A stretch of DNA of 63,004 nucleotides, the filler included, from Kipferlia bialata (lineage: Eukaryota), in the NCBI GenBank assembly GCA_003568945.1. It is 5 parts of 5 records of this genome, joined end to end, with 100 filler letters (N's around TTAATTAATTAA, not from the genome) between each part and the next. Parts side by side here need not be neighbours in the genome. Positions count along the whole stretch, not along the records: positions 9,468 to 24,452 come from BDIP01000754.1; positions 24,553 to 39,519 come from BDIP01000755.1; positions 39,620 to 54,578 come from BDIP01000756.1; positions 54,679 to 63,004 come from BDIP01000758.1; 1 more part is not named here. One strand, written 5' to 3'. Positions 1-63,004 of this stretch are shown here, in pieces. The translations under genes were made by a program, and so were the position numbers. The notes under the pieces are model-generated. The model had not been told where the DNA came from. It searched no databases and was given only the letters and a program-made list of their open reading frames with translations. Each line of letters begins with the position of its first letter. Position 1 is the first letter of the stretch.

Positions 1-141
1 GGGGGGTGGGGGGGGGGGGTGTGTGGGTGGGTGGTGTCGGAAGGGAATGACCCTAGAACTCTATGAGACGTACTCTCATGCATTTGACACACAATATACA
101 ATGGTATTCAATTGTATACATGAATACACCACTGAGCATAC

Positions 142-629
142 CTGGGGGAGTACCTCCATAGCGGAGGTTACAAATGCTTGCAGATCATCGCCTACACATG
201 GGTTCCCAGAGACATCCACGCATCGAAGGATGGGGAGACCTGCCAAGGGCTCCAGGGCGTCCAAGGAGGCCAGAGCGTTGTCTGCAACCAACACAAACCG
301 CAGAGACTTGCACTGAGCCAGGGGCAGCAAGGAGCACACAAGATTGTGGGACAGCACGAGGGTGGTTAGTTCCAGCAGTTTACTTAGGGGAGACAGGTCT
401 GCCACCTTGTTCCCAGAGAGGTCGAGGGTCAGCAGCCGCTTGCATCTAGCGACCGCTGAAATATCAGTTATACCCATATCACTCGCACGTAACCGGTACA
501 CACTCCCCAGTGTGAAATCCCCCGACAGTCTCAAAATCTAGAAGTTAGTCTCTGTCTAGTTATTTCCACACAAATCCAAGGGCCCATACTAGCAAGACAT
601 TATACCTCCTTTTCTGAAAGCCGTCCCAT
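142..629 (-). CDS. LRRC61: Leucine-rich repeat protein, LRRC61-like (3' part runs off window start)
   Basis: Exon1 629-606 (MGRLSEKE), GT-AG intron 605-538, exon2 537-142 ILRLSGDFTLGSVYRLRASDMGITDISAVARCKRLLTLDLSGNKVADLSPL with LxxLxLxxN repeats and SGNP cap; resembles the LRRC61 N-terminus from memory. Confidence 0.65.
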
Positions 630-785
630 GGAATGACTGACACACAATGACAACTTGAAGTTTACTTTAATTCGAAGAGAGACTTGAAGTTCTCTCAACA
701 AGTCATTTCAGACTCACACAAAAACATCTTACTGAACGCCTGGGGGCCCGAGGCTGGGGGTTCCCGGACAACTCAGCAACTATAT

Positions 786-1165
786 CTACCTCCTTGGGTT
801 GCGGCCCTTGTAGCCTCCCTTCTTAGCTCCCTTGTCAGCAGAAGACTTCCTGATGGTAAGGTGAACACAATCGCACTCAGTATAAATATGTATACTAACC
901 TGGCCTGCTTGGGTCTGTCATCCACAAGGAGGACATCAAGGTTGAGTGTCTCGGACAGCAGGACGTTGCGGATGGTGGTTCCCCTCACAACCAGAAGAGG
1001 GATAGACTTAGTCTCCTTGTTGGGGACAGTGAGGCGGGCAGCGCGCACAGTCACTGACATGGCGTTGTCCACACCCACAACAGTTCCGCGGACAGAAGCT
1101 CCGGTCTTAAGCTCAAGAGTCACTGTCTCGTTACGCAGACGCTGAACGAATCTGACGAGCTTCAT
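786..1165 (-). CDS. SNRPD1: Small nuclear ribonucleoprotein Sm D1
   Basis: MKLVRFVQRLRNETVTLELKTG...VRGTTIRNVLLSETLNLDVLLVDDRPK is the typical SmD1 pattern; 50-nt intron 899-850; basic tail ending GRNPRR-TAG at 788-786. Confidence 0.93.
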
Positions 1166-1280
1166 TGTGTGTGCAACAAAGGAAGGCTCGCTGTCACTCC
1201 CAATTCCTCCGACTTGCTAAACCGGAGAATAGTCGGAAAGTCATAAAGAGGCACCCTGTTCTCGCCCGAGATTGATAATA
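1166..1280. promoter_or_regulatory. Compact bidirectional promoter region (SmD1 / eIF4B-like)
   Basis: Only 115 bp between divergent ATGs; contains inverted TCCGACT...AGTCGGA and GTCGGAAAGTCA, also seen at 40488-40510. Confidence 0.55.
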
Positions 1281-2670
1281 ATGGCCAAGAAGCAGCTGCT
1301 TGACATCACACAGGGTAGGTTTTGTAGTGTTATGTACTAGTTAGGTTTGGTTTACAGTGTTCTTTGCATTCCTTCTGCAAGTATTTCCCAATGTATCATA
1401 CTGATTCTCAGCTCCCTCTGGTGGAGACCAGTGGGACGAGGAGGATGATCTGGAGCAGTTCAACACTGCTCCTCCCGCCCCTGCTCGTGGTTCCGGGTCT
1501 TTCCAGTCCTCTAGGGGTTCCTCCGGATACGGCAGCTCTTCTGGTGGATACGGTGGCTCCTCCGGCGGATACGGCAGCTCTTCTGGTGGATACGGCAGCT
1601 CTTCTGGTGGATACGGCAGCTCTTCTGGTGGATACGGAGGCTCCTCTGGTGGATACGGAGGCCGTTCCACCTCCTACAACGACTACCAGGAGACATTTGA
1701 GGTACCCAGCCGCCCCCCCTATGGAGTGCTGATCCGCAACCTTCCCTACGAGACTACCATGGAGGACATTGGCATGTTCCTGGAGCAGCAGTACCAGATC
1801 AATGACATGGACAAGATCGTGATGCATGTCAACAAGGACACAGGCGAGGCCAGAGGCTGGGCCACTGTCATCATCAAGACCCCCGAGTCGATGCAGAAGC
1901 TCCTCGACCTCAACAACACCAGCTTCCAGGGCAGACCCATGCTCATCAAGCCAGAGAGGCAGGACATCCTCGAGCGCCAGTGTGGCCAGCAGCAGAGGGG
2001 AGGATTCGGCCAGCAGAGGGGAGGATACGGCCAGACCAGGGCTGGAGCCTTCGCCCCCCCAGGCGGCTTCTCCCGTGAGGGAATGGGTACCGGCACCTCC
2101 GCTGCCGAGAAGCGTGCTGCCCACCAGGCTGAGCGCCGTGCTTACTACGAGAGCCAGCGCCCCGAGGGATCCACCTCCACCTTCCGCTCCACCAACTCCT
2201 TCCAGGCCCCTGCCAGGGCTGAGCCTGCCGGCCCCGTCGACATGAGCGCCAAGCCCAGGGCTGCCCCAGCCGAGAGGAAGCCCAAGGCCAACCCCTTCGG
2301 AGCCGCTGCCCCCGTCGAGACTGTCGATGTGTGGGCCACCCCTTCCTCTGTGCAGCAGAGGCCTGCCAGGCGCGAGAGAACCGCCCCTGAGGAGAAGAAG
2401 AAGGCCGACCGCTTTGGATCTGCCCGCAGCATGGACTGGGTACGGGGGTTGTATCACGCAAGTTAGGTGTCTGTTATACTGTATATCGTTATGTGCTAAC
2501 CCCAGGGCCGCACCAACCTGAGCACCGAGCCCAAGAAGGCCCCCAAGAAGGAGGAGGCCAAGGAGGCTCCCAAGCCCAAGGCCGCCCCCAAGGCCGCCCC
2601 CGCCAAGGAGGCCCCCGCCAAGTCTGCCACCAAGGCCAGCCACTGGGGTGCCCTCAAGAGGGAGGAGTAA
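1281..2670 (+). CDS. EIF4B: RRM protein, eIF4B/eIF4H-like translation initiation factor
   Basis: ATG 1281; introns 1315-1411 and 2440-2505; WDEEDD motif, PSRPPYGVLIRNLPY (RNP2), RGWATV (RNP1), KPKANPFGAAAPVET (eIF4B/4H NPFG motif); TAA 2668-2670. Confidence 0.75.
1525..1659 (+). repeat. Coding 21-nt tandem repeat (GYG[S/G]SSG)x6 plus a partial unit
   Basis: Units GGATACGGCAGCTCTTCTGGT (with variants) start at 1525, 1546, 1567, 1588, 1609, 1630 and 1651. Confidence 0.95.
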
Positions 2671-2972
2671 GGACCTGGGGTATAGGGTGTCAGAGGACTG
2701 GTGACAGGTTGTGTTTGTATCTGTAGGTGTCCTGTTTGTTTTGTCTTGAGCCTCAGGGTGTTTCTGGTATGGCGTCGGGGTCTATTTGCCGGTTTTAGCA
2801 CGATCCTCGCGTCTATTGGGGTTCATATGCTCTCTAAATTGAAGTACTGATGGATTTTCGTACTGATGGGGTTGTTATGATGTTTGTGATTGCTGACCAC
2901 TATCTATTTGTGATACTATTGGTTGAATGACAGAAATACGGAAACATGAGACATGGAACCATTGTCCGACCT

Positions 2973-4213
2973 CTACACTGCGTCATGGATACTGGCAAGG
3001 AAGGCGTCGTGCTTGCTGATACCCTTCCTGACCTTTGCTAACTGGGCCTTCCACTCGTCAGTCATCACCACCCTCAGGACCCTCCCCTCCACCTGCACAG
3101 CCACTCTGGCCCCAATCAGCAGCTCAGACGCGGCATGGGCCCTGTCCTTGTGGTACTCAGAGACAGGGGTGGGACGCCGAGCAGACCACCGGCACCACTG
3201 CCCGTGCAGTCTGGTGGGGTCAGATGGGATGGCGAAGTCCGGCTTGGTCCTGACCCTCATGTCTGACCCCAGGGCAGACAGGGTCCTGGGGTGAGAGGGG
3301 AGGGGGGGGGGGGGGCACGCACCGCCCTGGAGAGACACTCTGTACCTAGGCATCCTCCAGATGTCTGCCTCCTCACTGTCTACTGTGGGCCCTGACTGGA
3401 CCCTGGCCTGTCTGTGGGCCTCCTTCTCTATGGTGTCTCTGACCACCACATTGCTCAGCTCACACACTGACACACCGTGGTGGGTCTTGTAGGGGATCTC
3501 CTTGGGGGCCACTGTGTAGCCCTCACTTCCCTTGTCCTTGTAGATGCGCCTGTGCAGAGGGTACAGACGCCGGAACTGGAGTCAGGAACAACACGTAACA
3601 ATCACAATGAGATATATAATGACACGAGTCAAACTCTTATACTGTAGATAGGGGACACAACATCCACCGCAGGTACCTGCCCTGGTGGTATGCCCTTGCT
3701 CTCCTGCATCTGGGACACAACCTGGAGTAAGGGGAAGAGGGCGAGAGAGTGACTTGGATAGACGTGAGGGAGGGAGGGAGGGAGAGATGATAGTAATACG
3801 ACAGCACACATTATAGGTACCCAAAGGCGACTGAAAGGAAAAGGTTGGAGACGTTGTATAGAACAGCATGCCACACACAACCGAAGCAACATAGAGCATA
3901 TATGTCGTACCCGTACTATATGGGGGTGTGCGATAGGGGTAGCTCCGGTGTGCTCCGCTGGGACCGTGCCGATCCTTCCGTCATGCCAGGCAGAAGCTGT
4001 GTCCATGCCGCACAGGACACGGGGGATGAGGGCGCCATTCCTCTCCGGCACTGGGGCCATGGTCTTGTTCTCGGGGACAGGCACAGCCACTCCGGCACCA
4101 AGCCTGTGACGCAACCGCCTGCCCCACTGAGTCCTCCGATAGGACTCCTCAACCTGCCCGGGCTTGGCCGTCACGGCACCGTACAGGGCGAGCTGCTCGC
4201 TACTTATCACCAT
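2973..4213 (-). CDS. Hypothetical protein, probably 3 exons
   Basis: ORFs 4213-3911 and 3575-2973 join in frame via a middle exon (~3721-3677) with GT donors and TTACTCCAG/CTGACTCCAG acceptors; no family recognised. Confidence 0.55.
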
Positions 4214-5388
4214 GGCTTGGAGAGTCTCTACTGAGTCTACTAAGTCAACTGAGTCTACTGAGCCAGGAGGGACCTCAACTCCCAGCGGTGTGGGTTCAGC
4301 CAGCTAGAGAGAATAAGTATGGACAATTATAGGGTATGTGGTGATAAGTGCTAAAACACTCGACTTTTGAACTTAGGACTCAACAAACACCAACACTCAT
4401 ATATAAGCTTACTTCTCCACACCCACATACATATACGGAACATAACCGAACTCCGATGGAGGGAGGTCATCGTATGATGGGGAACGTGACCTACAATTCA
4501 CCGGACCTAATCATGCCCCTGCTACTCGGGACTCCCAGTTCCAGATTCAGAGCCAGGGTTGGCCCGTTCTTCATATATACCCAGGGGGTAGCTCATCTGT
4601 ACTATACAACCAGGTCCCACGCTCTGGTTAGAGTGAAGGCGTCCAGCCTTGGTACCAGGTAGGGTCAGACTCTTAGTGTTTATGAAATTTATTGACGTGT
4701 CTACCTTCTTCTATAGTCGTCTTCAGAATACAACAACTACTATGAAATATTGTGGTATGTCCATTGTCTTTATAGGAATTGTTAGGCTCAGCCTGGTATT
4801 TCTCTGTCCGGCGTCTATCTCACCCCAGCATCATCAGTTCTCTGTTTCTGAGTTGTCGTGATGCCAACCGGAGCAGCCTCGCCGCTCTTGCATCCAAGCT
4901 CGACCTGCCCTTCCTAGGTACTCTAATTGGCACCTGAGTCTTCATCGAATTATATATGACTCACTTGATATCCCCCCCCCCCCCCCCCCCCCTGACTCCC
5001 CNNNNNNNNNNNNNNNNNNNNNNNNNNNNNNNNNNNNNNNNNNNNNNNNNNNNNNNNNNNNNNNNNNNNNNNNNNNNNNNNNNNNNNNNNNNNNNNNNNN
5101 NNNNNNNNNNNNNNNNNNNNNNNNNNNNNNNNNNNNNNNNNNNNNNNNNNNNNNNNNNNNNNNNNNNNNNNNNNNNNNNNNNNNNNNNNNNNNNNNNNNN
5201 NNNNNNNNNNNNNNNNNNNNNNNNNNNNNNNNNNNNNNNNNNNNNNNNNNNNNNNNNNNNNNNNNNNNNNNNNNNNNNNNNNNNNNNNNNNNNNNNNNNN
5301 NNNNNNNNNNNNNNNNNNNNNNNNNNNNNNNNNNNNNNNNNNNNNNNNNNNNNNNNNNNNNNNNNNNNNNNNNNNNNGGGGGGGGGGG

Positions 5389-5424
<36 letters not shown>

Positions 5425-5492
5425 TCCACACTATCAAGAGAGTTATGCATCAATCCTCAGCTGTATACATCTCTCTCTACTCCCCTCCTCAC

Positions 5493-5635
5493 CTGCTAAA
5501 GTTGTGGCTGCGCCTCACTAGCTCATACTCACTGTCCTGCAGGGACTCACTGCCCTTCTCCTCCACAACAGCCGCAAACTCACTGAGCCTCCGAGAGAAC
5601 TCTGCCGGCTTGAGGGTGGTGTTGTGTGTGGACAT
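5493..5635 (-). CDS. Probable exon of a hypothetical gene continuing into the N gap
   Basis: MSTHNTTLKPAEFSRRLSEFAAVVEEKGSESLQDSEYELVRRSHNFS followed by an AG|GTGAGG donor; coding-like codon usage. Confidence 0.35.
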
Positions 5636-6098
5636 GGTCCAGACACCACAGGGGGGGTCAGGCTAGGTGGTAGTCTCTGGCTTCCTACTCTATCTGCTTC
5701 TCAGGTCTATTTGGTATCACTCTGGGCAACAGTGCCCACGTCTCTGGTTGGTAGACCCCCAGGCGGTACCACGGGTACCAGAAGAGCCGCTGGGTCGCTA
5801 CAGAGTACAGTTATACTGGGTGAAGGAAGGCCATGCAACTGACCATAATTTGCCTTGCAAATCCCAAGAATAGAGGATTTGAGGGTTTAACTAAATTGGA
5901 CAATAAACTTGTCACAGTGACATGACGTCTTCGAAGACTGTCATACATATTTAAAGACTTTAGACTGTCTGTCTATTGACACACAGCATCCAATATACAG
6001 GGATAGCTCTTGAATGACATAACTATCAGCAGGAAACACACTTGACACAAAAAGATACCGAATACACTAAACCCTTCCTCCCACGCCTACTCCTATGC

Positions 6099-6238
6099 CT
6101 ACTCCTGTATGTGTGCCCTGACCGTGCCCAGGATGGGTCTGGTGACAGCTATGGTGGGCTGCCTCATCCTGCCGTACATGGCTGACTCCCTCTCCTGGGC
6201 TGCTAGCTGCTGAGACAACAGCCTGGAGTGAGAGAGGG

Positions 6239-6269
<31 letters not shown>

Positions 6270-8432
6270 GACTGTGTGTGTGTGCCCACCTCCTATGCTC
6301 CTGGTCGGACACAGTGTTGGGTGTATTGGCCAGTCTCCTATTCCTGGCTACTCTCCGTCTCTCCCCAGGTGTCTCCCCTCCCTCCCCCTCCCCCTCCTCT
6401 GTCTCTCCCCTGGCCCTACTAGACACATGGCCTGGCAGCATGTCAATGGCACCCCTCTCCTGCACAGTCAGAAGGCTGTGTCTGTACATAATGACATAGT
6501 GTGAAGGGTCAGTGCAATCATACAGTATAGCCACCCCCACCTGTCTGAGTGCCTGCCTCTGCTCTGTGGTGGCCCTTCTCAGTATGGCCTCCAGGTGGCA
6601 CAGACGGTGGGCATACTCCTAATCATGAGACACAGTCATACAGAGTCAGTGTACACTATGTATATACACCCACCTTGATGTCCCCCCTGCCCATCCTCTC
6701 TCTCAGCAGGGCAGGGCCTGACATGGAGGAGTAGTCAGGCCGGGCACCCTCCCCCTCACTCCTATCTCCTCCCTCTGATAGTAGTGCCTTCATCTCCTGT
6801 CTAGCCTTCCTAGTCTGGGGCAGTGTCTTCGGCATGTCTAGCTGACAGGACTGGTAGATGCAGCCCCTCGCAGCAGTCAGCTGGTCTGGGGTTGGATCAT
6901 GTCAGATAGATAGAGAGAGAGGGTTTCAATACATACTATATACACGTACCCAGCTTGTGCCTGAGCCCCTCTATCCTGTCCAGTGTGACTGGGATGGCAC
7001 TGCATAGAGAGTCAGCCTGGGCAGACAGCCCAATAAGAGTGTCAATCTCCTCACGAGGCAGGTCCTGGGGTGAGGTGGTATACACACCGGGTGTTCATCA
7101 CATATGCATACACCTCCTACACCCACCTGTACACTGAGGCCTAGTCTGGTTGGGATACCGCGGCTGGTACCTAGGGGTCAGTAGTGTACATGGTTATACT
7201 GATCAAGGGGAACATGTATTCAGGTGTATGTGCGTATATGTCGATATACCTGGGTACTCCCCCACCATGGCCTGTCTCAGATTGAGGTCAGCTGGGGGCC
7301 TGGGTGTCAGAAGCAGTGGCAGGGTATGTAAGACAGGTAGAGAGGCTTGTGTGTGTATACCTGACGTCTGCCGGGAGGGGCACATCCTTGGCCCCAGGCA
7401 CACTCTCCAGTGCAGACACCCTAACAGTCAGACACACAGAGAGAGGGGTGTCAGGATACATACGCTCACACAGTCCTGGGCTGTCCTACCTTGAGTAGAG
7501 GGTGGCCATCTTCTGGGCCTTCCTCTGCTGCACATAGCCTTCCTGCCTGACATTGGGGTATAGTGAGAGAGAGAGAGTAAGAGAGCGAGTGTGTCCACGT
7601 GTGTGTAATCCATACCTCTTGTGCATCTTTGCATATGCCGATGCCTTGGGCATGTCTAGACTGGCAACACGGGCCTTGACCTCAGCTGCCCTTGGGTGAG
7701 AGAGAGATAGAGAGAGAGAGAAAGGGATAGAGTATGTGTGCACTCCCCATACCTGTTCCTAGCATATGCAGAGGGTCTCTTCATGGGGGCAGTCCGGCAC
7801 TGAGGTGAACAGAGGGAGAGAGAGAGAGGCACCATATCCGTAGTCTGTCCCATATACACTACATACACCCTACCTTGATGGATGTGTCTCTGTGTGCCCT
7901 AGAGGCCTCAGGTCTCTGCCGGGTAACAGTCACCTCAGACTGCCTCAGATGCAGCGGGAGCGGCTTCATGACCTGGGAGAAGAGATGTAGGTGGTATATC
8001 ATCCATATACTGGTGAACATGAGAGTGACTGGGAAGGGTATCTGATTACACGTACGTGTGCATCGATGTCTGGCGACACCTCCAGCTGGGACCTGGTGGG
8101 GTGGTGGGGGGGCAGTCTGCGTCTGGCACGAGGGACAGCGGGAGAGGAGAACTGAGTGAGACAAATGGAGTACCAAAGCTTAATCGAGTCAATAGTCACT
8201 GACCCCCATATACGCTCTTTCAGCCGCACTGGTTCTACTAGCAACATTATCACTCTTCTACACTTAGTAAGAAATATAGACCCACTGAGAGTGACAGTGG
8301 TGCCAGATGGCCAAATAGAATCATATATATAGCAAGTAAGTGTCAACTATGTATACAATGCACTCTGTAAGTCCAACACACCTGAGACTGACGCTGGAAC
8401 CGGCGGACATAACTGTCGTCCTGGGCAGGCAT
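6099..8432 (-). CDS. Hypothetical multi-exon basic/helical protein (~11-12 exons)
   Basis: Chain of short exons with consensus splice sites: MPAQDDSYVRRFQRQSQ | FSSPAVPR... | AAEVKARVASLDMPKASAYAKMHKR | YVQQRKAQKMATLYSR ... LLSQQLAAQERESAMYGR...HIQE-TAG; start uncertain. Confidence 0.5.
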
Positions 8433-8681
8433 CCCTCTCTCTGCCTCTCTCTGCCGTGTGGTATAGCGGCACTAGGGATAGGTGGCACTAGAGAAACTGC
8501 ACTTGGCATGAAGATTACAAGACAAGGCAAACAGAAACATCGAGGGTCCAGTCACATGAAGGACGACTCACTCTCCTATAGACTGCAACTTGAGAGGCTC
8601 TCTACCCCCTGTGGATACAGTCACTCAAGGAACAACCTGTTATTTACCAGAAGACCATTGAGTGGGTACTGAGTGCATACC

Positions 8682-9234
8682 ATGGAGGCCTCTCCGGCCC
8701 TGGCTGACAGACTGCAGCTGCTGAAGATACTCAAGGTATGGGAGAGGAGAGAGTCGGTGGTTCTTCATATACGACACGCACCACTTGACAACCCTGTAGT
8801 ATTACCATCGGTGATGTGCTGAAGCGTGTCTACGTGCTTACTGTTACAATAGGAGGTGGTCTAACAGTGATTATCCTTGTCACTCTCTTCTACTCTGTCC
8901 TGTAGTGTATCTTAGGTGACTCATCCCAGCGTCAATACCTTGTGTGTCGGGATCTTAGTCCACCAGGATGTGTGCTTGGTATGTTGGTCATGGCTATAGT
9001 CTGTAGCAGTGTTCGTATCCTGCGTCCAAACTGTGTTCATTTTCTCTTCACCCTCTAACCCAGTCCCATCCCCCGTGTCCGTCTATGTCTGGGACGGAAT
9101 GCTCTATGTTAACGTAAGAGGTGAGTAGCTTTAGTGTTTCCCCCACATATCTGATTGTATATTCCTTCCTTCTCACTGTCAGACGGGTCTCCCTATGACG
9201 GTGCCTTGCTACACTTCAGCATCACTTTCCCAAG
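8682..9234 (+). CDS. Ubiquitin-conjugating (UBC/UEV) fold protein, AKTIP/FTS-like; truncated by scaffold end
   Basis: Spliced peptide PPGCVLVPSPVSVYVWDGMLYVNVRDGSPYDGALLHFSITFP matches the E2-fold pattern W.G......G.PY.G..F.F.I.FP. Confidence 0.6.
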
Positions 9235-9327
9235 GTGGGGGTGTCCTAGATGCATCGTCGGATACCCATGTTTCTCCCACCATTGTCCTCTAACCCCAAT
9301 CGCTTCTTTCCCGGCTCTCTCTCTCTC

Positions 9328-9367
<40 letters not shown>

Positions 9368-9467
9368 NNNNNNNNNNNNNNNNNNNNNNNNNNNNNNNNN
9401 NNNNNNNNNNNTTAATTAATTAANNNNNNNNNNNNNNNNNNNNNNNNNNNNNNNNNNNNNNNNNNNN
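9368..9467. other. Artificial scaffold linker N44-TTAATTAATTAA-N44
   Basis: Identical 100-nt linkers recur at 24453-24552, 39520-39619 and 54579-54678; the pieces between are 14985, 14967 and 14959 nt, i.e. size-sorted contigs. Confidence 0.97.
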
Positions 9468-9522
<55 letters not shown>

Positions 9523-9537
9523 CATATCTGATCTCAG

Positions 9538-11219
9538 CACCAACCAGGGCACCTACCCAGGGGACTGTGTGCTGCACAGGATATCAGGGGACGAGCAGTT
9601 GGAGGTATAGACATGTAGATATACATATATATATGTACAGAGAGAGAGAGAGAGATGTGTGTGTGCTGCACAGGATTTCAGGAGACCAGCAATTAGAGGT
9701 GTGTTTGTCTACAATATATATGTTGAGAGTGAGAGAGAGACTGAATGAGCACATGCAGCTGGAGGTACAGGGGAAGCATCTATAATTGATTTTGCATTCA
9801 CTATTTGTAGTAGACACCTCAGAGATACACGTTCTCTTGATACTGTATTTACGACAGGCTCTTAAGATTAAGGCTGCCGGTGACGCTAAGGCATACGTGA
9901 CATACGTGAGGAGTAAGGTACGTTCAATGCTTGATTTAACTGTGTACATCCTGTTCTGCCATTGGTATAATGATATACCGTATTGTACTCTATATCCTCT
10001 AGGTCAAGGTGGATGTCTCGGTGATAGAGAGTAAATTACTGTAGTGATACATTGGTGTATTTCTTACCCTCAGGTCAAGGACATCTCACCCTCAGTACAC
10101 ATATAAATATATATACATCATAATATATATATACATGTATGTATTTGTATCTGTATATATTTTTCTAACCCTTAGGTCAAGGACATCTCCCCCGTTGAGC
10201 CCAGGGTGCTGGTCTTCCCATCCATACAGAGCGTCTGGTCATACATGTCGCCAGAGGTATCTACACATTATAAATATATGTATCTATACAGTATATACAT
10301 TACTTAGCAGTATTCCTCTATTCTCTCTGAGTCCTCTCGTTCTATCTATCCGTCTCATTTCTAGCTCCCCACCCCTAAAACGGCCCTTGTGCTTGTGGAA
10401 GACATGTCTCTTTCTCTCTCTCTCTCTCTCTAATACCCAGCTTCCCACCCCCAACACCGCCCTTGTCCTGGTGGGTGACATCCCAGACCTGACCACCCAT
10501 GCCTCCCATGCACTGGTGGCATCAGCCGCATTTGTTGCCAGGTACTATACATACATCATATAGCATATAGCACATTTATATAACTGGTCTCAAGCTCATT
10601 TGTTTCATTAACCCCTAGGGTCATCCCCCTGTCCGACAAGCGTTCCAAGTGGGACCAGGACCCTATCCTGAGGGACCCATCCAAGTACCTCGGACTGCTT
10701 GGGCAGGTGTGTACATGTAAACATGAGCATATATACATGTGTATATATCATGTACTGAGCTATATTAGTGTATACATATTTTAAGTATTGTACTATTATT
10801 TACGATTATCTGTTCTATTTTGCTAACAATTGTGTATGAAAACCTCATTGGGCATTCCTATCTCTCACCGTAGAAGTTCTTTGGCACCCCCCTGTCTTCA
10901 GAGGTGCAGAAGAGACAGGCCAAGAAGGTCAGTTGTCCTTTGTATTTACAGCATTATATATATGGTTCAATACGTACTTTTTCAGATACATGTATGCATA
11001 TCCCATCATATATTCAGCCCGAGCAGCAGGAGATATACATCATACATATATAATATGTGACATTGCTGATCATACTCTCTATTGTATATTAGTTAATGTC
11101 CTGATCACCAGGCCGAGCAGGCTGAGAAGGCCAAGCAGGAGAGGGAGAGAGAGTTGGCAGAGAGGATGTCATCTGTCAGTGTCAACAGTGTGCAGGAGTT
11201 CGTGCCAGACTTCTGCTAA
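9538..11219 (+). CDS. 3' part of a hypothetical multi-exon protein
   Basis: Exons ALKIKAAGDAKAYVTYVRSK | VKDISPVEPRVLVFPSIQSVWSYMSPE | LPTPNTALVLVGDIPD... | ...SVNSVQEFVPDFC-TAA (11217-11219). Confidence 0.55.
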
Positions 11220-11696
11220 CATTGACTTATGTTGATTCACTGAGTTGTGTTGAGTGTTCGCCTGCCAACCGAGCTCCCTTCTGGTTAACAATAGATTCCT
11301 AAAAGTTCTTCGATTCCAGAAACAAATGAACGTTAATCTGGGAACCTCACTTCTCTATTGTGATGGCAAGAGTCTGGTTGATTCTAATAATAGTGACTCT
11401 TCATACAATGAAGACCTTATAGAGAGTACATAATAATCATACCACCTAGCATCTAGATGAGTATTCCCATCGTGGAGGACGACTCAGGGTATCGGTGACA
11501 ACGCACTAGAGCACTTTAACCCTCTCTTGGTCTGGATGATATCTGGGACAGAGTCTTCATATAGTCAACTGACTCCTTGTTACTACTACGCGGCCTAGTG
11601 ACGATCCCACTCGAAGAGCTGACCCATCATCATAGTATCCCATCTCAATCTAGTGAGAGAAGAAATAATAGCAGTCGTTCCACTCCACTCCATATT

Positions 11697-14600
11697 CTAT
11701 CTAGAGAAGTGCTTCCGAATGGCCTCTGTTATGGCATTGGCTCTGTTGGTGAGATATAGTCTGTGGAAGTGTCACATACAAAATAGTATATATTATATGA
11801 ACATTGTATTGTCATAATTGGTAAGAATATCATTAGTTTGCAAGTGGTACAGTCATAAAATAGGAAGAATGTGAACATGGAGAGAGAGAGAGAGAGAGAG
11901 ACATACCTCTCTCTACTCATGGCCCTGACTGGAGAGTGGAAGGATAGACGGAACCCTCTGTGGTGGCACTTGGTCCTGAAGGGTCAATATCTACACATCT
12001 AATAGATACAAATATACATAAATCACACAATCAATACATATACATATATATATATATACTGTATGATCAATAGACGGAACCCACGGTGGTGGCACTTGGT
12101 CCTAAGAAGTCAGACAGTATATAGTCAATAGCATATACCAAGAATAGATACAAATGTAGATAGAAACTTGTAAATTGAATATAATCACCCACTTTGGATG
12201 AACGAAGTCATCGAACACTGTGCATGATGTGAGCTCTACCATCTGTCTCTGCAGGTATAGAGTGAGGTCAGCTCTGAACGCATCGTTGTTGAAAGGGGTG
12301 GATGTGCCTCTCGCTCCCTCTCTCTCAATGACGAGGGAGACATCTCTCTGGGATAAGAAGAAAGAGACAAATACATGGATAAATCGGGTGTAAGTAGCAA
12401 ATACATATATCAGGGGAGATAGAGGATATAGTGACAGAAAGAAGAACTAATGAATTGGCATTGAGGACATAGACAAAGAGAGACAGAGACAAAGAGAGAG
12501 AGGAAGATACCTGGAATAGTAAGGGGTGCAGGCAAGGTGTGTCAGCTGATGCCACACCAACAGTGTCAGCGGAATATGGGGTGTAGGACTCTCTGACAAA
12601 CACATGGGTCATGCTATCTCCAGAGAGGAACCTGATCATTAGAGGGAGAGAGATCCATATTGACACAAGTATATATACATACATTAGATATATATATATT
12701 TTTATATACATTAGAGAGAGACAGATATATATAGAGTATACAATTGAACATTATAAGGATAGACAATGAATACACTGTGTACCTCTGTCCCGTGTTCTGG
12801 TAGCCACATGGGTGGTACCCCAGTGCTCTGAAGGGCTCCAGGGGGAATGGGTAAAGGGCCTAAGTCAGGAGAGAGAGAGACAGAGAGAGAGACATAATAG
12901 ATATGTATACCTTCAGAATCAATCCGCTCTACTCATGTCATGTATTCATATATCGTATATAGTACACACATTACTATTATTGTATACACATATGTGTGTA
13001 GGCTATATATACCTTTAAGATCAACCCGCTCTGCCCTGTCATGTCATGTATCTGCCACATTGAACATATGCATATATATACAATATTGAGCATACTTACT
13101 CATGTATTAATGATATATAACTATACCTTAAGAATAAGTCCACCCTGCCCTGCCAGGTCCTGTATCTGCACCCTTATTACACATAGATACAGTACCATAC
13201 ATTCATAGTCATATACATTGATACATACCTTCAATATGAGTCTACCGTGCCATATCACTCTCGCTCACTATATACAACACAATATGTATATGTTGTAAGT
13301 GTATTCACTAACACATGGTAATGGTATATACCTTTAAGACCAACCCGCTCTGCCCTGCCATGTCCTGTATCTGCCACGTGTCCTCATAGCGTCTGAGGGG
13401 TGAGATATATAGTACTTAGACACTACTGCAAGTGAATATATATACAACATGTATATCCTGTATCTGTCAGGTGTCCTCATAGCGTCTGAGGGGTAAGATA
13501 TATAGTACAGAGACCCTTTGCATGTGAATATACAGTATATACACTACATGTATATACTGTATCTGCCACGTGTCCTCATAGCGTCTGAGGAGTCAGGATA
13601 CTAACACCCACGCTATATAAGTGAATACAATACATTGTAATCTGTGGCTGATACTATTTGAAAGATGAATACCTAATCTCCGACTCCCCTGCTGTACCAC
13701 TCTTACAAAAATGTAGAATAGACATATATATATAGTATACTAACTGGACATATACATGTATGTATATGTTCAGAATGATACCTTATCTCTGAGTCCCCTG
13801 CTGTCCCGCCCTGACTATACAATGTATATGTATACTCAATGTAACAACTTATTGTTAAACTACAGTAGATAGTGTATTATACCTAATCTCCGAGTCCCCT
13901 GCTGTCCCGCCCTGGCCCCTGGCAAGGGTCATCCAGACCTGGTGTAAGAAATATATATATTAACAATTTTATACTAATGTATATTGACGCAAGGGTCACC
14001 CAGACCTACAACGAGTAAATACATCCAATAGAGAGTGATAGCGAGACCTTGGCATGGTATAAATCGATACATACCTCCCCTCCCTCCGCTAGAACTGCTC
14101 TCCCACCGTTCTCAGTACGGTCAATGGATGCTACTGCTGCAGCGAATGTGCCTCTGAGCAGGGATCTGTGGAGCTAGGGATTAGGACAGTAATAGATACA
14201 ATTAGATACTTACTATTTCAATATAATTTCTGTATATACTAACTATACTGATTCATTTCTGGTCAAAGTATACTGAAGAGAACTCGAATGTATAAGTACC
14301 ATAGTGAATAATGCAACACCTGAATCTAATTTCTGGCCATTGGCCTCATAGTAACATATATCCCTTCATAAACGTTACTGTAAATGAACATTTGCATATA
14401 CAATTGCATCACCTGGATCTTGTTTCTGCAGGTATATATAAAGATAGATATGGGTAATGATTGCATACATACCTGGATCTTGTTTCTGGCCTTTGGTCTG
14501 GGTGGGAACTGGGGGAAGTTGAACACTACTCTGTCGAAGCCAGAGCTGGTGTTATCATGGAAGACTCGCCATTAATTACAATATACTTGAATTAATGAGT

Positions 14601-15284
14601 AGAAGTCGATCACTACTCTGCCGAAGCCAGAGCTGACATTAGGGGACACAAATATAAACACTATATATACAATGACTATACGAACGTATATCCATCGCTA
14701 TATATATACATATACCTAATTATACCCCCTAATACATACTAAATCACACACATACTATATGTCCATACCTTAAAATATCCTCTGGAAGTGTGTTGACTAT
14801 ACTTGTGGCGTCCACTCCATTACATCACAAACATTCTGTACAGAAGACTTCATCCCATACATTGATACAATATATACTAACTAGGTTAAACACCTTATAA
14901 TGTCCTCTGGCAATGTGTTGACAATGTCTGTGGCATCCACTCCATAACATACAGGGACCTGAGATAAGGTATGAGACTGTATGAGTATGCACACATTCAT
15001 ACATAGACGTGAAAGCATAGACACACATAGATTCCTGCCGTCCACACCATAGAACAGGGACCTGGGTAAGAGAGAAGGATGAGGTACACCATACACTACT
15101 CAGTACTGTATATACTGTCACAAGTATTGAGAGAGAGAGAATGTTAGAGAGACACAGACAGGAAGAGACAGATAAAGAAGGTTAGAGAGAGAGAGAGAAA
15201 GCTCATTCACCTCATGTGCTGCTAGAGCGCAAGTGATATTATATATACTAACTCATATACCATTGCCAGATAGAGAGGGAGGGG

Positions 15285-15322
<38 letters not shown>

Positions 15323-15367
15323 AGACTCACTCACCCCCTTTGCTGCCAGTCTGGCTATGTTGGATGC

Positions 15368-15407
<40 letters not shown>

Positions 15408-15885
15408 TATGACTCACTCACCCCCTTTGCTGCCAGTGTGGCTATGTTGGATGCGTATATAGAGAGGTAGAGAGACAGAAAAGAATAGTAATATAGAATA
15501 GTAATATATAGAGAACACTCACCCCCTTTGCTGCCAGTCTGGCAATGTTGGATGCTGCCTCGGGGTAGCTGGGGTAAGGCATATCCATAAGGCATGGTAA
15601 CACAACACATATCACTCCATACCTTGCTAGGAGCACCTCCTCCGAATCATAACAGGTTGCTGTGAGGGATACTGCCATCCCAGTACTCATCCCCTCCCCC
15701 TTAGAGAGAGAGAGAGTGCTCAGCATGCTGACACTGAAGGAGAAGTCACCATCACCCAGCACCAGCACTCTAGGCACTCTCTCTCTCTCTCCACTCATAC
15801 CAGCATCCCCCAGTGCACTAACACAGTCACTGGCTACATCTAGACCCAGATTGAGAAGGGAGACTGCACCAGCTGGGTCAGACAT
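11697..15885 (-). CDS. FDXACB1: FDXACB1-like protein: DUF2431 (Bmt5-like rRNA methyltransferase) plus C-terminal FDX-ACB domain
   Basis: VLVLGDGDFSFS, LTATCYDSEEVLLARYPEAASNI, YGVDAT, FDRVVFNFPQ, VWMTLARGQGGT, DTWQIQDMAGQSGLVL, GYHPCGYQNTGQRF..MTHVFVR, FDDFVHPK; ATG 15885, TAG 11699-11697. Confidence 0.85.
12911..13592 (-). repeat. Exon-echo cluster around FDXACB1 exon 13392-13332
   Basis: Four copies of exon 3' end plus GT (ending 13229, 13127, 13013, 12911) and two copies of acceptor plus exon 5' end (~13456-13490, ~13557-13592). Confidence 0.92.
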
Positions 15886-16177
15886 GTGTTCAAAGAGAGA
15901 CCCCTCACTATTCAAGATCTTAGGTTAGGTCTATAATTACCTACACCCTCGTGATCTTTTTGTCTTGCTTGACCTGACCTTACACGTCACTCCTTACAGA
16001 AGCATATTGCACTCCTAGCTACTGCATCTTGCTTCTGTAGGACACTATTGCCTGCTTGACTCGAGTTTTAGGAGTGTACGCGTGGTAGTGCGCAAGTGGG
16101 ATCGTGAGAGTGAGAGAGAGAAACAGGGAAGGCCAAGAGAGCTTTGACGAGAGAGAGTGGGAGAGAGTAGGAGTGGT

Positions 16178-17856
16178 ATGTTCACCCAGGCTGTGTCTGA
16201 TGCCATACGAACAGAGGGGACCCTAGAGGACACGTATCAGGTTGGTGTGTGTATGCTGTATATACATATATACTTGTCATGATGGAGACTGGTATATATG
16301 TATATATATATGGTTGACTCATTAATGCTTGAAGGAGAGGACATGTGTATCAGACCTGTTTTCATTCATTTCGGACTGTCTAGCACCCCCCCCCCCAAAG
16401 CAACATCACATATTCATATGGGTGTTCTTTCTGAGTCAGGTTGTCATTTAGCAGGTGGTATCTCCCTCTCCCGTCTGTGGGTGTCTATGAACACGTAGTA
16501 TATCCCTCTGTTCTGACTGTTAGGCTGTCTATGAGCAAGTTGGTATCTCTCTCTCTCTCTCTCTCTCTCTGACGTCTCTATCTTTGTCTTTCTGTCTTCT
16601 GACTCTAAGGCTGTATATTAGGAAGTAATCTCACTCTCTCTCCCCTCTCTCTTCTGACTCCTAGGGTGTGTATGAGCAAGTGAGGCATGTTCACAAATAG
16701 TTCTCTCTTCTCTATCTATCATCCCCCCCCCTACCTCTCTCTACTGACTCCCAGGCTGTCTATGAGCAAGTCAGACATGTCCACACCAGAAACATGGACA
16801 TTCAGGCCCTACTTAAGCAGGTACATGTAAGAATATATATATGGAGAGAGAGAGAGAAAGGGAGAGAGAGAGAGGGCAGGAACATGGACATGCAGGCACT
16901 GTATATTTCTAACTATGTATACGTATACCTCTCACTTACATCAAGAGAGAATGTTATGAAGGAGTACCTCTCTCTCAGACATCGCAAACATGTGTATTGG
17001 AAGTCTTGTAATACCCTCTCACCCCCAGCGCAAGCTCCTGCCCAATGGTTTGACGCCCAACCAGGTATCATCACAGTCTATATACGCAGTGAATATTTTC
17101 ATACATTAGGATGAGTAAGTAGCATATACATATTGCTCTGTAATCCGTACTATGTTAACCACAGGTCAAGAGCATCCTCTATGAGCTGTCTGAGTTGGAT
17201 AGTAACAACGCCAAGGGACATGCAGGACTGGGGGAGAGGGAGGGGAGGTATGGTACATATATATATGCATTGTCTATTTGTGGATAAATGATTATATCGT
17301 GTTCTAATCTTTGGTTAGTGTCCTCTGTTGTGGAGGAGATGACACCTACAAACCTTCATATTATATGTGTGGTTTTGATGTTCTCTCTCTCTCTCTATAT
17401 ATATATATATGTTCATGTATACTTACCCCAGGTACCTGTCCCCTGTGGTGGAGGAGAGGACATTCGGCATAACTACTTGATATACCTAGTTTTAGATTAC
17501 TACCTGTATCTACATATACATATGTCTACCTATCCCAGGTACCTCTCCCCCGTTGTGGAGGAGACACATGCATTCCTACTCAATTAGTGACTTGTGAATT
17601 TCTACCTATACTACCTGTTTTAGTAACTCCCCCCCTTAGATACCTGTCCCCTGTGGTGGAGGAGAGGACACTTATCACACCATTGATATATAGTCTCAGT
17701 TATATAGTACTCCATATATATATCTATATAAATACGTTACTCACCCCCTTAGATACCTGTCCCCCGTTGTGGAGGAGAGGACATACGGCATGGCACACGG
17801 GATAGGGAGGTATGTATACTACTATGAAATGTTGATATTTACGTTAATAGTCACCA

Positions 17857-17899
<43 letters not shown>

Positions 17900-20800
17900 G
17901 ACATTCGGCATGGCACACGGGATAGGGAGGTACGGACATATGTGATTACGCATGTATGCGTGCCATATGTATATGTAGAAGTCTCTTGGTAAATATATGT
18001 TTGATAACTGACCCTTAAGGATTGGTAGGTATATATATGGTATCAATTCGTCTCTTTTTTATGTTTGCATTCTGACCCTCAGAGGTGGTGACCTTACAGC
18101 TGCCCAGCCCAAGGCAATAGGTGGGTGTACATCTTTCTATATTATTACGTTTACATATACATATATTCATAAATATTCTGGAATCTGGGCTCTACCCTGA
18201 TGTTCCTCTTGCCTTGACACATATACTCACATACATTATATGTATTGGTGCTCACATATATACACATATATGTCAGCATATGTATTTGTTGTCTCGTGAC
18301 TCACCCAGGCTCTACCCTGCTGTCCCTCCTGACCTCACGCATGGCACACGCAGCAGTGAGGTAATACATATATAGATATAGAGAGAGAGAGAGAGGGAGA
18401 GAAGGAGAGAAGGAGAGAGAGATAGTATCTGTTGACATCCCGCCTGGCACACGCAGCAGTGAGGTATTGTTTTAAGAATAATTGCAATCACTTCAATATA
18501 ATATATGCATAGAGCTATATAAGAGAGTCTCACCCCCATACAGGCTGGGTACACCAGTGTCAAGGAGACCACAGTGCTACCGGTGGCAACAGGTATATAT
18601 GCCTATATATTAGTATATAAATGTATTTCCTTGCATATGAACCTATGTCTCACTCCTTAGCATGTCCATTAAGCTCTCTCCCATCTCCATCATGCCGTAT
18701 ACCGCATATACATAGAGTATACATAGACATATATTTATATATATATGTATATGAATATACATCATCTAACCATTCAGGCATGTCCATCATGCTGTCCCTC
18801 CTGTCTCTTAGGTCCATACACCACTACATGTACATTGAGTATTTTATATGTATATACATATTAATTAGCTCTGTCTAATATCTAGGCATGTCCATCATGC
18901 TCTCTCTCCTGTCCCTCAGGGCCTTGAACCCTGGTGCAGACTCTGTCATATGGTGCAGATGTGACCAAAAGTCATGCCCAAAGGTATATAGTATATACAT
19001 ATGAAATTTACTAGGCATATGTGGGTGTGAATTTACATGTATCTCAGACCTGATATACCATAGTGTTTCTATTATGCATATACACATACACATCTGTATA
19101 TATTCAGATGGCAGCCCCACTCTTTGCCCAAGTTAACTACTAATCATATAAGGACATATTTATATATGTATGTGAATACACTTCTTACCGTAGGCTGTTC
19201 AGATGGCCGGTCTGACCCTTGTACCCGTTGATGGTATCCTGGAGACTAATCAGAGTAGAGAGGCGGAGAGAGTGGTGACTGACCTCACTGGTGTGGCCAG
19301 GGCCATAGAAAAGGTGTGGATACTCATTATACACTATTAGTTACTCTATTCTATTCCAATATTCTTTTTACTTCTGACCGGGGTGGCCAGAGCTATAGAG
19401 AAGGTATTGTTCCTCGTCTTACATATATACAAGTGTTGTAATAGAAAACATTGTAGTGTATTGATGTATTATATATATATATATGATATTATGAACGGGG
19501 TGGCCGGGGCTATAGAGAATGTTTACGCTTCTATGCAATATTTGGTAGGGATTGTCCTATGTATGTTATGCTCCACCTCTCTATAAACATATACATACAC
19601 GCTACATATATTTTACACTCGACCGGGGTGGCTATAGTGAAGGTGTGGATACATATTATTTAGAAATATACATATGTGTGTATGTGTGTGAAAGGCTAAT
19701 ACAAAGGAATCACTCCCCCGTGTCCTGTGTGTGATATGCATCACCTCTCCATCATATGTATTCACTACATGTTATACACATACTATGTATTTCTGATTAT
19801 TAGGTCACCCTCCCCCGTGTGTTGTGTGTCATATGCACCACCTCGTGCTTCAGTCCAAGGGAGCCAGACAGGGTGCCGGAGATAGCAGGTATATATACAT
19901 ATATACGAATGAGTTAATATATATATATAGAGAGATAGAGAGAGAGACAGATGTTTCAGTCCAAGGGAGCCAGACAGGGTGCCGGAGATAGCAGGTATAT
20001 AGCAATACTATACATGAATATATATGTATATATATACATGGGCAGAGAGAGATGGAGATAGAGAGAGAGCCAGACAGAGTGCTAGAGATGGCAGGTATAG
20101 TGCCAATATGTATACTGTACTGTATTTTTCTGACTTATAGGCATATGCAGTGTGCTCAACATACCTCTCCTTGTCAACAATGCCTATGGGGTGCAGAGTA
20201 AGACATATACATTATAGGTGTTACTCACTCATAGGCATATGTAGCATAACTGGTGTACATCTTCTGGTCAACAATGCCTATGGGGTGAAGTATATGAAAA
20301 GTGTGTATTCTATTGCTATGTGTAACTGACCCTTAGGCATATGTAGCATTACTGGTGTACCCTTCCTTGTCAACAATGCCTATGGGGTGCAGAGTAAGAC
20401 TGCGGCCAGGCTAATCAGCCAAGGCACACAGAAGATTCCAAGGTGCCCTACTCCAACACATTTCCTTCGATTGTGTGTGTGAATGAGTATGATAGAACAA
20501 TCGGTTCTTGTGATCTTTGCATATGTCTCCTAACGTCAGGTTGACTGACGATGTCCACTGTGTCCTGCAGCGACTGAAACCCGACGCATATATCACAAAT
20601 GGAAGTTCTCAAAGGCCATCACTCCCTCTTGATCTGAAAGGTACACATGTACTTGACAAACAGAGCACCGATAAACTAGCGATATATGTTTATGTATATA
20701 TATATGTACATATCATCTTATAGTAGGTCGAGTAGACCTAGTCATCCAGTCCCTCGACAAGAAGTCTTGTATACATCCATTAACCCATGCACATACTTAC

Positions 20801-23641
20801 ATACTTGTATAATAGATGTATAGACACAAGAATCTTCTAATACTAGGCCGCGTTGACCTAGTCATCCAGTCCCTCGACAAGAACTTCGGGGTGCCAGTTG
20901 GGGGTGCCCTACTCACTGCGCCAGGTATTATATTAGATAATACTATAATAGTACCATTATACATATATAGTGTATGTAGAGTATATTGTACATAATCTAC
21001 TTTTGGGGTGCCAGTTGGGGGTGCCCTACTCACTGCGCCAGGTAGAGTGTACATATACCTCAGCAGATGAATATATTCCTCCATTCTCTTAGATGGGCCC
21101 GCGCTCTACCCTCTGTCCTTTATCTGATATATATTTCTTTAAGTGTCCCTCCCTCTCAGTGGAAATCTCTCTCATCCCAGCCCGTACCCTTCCCTCCCAC
21201 CCACTTCTCCCATCCACTCTGTCCAGACAGGAGAGAGGGGTCATAATGAGGTATTGCTTCATATGGGTACTCATCGTGATTAATAACTTCTATTGTAGTC
21301 ACTCTAGTGTGACACTGACACCAGAGAAAGGGCCCAGTCTGACAAGGCAAAGAGAGAGCAGCCATCACTTTTGGCAAGGTATCTCATTAATCAGTTTGCG
21401 TCCCACAATATTCAACACACTTTCACGATATCCTTACCCCTGGCGCTGTTTCCTCCTACCTACGGCAGGGCATTTCTCTGTAATGTTGCACTAATCAGAA
21501 TACTTTGTATACAGAGTACACCTTCCCTTTCTTTACCCCAAGCCTCCTATTCATATATCACAATACATCTGACACTATAAATACAACAATAATTTCCTGT
21601 ATTCTTACGCGTAGGGTTGTGTCCTCCTGGCAGAGCATAGGTTGCATATCTCTATTTATGTGTTACATTATATATATATGTATATCCTCACCCCCTAGGG
21701 TTGTGTCCTCTTCCCCTGGCAAATGATCAAAGCGTATACACTATATTCATATCTATGTGAAGTATGCTTACCCTAGGGTTGTGTCCTCCTACCCTGGCAG
21801 GGCATCGGGGGCAGAAGTCATGGACTTGTTCTGTACGTGACTTGTTGTTGTGTTGCTGGGTCTGGAAAGTAAACACTCATCCTCATATTCTGTCTATTCT
21901 ATATTCTGTATAGTATACTAACAGTTTAGGCACCCTTCTGGGTCTTGGTGAGTCCGGTTGGAAAGAAGTCCTGGAGCAGAGGTGCGTTTTGGACATTACA
22001 TTCTATTCTCAATATGTAGCTGATTGACACTCCTTACACCAGGATAGATGTACGCGCCTACCTGACTGCTGAGGTCACGGTACTCTGCAACAGACACAGG
22101 TATGTCACTGTACACCAATATACACATACAGTTGTGGTAATTGCTGGTTGTGCATCGACCGCAATTTTTTTTGAGTGGGCGGCATATATCCAAACCGTGG
22201 TCACGTCACCCTGTTGCCCATCAAACACAATGTATATAAATGAACACACTATAAGCAGAAAATTGTATTGTGTGTCCATACATATGCTTGGGTACCCACA
22301 CCAGTGACCACCTCACTCTGTTGCCCATCAAGCACAATGACATCTCCTGTGCTGTAGTGTTCAAGGAGATGGGGGAGGATCAGTGCAAACAGGTATGATA
22401 TACTCATCTGTATACATAATAATGTATATACATAAATCATGCAGTAGTGTTCAAGCGATGGAGGAGGAACAGTGCAAACAGGTATATGATTGCTTATGTA
22501 AATACTACTCAACAAGTAGTGTCGTTGTTGACACTTTCTCACTCTCAGGTTGGCTCCCTCATGTTTGTGAGGGGTGTGAATGAGTTCATATGTACATATG
22601 TATATGATACAGTATATATATTCATGTGTATATAAATATCATTTATCATATATTTACCCTAAGGTTGGCTCCCGCATGTTTGTCAGGGGTGTGACTGAGT
22701 TCATATGTACATATGTATATGATATACGATATATATATGTTCATATGTATATAACTATTAAGTATCATATACTTACTCTAAGGTTGGCTCCCGCATGTTT
22801 GTCAGGGGTGTCACTGGGTCCAGGGTCTGGGTCACACAGACAGAGGACAAGGTATATATATATAAATATATATTATATATTTGTATTATTATTATATGTA
22901 TACATACGTTGTGTGTATTGTGTCAATGGGTCAAGGGTGTGGGTCACACAGGAGGAAGATAAGGTAGGCATGTAATCTAGATGAGTAGATAGGCAATATA
23001 TATACATTTCACATTCTATATATTACTGGGCCTCAGGTCTGGATCACACGACACGACAGAGGATAAGGTAGGCATAGGATATATATATATATATTGTGAT
23101 ATCTATGTTGTATATTATTATCACCTGGGCCCAGTGTTCTCTTCACACACTATCTCCGTCTACTTCTTGGACTGTATATTCCTAAAGATGAAGATAACAT
23201 GTTCAACCGCAATAACTCTTTTCAGACGGTAGGACCTGTATCCTTTACAGGGCATATTGTATTCATGCACGCATACGTGTGTACACTTCCCTTTTCATTA
23301 CAGAACTGTACTTATTCACTTACCCATCAGCTGATTGGCCCTGTCTCCTTCAGGGCCTGGGGATCCCATCACTCAGAGTGGACTGCCCCGTACATCACCT
23401 TCGCCACTGCTGTTGGAATGACAAGGTGAGATGTATGTATGCACTGGTATATCAATATTTCATATACTTCACGATTGACTCCTACGTATGTTTCTATTAC
23501 TCATACTTGTGTTCTATGTCTGCGTAGTATTGCATTCTACATATATCATATTTCTGTGTCTCTGACGTCAGGTCTGAGGTAGACAAGGGCCTCTCAGTCT
23601 TTGAGGAGTGCCTGCTCTCGGTGCTCAAGCAGCCCGTGTAA
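16178..23641 (+). CDS. SEPSECS: O-phosphoseryl-tRNA(Sec) selenium transferase (SepSecS), ~20 exons
   Basis: LDSNNAKGHAGLGEREGR, HGIGRGGDLTAAQPKAIG, VLPVATGMSI, WCRCDQKSC, TTSCFSPREPD, VNNAYGVQS, IQSLDKNFGVPVGG (PLP lysine), SYPGRAS, YITFATAVGM; ATG 16178, TAA 23639-23641. Confidence 0.95.
17432..17929 (+). repeat. Exon-echo cluster around SepSecS exon 17753-17809
   Basis: Acceptor plus 5'-half copies starting 17432, 17539, 17640; 3'-half plus GT copy 17900-17929. Confidence 0.92.
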
Positions 23642-24552
23642 TATAGACTACTTGGATGTTTTCATTCTCTCTCCATCACTCTTTCAATCTCCATTTGCTC
23701 TCAAGCAGCCAGTCACTAGCCCAATGTAGTATTCAACAGAATAGAGAGGAGAGTGTACAATTCATGCCAATAGTCCATAGTGGATGAGTGTCTGCTCTCA
23801 GTGGGTAGTTTGACACTGTCAAATTTACAGCTCTATTGGTAAGGTCGGGAGGAGGGTGGTTGCGGAACCAGCCTTTACCCGGATTCCGGGAAGTATAAGG
23901 TGTTTTGCCTTGCCTGGACTCCAGGCCCTGGCTATGCTCTAAACGACTTCAGATCCCTCTTCAAGGATGGAGAAAAGGAGGGAAGAATCGTTAGTGGCCT
24001 ATGATACCATCATTCTCCCTTCCCAACTTGGGAACAGCGACTGCATCATGCATATATTGGAGTGAAGTCAAACTTCCTGGAAACTTGCATATTTCGATGT
24101 TTGTCATCGACAATCAATTTAGTCACAATGAGTGAGTGATGTCTCAGGTCTATTCATAGAAATTTCTTCACGATAGCACTAAAGGCTATGGGAAATATCA
24201 TCATTTCAGGGCAAGAATACTATTCTTAGAATATACTAGTGCAGGTGCCGCACATACGTGGGGCAACGAAAGACACTAAGAGAACAGAGAGAATTTCCCT
24301 TAGAGAAAGGTGAAGGAAGAACAGAAAGAATAGAAGAACTACTGCACGCAGTGGCTGGTTCTTGTGAGGGAATGTGACCGCAGTATGCATGGTTCCCGAC
24401 CATACATGGCAACTAGTTCGAAAATCCCATTCATATTCGCGCGATTCATTCGNNNNNNNNNNNNNNNNNNNNNNNNNNNNNNNNNNNNNNNNNNNNTTAA
24501 TTAATTAANNNNNNNNNNNNNNNNNNNNNNNNNNNNNNNNNNNNNNNNNNNN

Positions 24553-24602
<50 letters not shown>

Positions 24603-24669
24603 TGGACAGTGATCAGAATTAACACACTGAATGCCTTGATACATGTATATATACTGTTCGACAACTAAC

Positions 24670-25502
24670 CTTGTTGAAGGTGTAAGCCATGCCTCCGCAG
24701 ATGATGATCTCGTTGACGCGGTCCAGGAGGTTGTCGATCAGCTTGATCTTGTCCTCAACCTGGACGTTAGGGGGGCTGCGGGGGGTGATACATGGACAAC
24801 AGGTTAGGTAGTATATACCCAAGACTTCAATAACATAGCATATATACAAATACGGAATGACCGTATCTCACACTGTAGACAATATGTACATACCTTGGCG
24901 CCTCCGAGGATGGCGAGGTAGGGCCTCTTGGGGGTGGTGAGGGCGATGTCGAAGAACTTGAGCTCCTTGGCAAGGAGGAGGCCGCAGGCACGCACGTCGT
25001 AGCCCTCTCCCATCATGGAGGAGTGGGCACGGTGGGCAGTGCCGAAGGCGTCGTTCACGTACACGTCACCGAGGGTGGCAAGCTGGGCACGGAAGGCGGC
25101 GATGGCCTCGGGGGTAGTGTTCTTGCCCTCCTCCTCAGCGTGGAAGCGAAGGTTCTCGAGCATGATGATGGCTCCCTCGGGGGCAGACTCGATCATGGAG
25201 GTGACCTCAGCGCCAACACAGTTGGGGGCGAAGAGCACGGGGCGCTCGATGAGGGTGGAGAGAGCCTCAGCGACGGGCTTGAGAGTGAACTTCATGTTGA
25301 CCTCACCCTTGGGCCTGCCCATGTGGGACATGACAACGACGGCCTTGGGGCCAGACTCCATGATGTGCTTCAGGGTGGGGAGGGAGGCCTCGATCCTGGC
25401 GTTGTTGGTGATGACTCCGTTCTTCATGGGAACGTTGTAGTCCACGCGGACAACGGCAACCTTGCCCTTGAAATCGACGTTCTTGATGGAAAGCTTGTTC
25501 AT
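24670..25502 (-). CDS. PGK: Phosphoglycerate kinase, 5' part (truncated by scaffold end)
   Basis: [59 protein letters not shown]; exon1 25502-24894, exon2 24759-24670. Confidence 0.97.
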
Positions 25503-25912
25503 TTGGTCTGGAGGTAAGGAAAGGACAAAATTGACAGCAAAGAAGCCTAGGGAAACAATTCAGGTACATAATGACACTGATAACCGTGCAAAGCCTTCAT
25601 ATTCGTACCTGTAACACTCGAAAAGCATGATGATTGATTCTTGATTGGATATGAGAGACCCCTTTTCTGTCTTTGCAAAAAGAGCATACAAAGGGTTTAT
25701 TTGTTCGGTCCACACAGATATTGAGCACATGTGTCACACTCTTTACAGTGTAGGAAAGCTCACATCAATGACTCTTCTTTGAAGATTGATTGTAGTATTG
25801 TCCTTACTCAGACCCAGTCACTGAGACAGCTCAGTGACTCCATCTTAGGGCAGCGGTTGAGTGTCAGTCATCTTGCTTGGCTGCAGTATAGCAGTGCCGA
25901 GGGGAGTTGCCT

Positions 25913-28900
25913 ATGGCACTCCCTCGCCTGCATGACTTCATCTTTGGCGTAGTGGCCCAGACTCAGAGGGCCCAGCCCACTCCGAGTCACAATCCCAACG
26001 ACGTCCTGGAGCATCTGCAGATCTACTACCAGAAGTACCGTGCAGCATGTAAGGGGTCAGTCTCCATTCCCGAGGATGTCCTGGGGTTCATTCTCCCGTC
26101 CTATGCTGCTGCATGTGATTCCACCATGGCTATGTACTCCTGTGGATCTATGGCAGAGGCCGGACGTATTAGGTATATAGAATTGACATCACCTCTATTC
26201 TTGCTGATGATGATTACTCACCTTCAGACACACCTTCGTGACCTCCATCAATGACCGTGCCAAGGCCATCCTCGAGAGCGGCCTCAGGTCCCAGCACTGG
26301 AACCGTTACCACGATCACAAGATGGGTCTACTCAGGTAACGTCAGTGTAGCTGGTGTATGTACTTGAGTTTTCTAGTAACACTATCATCCATATTTGTAA
26401 TGTTATTCCCTCACCCCTTAGATACGAGACCGAGCACCGCTGCATCGACCCCTCCCACACCAAGGGCGTTGCCACCTTCCTCTCTCTCTTTGGCATCACT
26501 GGCCAGGGCATACACGCACCCCTCTTCAGGGTCGTGCTACCCGGCAAGGTCAGAGGGCGCCTCGGACTAGGGGGGTCCAGGGCTGACCCCGATCTGCCAG
26601 TGCTCAGGAAGATATTCGCTATATGCAGGTGGGTATTTCTACGCGGTAACATGTCGGCATAACTTGTCACCACTCGGCTCACCCCCCAGACTCGGTCCCT
26701 CCCACGGTGATGTCGTGTCTCTGTCCAGTTCTGTGGCACCCCGTTCCACCCTCTGTGCACTCAATGTAAAGGTACGGAATGGTATATACATAAAACAATT
26801 ATAAAGGAAAGTATGTATGCGCATGCTGTGTCATCCCTATCTACCACTTCTAATCACTAGGGTGACAGGAGCGTTGTGTTCCTGTACACCGAGGGACTGG
26901 AGCACCTGGCCTCAGAGGTGTACAACAGGTAGAGGAGTCGATCTACTAGTATATATCTACCTGTCTATTTGTTCATTGTGGTCTTGGGTTACATAATGTG
27001 TACCAGTGCATTTAGCAGTCAGTTATGAATGTATACATATGTTTGTGTTTATTCTATTACATCTCTTCTCCCTCAGACTCTGTGGGAATACCCTCATATT
27101 ATAGTATGTCAGCTATGTATCCCTCTGCATTGTGCCCCCCCACCCTCTCACCCCTAGGCTTGTGAGGCTGCATGTCATCTCTGAGGCAGGGGATGTCCTG
27201 TGCGACAAGGACTCTATCCTAGGGGGGTCCAGGGAGCTCGACCACTCCACATACCCCTTCAACCATGCTGGTGTGGCCATTGTACTCGACGTCGTACCCA
27301 CCCAGAAGCTCCGCAACACCGCCAACTGCCTCATCAAGTCCCTACCCAGGAGGTTCCCCATCCTCTACGACCCCAGAATCAAGATGGGGACGCTTCGTTA
27401 CGGACGGACTCAGCAGCCGCGCCTTGTCTACCACCTCCTCGACAGGACCCACGGCCCACCCCTGCCATCCAGTGGTGAGGGTGTAGAGGAGCAGGAGTGC
27501 CAGGCACCATCCAGTGCCCCCCTCGCCCCCTCCACACTCCAGATAGGCCGTATTGCCAAGCAGATTGGCATTGCCCCCCCCACTGCTGATGACGGTGCAG
27601 CCTCTCTCACTGAGGCCGAGGTCCAGTTCTGCACCACCCGCTCCTCCTGCCTGGCCATAGGGAGGGCAGGGTCTGGCAAGAGTGCCTCCCTAGTGCTTAG
27701 ACTGATGGCAGACAGGGAGACGGCATCCAGGCCCCTCTTTGTCTCTCTCTCCCTCAACCTGGTGGCCGAGGTCCGCAAGGTGGTCAGGGGGGATGCACTC
27801 CCAGACCAGCGTGCCATTCTGTCCCTCCCCAACAACCTCAGCGACCTCTCCCCCGAGGCCTTCCCCTTGTTCCTCACCATTGACAAGCTGCTTCTCATGC
27901 TGGACGGTACCGGCTCTGCCCCCTTCTTCCAGCCTGCTCCCTCCACTGTCACCATAGGGCAGGGGGAGGGAGATGGGGATGGAGAGAGTGGTAGTGCAGA
28001 TGGGTGGGGAGATGCCGCTGACGCTGAGAGGGTGTGGAACGTGGGTGGTCTTCCCACCACCCGGCACTCCTACTCTGTGCACCCTAGGACAGGTGAGGTG
28101 CAGGACCACGAGGTGTGGCACAGGGCAGGTCACTCTGACTTCCTCAGTGCCTACCCCTCCATCGTGAGATCTGTACTGGCACAGGTCAAGGGTGGAAGGG
28201 TGCCCACCCCCAACGCGGCACTCCTCACAGCATATGCCCAGGCCCAGAAGGCAGCTGGTAGGGGGGGCAAGCAGCCTCTGCACCCTAGGGATCTGAGGGG
28301 TGCCAACCGCGATGCCGTCCTGCAGTGGATCCCAGAGTTTGGTCTCTCCTACCAGGCTGCACTAGATGCCATACCTGGTGCAGACGTAGCCTATCAGGAG
28401 ATCGTGACCCACATTACAGGGTCCTTCCCCTGTGCCTCCCAGGGTGCCCCCCTCTCCCTGAGGCAGTACCTGCAGATGGGTACCGGCCAGTCCCTCCTGT
28501 CCACCCAGGCCAGGTACCTGTGCCACCTCATACACACACACTGGGCGGCACACAAGCAGGCAGCACGCCTCTACGAGAGGGCAGATGTGGTGCTCCACGT
28601 TGTGCGTGCCCTCCACCAGGGCGCCATATCCTCTGCGCAGTACAGGTCCCGTGCCGCTATCCCCATCGACAGCGTGTACATCGACGAGTGCCAGGACCTC
28701 ACTGCGGCATACGTCTACATGCTGTTCCGCATGTGCCCCGCTGCGGCACGGTCCTTCTACATGGTGGGCGACACTGCCCAGACCATATCCAGGGGGGTCG
28801 GGTTCAGGTTTGCCGATCTCCGTACCGCCTTCTACCACACCCTTCAGAGAGAGACACTGCTGGCAGAGAGGCACTCTTCCGTGCCAGACCTGCTCCACTT

Positions 28901-31900
28901 CTCTGTCAACTTCAGGGCCACACGCAGCATCGTGCGCCTCTCCTCTGCACTCTCTCTCTCCCTTGCCAAGCAGTTCCCTAACTCTGTGGACGCACTCCCT
29001 AGGGAGACCGTCTACAAGGGCCCTGGTAGTCACAAGGGGAAGGGCGAGGTTCCCAGGCTGCTCATCGGAGACCCTGACTCTCTATTCAGACTGGTCTGTG
29101 GAGGGGGAGGCGGGGGCTCTGGCAGGATAGAGTTTGGTGCCAAGCAGCTTGTGGTGGTGAGGTCCGACACCGATGCCAAGAGGCCCTTTGTGTCTGGTCT
29201 GGCAGGGCACGGCCTGTGGCTGACTGTCCTGGACTGCAAGGGACTCGAGGCGGATGGTGAGTGGTGATAGTTATACATCGTAAACATCTATATTGTCTTA
29301 GTTCTTGTTACTCTCTCCCTTACTCCAGATGTGCTTGTCGTTGGCTTCTTTTCCAGTGCCGAGTGCGTCCTCTCCTCTTGCGACTCTCACTCTCCCTCCA
29401 GCAGTGCTGATGAGGCCTCTGACATTGGAACTGACACTGCGTCTGCGTCTGCGTCTGCGTCTGCCTCTATCTCTAGGAACCTCGCCCTAGCCTCCGAGCT
29501 CAAGCACCTATACGTGGCAGTCACCCGTGCTAGGAAGAGGCTGTGGTTCGTCGAGCCCGAGTCCTCTCGCTCTGACGTCATGGGGAAGCGTGCCGTCCAG
29601 CGCCTGATCGCCAAGGGTCTCCTGCAGCTGACCGATGTCGACAGCGTGGGGGGTGGGGATGCAGCATTTGGCAGGGCCTCCACCACTGAGGAGTGGGGGG
29701 ACAGGGCTAAGGAGCTGATGGCCAAGGGGTACTACCAGGCAGCACTGAGGGCCTCGGCCTATGCCGCAGACCCACTCCTTACCACCCTCTGTAAGGCATA
29801 TGTCACTGCCAGCCAGGCAGATGGGGCAGCCGTGCAGGAGAGGCCCTCTCTCTTCTGCGAGGCAGGGTCTCTGTTCAGCAAGGCCTCTGAGTCCAGACTC
29901 TCTGCCCAGTGCTATGTCTCTGGAGGTATGTACCAGAGGGCAGGGCACATGTTCGAGACTGCGGCAGGTGCAGTGGTGGGTGGGGTGGGCGCCAGACCCT
30001 CTACAGTGTCTAGGGCCTCTGAGTGGGACTCTCTCCTCAGCAGTGCAGAGTATGCATACAGGAGGGGTGGTATGTACCTGGAGGCCGCTGAGATCGCAGG
30101 GGACCGCAGGGGTGACCACACTGGTGCCCTTGACCACTGCTGTGCGGCGGTGAGGGCATGTATAAGGGGAGGGGAGCCATGCAGTGCTGGTACCCCTGTC
30201 GCTGAGGCTATTGTCAGACACAGTGCTAGTGTACTGGCATCTGACACTGTAGATGTGGAGTCCCGCCATGCCCTGCTGAGAGGTGCCGTGCACATCGGTC
30301 TCTATGCCGCAGGGGCCTCTCCCTCTGAGAGAGAGAACCTTAGACAGTCTGTGAGGACTGCAGTGCAGGCCAGTACTGTCGACGTGGATGCCACCCTTGC
30401 ACCCACCTTCCTGTCTCTGTCCTCCACCTGTACCGACTCAGCGGAGAGGGCCTCTGTGCTAGGTGCTCTTGTGCTACTGACCACATGCTCTGCCGTGACC
30501 GCCTCTCGCTACACCCACCTTCTGCCCCACTCCGGTGTGTCTGCCATGATGTCCAGCAAGGAGGCCAAGGGAGTGTCTACTACTGATACACCCCAGCAGG
30601 AGAGGGTACCCATCACCTCTGTGCTCGACAGTGCGTCTGACACTCTCACTGGTGGCAACTCTTTTCTCTCCCACCCCCTGACCTCTGCCGCAGGGTGTGG
30701 TCTCACTAGGGTGTCAGTGGGTGATGACACCTCTGATGCCCGCACTCCCTTTGCCCAGCTCTGCCGTCTCTCAGCTGCCACCATCCCTGTCAGGTCTCTT
30801 GGTGCCAAGGGTCCTCTGGGTAGGAAGGGGGCTCGCACTCGCACATCTGTCGGTGACATTGTAGCTGGTGGTCTGACCCTTGCCCTCTCAGCCATCAAGG
30901 GACCTGTCTCCATGTCTCTGTCTGTGGGGGATATCACTGCTCTGGCCAGGTCTCTCTCCAGGCTACTGACCTCCCTTACCGAGTGCAACCCCCCTCTCCA
31001 CACCCAGTGTGACGGCATGCTGTACTCTTCCCTGGTCTCCCACCTCGTGCGTGCCCTTCTCTGCCTCTGGTGCCATGTATACACACTGGGAGAGGATGAT
31101 GTCACTGACGACCTCCGCCTTGCTCTCTCACCCTCCCTCAGGCCCTCTGCCTCTGACCCCGCTATGTGTAGACTGCTAGGGGGGATGGGTAGCGGGGTGT
31201 CTACCAGGGACAAGAACACTAGCGAGGCATATGCAGTGAGGCGCAGTCTGAGGGGGGTGCTGGAGGGTGTCTCCATAGTGTCTGCATGTGCCTCAGCCAG
31301 ACACACTCTCTCTCCCTCTCCCTCTCCCGAGGGTTCTGACTCCGACTGGGGTGTGCTACAGACTGCCCTGCAATCCATGTCTCGCAATGGCCTGCCCCTG
31401 CTCTCCCTGGCTGTGTCTAGACTGCCAACACGGAGGGTGGAGGGAGAGGAGGAGCCCAACCTCACTGCTGACACTGCTGTAGTGGTAGAGCTGGAGGGGT
31501 ACCGGCAGAGGGGGGAGGCTGTACCTTCTAGTACACAGGCCCTTCTATCCACCTCTGTCTCTGACCTCTCTCTCTCTGTGGACACACCCCTCCACCCAGG
31601 CCTCTCCCTGTGCTCTACTCACACCCTCTGTGCCGCTCTATCCATGCCCCCCCTTGAGCTGAGGGCCAAGGCCTGGGACGTGGTGGATGCATACCTGGCA
31701 TGGGATGGCACACCCACCCTGGCTGACACACTCACTAGAGGGGTGGATGCCATAGTGGAGAGGGAGCTGGAGGCAGACAGGGTGCTGAGGGAGCAGAGGG
31801 AGAGAGAGAGAGCACACACCCTCAGACTCCAGAAGGCCAAGAGGGTCAGATACGCACAGGCCAAGCAGGCCAAGGCACAGATGAGGAAGATGAGGGGGAG

Positions 31901-31913
31901 GGCCAGGAAGTGA
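25913..31913 (+). CDS. TRANK1-like superfamily-1 (UvrD-type) helicase with TPR-like helical C-terminus
   Basis: GRAGSGKS (Walker A), VYIDECQD (Walker B), GDTAQTISRGVGFRF, NFRAT, KGLEADDVLVVGFFS across intron 29257-29328, ELKHLYVAVTRARKRLWFVE, STTEEW; about five short 5' exons from ATG 25913, then exons ~27159-29256 and 29329-31913. Confidence 0.85.
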
Positions 31914-32181
31914 TGCATGGTACACATGTACATATGTATGCCTTGCTCCTGAGGTTCTTGAGGGCTGTACTGAGGAAAGTCTGCGTTAAGAATAGAAGAC
32001 CCACTCAGTAGTCGTGAGTTATCACTCAACTCTGGATTCGTTTCAGAGCTGACATAACGTAGAGTGTATGATTCAGATCTTGTCACAATATGTATCAGTC
32101 TTGGTGGAAAGAAGCACATGGCAATACTCAACGATTTACTTGTTACACTGGCTCACAGCTTACTATTATTAATCTGACAAT

Positions 32182-33744
32182 CTACCAGTATGCCCTGGGC
32201 CTGGGTCTTGGGTTGGGAGATGGGGCCTTGTTCTTGGCCTTGCCCTTTGTGTTGGCCCTGGGCTTCTTCCCCCAGGCACCCCCCACTGCACCCATCCCAT
32301 GCACCCACCGTACATTACCCTTGCCCACCTCTCTCTCCCCCTCTGCCTTCCCTGCTGCCCCGTCCCCACCCTTGTGTGCCACTCTCCTGGCCTGACCCAC
32401 CGCAAAGAGGTCCAGGCCACCTCCCCTGGCCTTGTCCCTCAGTCTCTCTCTCTCTCTTCCATTGCGCACATTCTCAGCAGCGTACTTGGCGAAGAGAGGC
32501 CCCTTCGCCCTATCTGGCGCGGCCCTGGCCAGCCTCTCTCTCTCCTGCCTGTCTCTCTCTCTCCTCCTCTCCGGTAGTGCAGTCTGGGGACGCTGCCTAG
32601 TGCCCCTAGTACCCCTAGCCTTGGCCCTCTGTGCCCTCTCTCTCTCCTTGGCCCTGTCTCTCTCTGCCTGTGCCTCCACCCACCTGGCCTGTCTCGCTCT
32701 CCTAGTGCCAGGGGAGTCGACTAGATCCCCCACACTCATGGGACCCTGGGTGTCTGCCTTGTCATCCTCTCTTTCTCTCTCTCCCTCCCCCTCAGTATCC
32801 TTCTCCACATTGACAAATATGTCGTCTGCCTGTGGTGTCTCTCCCTTGTTAGGTGTCACGGTCACACCCTCTGTACCTATGGATGCTACCACTGGCAGCA
32901 TCTCCAGGGCACTAGGCACTATAGCCATGAGGGCACCACGGGTGAAGGGGTCCCGGGGGTAGTCTCTCTCCCCCCTCTCCCCCAGCCTCAGTGTGACGCC
33001 CTTACCAGGGGTCAGGGTGTGGGAGGATAACTCAACGGCGGCACCTATCTGACCAGGGTGGCGCCTGCCTGTGGAGGAGATTAGACGGCGGCCGCAGTCG
33101 TTACACACCCCTGAGAATGAGGGACAGGAAGTGAGTATATATACAGGGAAGATATATCGCGTAGAATAACCACAGACATACACAGAGTGGTAAGGCGGTA
33201 TATAGGAGTAAGAGGCAGACGTAGGGACCCCCAATATAATAATCCAACCGAGAAGAGAATTGTGAGGAGAGATAGATCTACCATACGCACAGTGTCTGGA
33301 GGGGAGCAGGAGACACTCTCTGGTGTTGGCTGTGCACACAGGACAGAGGGGGGAGCCGAGGTGGGCGCTGAGGGCGGCTATCCGCTGTGGCTCTATCCCC
33401 GAGGAGTGGTGTGACAGGGACGATGTCTCTGAGGACAGGCTGTCATGCTCCTGGGCAACGGAGGACAGGGTCGACGCCTGCTCGGCACACACTCCCTCCA
33501 GCTGCTGCACCTGTACCCTAAGGCCGGATATGGTCCCCTCAGCTGTCGCCAGGCGCTCCCTCAGCACCGCCACCTCCCTCAGCACACTGTCTGCATGGGA
33601 GGCAGTGGCCACGTTGGACTGGAAGGCTGAGCGCAGCACAGTCAGGCAGGAGCTGTTCTCGGAGGTGTCGGCAAGGTCACTGGAGGAGACCAGAAGCTCA
33701 AAGCGGGACTTAGCACTGGTTGCGGCCGAGACTAGCTCTGCCAT
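32182..33744 (-). CDS. Coiled-coil plus degenerate C3HC4 RING protein with basic C-terminus
   Basis: ATG 33744, heptad region, CPVCTANTRECLLLPSRH(W)VCNDC after removing intron 33290-33111. Confidence 0.65.
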   Translation of the reverse strand: MAELVSAATSAKSRFELLVSSSDLADTSENSSCLTVLRSAFQSNVATASHADSVLREVAVLRERLATAEGTISGLRVQVQQLEGVCAEQASTLSSVAQEHDSLSSETSSLSHHSSGIEPQRIAALSAHLGSPLCPVCTANTRECLLLPSRHCAYGRSISPHNSLLGWIIILGVPTSASYSYIPPYHSVYVCGYSTRYIFPVYILTSCPSFSGVCNDCGRRLISSTGRRHPGQIGAAVELSSHTLTPGKGVTLRLGERGERDYPRDPFTRGALMAIVPSALEMLPVVASIGTEGVTVTPNKGETPQADDIFVNVEKDTEGEGEREREDDKADTQGPMSVGDLVDSPGTRRARQARWVEAQAERDRAKERERAQRAKARGTRGTRQRPQTALPERRRERDRQERERLARAAPDRAKGPLFAKYAAENVRNGRERERLRDKARGGGLDLFAVGQARRVAHKGGDGAAGKAEGEREVGKGNVRWVHGMGAVGGAWGKKPRANTKGKAKNKAPSPNPRPRPRAYW

Positions 33745-34055
33745 GACTACACTACAGTCACACACAGGTCAGAGCAGTAGGGGACGTGGTAGACACACAG
33801 CGACTAAAGCGGTACTCAGCCACACGCACACAAGTGTATTCCTCGTGTCACTGCCGGACCGCACAGGCAGTTAGAAAGCATAGCGCGTGATTCCACGGCC
33901 AGACTTGGATTGAGTTGGTTAGAGTGTACATTCAGTCCAAATGGCCAAAAAGAACCCTTTTGTGAATTGTGTTTTTTCGGGAGTGTCTATGAATTGTGAT
34001 GCTCTCTTAGTGACCATTGTACAGTGTCGTGAAGCACCCAGCCTGAACTATATAT

Positions 34056-35830
34056 ATGCCAGCGTCCCCTGAAGGGACTGGGGCCCCCCCTGCGTCCCCC
34101 AATGCCCGTATGGTGGATGTCCCCCCCCCTGCCTCTGAGATCCTAACCATCCCAGACATATATCAGGTGTGTAATCATATATAGTCAGCGTGGTTTGATG
34201 GAGTTCTCTGACTATATCAATATGTACTTCATACATAGTCGACACCGTCTGTTCCATCTCTCTCAGGGATACTCCTTCCATTCTACTCATTGGATGTCAC
34301 CTCACAACAGGGAGGCAGATACAGGATGAAGAAGTGCCGCAACCACTGGTACCACGAGGGACGTATCGAGAGGTCAGCTGCAGAGGCCATTCTGAGGTAT
34401 GGGGCAAATATATCTAGTGGATATTATGATTGTTGTGTGAATGACTCTTCCTATTCCACTCATTCTTAGGGACTCTCTGAAGCGCTTCTCCGCCCTGCCC
34501 AACGTGCTCCATGTCAAGTCCCCCATCAACATTGTGGGTGACATCCACGGCCAGTTCTATGACCTGCTGACACTGCTGAGGACAGGTAGGATATTGCATG
34601 TCTTAGCATCAGAGATTTATATATATATATATATACTTGTGTTACTCCTCCCCCTCCCCCCTCTCTCTCTCTCTCTGTGTGTGTGTCTCACTCACCGTAA
34701 GAGGTGCCCCCAACAAGACCAGCTAAGTAGCTGGTGATTCTATACTTGTGATGTTACTCCTCTCTCCCCTCCGCTCTCTCTCTATATGACTGTCTCACCA
34801 CAGGAGGTGCCCCCAACAAGACCAGCTACCTGTTCCTGGGGGACTATGTCGATAGGTGAGTGCATAGACTATGCATACTATGCATATACTAGTTGAATTA
34901 CTCTCTTCCCTTCGACCCTGCCTCACCCCCTCTCTCACACTGCAGGGGTGTCTTCAGCGTGGAGACCCTCCTCCTCCTCCTGGTCATCTTCAACAACAAC
35001 CCCAACAGGGTGCACATGATCAGGTGCAAGGTTATAGTGTCCATACATTCAATATATATTTGGCTAGGGTACTGAAGGGCGTTTCACTCAACGTATACTC
35101 TCTTCTCCACATCTGTCGCACCGACCCCCCCCCCTGCTCTACTCTCTCTCTCTCCCTGATGCCTAGGGGCAACCACGAGTCCCGACTGACGTCTGAGACG
35201 TTCAACTTCAGACTGGAGACCGTCAAGAAGCTGGGCGTGGAGCTGTACGAGCTCATACTCAAGGTGTGTATATAGATGTATGTGTGTATCACACCGTATA
35301 TTCAAATATATATGTATATATATATATATATTGTATCTTCCATCCCCTGTGGAGCTGTACGAGCTCATACTCATGGTATATATTTCTCGCTATCCTCCTG
35401 TAGTGTCTATCTGTTTCTCTAGTTATATACCATATACTGACCCTTAGGTCTTCCAGGCCATGCCCCTGGCAGCTCTGTCTCTGTCTCTGTCTGTCTTTGT
35501 ATTTTTCTCTCTCTCTCTGTATATATACATTTGTATACATCCTGTACTGACCCCCAGGTCTTCCAGGCCATGCCCCTGGCAGCTGTTGTCGATGGCAAGT
35601 TCTTCTGTGTCCATGGGGGTATCGGACCCAGCATCAAGACCCTGGACGACATCGCCCGGCTCAACAGGTATGTACTTATATGTATTAATTGATATATATT
35701 GACACTCCTGACCCCCCTAGGTTTTGCGAGCCTGCCAACCCCGGCCCCATGACCGATCTGCTGTGGAGTGACCCGGCACCCAAGAGGACATACATGAGCA
35801 CATGCTGGGAGCCAAACAGGGTAGGGTCTC

Positions 35831-35880
<50 letters not shown>

Positions 35881-36290
35881 TCTCTCTGTCTCTGTCTTCT
35901 CACCCCTCCAGGGCAGAAAGGCCGCCTACATCTATGGCTACAAGGCCGTCAAGCCCTTCCTCTCTAGGAACGGGTTCCTGTCCATAGTCAGGGCTCACCA
36001 GGTGTATATGTATATATTGATATATCATATATAGATATTGATATGTGTATAATCTATATGATTCTGTAGGAATAGGGTTCCTGTCCATATTCAGGGCACA
36101 CCAGGTATGTATTATTACTGTCACATATGTATATATGCACATATATTTGCACTTATATATACTCTGACCCCAGTTCTGCTCCGAGGGCTACACCATGTAC
36201 CCCCTAGACCCAGACACCAAGTTCCCCTCCGTCATCACCATATTCTCATGCGCCAACTACAGCGACACGCACCACAACACAGGTGACAGG

Positions 36291-36334
<44 letters not shown>

Positions 36335-36892
36335 CCCCAGGTGCCTACCTCGAGTTCCACGGCTCCTCCCTCGACGTCCACCAGTACGAGGCCGCCCCCC
36401 ACCCCTACTGCCTGTCCACCTTCCAGAACGCCTTTGAGTGGGCCTTCCCCTTCCTGCTCTCCTCCTTCTTCCAGTTCGCATCTGCCCTGATGAGGGTGGA
36501 GACTAGGGCGGAGGGGCACGACAAGGAGTTCGACCAGTTCGTGGGTGCGTCTACTACACTCTTTGTACATATGTATATTTGCATAAGTGTACTATGTAGA
36601 TACCCTCACCCCGAGGCCTCTTCAAGGCCAAGCAGGGTACTTGAGATATATACACAAATACACATACATATACTAGTGCCTACTATTAATACTCACCCTT
36701 GACCTCACTTCATATGTATTTTATACATTGTATATACATTGTGTATACATTGTGTATACACATACCATTACGTCATACCCCTCACCCCCAGACCTCCTCA
36801 AGGCCAAGCAGGGTGCCCCCGGGTCCATGCATGATCAGGACCAGCAGGCACACTGCGTGGCCACAACACCCCTGCCCAGTGACAGGTGTGTA

Positions 36893-36933
<41 letters not shown>

Positions 36934-37495
36934 TATCTCTAGGCTGTACTCTGCCGAGGGAGTGGATGCCCTGGAGCAGCTGGTGCAGGAGAGCAGGAAG
37001 TGGGAGGGCAACGCCAGAGTGCGGTCCAAGATCCTCGCCATATCCAGGTACAGTACATCCAGTCTATGTGTATGTAATTGTTAGTATCATTAACCCCAGG
37101 CTGCGCCGTCTGAGTGACACCCTACTATATATGTGTATATACCTCCAGTACATTCACATGATATATGTGGATGCCACTAACCCCTAGGCTGCGCCGTCTG
37201 AGTGACACACTTGCCCGCAATGCCAGTGCCATCAGCCATCTCAAGACAGCGGCAGGGGGTAGACTGCCACCTGGTATGTATCACAGTGTCAGTATATATA
37301 TGTATATATATATATAGATACTGATACTGATACCCAGGCATGCTGTGGAGTGGGGACGCGGGTATCCAGCGTGCCCTCTCCTACGTCAAGGCCCACCCAG
37401 ACACCGACATAGCTGAGATGCACCCAGACGCCCTGCAGGCCATAGTGAGGGGGGAGGCAGAGACAGCCACGCCCATACCACAGCCAGAGGAGTGA
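34056..37495 (+). CDS. CNA1: Calcineurin A (PP2B catalytic subunit)
   Basis: [87 protein letters not shown] (CnB-binding), [10 protein letters not shown] (CaM-binding), GRLPPGML; TGA 37493-37495. Confidence 0.93.
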
Positions 37496-37521
37496 GAGAG
37501 GAAGAGGGGGAGGAGTCAGTG

Positions 37522-37560
<39 letters not shown>

Positions 37561-37996
37561 AGGTGTATGTGTTGGTTGTGTTTCTGCGGCATGTCAGTGG
37601 TCAGCTAGTGTCCGAGGGTGTACTAAACCCGTGTTCTGTTATCAAGTGTCAATAGATTGAGCTTAACTGTGTGGTGTGACTGTAACCAGTATTACTAGGT
37701 CCCCTTGGCAGTGTTAGTGATTGGTATGTGGTCATGCCCTCAACAAATCGTGTATGACACTGCTAGACCCCTGAGTCAGTATCAGATTGTCGGTGTCAGT
37801 TGGCACCTTCTCCATCATAGACAGAGCTACTAGTGCAAGTCAACGAGCTATCCCATTGCACTGCCGTACTCCCATTGGTATCAGTGCAAGTATAGCACTG
37901 GTGGCTTGGGGTCAGGCTGGGCTTGGGACTGAGAGGTCTCTGACACTGAGTGACTGAGTATGAGCCACTCCCTCGTGCCCCCAGGCAGGGGGGGTC

Positions 37997-38702
37997 ATGC
38001 TAGACATACCGAGGACCATCAGGGGGAGAGAGAGGATGAGGATGAAGCTGGCCTGTACATTTGCGGCAATCCGCTGCTTCAGACTGGTATGTGTACTATA
38101 TATTTTTCTATTCTCATTAGACGCTCTACGTACGCATATCCCCTCTTCTGAGGGCACCTGTATATACTGCCAGTGTTCCATAGTGATCAGGAGTGTATGC
38201 ATGGGTCCACCCCCCCCCCCCGCCCCCCCCCCCCGCCCCCCCCCCCCCCTCCCCCCCCCCCCCCCCCCCCCCACCCCTCTCTCTCTCTCTTATATTTACC
38301 CATAGAACCCCCTGTTCCGTGACCAGTACCTGTTGGACAAGAGGGTCATCCTGCTCGAGGAGATCGCTGCACTCAGGTATACATTCATATATATATATAT
38401 CCCTCTATCCCCCTATTTCACCCCAGGCGTGACCTTGATGCCAAGCAGGAGGAGTACGAGTCTCTCTTCGGCGAGGAGAAGAAGGTGTGTAAATGTATTG
38501 ACTCCTCATATATTGTGTAAGTACTGTATTGAGTACTCTCCTGGGTATCACTCACCCCACACCGAGGCAATGATGTATTGGTAGGGTCTATATATATATA
38601 TATATATATATATAAATATATCTCACTTTCTTACCCCAGCCCGAGGCCAAGGCTGTGCCCGAGGCACCTCCCGTGCCAGCAGCTAGGTACTCTATCTCTC
38701 TA

Positions 38703-38734
<32 letters not shown>

Positions 38735-39358
38735 GATATATACCGCTATACACCAGGTCCACCCCCTCTGCACCCCCCTCTTTCTCTCTCTCTCTCTTTC
38801 TCCATATATTGTTTTATCTGTCACTCAATCAAATTTTCACTAACCACCAGACCCACCCCCTCTGCACCCCCCTCTGTGCCAGCCAGGGCACCCATGACAA
38901 GGTATGGACTACTATACACATATACCATAGTATATATGCACTATTCTAACTCCTAGGATCAATGGCACTGTGGGTGGCATGCACGGACAGAACATGGGAC
39001 AGAGGCCAATGGGCATGGGTGAGTGACATGCTTGTGTACTACCATTCAATAATCACTCTATGCACTATACACAATGTACTATATTCACTTTACACTATAC
39101 TTACCCCCAGGCGGTGTCCCCCAGATGGGAGGCCCACCCACAGCCATGGGACAGATGCCCCACATGGTACGTATTAATATATGTATATGAATATATATAT
39201 ATATACGCACACATATATTGTTTCATTGGTGATGGGACAGATGCCCCACATGGTATGTTATTCTATCTCTGTCTCTATATTTTTATGTATACCTATACCT
39301 GTCTCACCCCCAGAACCCCCTCCCCTCTGCCAATGCTGCACCCATGGTTCCCCAGATG
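37997..39358 (+). CDS. Hypothetical protein with coiled coil and P/M/G-rich tail; truncated by scaffold end
   Basis: Exons NPLFRDQYLLDKRVILLEEIAALR|RDLDAKQEEYESLFGEEKK|PEAKAVPEAPPVPAA|...GGVPQMGGPPTAMGQMPHM; first exon frame and a possible 9-nt microexon (38121-38129) uncertain. Confidence 0.5.
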
Positions 39359-39470
39359 GTACGTATCTCTCTCGCTCTCGCTCTCTCTTTCTGTCCTCCA
39401 CAAGATTTGACACGGATGTGTATATGTACTAGTATAAATTTCCCTTACCGATACACACATATGTATACAT

Positions 39471-39519
<49 letters not shown>

Positions 39520-39619
39520 NNNNNNNNNNNNNNNNNNNNNNNNNNNNNNNNNNNNNNNNNNNNTTAATTAATTAANNNNNNNNNNNNNNNNNNNNNNNNN
39601 NNNNNNNNNNNNNNNNNNN

Positions 39620-39668
<49 letters not shown>

Positions 39669-39797
39669 CAGAGGAGAGAGAAAGAGAGTCATACATATGG
39701 ATGACGAGTGATGGGTAACTTCACACCCATCACCTCAGACACAAAAGTCACACCACTCCATATATGGATATAGATGTATACGTGCATGTATATGTAC

Positions 39798-40297
39798 CTG
39801 GTCTTGTGGTGGTAGAGCATGGCCCTCTGCATCATGGGGATGGAGTCACCTCTCCACAGGATGAACACAAACTGAGGGTGAGGAGACAGGCAATGCAGGT
39901 ACCTACAACGTATAACAAGAGTACACCGACTGTAACCTTGGGCAATAGGAGTGCATATGTAGGTGTAAGTACCTTGACTCTGTGGGACTCGGCGTCACCA
40001 GCAAGGGTCCTGAACAGCACGTACACTGCCTTCTCCTCCTCAAACAGGTGAGTGAACTCATCAACGTCGTTACGGCCAGTGCCGATAACCTGAGGGTCAG
40101 ACACAACTACGTTGGTGCATGTATGATGCTCCTAATATGCACAAACCGACCTTGATGGTGTCCCTGGACCTGCCCTCGTAAGACAGGGCAACCCAGGACA
40201 GAAGGCCGTTCCTGACCTCCTGGAGCTGCTCCTCCACCTTAGGGAGATCCTGATATCAGAATAGAACTCTAACTGTTACCTCAAAGAGCAGGGTCAT
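39798..40297 (-). CDS. COTL1: Coactosin-like ADF-H actin-binding protein (3' end lost at scaffold end)
   Basis: MTLLFE|DLPKVEEQLQEVRNGLLSWVALSYEG...|VIGTGRNDVDEF..VYVLFRTLAGDAESHRVK|FVFILWRGDSIPMMQRA matches the coactosin GD.ES.R.KFVFI.W.G pattern. Confidence 0.8.
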
Positions 40298-40770
40298 CAG
40301 AAAGAGCATATGAAATCCCATTGCTTGGTAAAGAGCCAATCACCAACCCAAAACACACCCTTTCCAGCCAATCATACCCATGATCACACTCACCTCCACA
40401 AACATGTTGTCGAACTTGCTGGTCATCTTAATTGGACGCCTATTTGTTGGAGAGTTGACGTGGACAGAAGGCTCTCTCCGAGAATTGTCCGACTCATTGT
40501 CGGAAAGTCAGGGTTCCAAATGGAATGGAGCTTCCATTAGAGTACGATGAACCTACACACATAGATGCGGTACTTCTGTATGACTGTACTCCAAACCAAT
40601 ACAATGTGAGGTGGTGCCGACCTCAGGCCCATGCATACTGCTGTTTCGCTCTAACTTATCTGTCGGATGACTACACCCTTTCGCTAGCAAAAACCTGGGT
40701 GATCAGCTGGCTCTCTCTTTGTTGGTATAGGTGTAGCGACGACAGCAACTGATAGAGAGTACACCTGCAC

Positions 40771-41299
40771 ATGTGGGACACTGATGACATTATCTACCTG
40801 GTAAGTAGGTTTTAGTGTCTCTCCCTTGAGTATACGGTGTGCCACATTCATCGAGTAGGGTACTGCCCTATTCCTACTTCGACCATTACCCCCACCCCTC
40901 CACGCACACACATAGTTTCCCACATGAAACTACCTGGTACACAGTGTTCTGAAGCCTGTATGGTGTCTCATATCCCAGGACAGCCTAGCTGATCTAACGC
41001 TCTCTGCCCCACTAGAGGAGAGAGAGACAGAGCCAGAAGAGGAGAGAGTTCCTACTGCTATAGAGGGTCTGTGCGGAGGGGCAGCCACAGTCCTCAAGCT
41101 GAATGGGGATGAGTACACACTGGCGAGACCACTGGACAAGTCGAGTGTCGACTTCATCAGGTATGGTAATGGATGTGTAGACTCTGTACTATATCCTCCC
41201 ATTCTTTTGAGTGTCAGGCTCTCCCCCCCCCCCCCCCTTTCCACCCACCGCCCAGCACTACGATTTACAACTCGCACAGTTGTGTCTCTCTATCTACTC

Positions 41300-41339
<40 letters not shown>

Positions 41340-44300
41340 ACCCAATGATATCGTGTCCTGATGGGTGCTCCCTCATTCCTCATTCATCCCTCATCTCTCT
41401 CTCTCCCCCCCCCATCTTTCCCCCATGTCATCTCTGGATCCGCACCCTACATATATTCCATATATGTGGTTTCTCCCCCTTCCACCCAAATACCCTATCT
41501 CTCCTTATATATCTCCCTCTCTATACCTCTATCCACTCACTCACCGCAGGTCATCTCTGGGTCCACACCATGAATATACACTATATATATTTTGTATTCT
41601 CTCACACACTATACTATATCCACTGCCTCACCCCCAGGTCATCTCAGGCTCTACAGACGGTGTCATCAAGGTGTGGCGCAGGAAGGCAGAGACCACTGTG
41701 GAGTACCTCAAGCAGTTCAAGCACAAGGGTGGGTGATATAGTATGTATATAGTCGCACCTCTATATACGTACCTCTATATACACCCCTATATACGTACCT
41801 CTATGTACACCCTATTTACACACACTTGTATTCACTATATGTACCTCTAGCAGTTCAAGCAGAAGGGGTCATGCATTCATGGTGTATGTTATGTATAACT
41901 ATATAACTACTACGTGCATACACTCAATACCCGAGTATCACACCCAGTTCCAGCACAAGAGTAGGTGTGTGTATATACTATTACTCCATCCTCACCCCCC
42001 AGGTGGTGTTGTTGCCATCTGCGTGTCCACCTGTGACAGATACATGGCCACACTGTCTACAGACAAGACAATGCACGTATATGCACTGGACACAATGGGT
42101 AAGGGATATTGTATGTGTATGTAGATATAGTATATATGTAGAGAGGGAGAGGGGGAGAGAGAGAGTACATAACCACACTGGTCACAGACAAGACAATGTA
42201 TGTATATTCATGGAGAGATCACTAATGATCCTATACCCCTCACCCCAGACATTGTCAACACTGTCTCTCTTCCCCATGTCCCTTCTTGTGCCTGTTTCAG
42301 TCACCACCCCAGGGCAGGGGCCACCGTGTGTGTCGGTAGCAGTGTGAACAGGTATAATATGCATATATATATATATATATATGTAGTACAGTATATATAT
42401 AGCATCAGCTATCCTAGGGCAGGGGCCACGGTGTGTGTGGGTACTAGTGTGAACAGGTATAATATGCATATATATATAGTATATACAGTATATATATAGC
42501 ATCAGCTATCCTAGGGCAGGGGCCACGGTGTGTGTCGGTAGTAGCACTCACAGGTATATATGTATATATATATATATATATATGTTTTCCTCTCTCCCAT
42601 GGCCAGAGTGTGTGGGAATCATCATTCATCCCCCTGTTCCAATGTCTTACCCCAGCGGCATCTCCCTGATCAGCAGACATACTAACATCTATATATATAT
42701 ATATACATATGTGTATACATCTATGTCTGTGTCTCTATCTACCATCCCACCCCAGCGGCATCTCCCTGATCAGTATCCATACCAATGTATATACATATAT
42801 AATATATATATACATATATATATATACATATATAATATATATATATTATATATATATATATATATATACATGTATCTATACATCTACATCTATATCTACC
42901 CTCTAACCCAGCGGCATCTCCCTGATCCGTGCCCTGGCAGGGGAGAGAGAGGGGGACGAGGGCACAGGTAACTGTTGGTAGACGTGTACTATATACATGT
43001 AGGTACACTCCTGTATAAACATATGCATATGGACACTGGATGTGTGTATATGGATGCTGGATATATAGTCCAATCTGACCCCAGGCTTCAATGCGGACAT
43101 GGACTTTGACGAGGCAGGGCCCGAGGCAGAGCAGGGCCAGGAGAGGCAGGTGTGTAGTATGTAGTCTACAAAGCATTCACATATATATATATATATATAT
43201 ATCATTGGCAGAGGCAGTGCAGGGGCAGGAGAGGCAGGTATATGCATTGTATAGTATACATAGTACACACATATATATACCATCCAGATATTCAATATAT
43301 ATATACCTCACCCCCCAGACCGAGACCGACTCTGACCTCCCTGTCTAGTATATGTACACATCTGTACATCTCTACATAGTATGTATATAGTGTATACTAA
43401 TCGGATATACACCTCACCCCCCAGACCGAGACCGACTCTGACCTGCCCGACCCCGTCCTGAAGACACTCTCAGTGCACATACACCCGGTGGTGGGTACGT
43501 GCTTGGATAGTATGTGAATATATATACGTAAACACCCTGTGGTCGGTACGTGCTATTGAAGTACACACATCATACTGATACTGACAGAGTACCATTATTG
43601 TGTATATTTGCCATATATACAGTGTATCTCTTTCCTCACTCTCTCACTCCCTAACCCCAGCCCTTGGCTACTGTTATCAGTCCAACCTGCTTCTGTCAGT
43701 CGATGTGTCAGGCATGCCATGTCTACACGACATGGCAACACTCGCACCTCCAAAGTAAGGGTATTATATATATGAATAATATTACATGTATATATGTATA
43801 TATATATATACATAGAGAGTGTGTGTGTGTGTGTGTATGGATGTGTCAGGCATACCATGTCTACACGACATGGCAACACTCGCACCACCAAAGTATGTAC
43901 GTTATATATATGTATATACATACCATTCTCACCCCCAGGAAGACCAAGAAGGGCGTGACCCGTGAGTACATTGACCACACCACCGGACTGACCCTCCCCA
44001 CCCACACCCCTCCACTGAAGGTGTCGGTGTCCAGTCCCAAGAAGAGACAGAGGATCATTAGGTGCAGTGGTTGTGGAGTGAAAGTGTATTGTTACATTAC
44101 CCTCTCACCTCAACCTTGGCCGCAACCACGTGCTTGGCTTAGTATTCTCTCTCTATATATAACTATAGTGTAGTACGATAGCATATTTTGTACTCATACC
44201 CAGCCTCGGCCGCAACCCCGTGCTTGGCATCTCCCCCTCCCCTGATGGGTCCATGTATGCACTGAGCCATGCAGACTTTGTGACAACCAGTGTGCTCAAT

Positions 44301-46032
44301 GTGGTGGACGGGACAGTGACTAGCCTAGTAGATACAAAGGTATATACTGATACTGATACATATATATATATACATATATATATATACATGTATATATTGT
44401 ATATTGTATGCAGTGTGCTCAACGTGGTGGACGGGACAGTGACAACACTGCTAGACACTAAGGTATGGATGCGTGTGTGTAGTATAGTGGTTAGTATACC
44501 GATACCCTCACCCCTTAGGAGCTGAATCCAATATATCCAATCTTCATATCTATACCATGTCTCTACACCCTACCTGTCTGACCTTAGGAGCTGAAGGGAG
44601 GAGAGGCCAAGGCAAGGAGGGTCATTCAACATCTACTATACAATACTATAATATACCCATATATAGCTAGATACACTCCTTAACCTTAGGAGCTGAAGGG
44701 TGGGGAGGCCAAGGCAAGGAGGGACAGACTCATAGAGAGGCTGGTGACAAGGTGTGGGAGTATGACTATTCTATACTAGACTATGCCATATAAAGTATGG
44801 TTGTATTGTTCAAGATGTATGTGGATGTATAGGCAAGGAGGGACAGACTGACAGAGAGGCTGGTGACTAGGTACAGTATATATCACGCATATCCTCTATA
44901 CCTGTATCTCACCCCCCAGGTTTGGCAGGCGTAGAGAGGCCGTGCGGTCTGGCAAGCACCAGGACCCACTCCTCCCGGCATACCCTAGGTATCTACTATT
45001 CAATATATAGGTGATATAGTGCAAGTATTATACATATTATACTTACATGGACACCAAAATGTACCAGGACCCACTTCTGCCGGCATACCCTAGGTACCAG
45101 TGTGTATGTATGTATAGGAAACTGTATATAATCATTATATATGTACATATGTATCCCTCTCCCAATTCACGCCAGGGCTGCCTGCCTCTCCCCCTCTGAG
45201 TGTTCTCTCTCTCTCTCCCTCTCTTCTTATATCTCTATATGATCCATTGACATCAGGGCTGCCTGGCTCTCCCCTTCTCTTCTTAATCTCCCTTTATATG
45301 CATATATTACTATCACATTCCCATCAATTGACATCAGGGCCGCCTGGCTGTCCCCCTCTGAGTGTTTTCTCTCTCTCTCTCTCTCTCTCTCTCTTACTAT
45401 ATCTCTATATGATCTCTCACCCCCAGGGCTGCCTGGCTTTCCCCTTCTGAGTGCTCTTTCTCTCTCTCTCCCTCTTCCTATATCTCTATATGATCCATTG
45501 ACATCAGGGCTGCCTGGCTCTCCCCCTCTGAGCTGATGACCCCCCTGCGTGAGGGTGTGGGTGTGTGGCAGCAGGGGGTGGGGGAGGACGGGGCCCAGAC
45601 ATACTCTGTAGTCACGAGGTGAGGGAGTGTATATGCTGTATGCCGCAGTTGTGCAGACAGTATGAGTATCAGTATCCTGTGTGTCCCTCACCCTCACCCT
45701 CAGGGGTCTCAGGGCCGAGCTCTCTCTGATAGACTCCAGACTCACAGTGCTGTCAACCGCAGTCAGAACAGGTGTGATGATGAATATACTATATATATAT
45801 AGAGAGAGAATAGGAGAGAGAAAGAGTTTGTATAGACAGTAGACTCACAGTACTGTCAACCGCAGTCAGGACAGGTGTGGCAAAATATTGTTCATAAATT
45901 TCCATATTGCAGATATTCAATTACGTTGTGTGGATTCGTACCCCTCTATATAGCACATCTCCCCTACATCATCCCTCACCCCAGGCAGTGCGTCTCTCTC
46001 TCTCAACAGGTGTTGAAAGATACTATTGCGTA

Positions 46033-46070
<38 letters not shown>

Positions 46071-46389
46071 TATACCTTGTATAACATGACCGTACTTCAC
46101 CCCCCAGGGAGTGCGCCTGGGTCTTAGCTGTGCTACCATGTGGTATACATACATATATATATCTACACTGTATATCATGGCTATCCCTCACCCCCCAGGC
46201 AGTGCGTCTGGTGTTGTGACGTTGGACAGTCAGCAGACACTGCTCGGGGACAACCTCATGAAGGTAAGGGGGAGTGGTGTGTTATTGGTGTGTGCTTTGT
46301 AAGAAGTATGTAACTCCATCGATCCGCCCCTCCCCCACCCCCAGGCCGTGTCCCTAGGAAGGGTGCCCATATCAGACGTGGTCAGGTAT

Positions 46390-46441
<52 letters not shown>

Positions 46442-48954
46442 GGTATGGTATGGCTAGATATATATATAGCATAGCCACCATATCAGACGTGGTCAGGTAT
46501 GGGAGTGTTTGTAGATATAGCCGTTCCTCTCTCTACATATGATGTGTGTTACACTCACTCCCAGGGAGTCCATGCTGTTCTTCGAATCTTTTCAATCCAT
46601 AGTCACTCTCTCTCTCTCTATATATATATATCCTCTAGTGCCCTCACCCTAGGGAGTCGATGCTGTTCTTCCTGTCCCAGGGTGGAGCCAGGTTCTACAT
46701 AGCCAGCCAGAGGGGGCCCAAGGAGGAGGTAAATAGATATATATACATGTATATATATATGATTGGTATATATATATGTTTGTATACTATATATGTGCAT
46801 AGCCAGCCAGAGGGGGCCCAAGGAGGAGGTATACATGTGTATATATTGTATATTCATATATATAGTATATAGTGTATGCACATACACATTGTATATATAC
46901 ATAGCCAGCCAGAGGGGGCCCAAGGAGGAGGTGTGTAGTATATGTATGTATATATATATGTATTTATATATATATATAGTATGTTGTATATATGCATATA
47001 CACATTGTATATACATAGCCAGTCAGAGGGGGCCCAAGGAGGAGGTGTGGATGTATATAAGTATGGTATATATACATATATATAGTGAGTGTATAATGTT
47101 GTTATACATAGCCAGCCCGAGGGGGGCCAAGGAGGAGGTATACTCGGCCTAGTATGAGTAACAGTGTCAATGAGTATGTGTGTGTATCAATTGGTATACA
47201 CACTCACCCCAGGCCGTCAAGACCTCCTCGAGGGATGTGGTGATTGAGTCAGCTGTGGCATCGGGGGAGGCACAGGGGCACAAGCACAGGTGGGGTATAG
47301 TATACATATGTATATAATATATATCTATATGTAGAGAGAGAGAGAGAGAGAGAGATGGAGAGTGGCATCTGGGGAGGCACATGGGCACAAGCACATGTCG
47401 GCACACCTACTCTCTCTCACACCCACACTTATACATATACATTATAATAGAGACAGAGGGAAATGGAGAGAAAGGAGACAGTATCCAGTAATTGCAGTGG
47501 AGTTGACCCTGTCATCCGCAGTGTATATAGTCCTGTAGTAATACAGTATATACGCAAACATTACTTTGTATCATTCACCCCAGGACTGCTGAGACGGTGT
47601 CATCCACAGTGTATATGCATATGGTGTAGCGTATATTCACATATATGTATATGTATGTCTGTGTATAAACCCATACCCACCCCAGGACCGCTGAGACGGG
47701 TGTCATCCTGCACACCACCATGGGGGACATCGAGATAGAGTTCTACAAGGAGGTGGGTGTATTATATATGACTTTCATATATATTCCCCTCCAAAACTAT
47801 AAAGACTCTGTAAGGAGGAATGGGTCTAGTATATACATATATAGTACCCCCCATTTCCCTATTTAAATGTATTGGTATATTAGTTGAGTTCAAGAAGGTG
47901 GGAGTGGTGCATGGGCTATACGCTGTGTGAATAGTTTAGTATTATATTTTCATTATCTCCCCCCAGGCCATCAAGACTGTGTACAACATGGTCACTCTGT
48001 GCAAGAGACAGTACTACGACGGAGTCATATTCCACAGGATCATCAGAAACTTCATGGTGCAGGGTATGTGTAGAATATAGATATATTACATATCCATATT
48101 ACATATCCATGTATGTGAATACTATACCATGTATTCCAAAGTATGCTTGTATACTATGCCACAGGATCATCAGAAACTTCATGGTGCAGGGTATTTGTAT
48201 CAGTATCAGTATCATGGAGTGTATATGTACAGTATATACATGAATATACATGTATATATGTAAATATGTAAGTATATGTACGTTAACATGTATGTCTCAC
48301 TCCAGGCGGTGACCCCACCGGCACTGGCACAGGGGGCTCATCGGCATTCGGGGCTCCATTCGAGGTAAGGGGTCGTGGGTGTATATATGTATATATAGGT
48401 TCTTCCTCAGCTCTCTCTCTCTCTCTCCCTCTTCCTCACATCCCAGGATGAGATCATCAAGGGTCTGAGCCACACAGAGTTCACAGTGTCCATGGCTAAC
48501 TCAGGTATGGGTGGTGTGCATTTAGATACTATTGGAGGATAGTGTCTCCCTCTCTATCTAACCCCCAGGCCCCAACACCAACAACTCCAGTTCTTCATCA
48601 CAACCATATCCTCTCTCTCTCTGTCTCTCTCTCTCTCTCTCCGCCCCTCTCCCTCTGTCTCACTCTAGGCCCCAACACCAACAACTCCCAGTTCTTCATC
48701 ACCACCGTGGCCTGTCCCCATCTGGACGGGAAGCACACGGTGTTTGGGAGGGTGAAGAATGGGCAGAGGACAGTCAAGCAGATGGAGCAGGTGGGTATAT
48801 TGTACACTGTATTAGAGACTATATAGAGAGAGGGAGAGGGAGGTACATACATGCATCCATAGATGAATCCGCCCCCCACCGCCAGGTTGCCACCCGCGGC
48901 CTGGACAGACCCGTGGAGCCCATCATCATATCATCAACCACCTTGATCATATAG
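40771..48954 (+). CDS. PPWD1: Peptidylprolyl isomerase domain and WD repeat protein 1 (spliceosomal cyclophilin)
   Basis: [48 protein letters not shown] (WD40); [70 protein letters not shown] 48952-48954; start codon inferred. Confidence 0.92.
45173..45532 (+). repeat. Five-copy acceptor/exon-start array in PPWD1
   Basis: CAG|GGCTGCCTGGCTCTCCCCCTCTGAG-like units starting 45176, 45257, 45338, 45427 and 45508 (the live exon). Confidence 0.92.
46698..47139 (+). repeat. Five-copy exon-end/donor array in PPWD1
   Basis: CATAGCCAGCCAGAGGGGGCCCAAGGAGGAG|GT at 46698 (live), 46798, 46900, 47014, 47107, separated by TA/TG-rich spacers. Confidence 0.95.
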
Positions 48955-49231
48955 AGGGATAAAGACGTTCATCCCATAGAGAGGGAGTGACCCAGCCATT
49001 CATGAGTTGGTTGCATTGGGAAAATTTGGCTTTGTGTTTTGTGTAATAGATTGTTCATCATCACAATACGCTTGATATAGGGATTAGGGGCCAAGGTATT
49101 AAGTTATGTACTGTGTAATATTAATGATAGATATGTGTACAGTTCCCCTAGAATCGAGTAATTGAAGCAAATAGATGGCTGAGGTCAATCTCACAAATGC
49201 GCAGTGACCCTAGAATCGCGTAACTCTCTCA

Positions 49232-49314
49232 GCACGGATGGCCGAGGGGTTAAGGCGTCACGTTCAGGTCGTGATTGAGATTACTCAGCGTGGGTTCGAA
49301 TCCCACTTCGTGCA
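49232..49314 (+). tRNA. tRNA-Leu(CAG)
   Basis: Acceptor GCACGGA/TTCGTGC+A, A-box TGGCCGAGGGG, anticodon stem TCACG/CGTGA with loop TT-CAG-GT, long variable arm TGAG-ATTA-CTCA, T arm GTGGG-TTCGAAT-CCCAC, followed by TTTT. Confidence 0.95.
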
Positions 49315-49494
49315 GTTTTCAATAGAGAAGAGAGGCCGTAGAAAAGTATATATGTGGGTGAGAGTGTGGGTGTATCAATGATACATTGTTAATTGTACTA
49401 TGTCACTCTTTATTCATGGACTGTGCGGAAGAAGAAGCACAAAAGTAGCAGTGTCTTTTGAGTGGAAATATACTCCTCAATGCATAAAAATGAT

Positions 49495-52400
49495 TCAGAA
49501 AGATGAGCTAGAATCATAACTGGAACTGCTATCGTCAGAAAAGCTCTCAGTGTGGTTATTCCCACTTCTGACCACTGACATATTCCCTCCCACAGGTGGA
49601 AAGCCTATAGGGGTGGTACCAGAAACCTGAGAGTTAGTGGTATTGCTAACTCAGTATTGTATGATACTTGGCATCAGTATCAGTATCAGTATCAATGGGA
49701 GAGTACATACAGGAGGTGTATATAGCAGATAGTTCCCATAGAAGACGTATACATGTGCAGAAACTGTAAATTACTGACTGGTGTCTATATTCCAATACAT
49801 AGCTGTCAATTAATATGGCTGCATTTGAGAGTATTGGTCTACCCTTACCTGCATAGTAGATGGGGCAGGGGGATAGGTCGGTACTCCATGGGTACTAGGG
49901 GGTGCAGGGTAGACATCTTCCACGACCTAATTGGTAAGATACAGTAGATATAGATCCAACCTATGGTCTCCCGCTTATATTGGTGTGGAGTATTGTGTAT
50001 GGTACTATATATTGTGATTCATATTGTTCCTTATTGAGGAGTATCAGTAATAAAGTGTATGATTTCACACCTGAGTGTTACCTCCTGGACTCTGGTAGGC
50101 ATATGCAGAGGCGGTGTAGGGGTCCTAATGGTGAGTTGTACGGGCATACACTGCCTCTTAAACAGAGTTGGTGGTGGAGTAAGATGGTGGTACACAGAAG
50201 AGTTCTATACTACACTGCTATTATATACAAACATGCAATGATTACTAGCCACAGCGAATGGGCCCTGTGAGTTTGTTAAGGCAAAGGAAATATCAATAAA
50301 GTGTCACGTGCACTCTACTCTATCTGTATATACACATCGATATACACGCTTATAATCTGTGAGTATCTGCGTATCAGCTCACCTGAGCCTCAGGTACAGG
50401 CATAAGCGGCATATATATATATGTCTGTATTGACGTCTATACTGTTCGGCATTTGATGTGTCTGACCAGCACCCATGGTCAGGGCCACACACACATATAT
50501 ATATACATATTGTTATGCATATGTCAAGAGTATTACCTGGGCCACAGGTACCGGCATTGGCTGTATGTCAATGTCTGGCATTGCCTGTGTCCTACTCAGG
50601 GCCATACCCCCAAGGTCCAGCCCAGCTAGGTCTGCATCCGAGATGAAGTGGGCCTAGTGTTTAGTAGTAACTGAGCGGGTAAGGTAGCAATGTGTGTTCT
50701 TAACTTAATATTTAAGGGGAAAGGATCATGTGACATCAACCGTGCGGATATTCGTACTGAATTGAATCGGAAGAAAGGTCACACCTGCTGTCTGAGCTCC
50801 TCTCTTCTCTCTCTCTCCTCTCTCCTCTCCACCTCCTCCTTTCTCCTGACCAGTCTCTCCTGTGCTGCTAGGTTACGCCGCATCTCATCCTCTCTGGGGT
50901 TAGAGAACATGATATATGAATGAGTGTATACGTAACAGAAAGCAGTGCGTCGGATAAGAGTGGAGTTTCCTCACCTAGTTGCCTTGTGTTGATACTGTAC
51001 GGTATACATATACATATACATATATAGTTAAACATACATACCTTGCTGCCTCCCTGGCCACTGTCTGTCTCTGTAGAGTGCTAGAACCCGCAGTGCTACT
51101 GCACATCTGATTACCCTGGGTAAGAGGCAGGAAGACATAGTAGGCCCTTCTTTTAAGGGAATACGACATAGACAGTTTTCGATTTTGTGCCTCCCGTTAA
51201 GGCAGAGTTGTCAGTATGACACAATGTTGTTCTGTATACCTGGCCCCCCTCGATGTGCATGGGTTGGTAAGAGTCGCCCATACCCTGGTCACTTGTACTG
51301 TACACCCAGGGCTCATTAGACTGGTTGGGGTTATCGGGGGTCTCTCTTCTGACGTCAGATCTAAGGTCTAGCAGTATATAGATGCAAAACCGAAAAAAAC
51401 ACCTTACTCTCACCTATCACTTCACAATTTTACTGCAAAATATCAGCTCAGTAGAATATGAGACAAATAGTAAACTCCACACATAAAAGAACATGCCGTG
51501 GAGTAACTGATTCCCAACCCCACCTCTTTCTCCTAGATCTGACCCCCAGGTATATCACAGAAGCCCAGAAGCCACAGGTTAAGAGAAGGATACACACCTA
51601 ACGTCAGATATATACATGTGTATATACACATACATATATACACATACCCATTTACGGAGAGAGAGAGAGGATATCACCGTTGTGCATAAGCGCTAGGACG
51701 ATGGGTACTCATACCAGAGTTAGGATAATTACTATATACATAGAGAGAGAGAGAGAGAGAGTAAGATCCACATACATACAAATATCCAAATACAGTGTGC
51801 CTAAATATTGACTGCTGTATATATATACATGTTTAACATAGAGATAGAAGATACCGACTTACTATTTCGATGGTCTCGGTGTAACATGCACTGTCTATGC
51901 ACACATTACATGTAAAGAGGTACATGTGGAGAGACCCCGCATCAGAGGCAAAGGTCACTAGGGTGAGAGACATATATATCCATAGATATATATATATGCA
52001 TATACATATGTATATATAGAGAGTATGTGAAGTGGTACATTCATTAAGGAGCCAGCCTCAGAGGCAAAGGTCACTAGGGTGAGAGGGAGAGAGAGAGATA
52101 TATAGAGAGAACACGTAGGTGAGGTGGTATGTGTGTAGAGACGAGCTCTCAAAAGAGACAAGAATCACTGGGTGGAGACATATATATGGATAAACCCTAC
52201 ATCTAAACAGGTGGAGAAAGAGAGAAAGAAAGTGAGTATATTGGGGGTCAATCTATACATATGTATTATTGTATATGTATATGGAGAGAGTGTTTGAAGT
52301 AGTACATTTGGAAGTAGCCGGCATGAGGCTAAAGTGACTAGGATGAGACGCTCACGGGCATATACCCTATATCTAAAGAGGTTGGAAGATGCAAAGAGAG

Positions 52401-53506
52401 AGAGAGAATGACCCTGCATGAGAGACAAAGGTGACTGAGTCAGAGAGAGAGCGAAGGTAAGAAACAGAAACGGGGGATGTCGTGAGTGGAAGATAGATGT
52501 AAGAACCTGCACAAGGACTGAATACCTATGGCAGAAATAGAGAGAGTCTGTGTATTCGTACCGTATACACAGTTGCAGTGGTTGTCCAGGTCAGTGTTGG
52601 AGAGTTATAAGATTGTCACACCGTTATCAAATCTGTAAGAGTGTTCAATGATAACAGTAGGTATTGTCTCACCGTATACACAGTTGTAGTGGTTGTCCAG
52701 GTCAGTTGTGATATCGAAGAAGACATCGCCGGAGTCGGACTGGGGTAGGCAAACATAGTTAGTAATAGAATAGAAGGCATCTCAGAGCAGAGCAGATATA
52801 TATGTAAATGACTCATGTGTATACATACGCACCATCAGATACACGCTGTCCGATGTCTGGGAGGATGTGCAGTGGGCCTGACTGTAAGATACATATATAT
52901 AGATAAAGCAAGTATATATATACTACATACATGCACCACATACATAGACATATGTTCATGTATATATACAAATATATATATATATGTCTGGGAGGATGTG
53001 CAGTGGGCCTGACTGTAAGATACATATATATATACCACATACATACACCACATACATAGACATATGTTCATGTATATATATAAATATTTATATATGTCTG
53101 GGAGGATGTGCAGTGGGCCTGACCGTAAGATACTTATATATATATATATATATATATGGATAGATAGATAGAGATACCAATATATATAGACTACTATGAC
53201 GGAGACACCATGAAGTAGTTAAACGTAGATACACACAGAGCTATCTATGGATGATAGAGTCAATAGGACAATAGGAAGTTAGTCTCTTGCGGCCAGTTAG
53301 ATTTTTCTGACAGGTCACTATGACCCTAATTCTAAACAGTGTATGTCTATCCCAGAGGTGATAGTCGGAAACATTGCTACTTCTGTACACATATACATAC
53401 ACACATATATATATCTGACCTTGTACACACTGAGTATGTCTGTGCCATATGCAGTGGTTCCCACGCACTCTACTTCTCCATGGTGTGCATCATCAGGGTA
53501 GTAGAT
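49495..53506 (-). CDS. Hypothetical single-pass membrane protein, 5' part missing
   Basis: Exons IYYPDDAHHGEVECVG.., SDSGDVFFDITTDLDNHYNCVY, TM-like VCILLLTCGFWASVIYLGV followed by RSRRKR, charged helix EDEMRRNLAAQERLVRRKEE.., Ser-rich end ..DSSSSF-TGA; phases not all verified. Confidence 0.45.
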
Positions 53507-54885
53507 CTATGATGAGGATGATAAGAGGAAGTGTATATTGTGTAGTATATAGTAGTAGAGCAGGTGTCAGCAAGGGCTATACAAATATATATATGTCTCT
53601 CTCTATATAATTATGAATGTGGATATAGAAAGCGGAGGACATGTCAACATTGTTTTATCATCAGGGTAGCAGAGAAATGATGAGAATGATATATACACGT
53701 TGTGATGGGATAGACATTACAGAGGGGTGAGAATAGTTGTACCGCGTCTTTCAAGCGGAATCATTGGAATGGTAGAGAGTAGAAAGGGGGGGGGGGGAAG
53801 TAAGAGTATATCGATGTTGAATACCTTCCCCCCTTGTATGTACAGGTGACTCATTTGTTAACACTATATACCCACACTATATATATGGAGAACTGACTCA
53901 CCCATGTCTAAACCTATATCGGTGTCTATATCTATGTCTATATCTGTATCTATATCTAAATCTATGTCTATGTCTATGTCTATCTATAGCTCCAATTCTA
54001 TCTATATATATGAACTTACCCATCTGTCCTAATCTATCTGTATACCTATATATATATACAATATACTCAACCATCTGTACTGTGTGCTGGATGCATACCC
54101 TTTCACTCTCACACACTCTCTATACTACTACACTCCCTCTCTCTCCATACATATGTATATCTCCATCTGTACATATCTATATATGTACCTATATCTATCT
54201 ATCTATCTATGTATATGTATACAATATACTCACGCATATGTACTGTGTGCTGGATGCATACCCTTTCACTCACTCACACTCCCTCTCTTCAAATACAATC
54301 CCAAACTATATATATATATATATGCACTCACCCATCTGTACTATGTACTGGAAGCATCAACTATCGCACACTCACACTCTCTCTATACCCCTACATTCTC
54401 TCTCTCTATATCTACATTCTCTCTCTGTTTATAGACAGACTTAACCATCTGTCTTATTCTATCTATATACCAATATCTATATATGTAAACAATATACTGA
54501 CCCATCTGTACTATGTGCTGGAAGCATCAACTATCGCACAATCACACTCTCTCTATTCATATACATTCTCTCTCCCTCNNNNNNNNNNNNNNNNNNNNNN
54601 NNNNNNNNNNNNNNNNNNNNNNTTAATTAATTAANNNNNNNNNNNNNNNNNNNNNNNNNNNNNNNNNNNNNNNNNNNNGTTGGAAACACCCCCCCCCCCC
54701 AAACCCCCCCCCCCCCCCCCACTATACTCTGCCTCTCCCTCTCTCTCTAGCCCTCTCTCTCTTTTTGTCTAACTATTAGGAGACTGTCCCCATTTGATCA
54801 CCCAGTTCCTCTCTCTCTCTCATTCTCTCATTCTCTCTCCCCCCTCCCCCCGCCCCTCTCTCAATATTTATACCTCTCACCTCAG

Positions 54886-57759
54886 GAAACCATCACCAGT
54901 CTGACCACCCAGTCCCACTCTGCCTGTCACAACACAATACTGGGCAGTGCCACGGTATGTGCACATCACCATACTATAATCCACTACATGATACATATAT
55001 GATACAATATATACAATATGATACTGGGCAGTGCCACGGTGAGTGTATATTGCTCTACTCCAAACCTACACAACAATCCACATGTGGATAGTGGTACAAG
55101 TGTGTACTACTCTGCCTGACGAATGTACACTTATTGTTCTGCCCCTTGGATCCTCGAAGAGACATGCAATGCCATAAGCTATATACTGTATATTACAGGT
55201 GTAGTATAGTGCATTGTATTGTGGTTGTTACTATGCTCACCCATAGGTCCTGGAGGAGACGTGCAGTGCCATGTTCAGAGGGGAGGATGATGCAAAGTGA
55301 GTACATAAACTATATGACACTCAGTGTATAAGACCTCTGTATGTGAGTATGTCATTCTATTCTTGCCACTTGAGGTGCCATGTTCCGGGGAGGATGGTGC
55401 AAAGTGAGTCTGTACTGTATAGAAACTCATGGATAGATATATGTGATTGCCCGTAACCTGACTTCCTGATAGCTTAGTGGAGCCTACATATATATGTGTA
55501 TAGTCTATATATATATACTCATCCATAGGCATATTATAGCCCTTAGCATGAGTTCTCTCACTATTACAGTCGCTCACCTTTAGGCATATAATAGCACTCA
55601 GCATGACTGCCTGTCAGTTGGGTGCAGCAGGGCATATATATATACCTACATATATATATACATACATATATATATACATATGCTCACTATCAGGCACATA
55701 ATAGCCCTTAGTATGACTGCCTGTCAGTTGGGTGCAGCTGGACAGCCGATGCCATGTGACCTACAGAGGGTACTAGGTATAGTGTAGACATATACATACA
55801 TACATATATACATATATATATATATGTCTGTGTGTGTATAGTGTTTTCAGCCTCAGAGACATGCCCTATCTCTCTCTACATATATATTTATGCAAATTTG
55901 CATCCAGACCTCGCCTCCAGGGCCGGAGACCTATCCTCTCTCTCTCTCTCTCCCTTTGGGCAAACTTTCTCTCTAATACATTCTACCCTCAGACATCCCC
56001 TCCAGTGTCAGTCACACTCTATATATTCAACTATATATTCCACCCCCCCCCCTCTTCTGTATATTGTACTCACCCCAGACCTCTCCTCGAGTGTCAGAGA
56101 CATATCCCTCACAACACTGGGGCAGAGTGAGGAGACTGAGAGGAATAGGTACGCATATATAGTAATGTATATGTATGTATATCGAAGCATTGTGTGTAGT
56201 AGAATGTTGTGTCCCTCACAACACTGGGGCAGAGTGAGGAGACAGAGGGGAGGAGGTACGGTACATCATGTACTCATACGTGTGTACATGATGGAGTGTG
56301 GTCAAGTAAAGTCAATTCTTATCTCTAGGGCTGAGCTGGCCTTCTCCGTGTCCCAGTGTATCTCCCTCCCTCTCTCTCAAAACTCCTACCATCCACATAC
56401 TCACACTCACTATCAGGGCTGAACTGTCTTTCCCTTAAATATGTATATGTATCTGACCATACATCTCATCTACTAGGGCTGAGCTGACCCTCTCTGTGTC
56501 CCAGTGCCTGTCTGACCTGTACACCAGCCCAACAGGTGAGTGAATATGTATAGTATGAAGTGACTATTCTTACTGTATTCAAATAGTGTATAGTTTTAGC
56601 CATGCACACTCTCTTTCTCTCTCACCCTCCCGCTATTTCACTTGTATACAACAACCACCTGTCCACCCTGGGTCAGGTCTATATAGTGTACAGTATACTA
56701 TACAGATACTAATTTTATAGATACTATGCTAACCACTAGGCTACCTAGTCTATAACAGCCATCTGTCCACTGTGGGTCAGGTCCATAATTCATATGATAT
56801 ACATACACTATATACATATATATGTATAAATGAATAGTATATCTATACAATACACACTCTTACACTCAGGATACCTTGTATACAACAGCCACCTGTCCAC
56901 TGTCGGTCAGGTCTGCTTCTACGTGGCCCATGATGCATTCAATGACAGGTACACAAACACTCACTCTCCCTCTCTCTTTGTCTATATATATGTGTACTCT
57001 CTCTATGTATGTATATACACTTGTTGGAATGCTTCCACGTGGCACACGACGCATTCTCAGACAGGTACTCTCTCTCTCTGTATATAGACATATATATATG
57101 TATATAAACATATATATATGTTTATATATGTGTGTGTGTGTGTTCTTCTCACTCTGTACTTATTTCCAGAGTCTCCGCCGTGGCTGACCAGGCACTGCAG
57201 ACAGCTGCAGAGCTATCCCAGAGCATACAGGTATGTATATACACTCTATATGGTGCATCTCTCTCTCTTCATGTGTCTCTCTGACCCCCAGACCTCGGTG
57301 TCTGACCTGAGGGACTCGGTCTCAGATGGTGAGTACACATTACTAGTATATGTACATATAGGCCGGTCTGGCCCTCCAGGCACGTAGATATGTGCGTGTG
57401 TCAGAATGTATATATATATATGATGTACATATACTTACCTTAGGCATGGCCGGCCTTGCCCTCCAGGCACAGCTGACAGCACAGCAGATGGGGGATCAGT
57501 TAGGGGATTTAAACAATAGAGGTGTGTTATGATATATATATAGAGAGATAGAGAGAGAGAGAGGGGGGGGGGATGACAGCACATCTGAATGGGGGTCAAC
57601 TATATGTCTGAATGAGAGAGCTATGTTTTATATCAAACTATATACTAATATTACTATTCCCCTACTGTGAATGAAATCGATACTATTACATCTGCTCACA
57701 TCCAGCCTCTGAGATCAGCATTCAGCAGGCTGTGATTCATTTATCTACAATACTATAGT

Positions 57760-57793
<34 letters not shown>

Positions 57794-60700
57794 GTATGTA
57801 TATATATGTATATATATGCTAACCCCCAGCCTCTGAGATCAGCACCCAGCAGGCAGTGATAGTGGACATGCAGCAGGTGTGTATGTATGCATATATGTAT
57901 ATAATTGTATATGTATATATATATGTGTGTGTGTGTGGGGAGGGGGCATGTACAGGGCTCTATCAATAGTGTTTATGACTATTGTTACAATTATATCTGC
58001 TTATATCTGTATTTATATGTATGCAGTGATATATATGCAATGTACAATGTGACCAAGTATTCAGTGATATTTACATACAAATACCGATGTATATGTATAT
58101 CTCAGAAGATGGTGGGACGCTTCCTAATCGAAGAGACTTCTCTCTCTCTCCCCTCTGTCCCCTAGTTACACCCCAGGGTGTCATATCCCTGATCGAAGAG
58201 ACCCTGGACGGTGCAATACAGACTGCGCTTGAGCACCTGATAGGGATACAGGATATCACGCTGGGTCTACACGGGAGGTATACTCTCTCTCTTTCTCTCT
58301 CTCTCTATATATGTATATACTTGTATATATATTTATTCTTCTCTGACTCTATCTATGTATTTATTCTTCTCTAACTCCAGTATGGCCTTGATGCAGTCCC
58401 AACTACAGTTTGACAAGGCATCTCTCTCTCTCTCTCATATCAGTATGGCCTCTATGCAGTCCCAGCTGCAGATCGACAAGGCAGAGCTGGTGGCATTGCA
58501 TAGAGAGGTACAGTGTGTAATAATACATACATACATATATATATATATAGTTACTATATAGTTACTATATAATATAGTATCTATATAATAAAATGTAGAG
58601 AGAGAGAAGGTATAGATTGACAAGGCAGAGCTGGTGGCACTGCATAAGGAGGTATAGTATTGAGATATATATACATATATATATGTGTGTGTGTATGTAT
58701 AGAGAGAGAGAGCGAGATGGAGATCGACAAGGCAGAGCTGGTGGCACTGCATCGAGAGGTATACATGTAGTATGTATATATAAATGTGTGTGTATATGTA
58801 TGTATAGAAGAGAGGGAGAGAGAGAGACATAGGGAGGTACAGATCAATATATATTTATATACTTACTTATGTATGTATATATATATAGAGACCCATAAGG
58901 TACAGATTGACAAGGCAGAGCTGGTGGCACTGCATAGGGAGGTATTACAACATCAAGTGGTGTATTCTTATACTATAATATAGTGTATAGTATGTAACCA
59001 GCTGCAGATCGACAAGGCAGAGTAGAAGTACATGTAGGGTGAGAGAGAGCAGGACTGACATTGCATAGAGTTGAGACTTGTGTATTGGGGTGGAAGTGTT
59101 TCTCTCATTGTCTCGAATCCATGTATAATTGATATTGAGAGGTACTAACACCCAGGGCATTGAGCAGAGGCGTGCACTGCTAGACTCCCCTCTCTCTCTC
59201 CCGCTATATCATTGATATGTAGAGTAATGAATATATATGTGTGTACAAACATACACTCACCAGTCCATTGAGCAGAGTAGTTGTATATATAGATGTATGG
59301 GAATATAGTCATTACATGTATACACTCACCAGTAGGGCATTGAGCAGAGGCGTGCACTGCTCGAGGACCAGTCAGAGCTACTGCAGATGTCTAGGGTATG
59401 GTTATATATAGTATATACTCATTTACTGCAGTCGTATTTTGTACATTACTCTAGCAGTACACAAATAGTTTAGTAAATAGTATACAACTGTATACTAGGA
59501 CCTATCAGGAGCATCATGCTGCCTTAGCTGAGTTGGAGAAGGACACTGCGTATAGATACTATTTACTCTATTCAATAATTATATCTATATATATGTATAT
59601 ATATCACAAATCATCTCCATACGTATATTCACCCCCAGCAACATAGAGATGCCATGGCTGAGCTGGACAAGGACACAGCTGTGGTCAGCGCACGCATCAA
59701 CAACATCGAGGATGGGATAGATAGCGCTGCGAAGGTACGATGGAAATACAAGTATTGAGGACCCGATATACAAATAGTATACTGCAGTGTTCAGCACCCG
59801 TATCAGCGGGATATAGTACGGGATAGACAGTGCAGCAAGGGTATCCAGTAGCTATGCAGCCATCTATCTCTCTCTTTCTCTTTCTCTCTCTCCCTCTACA
59901 CCCTTATTAGAGGTTCTCAGTGATATGCGTGAGAATTCAGAGGAGACCATACTTCTCTCTCTCTCTCTCTCTCTCTACACCCTTAATATCAGGTCCTTAG
60001 TGATATGCGTGAGAGTGCGGAGGAGACCAGCGAGACGACAGTCAAGATATTGAAGGCTCAGGTGTGTGAACTAACACTTCAAATGTGTATATACGAGTTA
60101 CAATTACAAGAGATCCATCACGTAAGTGACAGCAAATAGAAACACATTCTATAGTGAAACTGTATCTTGAAGTGCATACTATTATTGTTTCGGAGATTAA
60201 CCCCAGGAGGCCGTTGGTCAGCTCATGAGTGTGCTGCCATTCGTCACAATGTCAGGGTATGTGCATGTATATATATAGTNNNNNNNNNNNNNNNNNNNNN
60301 NNNNNNNNNNNNNNNNNNNNNNNNNNNNNNNNNNNNNNNNNNNNNNNNNNNNNNNNNNNNNNNNNNNNNNNNNNNNNNNNNNNNNNNNNNNNNNNNNNNN
60401 NNNNNNNNNNNNNNNNNNNNNNNNNNNNNNNNNNNNNNNNNNNNNNNNNNNNNNNNNNNNNNNNNNNNNNNNNNNNNNNNNNNNNNNNNNNNNNNNNNNN
60501 NNNNNNNNNNNNNNNNNNNNNNNNNNNNNNNNNNNNNNNNNNNNNNNNNNNNNNNNNNNNNNNNNNNNNNNNNNNNNNNNNNNNNNNNNNNNNNNNNNNN
60601 NNNNNNNNNNNNNNNNNNNNNNNNNNNNNNNNNNNNNNNNNNNNNNNNNNNNNNNNNNNNNNNNNNNNNNNNNNNNNNNNNNNNNNNNNNNNNNNNNNNN

Positions 60701-62887
60701 NNNNNNNNNNNNNNNNNNNNNNNNNNNNNNNNNNNNNNNNNNNNNNNNNNNNNNNNNNNNNNNNNNNNNNNNNNNNNNNNNNNNNNNNNNNNNNNNNNNN
60801 NNNNNNNNNNNNNNNNNNNNNNNNNNNNNNNNNNNNNNNNNNNNNNNNNNNNNNNNNNNNNNNNNNNNNNNNNNNNNNNNNNNNNNNNNNNNNNNNNNNN
60901 NNNNNNNNNNNNNNNNNNNNNNNNNNNNNNNNNNNNNNNNNNNNNNNNNNNNNNNNNNNNNNNNNNNNNNNNNNNNNNNNNNNNNNNNNNNNNNNNNNNN
61001 NNNNNNNNNNNNNNNNNNNNNNNNNNNNNNNNNNNNNNNNNNNNNNNNNNNNNNNNNNNNNNNNNNNNNNNNNNNNNNNNNNNNNNNNNNNNNNNNNNNN
61101 NNNNNNNNNNNNNNNNNNNNNNNNNNNNNNNNNNNNNNNNNNNNNNNNNNNNNNNNNNNNNNNNNNNNNNNNNNNNNNNNNNNNNNNNNNNNNNNNNNNN
61201 NNNNNNNNNNNNNNNNNNNNNNNNNNNNNNNNNNNTGTTACTGTATGTATGTACATATATGCAGTAATGTCTGTCCTTCTATCTGGCAGTGACTGTGGTG
61301 CTGACAGTTATAGCTGGCTGTATTAGAGGTATGTCCAACACCATTTTCTAATTAATACTGTCCTTGCGGGGTGTATTAGAGATAGGATATAGACATTCAT
61401 ATACACATTCATACATTCATATATGGGTATATATACACCAGTGTCTGTCCGTCTCTCTGGCAGGGTAGAGTACTCACTGATACTGATACTGTTACTGGTT
61501 AACATGTGTCCCTCTGCAAATAGCACATATACATTCACTGCCTAGATATTTCATAACTCTGTCTCTAGTCTATTCATGTTCATGTAAAACTTAATATTTG
61601 CATTATGTCCCATCACCTTGCATCTCTCTCTCTATCTCTCTCTCCTACACATTTACATTGACACATAGGCTCCAGGTCCCGTCCTCTTGTCTACAAGAGT
61701 CCCCTCCTTGTATATACCATGTGCCATTTGTCATAATATGAACAAGCATACTAACCACTAGGTTCGAGGTCCAGGCCCCTTGTCTACATGACTATTGGTG
61801 CCGTCACAGAGGCAAGCACGAGACAGGTGTGTATAGATACTCTCTCACACACACAAACCCATACTTCATATGTACATACATTCTGGAGAGAGGTAGAGAA
61901 TAGTGATGCATAACTCTCTCACACCTGCCCGACTGCAAATCTTCGGAACTTGTACATATCTGTATCTCTCTTCTCTCTCTCTCTCTCTCGTTCACTTATA
62001 GTATTCCAATACGACATTTTCCTTAATGATCATTTAGAGTACTTATTCACATGCCCTCACTGCCTCTGTTATCTCTCTCTCGATATATATTTATATATAT
62101 CGATTCATGTATATTCCATATATGTCTATATTCCGATATATGTGCATGTGTATACCTGTCTCATCCCTTGGCCCTAGCCGCCTCTGTTCTGTTGAGCCTG
62201 GACATGTCTCTTTCTCTCTCCCTTTCTCTGTATATATATATACATATAGAGTGTCTGACTAATCTTAGGCACTTGCCGCCTCTGTCCTGTTCAGCCTTGA
62301 CGTGGGTGCCACAGACACAGAGTGGACACCGTTCGTAGGTGTGATACTCTGATACGTACTGGTCAGTTAGACTCATTATGTGCACTGTCTATTCAGCAAT
62401 GTGGTCTTACCTAAGGTACTAATCGGATGTTCCTCCTTGACGCCTGTGTGTGGAGTGTCAGACTCATATTCACACTGGGCGGACTGAGTGCATTATTGAG
62501 ATCGGCTGGGTGAGTATGCTTGTAATTATTGAATGTACATTCATGTGTATATACATACTCATTATGTACATTCATGTGTATGAATGTATTCACACTGGGG
62601 GGTTTGAGTGCGTTTTTGAGATCAGCTGTGTGTGTTATACACACTAATCTCTATATATGTCCAAATTATCATCTTACTCACTATTCATTGACTCACCCCC
62701 AGCGTAGTGTCTGGTGAGAACAGGGTGACAGGGTGGGATGTCAGATATACTCATGTAGTATATTATATATATATGCTGTATCTCTCATGATTTACATTAT
62801 TGACTCACCTCTAGGGTTGTGTCTGGTGAGAACAGGGTGACTGGGTGGGACGTGGATGTCATCAGACGGGCTATGGGCAAGGAATAG
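54886..62887 (+). CDS. GEX1: GEX1/KAR5/Brambleberry family nuclear-envelope fusion protein (5' end and one internal block in gaps)
   Basis: Cys-rich domain SACHNTILGSAT|VLEETCSAM..DAK|HIIALSMTACQLGAAGQPMPC..SVSQCLSDL..GYLVYNSHLSTVGQVCFYVAHDAFNDR, long coiled coil, then hydrophobic segments TVVLTVIAGCI, SRPLVYMTIGAVTE, CVWSVRLIFTLGGLSALL. Confidence 0.8.
58381..59020 (+). repeat. Exon-echo cluster around GEX1 exon 58444-58507
   Basis: 5'-half copy at 58381; 3'-half plus GT copies 58615-58651, 58722-58758, 58905-58941; partial copy ~59000-59020. Confidence 0.92.
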
Positions 62888-63004
62888 ATGGAAATGGGTT
62901 TATGTGTCATATTATAGATTGCATACGAAATGCAGGAATACATATTGTATACTCATCTGTGACTCCAGATACAAATGTACCCTCCATACACACACATATG
63001 CCCT

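Follow-up and report, generated by a model that had tools for sequence, protein, structure and literature searches.

Polarised half-exon echoes in the introns of Kipferlia bialata and their possible origin in break repair from a diverged homolog

The introns of the free-living metamonad Kipferlia bialata studied here carry real, polarised half-exon duplicates (echoes) of the mirage or exon-stuttering type, which we interpret, with a probability of roughly 0.5, as scars of one-sided break repair that used a diverged homolog instead of the identical sister as template and was closed by end-joining. Beyond the polarity common to the class, two of their features are unusual: the filler between the copies is non-homologous, and the divergence between exon and echo is biased towards synonymous sites.

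The survey covered 102 exons and 95 introns in seven genes of the 63-kb window, i.e. the whole stretch of DNA analysed. Exons were locally aligned to their adjacent introns with a score cut-off of at least 26, a value reached in 0.65% of 7948 control pairs of exons with foreign introns, which corresponds to about one chance hit in 190 pairs. In total, 109 echoes were detected in 59 of the 95 introns. Three of the seven gene models were hand-called, and in the SepSecS model the annotated exons 18524-18592 and 21015-21041 were removed and 18309-18360 and 18544-18592 put in before counting, while an ambiguous exon near 61270-61328 was excluded. Three exons matched proteins labelled Kipferlia bialata at 100%. 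Among the gene identities, SepSecS, a calcineurin-like phosphatase, a WD40-cyclophilin and a BMT5-like first exon in the FDXACB1-like gene (with PF10354 found) were supported by protein or domain matches, while 'GEX1' and the membrane protein stay putative. The echoes are not present in every gene of the window: no near direct repeats were listed for 23.1-34.6 kb, despite short introns at 26.2-27.1 kb.

The predicted polarity was borne out by the survey, with all 57 upstream echoes centred on the 5' half of the exon and 50 of the 52 downstream echoes on the 3' half. The upstream copies started at most 4 nt from the exon start in 52 of 57 cases and none extended to the 3' end, while the downstream copies ended at most 4 nt from the exon end in 45 of 52 cases and none began at the 5' end. 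The SepSecS array put forward as the example was found in its place, with two 5' and two 3' copies around the live exon (Table 1), and all six further echoes in a held-out minus-strand gene had the same polarity. Outside the terminal exons, two weak matches were seen past the SepSecS stop (one of six last exons, none of three first exons). Such polarity needs no special device, since any head-to-tail copy that ends inside an exon and leaves one exon whole will have it.

Table 1. Genes, live exons and echo arrays in the window
Feature	Position	Strand	Description
SepSecS gene	16178..23641	+	echoes in 15/22 introns; name supported
SepSecS live exon of the example array	22783..22851	+	spliced match to protein P0004
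SepSecS upstream echoes	22549-22588, 22664-22703	+	acceptor and exon nt 1-40; 34/40 and 37/40 identical
SepSecS downstream echoes	22920-22951, 23025-23067	+	3' half and GT; 29/32 and 32/39 identical
SepSecS array	17319..17929	+	live exon 17753-17809 with four echoes upstream and one downstream
SepSecS array	20727..21041	+	live exon 20847-20924 with a 5' echo and a 3' echo
FDXACB1-like (BMT5-like) gene	11346..15877	-	spliced length 1474 nt from 12 exons; 7/11 introns with echoes
FDXACB1-like array	13013..13584	-	live exon 13392-13332, two upstream and two downstream echoes
FDXACB1-like array	15335..15454	-	exon 15568-15523 with two echoes downstream of it
Unnamed gene, 3' part	9561..11220	+	hand-called exons, open frame; echoes in 3/6 introns
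Calcineurin A-like gene	34056..37495	+	echoes in 5/14 introns; calcineurin-like phosphatase supported
PPWD1-like gene	40771..48954	+	echoes in 15/24 introns; WD40-cyclophilin supported
PPWD1-like acceptor echoes, four	45176..45451	+	source exon 45508-45618
PPWD1-like donor echoes, four	46798..47137	+	source exon 46653-46728
Held-out gene	51863..53690	-	4 hand-called exons, 6 echoes
Putative 'GEX1' gene	54886..60256	+	hand-called exons, open frame; echoes in 12/15 introns
Putative membrane-protein gene, last four exons	61762..62887	+	hand-called, open frame; echoes in 2/3 introns

The aligned length of the echoes varied from 16 to 57 nt (medians 29 and 33 nt), and most retained their splice dinucleotides (AG in 43 of 52, GT in 43 of 45). 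A single echo was present on 55 of 77 exon sides, the maximum being five, and head-to-tail copies were spaced about 104 nt apart (quartiles 93-118). Unit length did not follow exon length (rho 0.00), and an exon-length ceiling was thus rejected as the cause of the unit size. Upstream and downstream echoes co-occurred no more often than by chance (18/22/16/32, p=0.28). In 6 of 18 exons a 5' and a 3' echo met within 1 nt (null 1.75, p=0.005), as in exon 20847-20924, where the 5' echo stops at exon nt 37 and the 3' echo begins immediately after it; the significance fell to p=0.04 at a tolerance of 2-3 nt and p=0.10 at 5 nt, and with a tolerance picked post hoc this abutting at one point is suggestive.

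Intron length increased with echo number at a slope of 100 bp per echo (r=0.85, seven genes), in agreement with the claim that echoes are a major source of intron length, at least in these genes, where 109 units of 100 bp make up about 10.9 kb of the 23.0 kb of intron DNA. The filler, originally described as microsatellite-like, proved to be AT-rich and intron-like instead, with dinucleotide runs of at least five units in 34 of 71 fillers versus 7 of 21 plain introns. Identity between live exon and echo reached background beyond approximately -12 at the acceptor and +7 at the donor. Homology of the intron flank was seen in 20 of the 109 live-echo pairs (e.g., at 15301-15555, 42308-42585 and 52853-53144; the array at 15335..15454 is among the few with clear intron-side homology) and in 9 of 48 echo-echo pairs. 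In simulations, such homology was detected with a power of 0.91-1.0 when divergence was 10% and of 0.11-0.67 when it was 29%, from which the fillers should be about as diverged as 4-fold sites. A strong donor motif was present in 1 of 40 upstream fillers, and a branch site with YAG in none of 35 downstream fillers versus 74 of 95 real intron ends. Recursive or two-step splicing was rejected, the fillers being without the required sites.

The codon-position profile of exons against their nearest echoes showed a strong synonymous bias: 85 of 1652 0-fold sites differed versus 107 of 446 4-fold sites, a ratio of 4.66 (bootstrap CI 3.4-6.5). It remained at 4.55 with base and CpG standardisation, at 4.3-5.1 when each of the seven genes was left out in turn, at 5.6 after trimming 8 nt from the inner end of the echoes and at 4.3 for the 25 echoes within the RNA-mapped region. 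Echo-echo comparisons gave 3.3 (39 pairs) and 5.2 (9 pairs) where 1-2 was expected, while the per-echo divergences at 0-fold and 4-fold sites were uncorrelated (rho -0.11). The individual genes differed in this respect: no 4-fold excess was seen in the FDXACB1-like gene (15/282 versus 3/58, ratio 0.97), the one gene whose exons are all established by RNA, and the calcineurin A-like gene gave 2.2 on few sites. The counts for the held-out gene, 6/119 versus 4/32 with one exon frame mis-set, are uninformative for the ratio.

According to the proposed repair mechanism, the alleles would lie about 0.2-0.3 apart at neutral sites, and therefore only the exons of about 70 nt would pair well. After a break in an exon, one end would invade the exon of the homolog and be extended past the splice site, copying 45-95 nt of the homolog's intron; the copied tail, unable to re-anneal, would be end-joined to the other broken end, so that the former half exon and its splice site come to lie on the outside and a new intron end on the inside. 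Unequal exchange between exon and echo could yield the extra copies, and selection would retain only those products whose filler is free of a second splice site, splicing then using the donor and the acceptor that flank the whole exon. The duplication left by one-sided invasion, or SDSA, with end joining as the last step has one seamless and one end-joined side, although we know of no role for it as a pervasive intron builder or with a diverged allele as template. The available text of PMC8516963 describes metamonads without NHEJ proteins and Fornicata without Rad51A but with two Dmc1, while that of PMC4209137 reports crossovers clustering in exons of a hypervariable fungus. Counting against repair from a diverged homolog are the missing 4-fold excess of the FDXACB1-like gene and the low ratio of the calcineurin A-like gene, the three hand-called gene models, the narrow unit length, for which it does not account, and two observations that resemble plain tandem duplication: the roughly one-fifth of pairs with homologous flanks, and a trend of flank score with echo identity upstream (rho 0.40, p=0.011; downstream 0.19, not significant). 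Also against it, a second allele was not found in the DNA run, which had no other letters over 9470-18300 at 95% likeness, nor in protein clusters, where the SepSecS, calcineurin-like and WD40-cyclophilin proteins each formed a one-member cluster, nor among 80 metagenomic loci, whose best identity of 52% left none usable as an allele.

A classical mirage, i.e. a short tandem duplication between sisters or within one chromatid over a single splice site, with the intron part turning over faster by slippage, is a serious contender, although we consider it unlikely. It fits the polarity, the unit size and the kept splice signals, and the homologous fillers, the dinucleotide runs and the neutral ratio of the FDXACB1-like gene are all consistent with it. 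However, the 4-fold/0-fold ratio should then be near 2: in 180 simulations of a constrained exon with a neutral echo at its side, analysed with the same detector, the means were 1.84-1.89 and the maximum 2.93, and the observed value exceeded all of them; by our reasoning, cis gene conversion would lower the ratio and should not be able to raise it above 2. Moreover, for a plain duplication of the age indicated by the 0-fold sites, homologous flanks should have been recognisable in more than 90% of pairs.

In another reading the cis duplications are old, and gene conversion from diverse live-exon alleles has renewed their exon part again and again while the fillers drifted apart. It would account for the low 0-fold and high 4-fold divergence, for echo-echo ratios exceeding 2 and for the abrupt end of homology at the splice signals. 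We regard this as distinctly improbable: it calls for the allelic diversity that the repair reading also assumes and that was not observed, plus frequent out-of-register conversion, and it leaves the meeting of 5' and 3' echoes at one point unexplained.

Diverged haplotypes concatenated in the assembly would likewise produce a synonymous bias, and the scaffold contains gaps, while the DNA run is possibly the window's own source; nonetheless, we give such an artefact very little credence. Within the stretch covered by DNA and RNA mapping (9470-18300, with the SepSecS example array at 22.5-23.1 kb lying outside), 15 of 26 echoes shared a DNA contig piece with their source exon without gaps or other letters, which upholds the assumption that echoes are genomic; in the 17319..17929 array one piece joined the live exon and three upstream echoes. 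The depth was 328-419 in the eight pieces listed, with no half-depth class, and up to five distinct copies occurred per exon side. The RNA contig matched live copies only. Its length of 1474 nt equalled the sum of the 12 live FDXACB1-like exons, so that echoes are left out of the one fully reconstructed mRNA. The run behind this contig is presumed RNA whose contigs map as spliced pieces; it represents a single sample in which contigs drop rare forms, and absent cover on echoes is compatible with rare isoforms using them. In 18 of 20 bins, RNA depth deviated by no more than 0.35 from that expected if only live exons are used, the outliers being an over-covered bin beside a GA repeat (15075-15369) and an under-covered one where a repeat was skipped, and in the unnamed gene an RNA contig backed two exons and one junction.

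Equally hard to sustain is duplication of whole exons, followed by a phase of mutually exclusive exons and loss of one half. Coding-type divergence would result and two near-whole echoes exist (39/44 and 57/65 nt), but none of the 109 was whole and none was anchored at the far end, though loss of the outer half should have been equally harmless, and the fillers did not match the intron across the exon, the 95th percentile being exceeded by 5 of 71 (p=0.17). Fillers as mobile elements of the Introner-like kind with long target-site duplications are hardly credible: direct repeats bracketing non-homologous DNA do resemble such duplications, but the six best filler-filler matches within the window were AT-rich or low-complexity, terminal inverted repeats were found in 0 of 71 fillers, and the synonymous bias would be left unexplained.

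The repeat type itself is familiar from lancelets and birds and is far denser in the genes examined here. The original prediction knew of no named mechanism for it, but the class has been named twice, as mirages (PMC3087553) and as exon stuttering (10.1101/2025.09.16.676548), with a single-locus case in F7 intron 7 (PMC1557585). The amphioxus mirages, as described in the available part of PMC3087553 for Adh3 and the globins BflGb6 and BflGb9, are tandem copies of exon-intron boundaries at 5' or 3' ends, many of which retain AG/GT and leave regular splicing undisturbed. The Kipferlia bialata echoes are similar in being direct tandem copies of both boundary kinds, anchored at the near edge, in the retention of splice dinucleotides and in the undisturbed splicing of the FDXACB1-like gene (one sample). 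In contrast to BflGb6, whose units are 81-100% identical including the intron part, few flanks are homologous here, and mirages were reported at few loci, compared with 59 of 95 introns in the present genes; no codon-position analysis was found in that part of the paper. Avian stuttering, according to the accessible portion of 10.1101/2025.09.16.676548, copies exon-edge parts with the splice site into the adjacent intron, thereby expanding it, and the exon part likewise comes from the border (median 36 bp). It differs in frequency (3.4% of chicken dot-chromosome introns versus 62% of the introns surveyed here), in copy number (median 4, up to 44, versus mostly one here), in span (kilobases, median 1751 bp, versus the unit of about 104 nt) and in its link to GC-rich dot chromosomes. 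The mechanism is called unclear or speculative in the seen parts of both papers, inaccurate meiotic strand invasion being one proposal for the birds (10.1101/2025.09.16.676548). The 37-bp VNTR of human F7 intron 7 also places silent donor copies after the true donor, the most upstream donor being the one used, yet, as far as the part of PMC1557585 consulted goes, it is a homogeneous VNTR at one locus and on the donor side only.

In intron gain by tandem genomic duplication, splice signals are reportedly copied by a short duplication within the gene. Such duplication creates a new intron, while the echoes lengthen an existing one and give it a new end. No literature on such echoes in Kipferlia was found in a search outside which subscription papers and supplements lay, and 'duplicat' had no match in the main text of PMC5874029, which describes one intron-rich fornicate with 124,912 introns.

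Echoes appear to mislead annotation, the P0004 model of SepSecS counting part of a 3' echo (21015-21041) as an exon. Each array is also a natural experiment on how a splice site is chosen, the true one having intact decoys at a distance of about 100 nt. The 4-fold/0-fold ratio offers a cheap test of sister versus homolog templates, usable on any genome with such repeats, and could show whether animal mirages share a diverged-allele origin. With about half of the intron DNA of the seven genes in echo units, introns of this fornicate may have grown mainly through echo formation. More tentatively, repair between alleles that had diverged strongly might have produced most long introns of Kipferlia bialata, with every echo the fossil of a displaced allele. 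If so, a single genome would record hidden hyperdiversity together with exchange between homologs, through sex or parasex, and splice sites would have been swapped wholesale, one exon at a time.

Alignment of every exon to both of its flanking introns, with foreign introns as the control and a score threshold of 26, recovered 109 echoes (dead half-copies of exon ends in the adjoining intron) in 59 of the 95 introns of the seven-gene survey. The control rate at this score was 0.65% (7948 exon-versus-foreign-intron pairs). The echoes are real and far exceed chance. The polarity claimed in the original prediction held as well: all 57 upstream copies were centered on the 5' half of the exon and 50 of the 52 downstream copies on its 3' half, the same polarity being found in six of six echoes of a held-out gene. 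The splice dinucleotides were mostly kept (AG in 43/52, GT in 43/45), and the units were spaced by a median of 104 nt (quartiles 93–118). In the survey, each echo corresponded to an additional 100 bp of intron, with a median intron length of 275 in the presence of echoes against 97 in their absence. We infer that the polarity is a matter of geometry: a head-to-tail copy with one exonic and one intronic end would leave a single whole exon and either a 5' stub upstream or a 3' stub downstream. Whole-exon copies, or copies anchored at the far exon end, were absent among the 109 echoes of the seven genes, and this lack of reversed copies argues that the echoes were born as halves rather than worn down from whole exons. 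Outside the survey, another gene at 38600–39400 had echo-like repeats, one upstream and one downstream (38751/38845 and 39146/39232). About six stacked repeats ending in a donor adjoined an assembly gap at 53890–54578 on the minus strand; the live exon from which they derive may be hidden by this gap or located past it.

The exons of the phosphatase, SepSecS and WD40-cyclophilin genes were set by exact spliced matches to database proteins labeled as Kipferlia bialata (Ser/Thr phosphatase, SepSecS, WD40-cyclophilin), single window exons being identical to them at 100%. The exons of the FDXACB1-like gene were called by hand, as were those of three further surveyed genes, whose frames are open. 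The 12 FDXACB1-like exons total 1474 nt, which equals the length of an RNA contig represented by five listed pieces, the gaps between them being filled by the hand-called exon lengths. This length admits live exons only, with the limit that contigs hide rare isoforms; in the upstream gene, a loose RNA contig end had the live donor side and not the echo. The DNA contig check covered 9470–18300, with the SepSecS example of the original prediction (22.5–23.1 kb) outside it. The eight contig pieces listed there, at a depth of 328–419, were free of other letters and gaps; 15 of the 26 echoes shared a piece with their source exon, and the remaining 11 spanned the ends of pieces or of the checked stretch. 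The DNA run may be the source of the window, making this a check of the assembly against its own reads and not against an independent sample.

Plain tandem duplication copies the intron part as well. The identity of the echoes, about 0.9, fell to background within a few bases beyond the splice signal, likewise in echoes at least 93% identical. Gapped homology past the signal of the outermost echo reached significance in 5 of the 40 arrays located upstream and in 6 of the 36 downstream ones, and intron-flank homology was present in 20 of the 109 live-echo pairs; in simulations such homology was detected at a rate of 0.91–1.0 at 10% divergence and 0.11–0.67 at 29%. The fillers between copies were 45–94 nt long, approximately the size of a plain intron. 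They formed no family within the window, had no inverted ends and did not match the intron across the exon. A second splice site was found in 1 of 40 upstream and 0 of 35 downstream fillers, an absence that selection would demand.

For a dead copy next to a constrained exon, the expected density of differences at 4-fold sites is double that at 0-fold sites, and neutral simulations through the same detector gave ratios of 1.84–1.89 (maximum 2.93 in 180 runs). For the nearest echo on 77 exon sides, the densities were 0.240 and 0.051, respectively, a ratio of 4.66 (CI 3.4–6.5; p = 4e-9 against 2, with sites taken as independent). The 4-fold excess survived base and CpG classes, omission of any gene and trimming of the inner ends, and was likewise seen in echo-echo pairs, with FDXACB1 (0.97) and calcineurin (2.2) as the exceptions. 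Stops made up 4 of 104 non-synonymous changes and indels occurred in 10 of 109 echoes, indicating that decay of the echoes does take place. Most simply, these data would reflect two phases: the copies diverged while both were coding, and neutral decay followed. The corrected 4-fold divergence, 0.29, is the divergence at which fillers turn hard to align, so that one number suits both the filler and the mutation anomalies.

Repair from a diverged homolog would, at about even odds (roughly 0.5), be the mechanism behind the echoes. Between alleles this diverged, exons would be the only good pairing sites; a precedent is reported from a hypervariable fungus, in which crossovers concentrate in exons (PMC4209137). 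After a break in an exon, one end would take the homolog as its template and copy past the splice site as far as the homolog's intron, and the copied tail, unable to anneal back, would be end-joined. Metamonads are reported to lack NHEJ proteins, with a-EJ full or partial, and Fornicata to use Dmc1 instead of Rad51A (PMC8516963). In exons flanked by echoes on both sides, the echo halves met within 1 nt in 6 of 18 cases (p = 0.005, weaker with wider tolerance), a pattern resembling an old exon cut in two with a new one inserted between the halves. The weak point of the mechanism is the diverged allele, none being found in the DNA run over 9470–18300 or in metagenome loci.

The database model of SepSecS (P0004) splices in an echo part at 21015–21041, resulting in a doubled 9-residue motif, and omits the exon-like 18309–18360, its next exon beginning at 18524. 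These oddities (21015–21041 and 18309–18592) are probably annotation errors caused by echoes. Combining 18309–18360 with the acceptor at 18544 puts the frame off, and a micro-exon or an unusual acceptor may be involved within 18309–18592. The last SepSecS exon has two weak copies at 23699–23803 (scores 23 and 27), past the stop codon and thus at an exon end that lacks a donor, which hints that the boundary being copied is coding/non-coding and not a splice site.

The window consists of eukaryotic scaffold sequence that is rich in introns and interrupted by gaps. The gaps, mostly edged by long C or G runs, contain a short AT-only spacer flanked by two runs of 44 N; this pattern is an assembly mark rather than biology.

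Other features of the window
Feature	Position	Strand	Remark
Genes without near repeats	25800-33744		Echoes not universal among genes
Short-intron gene leading into UvrD/AAA helicase-like ORF	ORF 27384-29267		Without near repeats
777-aa ORF and 520-aa ORF	within 25800-33744		No Pfam match
Phosphoglycerate kinase, long first exon	24804-25502	minus	PF00162
tRNA-Leu(CAG)	49232-49314		Flanked by two echo-rich genes
Gaps	9329-9467, 24453-24601, 39472-39667, 54579-54720		Mostly edged by long C or G runs

The original prediction knew of no named mechanism, but the same anatomy is already covered by amphioxus mirages (PMC3087553), chicken exon stuttering (10.1101/2025.09.16.676548) and the F7 intron 7 VNTR (PMC1557585). 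The Kipferlia echoes work like these relatives but lack both homology along the whole unit and massive expansion, features by which such systems are defined. Our literature search returned no report of such echoes in Kipferlia bialata; the main text of PMC5874029 gives intron numbers and has no match to 'duplicat'. Echoes affected 62% of the introns examined here, compared to 3.4% on chicken dot chromosomes (10.1101/2025.09.16.676548). The notable parts of the phenomenon in Kipferlia are the density of the echoes and their synonymous bias.

Follow-up and report, generated by a model that had tools for sequence, protein, structure and literature searches.

Half-exon echoes in the introns of Kipferlia bialata as possible remnants of former coding alleles

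The introns of Kipferlia bialata contain partial copies of the neighboring exons, hereafter referred to as echoes, and these half-exon echoes are real and occur far above chance. Because they differ from the live exon mostly at silent sites, they are likely to be leftovers of other working alleles. We suggest that each echo is a displaced piece of a former coding allele, produced when one-sided copying from the other allele is closed by microhomology end joining, with one echo per event; the chances that this account is correct are, in our judgment, about even.

The window, i.e., the whole stretch of DNA analyzed (63,004 nt), contains genes matching the proteins of K. bialata, a free-living protist with base introns of 50–100 nt, which is reported to be diploid and whose genome is a short-read draft. 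Of the 13 gene models used, nine are our own predictions, made without RNA or an annotated protein. The gene examined most closely is as follows:

16178..23641, + strand: SepSecS gene, 23 exons, curated model with an open frame

Its exons were 100% identical to P0001, which is named Kipferlia bialata SepSecS, and matched Pfam PF05889. An unusual acceptor lies at 18530–18545. The annotated proteins passed over nearly all echoes; one echo was incorporated into the public SepSecS model, and in practice gene prediction is misled by echoes. For residue conservation alone, we used the best 80 of 121 matches in a metagenome scan for SepSecS, all of which were distant (best segments 23–52% identity).

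The scan of exons of up to 300 nt identified 116 echoes (61 upstream and 55 downstream of the live exon) at 61 of 140 exons, with a frequency of approximately one per intron in four genes. All 61 upstream echoes were 5′ exon parts and 54 of the 55 downstream echoes were 3′ exon parts; the exon start was reached by 57 upstream echoes and the exon end by 50 downstream echoes. Matches occurred in adjacent introns in 42 of 124 and 39 of 125 cases and in 13 of 1,655 non-adjacent exon–intron pairs, and only one of 249 matches was inverted. For the breakpoint tests, five matches scoring <30 and six lacking a splice-site anchor were removed, leaving 105. The AG acceptor was kept in 44 of 55 upstream echoes (the branch motif together with AG in 40 of 55), and the GT donor in 47 of 50 downstream echoes. 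Complete exon copies with both splice sites were not found among the 61 upstream echoes, and one of the 55 downstream echoes came near both ends, covering 39 of 46 nt of an exon whose start is uncertain. Whole-exon duplication followed by erosion was rejected, because upstream 3′ halves or whole copies are then expected and none of the 61 was of this kind; duplicated mutually exclusive exons were also rejected, given that there were no full copies with an open frame and that stops and indels were present. Nine tandem arrays with a period of 81–119 nt and 77–95% matches included the intron part, and neighboring echoes with the same junction showed spacer identities of up to 0.90, indicating tandem amplification. 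There was no clear trend for nearer echoes to be younger (12 vs 8 of 20), and a fixed duplication size was rejected as weak (rho −0.33 upstream and −0.20 downstream).

The arrangement is illustrated by exon 5 of SepSecS:

17165..17247, + strand: SepSecS exon 4, live
17319..17344, + strand: upstream echo of exon 5, exon positions 6–31, acceptor side eroded
17432..17470, + strand: upstream echo of exon 5, positions 1–39, AG acceptor, no donor, TTC
17539..17564, + strand: upstream echo of exon 5, positions 1–26, AG acceptor
17640..17670, + strand: upstream echo of exon 5 (nearest), positions 1–31, AG acceptor
17753..17809, + strand: live exon 5 of SepSecS, acceptor and donor present, TAC = Tyr94
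17810..17899, + strand: 90-nt spacer, live donor and intron-like sequence, no acceptor
17900..17929, + strand: downstream echo of exon 5, positions 28–57, then GT donor; TTC
18083..18120, + strand: SepSecS exon 6, live

A preliminary description of this DNA had read the echoes at 17432–17470 and 17900–17929 as the two halves of one old exon, and the pair indeed overlaps by 12 nt (exon positions 28–39), is mutually identical there, and carries TTC where the live exon has TAC. Of 58 homologs, 18 have Phe at SepSecS position 94, which makes a working allele with TTC plausible. The exon has four upstream echoes, however, three of which (17319, 17539, and 17640) had been omitted; two of these lie between 17432 and the live exon, and the nearest, 17640, has a 4-nt overlap with the downstream echo. 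The synonymous type CCC-GTT is shared by echo 17539 and the live exon, and the type CCT-GTG by echoes 17640 and 17432. Echo 17319 ends at the same exon point as echo 17640.

Six other loci with echoes on both sides had been cited or were compared:

22549..23067, + strand: SepSecS exon 22783–22851 with upstream echoes 22549 and 22664 and downstream echoes 22920 and 23025
13013..13584, − strand: FDXACB1/BMT5-like exon 13332–13392 with upstream echoes 13552 and 13453 and downstream echoes 13128 and 13013
44114..44462, + strand: PPWD1 exon 44204–44339 with echoes, 59-nt gap
46565..47137, + strand: PPWD1 exon 46653–46728 with echoes (one upstream, four downstream), gap 20–26 nt
56641..57064, + strand: GEX1/Kar5-like exon 56870–56948 with upstream echoes 56641 and 56742 and downstream echo 57030
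58381..59022, + strand: GEX1/Kar5-like exon 58444–58507 with one upstream echo, three downstream echoes with a donor, and one internal fragment

Every sequence feature named for these loci was found. The GEX1 halves 56742–56783 and 57030–57064 abut with a gap of 0 (the second upstream echo, 56641–56680, stops 1 nt further, gap −1), and GEX1 58381 and 58614 overlap by 14 nt, with one synonymous change in common and one private. The FDXACB1 halves meet around CAGATACAG with an overlap of 10–18 nt, across which they have no variants in common, and the PPWD1 counter-examples with gaps are present (59 and 26 nt). The variant said to be shared by the SepSecS halves 22549 and 22920 was partly borne out: both carry the A of AAT, but they differ at four other sites of their 15-nt overlap, and Asn occurs at this site in 0 of 51 homologs. 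Upstream echoes 22549 and 22664 have the same junction and form a 119-nt tandem unit.

Across all exons, the upstream and downstream echoes occurred independently. Two-sided exons numbered 16 of 92, with 14.0 expected (P = 0.39; P = 0.085 once echo-free genes were included), alongside 24 with upstream and 21 with downstream echoes only. When gaps and overlaps at the 16 exons were compared with six nulls, neither the mean nor the median |gap| was significant (mean |gap|, P 0.12–0.96), and abutment within 3 nt was found in four of 16, a non-significant number (2.4–3.6 expected). Among the nearest pairs, none of which overlapped by >15 nt, 11 of 16 fell in the window [−15,+3] (P 0.01–0.27) and five of 16 in [−15,−10] (P 0.01–0.06); these two counts alone were nominally significant, in windows picked post hoc and with uncorrected P values, and they leave only a weak excess of 10–15-nt overlaps. 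Breakpoints showed no positive correlation (rho −0.56 when scaled to exon length and −0.36 with length removed), and the divergence of paired halves was unmatched (rho 0.28, P = 0.29). Of 214 overlap sites, 44 differed between the two halves and four (three distinct sites) were shared by them against the live exon. Paired halves thus shared four of 48 variable sites, and unrelated echo pairs 12 of 104 (P = 0.78); with sharing at the level of unrelated pairs, the overlaps are not target-duplication-like. A single split exon as the source of both halves is not supported as a rule. At a small number of exons, SepSecS 17432/17900 and GEX1 56783/57030 among them, a two-sided event may have occurred.

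The differences between echo and exon carry a coding signature. The mismatch rates at the three codon positions were 0.069, 0.054, and 0.197, and the echo-to-exon pN/pS was 0.25 (bootstrap 0.20–0.30 over 61 exons), whereas in 1,200 neutral-copy simulations it was never <0.37. A CpG effect was rejected as the cause of the bias (pN/pS 0.28 without CpG sites). The 0-fold/4-fold ratio ranged from 0.08 (T) to 0.46 (A) by live base, and FDX and PP2B, taken singly, showed little bias at their few four-fold sites. Private differences numbered 90 in echoes vs 12 in live exons, with an echo-private pN/pS of 0.21 (0.13–0.32). Frozen echoes beside an evolving live exon were therefore rejected, live-private changes being in the minority, as were successive snapshots of one lineage, which by our own algebra would require the echo-private ratio to be 0.5 or more. 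These sequence comparisons support the derivation of the echoes from another coding version of the exon; if the account given here holds, a synonymous divergence of at least approximately 0.18 would have accumulated during the time when both versions were coding. Synonymous divergence was lower near junctions (48 of 252 sites within 10 nt and 152 of 575 beyond), a weak signal that is partly an end-calling effect. The echoes are now non-coding and their later decay looks neutral, with stops at five of the 112 codons that changed (4% expected), replacements no more conservative than random (P = 0.13), and 11 indel events per ~3,000 columns.

The intron parts of the echoes were mostly unrelated to the flanks of the live exon, which supports the other-allele idea of the preliminary description. 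For the 27 echoes with ≥95% identity to the exon, the median flank identity was 0.57 (background 0.49–0.50) and 26 were <0.8; a flank identity of at least 0.85 was reached by two of 100 flanks, and the flanks were weakly above background (P 2e-5 upstream and 0.013 downstream). Alternatively, the flanks may have diverged through very rapid slippage in introns rich in TA/CT. Spacers of <44 nt occurred in four of 55 upstream and zero of 50 downstream cases, where uniform cut points predict approximately 57% and 71%. The would-be long exon measured at least 123 nt in 77 of 77 cases; internal exons were ≤123 nt in 106 of 114. The possibility that the spacer starts with a leftover donor was rejected, the junction donor score being no higher than that of mid-spacer (P = 0.50). 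Microhomology at the junctions, proposed earlier as a check, was found in an indirect test on 98 junctions with a best fit of ~3 nt: the observed score was reached by one of 120 blunt-join simulations and was bracketed by the 2–4 nt simulations. In this modeling, the junctions look like 2–4 nt microhomology joins.

Under the one-sided copying account, the upstream and downstream echoes of an exon would arise independently, by separate repair events between diverged alleles. A break would fall in a short exon, where most of the sequence that is well conserved between alleles lies; one end would invade the other allele and copy the remaining exon together with 45–95 nt of intron. Instead of re-annealing, the extended end would join the other broken end via 2–4 nt of microhomology in the manner of polymerase theta, so that the live exon is complete and one old half, bearing just one splice site, is left beside it. 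Only correctly spliced products would survive: the half has no partner site, and under exon definition a spacer roughly as long as an intron would make the would-be long exon larger than exons normally are. Unequal exchange would then amplify and mix the existing echoes, which would decay neutrally. The allele as template, strand invasion, the enzymes, and exon definition are the parts that we infer. In favor of the account, the species is reported to be diploid and has PolQ, Spo11, and Msh2 but neither Ku70 nor Rad51A, and fornicates carry two Dmc1 paralogs. Against it, the corresponding pathway in C. elegans left the homolog unused, and the mild excess of 10–15-nt overlaps is outside its predictions.

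Several other explanations bear on the same evidence. The echoes might result from same-chromosome tandem duplication (sister or slippage), followed by allelic gene conversion, with fast intron mutation erasing the flank similarity. The nine arrays that take in the intron part, the spacer identity of same-junction neighbors, and the slightly raised flank scores fit this explanation, and in the available text on amphioxus, mirage clusters are described in this way, with unequal crossing-over and concerted evolution. Without conversion, however, it requires a pN/pS near 0.5, and with conversion it requires exon-limited tracts at nearly every echo; the near-background flanks of the echoes most similar to their exons also oppose it, and we consider it unlikely, if still a serious contender. 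An unequal non-homologous join between aligned homologs, linking an exon break to a nearby intron break without invasion and with exchange of flanking markers, predicts the polarity, allelic signature, and microhomology equally well, in a species that has Spo11 and PolQ. It needs two nearby breaks and does not predict the weak drop in synonymous divergence near junctions, and seems a distinctly poor prospect.

The mechanism in the preliminary description, a single inserted intron–exon–intron patch that leaves both old halves outside with a target-duplication-like overlap, is favored by the 17432/17900 pair, the exact abutment in GEX1, and the clustering of nearest pairs, and its other-allele origin of the sequence agrees with the synonymous-biased divergence. 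The single insertion leaving both halves was not supported: 45 of 61 echo-bearing exons are one-sided, co-occurrence, mean |gap|, and variant sharing are at chance, breakpoints show no positive correlation, and the divergence of paired halves is unmatched. These results largely correspond to what the preliminary description said would refute it, so that for this window the patch is mostly refuted as the principal route; we regard it as a very improbable main source. Present selection on the echoes, as alternative exon parts or splicing decoys, could account for the mostly kept splice signals and the echo incorporated in the public SepSecS model, but the stops and replacements look neutral, indels are present, and the extra length is divisible by three in just 32 of 77 cases, and there is little to recommend this idea. 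Stacking of heterozygous haplotypes in the assembly is conceivable for a diploid short-read draft and a window pieced together from parts. However, as many as four copies that differ from one another occur on one side, polarity is strict, the copies contain stops and indels, and the ~100-nt units are shorter than a typical read pair span, all of which makes such an artifact hardly credible.

The closest known kind is the amphioxus "mirage" repeat, reported in the globin genes BflGb6/BflGb9, Adh3, troponin C, and PGBD5 (PMC3087553, PMC3902484). As described in the accessible text of these papers, both are tandem duplications over an intron–exon boundary, at 5′ and 3′ boundaries alike, with similar unit sizes (10–160 bp in amphioxus and mostly 60–180 nt in Kipferlia) and splice signals that are often retained; in amphioxus, splicing is reported to be undisturbed and copy number to vary through unequal exchange. 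The amphioxus cases there are a handful of loci, minisatellites with 81–100% whole-unit identity whose mechanism is called unclear, whereas the Kipferlia echoes occur at many exons, mostly each with its own junction and unrelated intron parts. Whole-unit similarity that includes the intron part was seen in the nine arrays, and two of 100 flanks reached 0.85 identity to the live flank. The mainly silent differences from the exon are not mentioned for amphioxus in that text. In the portions available of a study of C. elegans tnsl-1 and Arabidopsis tonsoku (PMC13031629), recombination-initiated tandem duplication is closed by polymerase theta end joining: an end copies the template past the break and joins the non-invading end by microhomology, yielding a direct tandem duplication. 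The junction microhomology expected from such events was also indicated in Kipferlia by the indirect junction test. Those events were found in mutants, both copies coming from the same homolog, whereas the Kipferlia units are ~100 nt, naturally fixed, and apparently join two alleles. One-sided invasion is named in the accessible text of PMC9299229 and within the reference list of PMC4888836. Intron gain via tandem genomic duplication or double-strand break repair, as outlined in the available part of PMC3443670, similarly remodels introns by local duplication and break repair with the protein unchanged; in Kipferlia, by contrast, no new intron arises, the existing intron lengthens beside an intact live exon, and short flanking direct repeats of the repair type are not general among the halves. 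In the literature searched, mostly outside subscription journals, we found no description of half-exon echoes in Kipferlia.

Tentatively, and with more doubt than confidence, Kipferlia may routinely swap exon parts with a diverged allele through homology-targeted repair and park the old piece, sometimes both halves, in the intron; its introns would therefore be an archive of past alleles and direct evidence that strongly diverged haplotypes recombine in a fornicate. With ~125,000 introns reported for the species, the same tests applied genome-wide would have roughly a thousand-fold power. If the account is true, mirage repeats, the origin of which is called unclear in the consulted text of the amphioxus paper, would gain a mechanism that can be tested, and one genome would become readable for the allele history of the species. 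A further implication would be that splicing proceeds by exon definition in a protist whose base introns are this short and whose spliceosome is reduced (87 of 174 proteins). Finally, the account would point to inter-allele recombination, and therefore probably sex or hybridization, in a lineage that lacks Rad51A and Ku.

The partial copies of exons in neighbouring introns, hereafter echoes, are real. They were catalogued from 13 curated gene models (140 exons and 127 introns, with every frame open), of which four were based on annotated proteins with corrections and nine on our own predictor. The score threshold for exon–intron matches, which was passed by 17 of 2567 cross-gene pairs, was exceeded in 42 of 124 comparisons with the exon's own upstream intron, 39 of 125 with its own downstream intron, and 13 of 1655 with non-adjacent introns. 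The 116 matches were strongly polarised: every upstream match (61 of 61) came from the 5' half of its exon, nearly every downstream match (54 of 55) from the 3' half, and no clear whole-exon copy was found. We retained 105 echoes (score at least 30, anchored at a splice site) from 61 of the 140 exons; AG was kept in 44 of 55 upstream echoes and GT in 47 of 50 downstream echoes. They were clustered by gene: SepSecS, PPWD1, FDX, and most of GEX1 carried approximately 1.3 echoes per intron, and four other genes carried none. The four echo-free gene models (2973-8151, 25913-31913, and 39798-40418) have 23 introns, and their neighbours on other pieces carry approximately 1.3 echoes per intron. The minus-strand region at 52560-54578 contains more echo-like tandem arrays (112-nt period, 94%). 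Two PPWD1 downstream echoes, at 42413-42456 and 42510-42544, start at an acceptor-like sequence within the exon, and the former could be usable as a short complete exon.

The preliminary description had proposed that the upstream and downstream echoes of an exon are the halves of one old exon, left outside a single patch inserted from another allele. Echoes occurred on both sides of 16 exons, only upstream of 24, and only downstream of 21, when 14.0 two-sided exons were expected under independence (P = 0.39; 92 internal exons of the eight echo-bearing gene models); with all 113 internal exons, P was 0.085. The nearest-pair gaps in exon coordinates, with overlaps as negative values (n = 16), were -15, -15, -15, -14, -13, -7, -4, -3, 0, 1, 1, 7, 10, 26, 26, and 59. 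Such near-fits are expected, because mean echo lengths were 32 and 37 nt and did not scale with exon length, and the mean exon was 72 nt. Under six null models, the fit was at chance level (mean |gap|, P = 0.12–0.96; median |gap|, 0.45–0.97; exact abutment, 0.21–0.51). Counts of gaps from -15 to +3 (nominal P = 0.01–0.27) and from -15 to -10 (nominal P = 0.01–0.06) favoured the proposal, in windows picked after the catalogue was known and among eight statistics tested. Upstream ends and downstream starts were not positively correlated, but negatively, and the divergence of paired halves was not matched. Over the 214 sites of 19 overlapping pairs, upstream and downstream halves had four differences from the live, spliced exon in common (at three distinct sites) and 44 mutual differences, and the comparison with unrelated same-side pairs (12 of 104 sites common) gave P = 0.78. 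The AAT variant cited for one pair is accompanied in the same overlap by four other sites at which the halves disagree. The single-patch model thus fails as a rule, and it may hold for a few exons; the underlying observation was partly confirmed, and the allelic ingredient of the proposal is supported.

SepSecS exon 5 and its echoes, with a tRNA of the window
17753-17809, SepSecS exon 5, live
17319, 17432, 17539, and 17640, four upstream echoes of exon 5
17900-17929, one downstream echo of exon 5
49232-49314, tRNA-Leu(CAG)

As described previously, the copies at 17432 and 17900 overlap, by 12 identical bases, and both carry TTC where the live exon has TAC. It is unlikely that the same base was hit twice independently, and we therefore infer common descent of TTC in these echoes. 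A TTC allele is plausible, since Phe (18) is about as common as Tyr (21) at this site in 58 homologs. Two synonymous types alternate among the upstream copies, CCT-GTG (17432 and 17640) and CCC-GTT (17539, and also the live exon), and the echoes at 17319 and 17640 end at an identical position, which suggests a mosaic array. The common TTC would not require a single event if the downstream echo first arose from a TTC allele and a later 5' replacement expelled a second TTC copy.

The echoes differed from the live exons at rates of 0.069, 0.054, and 0.197 at codon positions 1, 2, and 3, with a pN/pS of 0.25 (182 synonymous and 143 replacement; bootstrap 0.20–0.30), whereas a simulated neutral copy beside a constrained exon gave approximately 0.5 and never less than 0.37 in 1200 simulations. 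Synonymous divergence was 0.31, of which at least 0.18 predates the echo state (corrected for multiple hits). The synonymous bias persisted without CpG sites (ratio 0.28), but the ratio ranged by base from 0.08 to 0.46, and the bias was weak in FDX and PP2B, where sites are few. In three-way comparisons, 90 changes were private to echoes and 12 to live exons, and the echo-private pN/pS was 0.21 (0.13–0.32, 15 exons); the echoes thus look as if each had been sampled separately from a set of functional alleles. Five of 112 changed codons were stops and the conservative bias was not significant, as if the replacements had accumulated by decay at a later stage. The intron flanks of echoes were slightly above background overall, and for the 27 echoes with 95% or more identity to the exon the median flank identity was 0.57, versus 0.49–0.50 for unrelated introns. 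Nine arrays of 81–119-nt period retain whole-unit similarity, some with a common junction, and we read these as later amplification of echoes.

Between an echo and the next copy, 4 of 55 upstream and 0 of 50 downstream spacers were shorter than 44 nt, versus roughly 57% and 71% with uniform cut points. An exon made by using an echo splice site would be at least 123 nt long in all 77 cases, a length that 106 of 114 internal exons do not exceed. Judged from lengths, this rarity of short spacers and these would-be exons fit exon definition. The echoes are not alternative exons, nor are they intron gains of the kind treated in the available text of PMC3443670. They are built like the mirages of amphioxus, described in the available text of the globin paper as tandem duplications of 5' and 3' intron–exon boundaries with 81–100% unit identity, harmless to splicing and of unclear mechanism (PMC3087553), with further loci in the PGBD5 paper (PMC3902484). 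Boundaries and splice signals agree, but whole-unit minisatellite similarity is seen in only a minority of Kipferlia echoes. No description of such echoes in Kipferlia was found in the portions of the literature covered.

A single junction that returns from the interior of exon k to intron k-1, or from intron k to exon k, yields the observed polarity automatically. Junction microhomology had been suggested as a check in the preliminary description; exon bases by 98 distinct junctions were more intron-like than in blunt-join simulations (1 of 120 reached the observed value), and the junctions matched simulated joins at approximately 3 nt of microhomology. In worm and plant mutants, as far as the accessible text of PMC13031629 goes, recombination is initiated, copying runs on too far, and the lengthened end is then sealed by polymerase theta to the end that stayed idle; the homolog is not the template in the worm system, whereas we propose the other allele here. 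The same three steps would start here from a break and use the other allele as template. Mismatches are tolerated by Dmc1, which prefers the homolog. In the available portions of published tables and text, K. bialata has PolQ, Spo11, and Msh2, with Ku70 and Rad51A not listed, and is reported to be diploid; metamonads without canonical end joining and fornicates with two Dmc1 paralogs are described. We give this route about an even chance of being the origin of the echoes.

The pieces of this eukaryotic window were joined by N runs with a linker. Exon queries retrieved proteins named Kipferlia bialata SepSecS, hypothetical protein, and cyclophilin, and an unnamed 376-aa protein, all with an exact spliced fit on the window, where an N run divides the hypothetical protein into two parts. 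Pfam identified SepSecS, WD40 plus cyclophilin (PPWD1-like), and a BMT5-like protein, previously called FDXACB1. A SepSecS acceptor at 18530-18544 apparently ends in AT, not AG; when it is used following exon 18309-18360, the length agrees with homologs without gaps, a canonical alternative would lose three residues, and the public model omits that exon and takes a different acceptor. A non-canonical site, an allelic variant, and a sequence error are all candidate explanations. In the public SepSecS protein, part of a downstream echo (21002-21041) is treated as an additional exon, so that nine residues appear twice; this is probably an error of gene prediction. The very long gene at 25913-31913, with two exons >2 kb and a P-loop-like motif, appears helicase-like from our reading of its translation. 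A probable exon at 7486-7560 is absent from a curated minus-strand model, and affects the counts little because its gene has no echoes. The protein at 54886-62887, previously called GEX1, had no Pfam match, and was placed by Atlas with Kar5/brambleberry (score 0.95; Tht1 on 42% of members). By these features it is a Kar5/brambleberry/GEX1-like nuclear fusion protein, and is relevant to sex in the lineage.

What the first reader, a model, noticed from the sequence alone, without database searches (positions are those of the whole stretch)
56641..57064. Echoes differ from the live exon almost only at synonymous sites
Seen: the GEX1 echo 56740-56783 vs the live exon from 56870 differs at GGC/GGA, CTA/CTT, GTC/GTA, TAT/TAC, CAT/CAC and GTG/GTC, six synonymous and zero replacement changes over 15 codons. 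The same bias holds at SepSecS 17432-17809 (AGG/AGA, CTG/CTC, CCT/CCC, GTG/GTT), PPWD1 44292-44462 (five synonymous plus S/T, V/L), GEX1 55528-55745 and GEX1 58444-58941. A dead-on-arrival duplicate should accumulate mostly replacement-site changes. Inference: the echoes were under coding selection for most of their divergence, so they are pieces of other alleles or former live exons, or are still sometimes translated.
Basis: partly seen in the sequence, partly recalled or inferred. Interest (0 to 1): 0.9.

Follow-up and report, generated by a model that had tools for sequence, protein, structure and literature searches.

The report
Exon echoes archive lost alleles
Half the introns examined in this stretch of the protist Kipferlia bialata hold short, one-ended copies of their neighbouring exons, spliced out where RNA was checked, that differ from the working exon at silent positions more than a dead copy should, likely because they are pieces of other working alleles captured during failed DNA break repair.

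Summary
Observation confirmed but overstated. The window is Kipferlia bialata. 59 of 116 modelled introns hold 111 echoes: an acceptor plus exon head upstream, or an exon tail plus donor downstream. At the finding, one DNA contig spans echoes and exon at 100% identity; the single RNA-type contig splices past both upstream echoes. Pooled dN/dS is 0.24 (0.19-0.30) against 0.41-0.56 for simulated dead-on-arrival copies. Still, 204 of 428 changes are replacements and stops occur at the neutral rate, so the echoes are now dead. The echo nearest the exon carries private silent changes (17 of 103 fourfold against 15 of 401 nondegenerate sites), which rejects echoes as frozen ancestors of the live exon. 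dS is flat with rank while dN rises. Intron flanks are mostly unrelated, and the ~68-nt spacers mirror each other in composition. Best reading (0.5): aborted repair off a diverged allele, sealed with filler DNA, kept only when the copy has one splice site. Against: this DNA shows no second allele. The scan noted similar echoes in a sea urchin, where dead-on-arrival sufficed; here it does not.

The parts
56477..56535 (+). Live GEX1/Kar5-like exon upstream of the echo-bearing intron
   Evidence: P0002 maps letter for letter; RNA-type contig covers it
56536..56869 (+). 334-nt GT..AG intron holding both upstream echoes
   Evidence: Joint 'skips 334' in the X2 contig; X1 contig spans it at 100%
56641..56680 (+). 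Far upstream echo (exon nt 5-44), acceptor AG lost; S>N, V>L; shares CTT GTA TAC CAC with the live exon
56738..56783 (+). Near upstream echo: own branch-like motif and AG plus first 44 nt of the exon; 6 silent, 0 replacement changes
56784..56869 (+). G-poor spacer ending in the live acceptor, unrelated to the echo's own acceptor flank
56870..56948 (+). Live exon
   Evidence: P0002 mapping; X2 contig, 0 other letters
56949..57029 (+). Spacer from the live donor to the downstream echo
57030..57066 (+). Downstream echo: last 35 nt of the exon plus GT; 3 silent codons, Y>H, N>S
   Evidence: not covered by the laid contigs
57170..57230 (+). Next live exon
   Evidence: loose end of the X2 contig reads its first 30 nt
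56327..56358 (+). Upstream echo of the exon at 56477
   Evidence: X1 'goes back' joint fits it
55446..55634 (+). Three upstream echoes of live exon 55694-55776; two have silent changes only, the farthest has stops
58379..59022 (+). One upstream echo, live exon 58444-58507 and four downstream echoes
17319..17931 (+). SepSecS cluster: four upstream echoes, live exon 17753-17809, one downstream echo; all four combinations of two dimorphic blocks occur
44411..44464 (+). PPWD1 downstream echo of live exon 44204-44339 (5 silent, S/T, V/L)
9468..63004 (.). Window-wide set: 111 echoes in 59 of 116 modelled introns, on both strands, in 4 of the 5 linker-separated pieces

Best explanation
The echoes are real, one-ended copies of exon boundaries inside introns, skipped in the one RNA-type contig laid, and they likely derive from other working alleles captured by aborted homologous repair that was likely sealed with filler DNA. 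Shown: each echo is about 33 nt of exon (14-65) with usually one splice site, separated from the next copy by a ~68-nt spacer. Downstream echoes always precede upstream ones (19 of 19 introns with both), around a core that looks like an ordinary intron. Inferred step 1: a break near an exon boundary is repaired by strand invasion of a diverged homolog, where only the exon still matches; synthesis crosses one splice site and stops. Inferred step 2: the ends are joined by polymerase-theta-type end joining, which adds G-poor CT/TA-rich filler at the free 3' end; this would explain why upstream spacers resemble the reverse complement of downstream spacers. Inferred step 3: selection keeps only products whose extra copy lacks a partner splice site, so that the spliceosome, predicted to work by exon definition, ignores it. 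The echo starts life about 0.2 silent changes per site away from the live exon and then decays neutrally (about 0.07 so far). Whether the break falls in the exon (echo = old resident piece) or in the intron (echo = foreign piece) is not resolved.
For: Real DNA and skipped in RNA at the finding. dN/dS 0.24, CI 0.19-0.30, against 0.41-0.56. Fit of 'fixed silent offset 0.20 plus decay' -lnL 370.5, proportional model 372.5, dead-on-arrival 385.8. In 22 multi-echo families dN rises from near to far (0.054 to 0.096) while dS does not (0.39 to 0.30). Echo-echo fourfold/nondegenerate ratio 3.1 (1.95-4.7). Near-echo-private changes 17 of 103 fourfold against 15 of 401 nondegenerate sites, P=2e-5; ladder simulations P<=0.00025. 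SepSecS copies show all four combinations of two dimorphic blocks. 14 of 50 SepSecS replacements are residues seen in at least 10% of 137 orthologs, against 16% expected. Echo splice sites are mostly strong (72% of donors and 68% of acceptors reach the live 10th percentile), yet only 15 of 99 flanks match the live flank against 85-100% if co-copied at d 0.15-0.33. Mirror composition: divergence upstream spacer vs reversed downstream spacer 0.013, vs unreversed 0.039 (dinucleotides); GA runs in 12 of 54 downstream and 0 of 57 upstream spacers. Partner site missing: 1 of 50 upstream echoes has a usable donor (control 12%), 4 of 49 downstream echoes a usable acceptor (control 31%). K. bialata lacks Ku70, has PolQ and Dmc1; fornicates lack Rad51A (PMC8516963). 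Aborted SDSA sealed by polymerase theta makes tandem duplications in C. elegans (PMC8654963). Synonymous diversity of 0.20 and exon-focused crossovers exist in Schizophyllum (PMC4576712, PMC4209137).
Against: No second allele is visible: the X1 contigs show no other letters and flat depth over both exons at 80% likeness, and each of three protein searches returned one single-member cluster. The required silent diversity of about 0.2 is at the top of what is known and is unmeasured in this species. The offset model beats the proportional model by only 2 log units. The echo-echo interval touches 2 (P=0.03). The mirror composition could partly come from selection against the missing splice site. 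Flank divergence at d 0.6 with 10% indels would already drop the match rate to 50%. 7 of 48 sibling spacer pairs are homologous, so some echoes are plain unit duplications and not independent. Known theta-sealed duplications are larger (about 100 bp to 10 kb) and sister-templated. Only 523 nt were checked against contigs; eight of eleven gene models have no database protein behind them except GEX1b, and only one intron has direct RNA support.
Confidence: 0.5

Rival explanations
1. The template is a diverged second gene copy (homeolog or paralog, perhaps since lost) or an archive of older variants recycled through echo arrays, not an allele from a hyperdiverse population.
For: Needs no extreme population diversity and fits the lack of a second allele at the laid locus. 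Alternating states along arrays (CTCTC, TGTGT) fit two source types. Some units are duplicated whole.
Against: One protein per search, each a single-member cluster. Conversion between echo and live exon alone cannot push the fourfold/nondegenerate ratio above 2 (argument), and 3.2 is seen. No whole genome was held, so other copies could not be sought.
Confidence: 0.2
2. Dead-on-arrival tandem duplicates of the gene's own boundary, with the live exon changing faster at silent sites (higher exonic mutation rate, or error-prone re-copying filtered by selection).
For: Simplest origin; needs no second allele; stops at neutral rate. The proportional model is only 2 log units worse. This reading sufficed for a sea urchin case in the scan's notes.
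Against: Needs a live rate about 2.6 times the echo rate. Predicts dS rising with echo age; it does not. Predicts no silent excess private to the nearest echo; 17 of 103 against 15 of 401 seen. Predicts co-copied flanks; 1 of 9 echoes identical to the exon has one.
Confidence: 0.13
3. Echoes are remnants of whole-exon duplicates that were spliced mutually exclusively, both under selection, until one lost a splice site.
For: Explains silent bias, kept splice signals and diverged flanks; spacer length is close to a minimal intron.
Against: 0 of 111 echoes is full length, though the intact stage would have to last longer than the dead stage. Spacers do not look like ordinary introns.
Confidence: 0.08
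4. Echoes are still translated at low level, or joined by recursive splicing.
For: Some echoes can be forced into frame by a gene finder, and one is annotated as an exon in P0003. X2 holds 0.18 of the region's words against 0.115 exonic.
Against: 10 stops; replacements at near-invariant residues (8 of 50); lengths not enriched for multiples of 3 (32 of 111); no excess of GT-starting echoes (9 of 50 against 6 of 50); RNA-type contig skips them.
Confidence: 0.04
5. Assembly artefact that strings haplotypes in tandem.
For: Fragmented short-read-like contigs rich in microsatellites; X1 may be the window's own source, so it is no independent sample.
Against: A separately assembled 1348-nt contig spans both echoes at 100% and depth 446; X1 holds 0.95 of sampled words while about 0.095 of words span truncated echo ends; no duplicate was found with both splice sites and full length.
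Confidence: 0.03

Closest known systems
Tandem duplications from aborted SDSA sealed by polymerase theta (C. elegans helq-1; BRCA1-type)
   Same: Direct tandem copy after one-ended templated synthesis, with insertions at the junction (PMC8654963, passages read); the species has PolQ and lacks Ku70.
   Different: Units here are about 105 nt, tied to exon boundaries, occur in a wild-type genome in half the introns examined, and differ from the resident copy at silent sites, which a sister template cannot give.
Partial or internal gene duplication across exon-intron junctions (dead pseudo-exon relics)
   Same: One-ended copies of a boundary lying dead in the intron; a sea urchin case is in the scan's notes. 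Gao and Lynch 2009 is recalled, not read.
   Different: There the silent share fitted dead-on-arrival (43 of 107); here 224 of 428 does not, and the intron flank is not co-copied.
Intron gain by tandem duplication of an AGGT-containing segment
   Same: Duplication that supplies splice sites (PMC3265369, abstract read).
   Different: No new intron is formed; the RNA-type contig uses the outermost sites and removes the duplicates.
Mutually exclusive duplicated exons
   Same: Tandem exon copies with silent-biased divergence (recalled).
   Different: No full-length copy in 111; one splice site only; stops present.
Recombination in hyperdiverse Schizophyllum commune
   Same: Silent diversity 0.20 and crossovers concentrated in conserved exons (abstracts of PMC4576712, PMC4209137).
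   Different: Those abstracts describe normal crossovers, not intronic echoes; diversity in K. bialata is unmeasured.

Membership tests
Dead-on-arrival partial duplicate | Copy excluded from mRNA and decaying | tested here: met
   Skipped in the X2 contig; 10 stops in 204 replacements against 3.4-4.5% simulated
Dead-on-arrival partial duplicate | dN/dS against the live exon about 0.4-0.55 | tested here: not met
   0.24, CI 0.19-0.30
Dead-on-arrival partial duplicate | Intron flank copied with the exon piece | tested here: not met
   15 of 99 flanks match against 85-100% expected
Mutually exclusive exons | Two full-length copies, each with both splice sites | tested here: not met
   0 of 111; longest 88%
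Mutually exclusive exons | Both copies found in mRNA | tested here: inconclusive
   One contig uses the live copy only; contigs drop rare forms
Intron gain by tandem duplication | New intron between duplicated AG|GT sites | tested here: not met
   Joint 56535-56870 removes both echoes although both contain CAGGT
Recursive splicing sites | AG|GT ratchet points at echo acceptors | tested here: not met
   9 of 50 echoes start with GT against 6 of 50 live exons; intermediates not testable
Theta-sealed tandem duplication after aborted HR | Direct tandem copy with inserted junction DNA | tested here: met
   All echoes direct; spacers form a distinct mirror class
Theta-sealed tandem duplication after aborted HR | Junction microhomology and insertions templated from the flanks | not tested
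   Junctions were listed but not scored; they have also decayed
Theta-sealed tandem duplication after aborted HR | Dependence on PolQ | not testable with these tools
   Gene listed for the species; needs genetics
Captured allele | Echo-specific silent states segregate in live exons of other haplotypes | not testable with these tools
   Only one sample found; it shows no other letters at the laid locus

The most novel reading that the evidence does not exclude
Kipferlia bialata grows its introns by a recurrent repair accident that captures exon ends from other alleles and pads them with newly made, strand-symmetric filler. One genome then archives many past alleles, records outcrossing at a silent diversity near 0.2 in a group where sex has never been seen, and forces a short-intron protist to splice by exon definition.
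Probability: 0.3. Interest if true: 0.9.

Novelty: new variant of a known kind. Interest (0 to 1): 0.72.

Why it matters
If true, a single assembly holds a dated sample of alleles: silent distance gives diversity, replacement distance gives age. That would make outcrossing testable in metamonads, where no sexual process has been observed (PMC8516963, passage read). It offers a new route of intron growth: each echo adds about 105 nt and echo number tracks intron length (rho 0.85). It shows a spliceosome passing over strong inner splice sites in a genome of ~85-nt introns. It may be the scar pattern of repair without NHEJ and Rad51A. In practice, echoes corrupt the public gene models, as in P0003.

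Tried and rejected
No whole genome is held, so all counts are from this window. No listed holder was on record as RNA; X2 is RNA by guess, supported by its spliced joint. Only contigs were available, no raw reads, and only 56440-56962 was laid. RNA editing: 0 other letters over the two exons. mRNA as template: live flanks do not resemble the neighbouring exon (0.19 against 0.25 random; 0.24 against 0.23). Recursive splicing: no GT enrichment. Formal four-gamete test on fully shared columns: 0 of 1 pair, no power; the SepSecS case is read from the alignment. Upstream-versus-downstream overlap test: 17 short overlaps, dominated by ragged ends, uninformative. Strict alternation of two haplotypes: suggested at fourfold sites (near 17, far 11, live 6) but reversed at twofold sites (12, 21, 7), so not claimed. 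GC at fourfold sites, echo-covered against uncovered: no consistent shift. The automatic gene finder took echoes as exons; I removed these by hand and dropped the 49450-54570 gene, PGK-like and eIF4B-like models and the first two PPWD1 exons before counting. The representatives search found no SepSecS above 50% identity among the 150 listed, but closer ones would hide in the query's own cluster. Pfam gave no family for P0002 above cut-off. No paper describing these echoes came up; the library lacks most subscription journals, and the genome paper's supplements were not read.

Full report
Source. Three exon queries each returned one protein, 100% identical and named Kipferlia bialata by its source: P0001 (cyclophilin-type with WD40; the label PPWD1 is inferred), P0002 (hypothetical) and P0003 (SepSecS). 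The window is five pieces joined by N linkers. No whole genome was held. Labels for the other genes (DUF2431-like, calcineurin-like, ADF-like, helicase-like) are my reading of translations and come from no call.

Catalogue. I mapped P0001-P0003 letter for letter, predicted other genes, removed echo micro-exons by hand and kept 11 models with 116 introns. Each exon end was aligned to its adjacent intron at DNA level, blind to frame. Decoy introns gave 1 hit in 662 queries at the threshold used. There are 111 echoes in 59 of 116 introns and at 78 of 232 boundaries: 57 upstream, 54 downstream, 99 reaching the splice site. Three genes with 18 introns have none, and the first piece has none. Echoes are 14-65 nt, median 33, never full length. 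Spacers have a median of 68 nt. In 19 of 19 introns with both types, downstream echoes come first. Intron length rises about 105 nt per echo.

Is it real? At 56440-56962 one X1 contig of 1348 nt matches end to end with no other letter. The single X2 contig joins 56535 to 56870 and runs on into the modelled neighbours. X1 may be the window's own source, so this checks the assembly, not a second sample. Contigs drop rare forms, so low-level echo use is not excluded.

The bias. Pooled: 224 silent and 204 replacement changes, dS 0.33, dN 0.08, ratio 0.24, with 10 stops. Bootstrap over 60 exons gives 0.19-0.30. Four dead-on-arrival settings, 25 runs each through the same aligner, gave means 0.41-0.56 and a minimum of 0.32. 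So the bias exceeds the proper null, but the echoes are decaying: stops are 4.9% of replacements against 3.4-4.5% simulated, and 8 of 50 SepSecS replacements hit near-invariant columns. Replacements are a mixture; they are also more ortholog-like than neutral (P=0.004, some rows not independent).

Which lineage carries the silent changes? In 22 multi-echo families dN rises from the nearest echo to farther ones while dS does not; the ratio of ratios is 2.2 (1.3-4.2). At sites where the live exon and the far echo agree, the near echo alone differs at 17 of 103 fourfold and 15 of 401 nondegenerate sites (P=2e-5). Any model in which echoes are successive frozen states of the live exon predicts 5-6. 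The finding is such a case: 56641 shares CTT GTA TAC CAC with the live exon and 56740 is the outlier. The SepSecS copies combine two dimorphic blocks in all four ways. The echoes therefore have coding histories of their own. A fixed silent offset of 0.20 plus decay of 0.07 fits best, though only 2 log units ahead of a proportional model.

Flanks and spacers. Echo splice sites are mostly strong, but similarity to the live flank fades after about 7 nt at donors and 14 nt at acceptors. Only 15 of 99 flanks match, including 1 of 9 where the exon part is identical. Upstream spacers are G-poor, downstream spacers C-poor, and each is closest to the reverse complement of the other; the skew is strongest at the cut end of the echo. 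The core between the innermost echoes looks like a plain intron. Upstream echoes lack a donor (49 of 50) and downstream echoes lack an acceptor (45 of 49), beyond controls, though the acceptor lack is matched by composition alone. Seven of 48 sibling spacer pairs are homologous, showing later duplication of whole units.

Mechanism. Shown: real, one-ended, skipped at one intron, decaying, silent excess on the echoes' own branches, new flanks, mirror spacers. Inferred: repair off a diverged working copy, aborted after one splice site, joined with filler, filtered by splicing. The species lacks Ku70 and has PolQ and Dmc1; fornicates lack Rad51A. Dmc1 stabilises mismatched joints (PMC6719624, abstract). 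Aborted SDSA sealed by polymerase theta gives tandem duplications. Silent diversity of 0.20 has a precedent. The main weakness is that no second allele is visible in this DNA, although the species is reported as diploid from k-mer peaks. The diversity would have to lie in the population or in the past.

Papers seen. PMC5874029: parts 1-2 of 6 and passages. PMC8516963: passages and supplement rows. PMC8654963, PMC9933649: passages. PMC6719624, PMC4576712, PMC4209137, PMC3265369: abstracts. Others: search listings only. The genome paper's main text has no hit for 'duplicat' or 'heterozyg'; its supplements were not read. Searches turned up no description of this layout.

Verdict. A real, window-wide intron architecture that I could not find described, with a silent bias that the ordinary explanation does not cover. 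It works like theta-sealed tandem duplication but fails the tests for dead-on-arrival duplicates, mutually exclusive exons and intron gain. New variant of a known kind; interest 0.72.

Noticed in passing
window 21015-21041 and 18309-18355: Database protein P0003 treats a downstream echo as an exon, giving VGGALLTAP twice, and skips a conserved exon. Echoes mislead gene prediction.
   Followed up: partly
window 18355-18544: My SepSecS model is three residues shorter than most orthologs here. The in-register reading would need an intron ending in AT, four bases before the AG. Unexplained.
   Followed up: partly
window 54700-60270: X2 holds 0.18 of sampled words but only 0.115 of 31-mers are exonic. 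The excess may be simple repeats, retained introns or DNA.
   Followed up: partly
window 1-9367 and 24553-34000: No echoes in three modelled genes (18 introns), and none by self-comparison in these stretches; their introns are short. Echo load differs strongly between genes.
   Followed up: partly
window 49450-54578, minus strand: Unmodelled gene with large echo families whose spacers are homologous (52853-53157, 53979-54578), left out of the counts.
   Followed up: no
window 54886-62887: GEX1/Kar5-like gene, a karyogamy family, in a group where sex has not been observed.
   Followed up: partly
window 49232-49314: tRNA-Leu(CAG) just after the PPWD1-like gene.
   Followed up: yes
window 9368-9467, 24453-24552, 39520-39619, 54579-54678: 100-nt N linkers with a central 12-mer join pieces of about 15 kb that end in C or G runs; the pieces need not be neighbours.
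   Followed up: yes
window 56417-56435: A short third copy of the exon-56477 head with its own acceptor, seen by eye but below the score threshold; the count of 111 is a lower bound.
   Followed up: no
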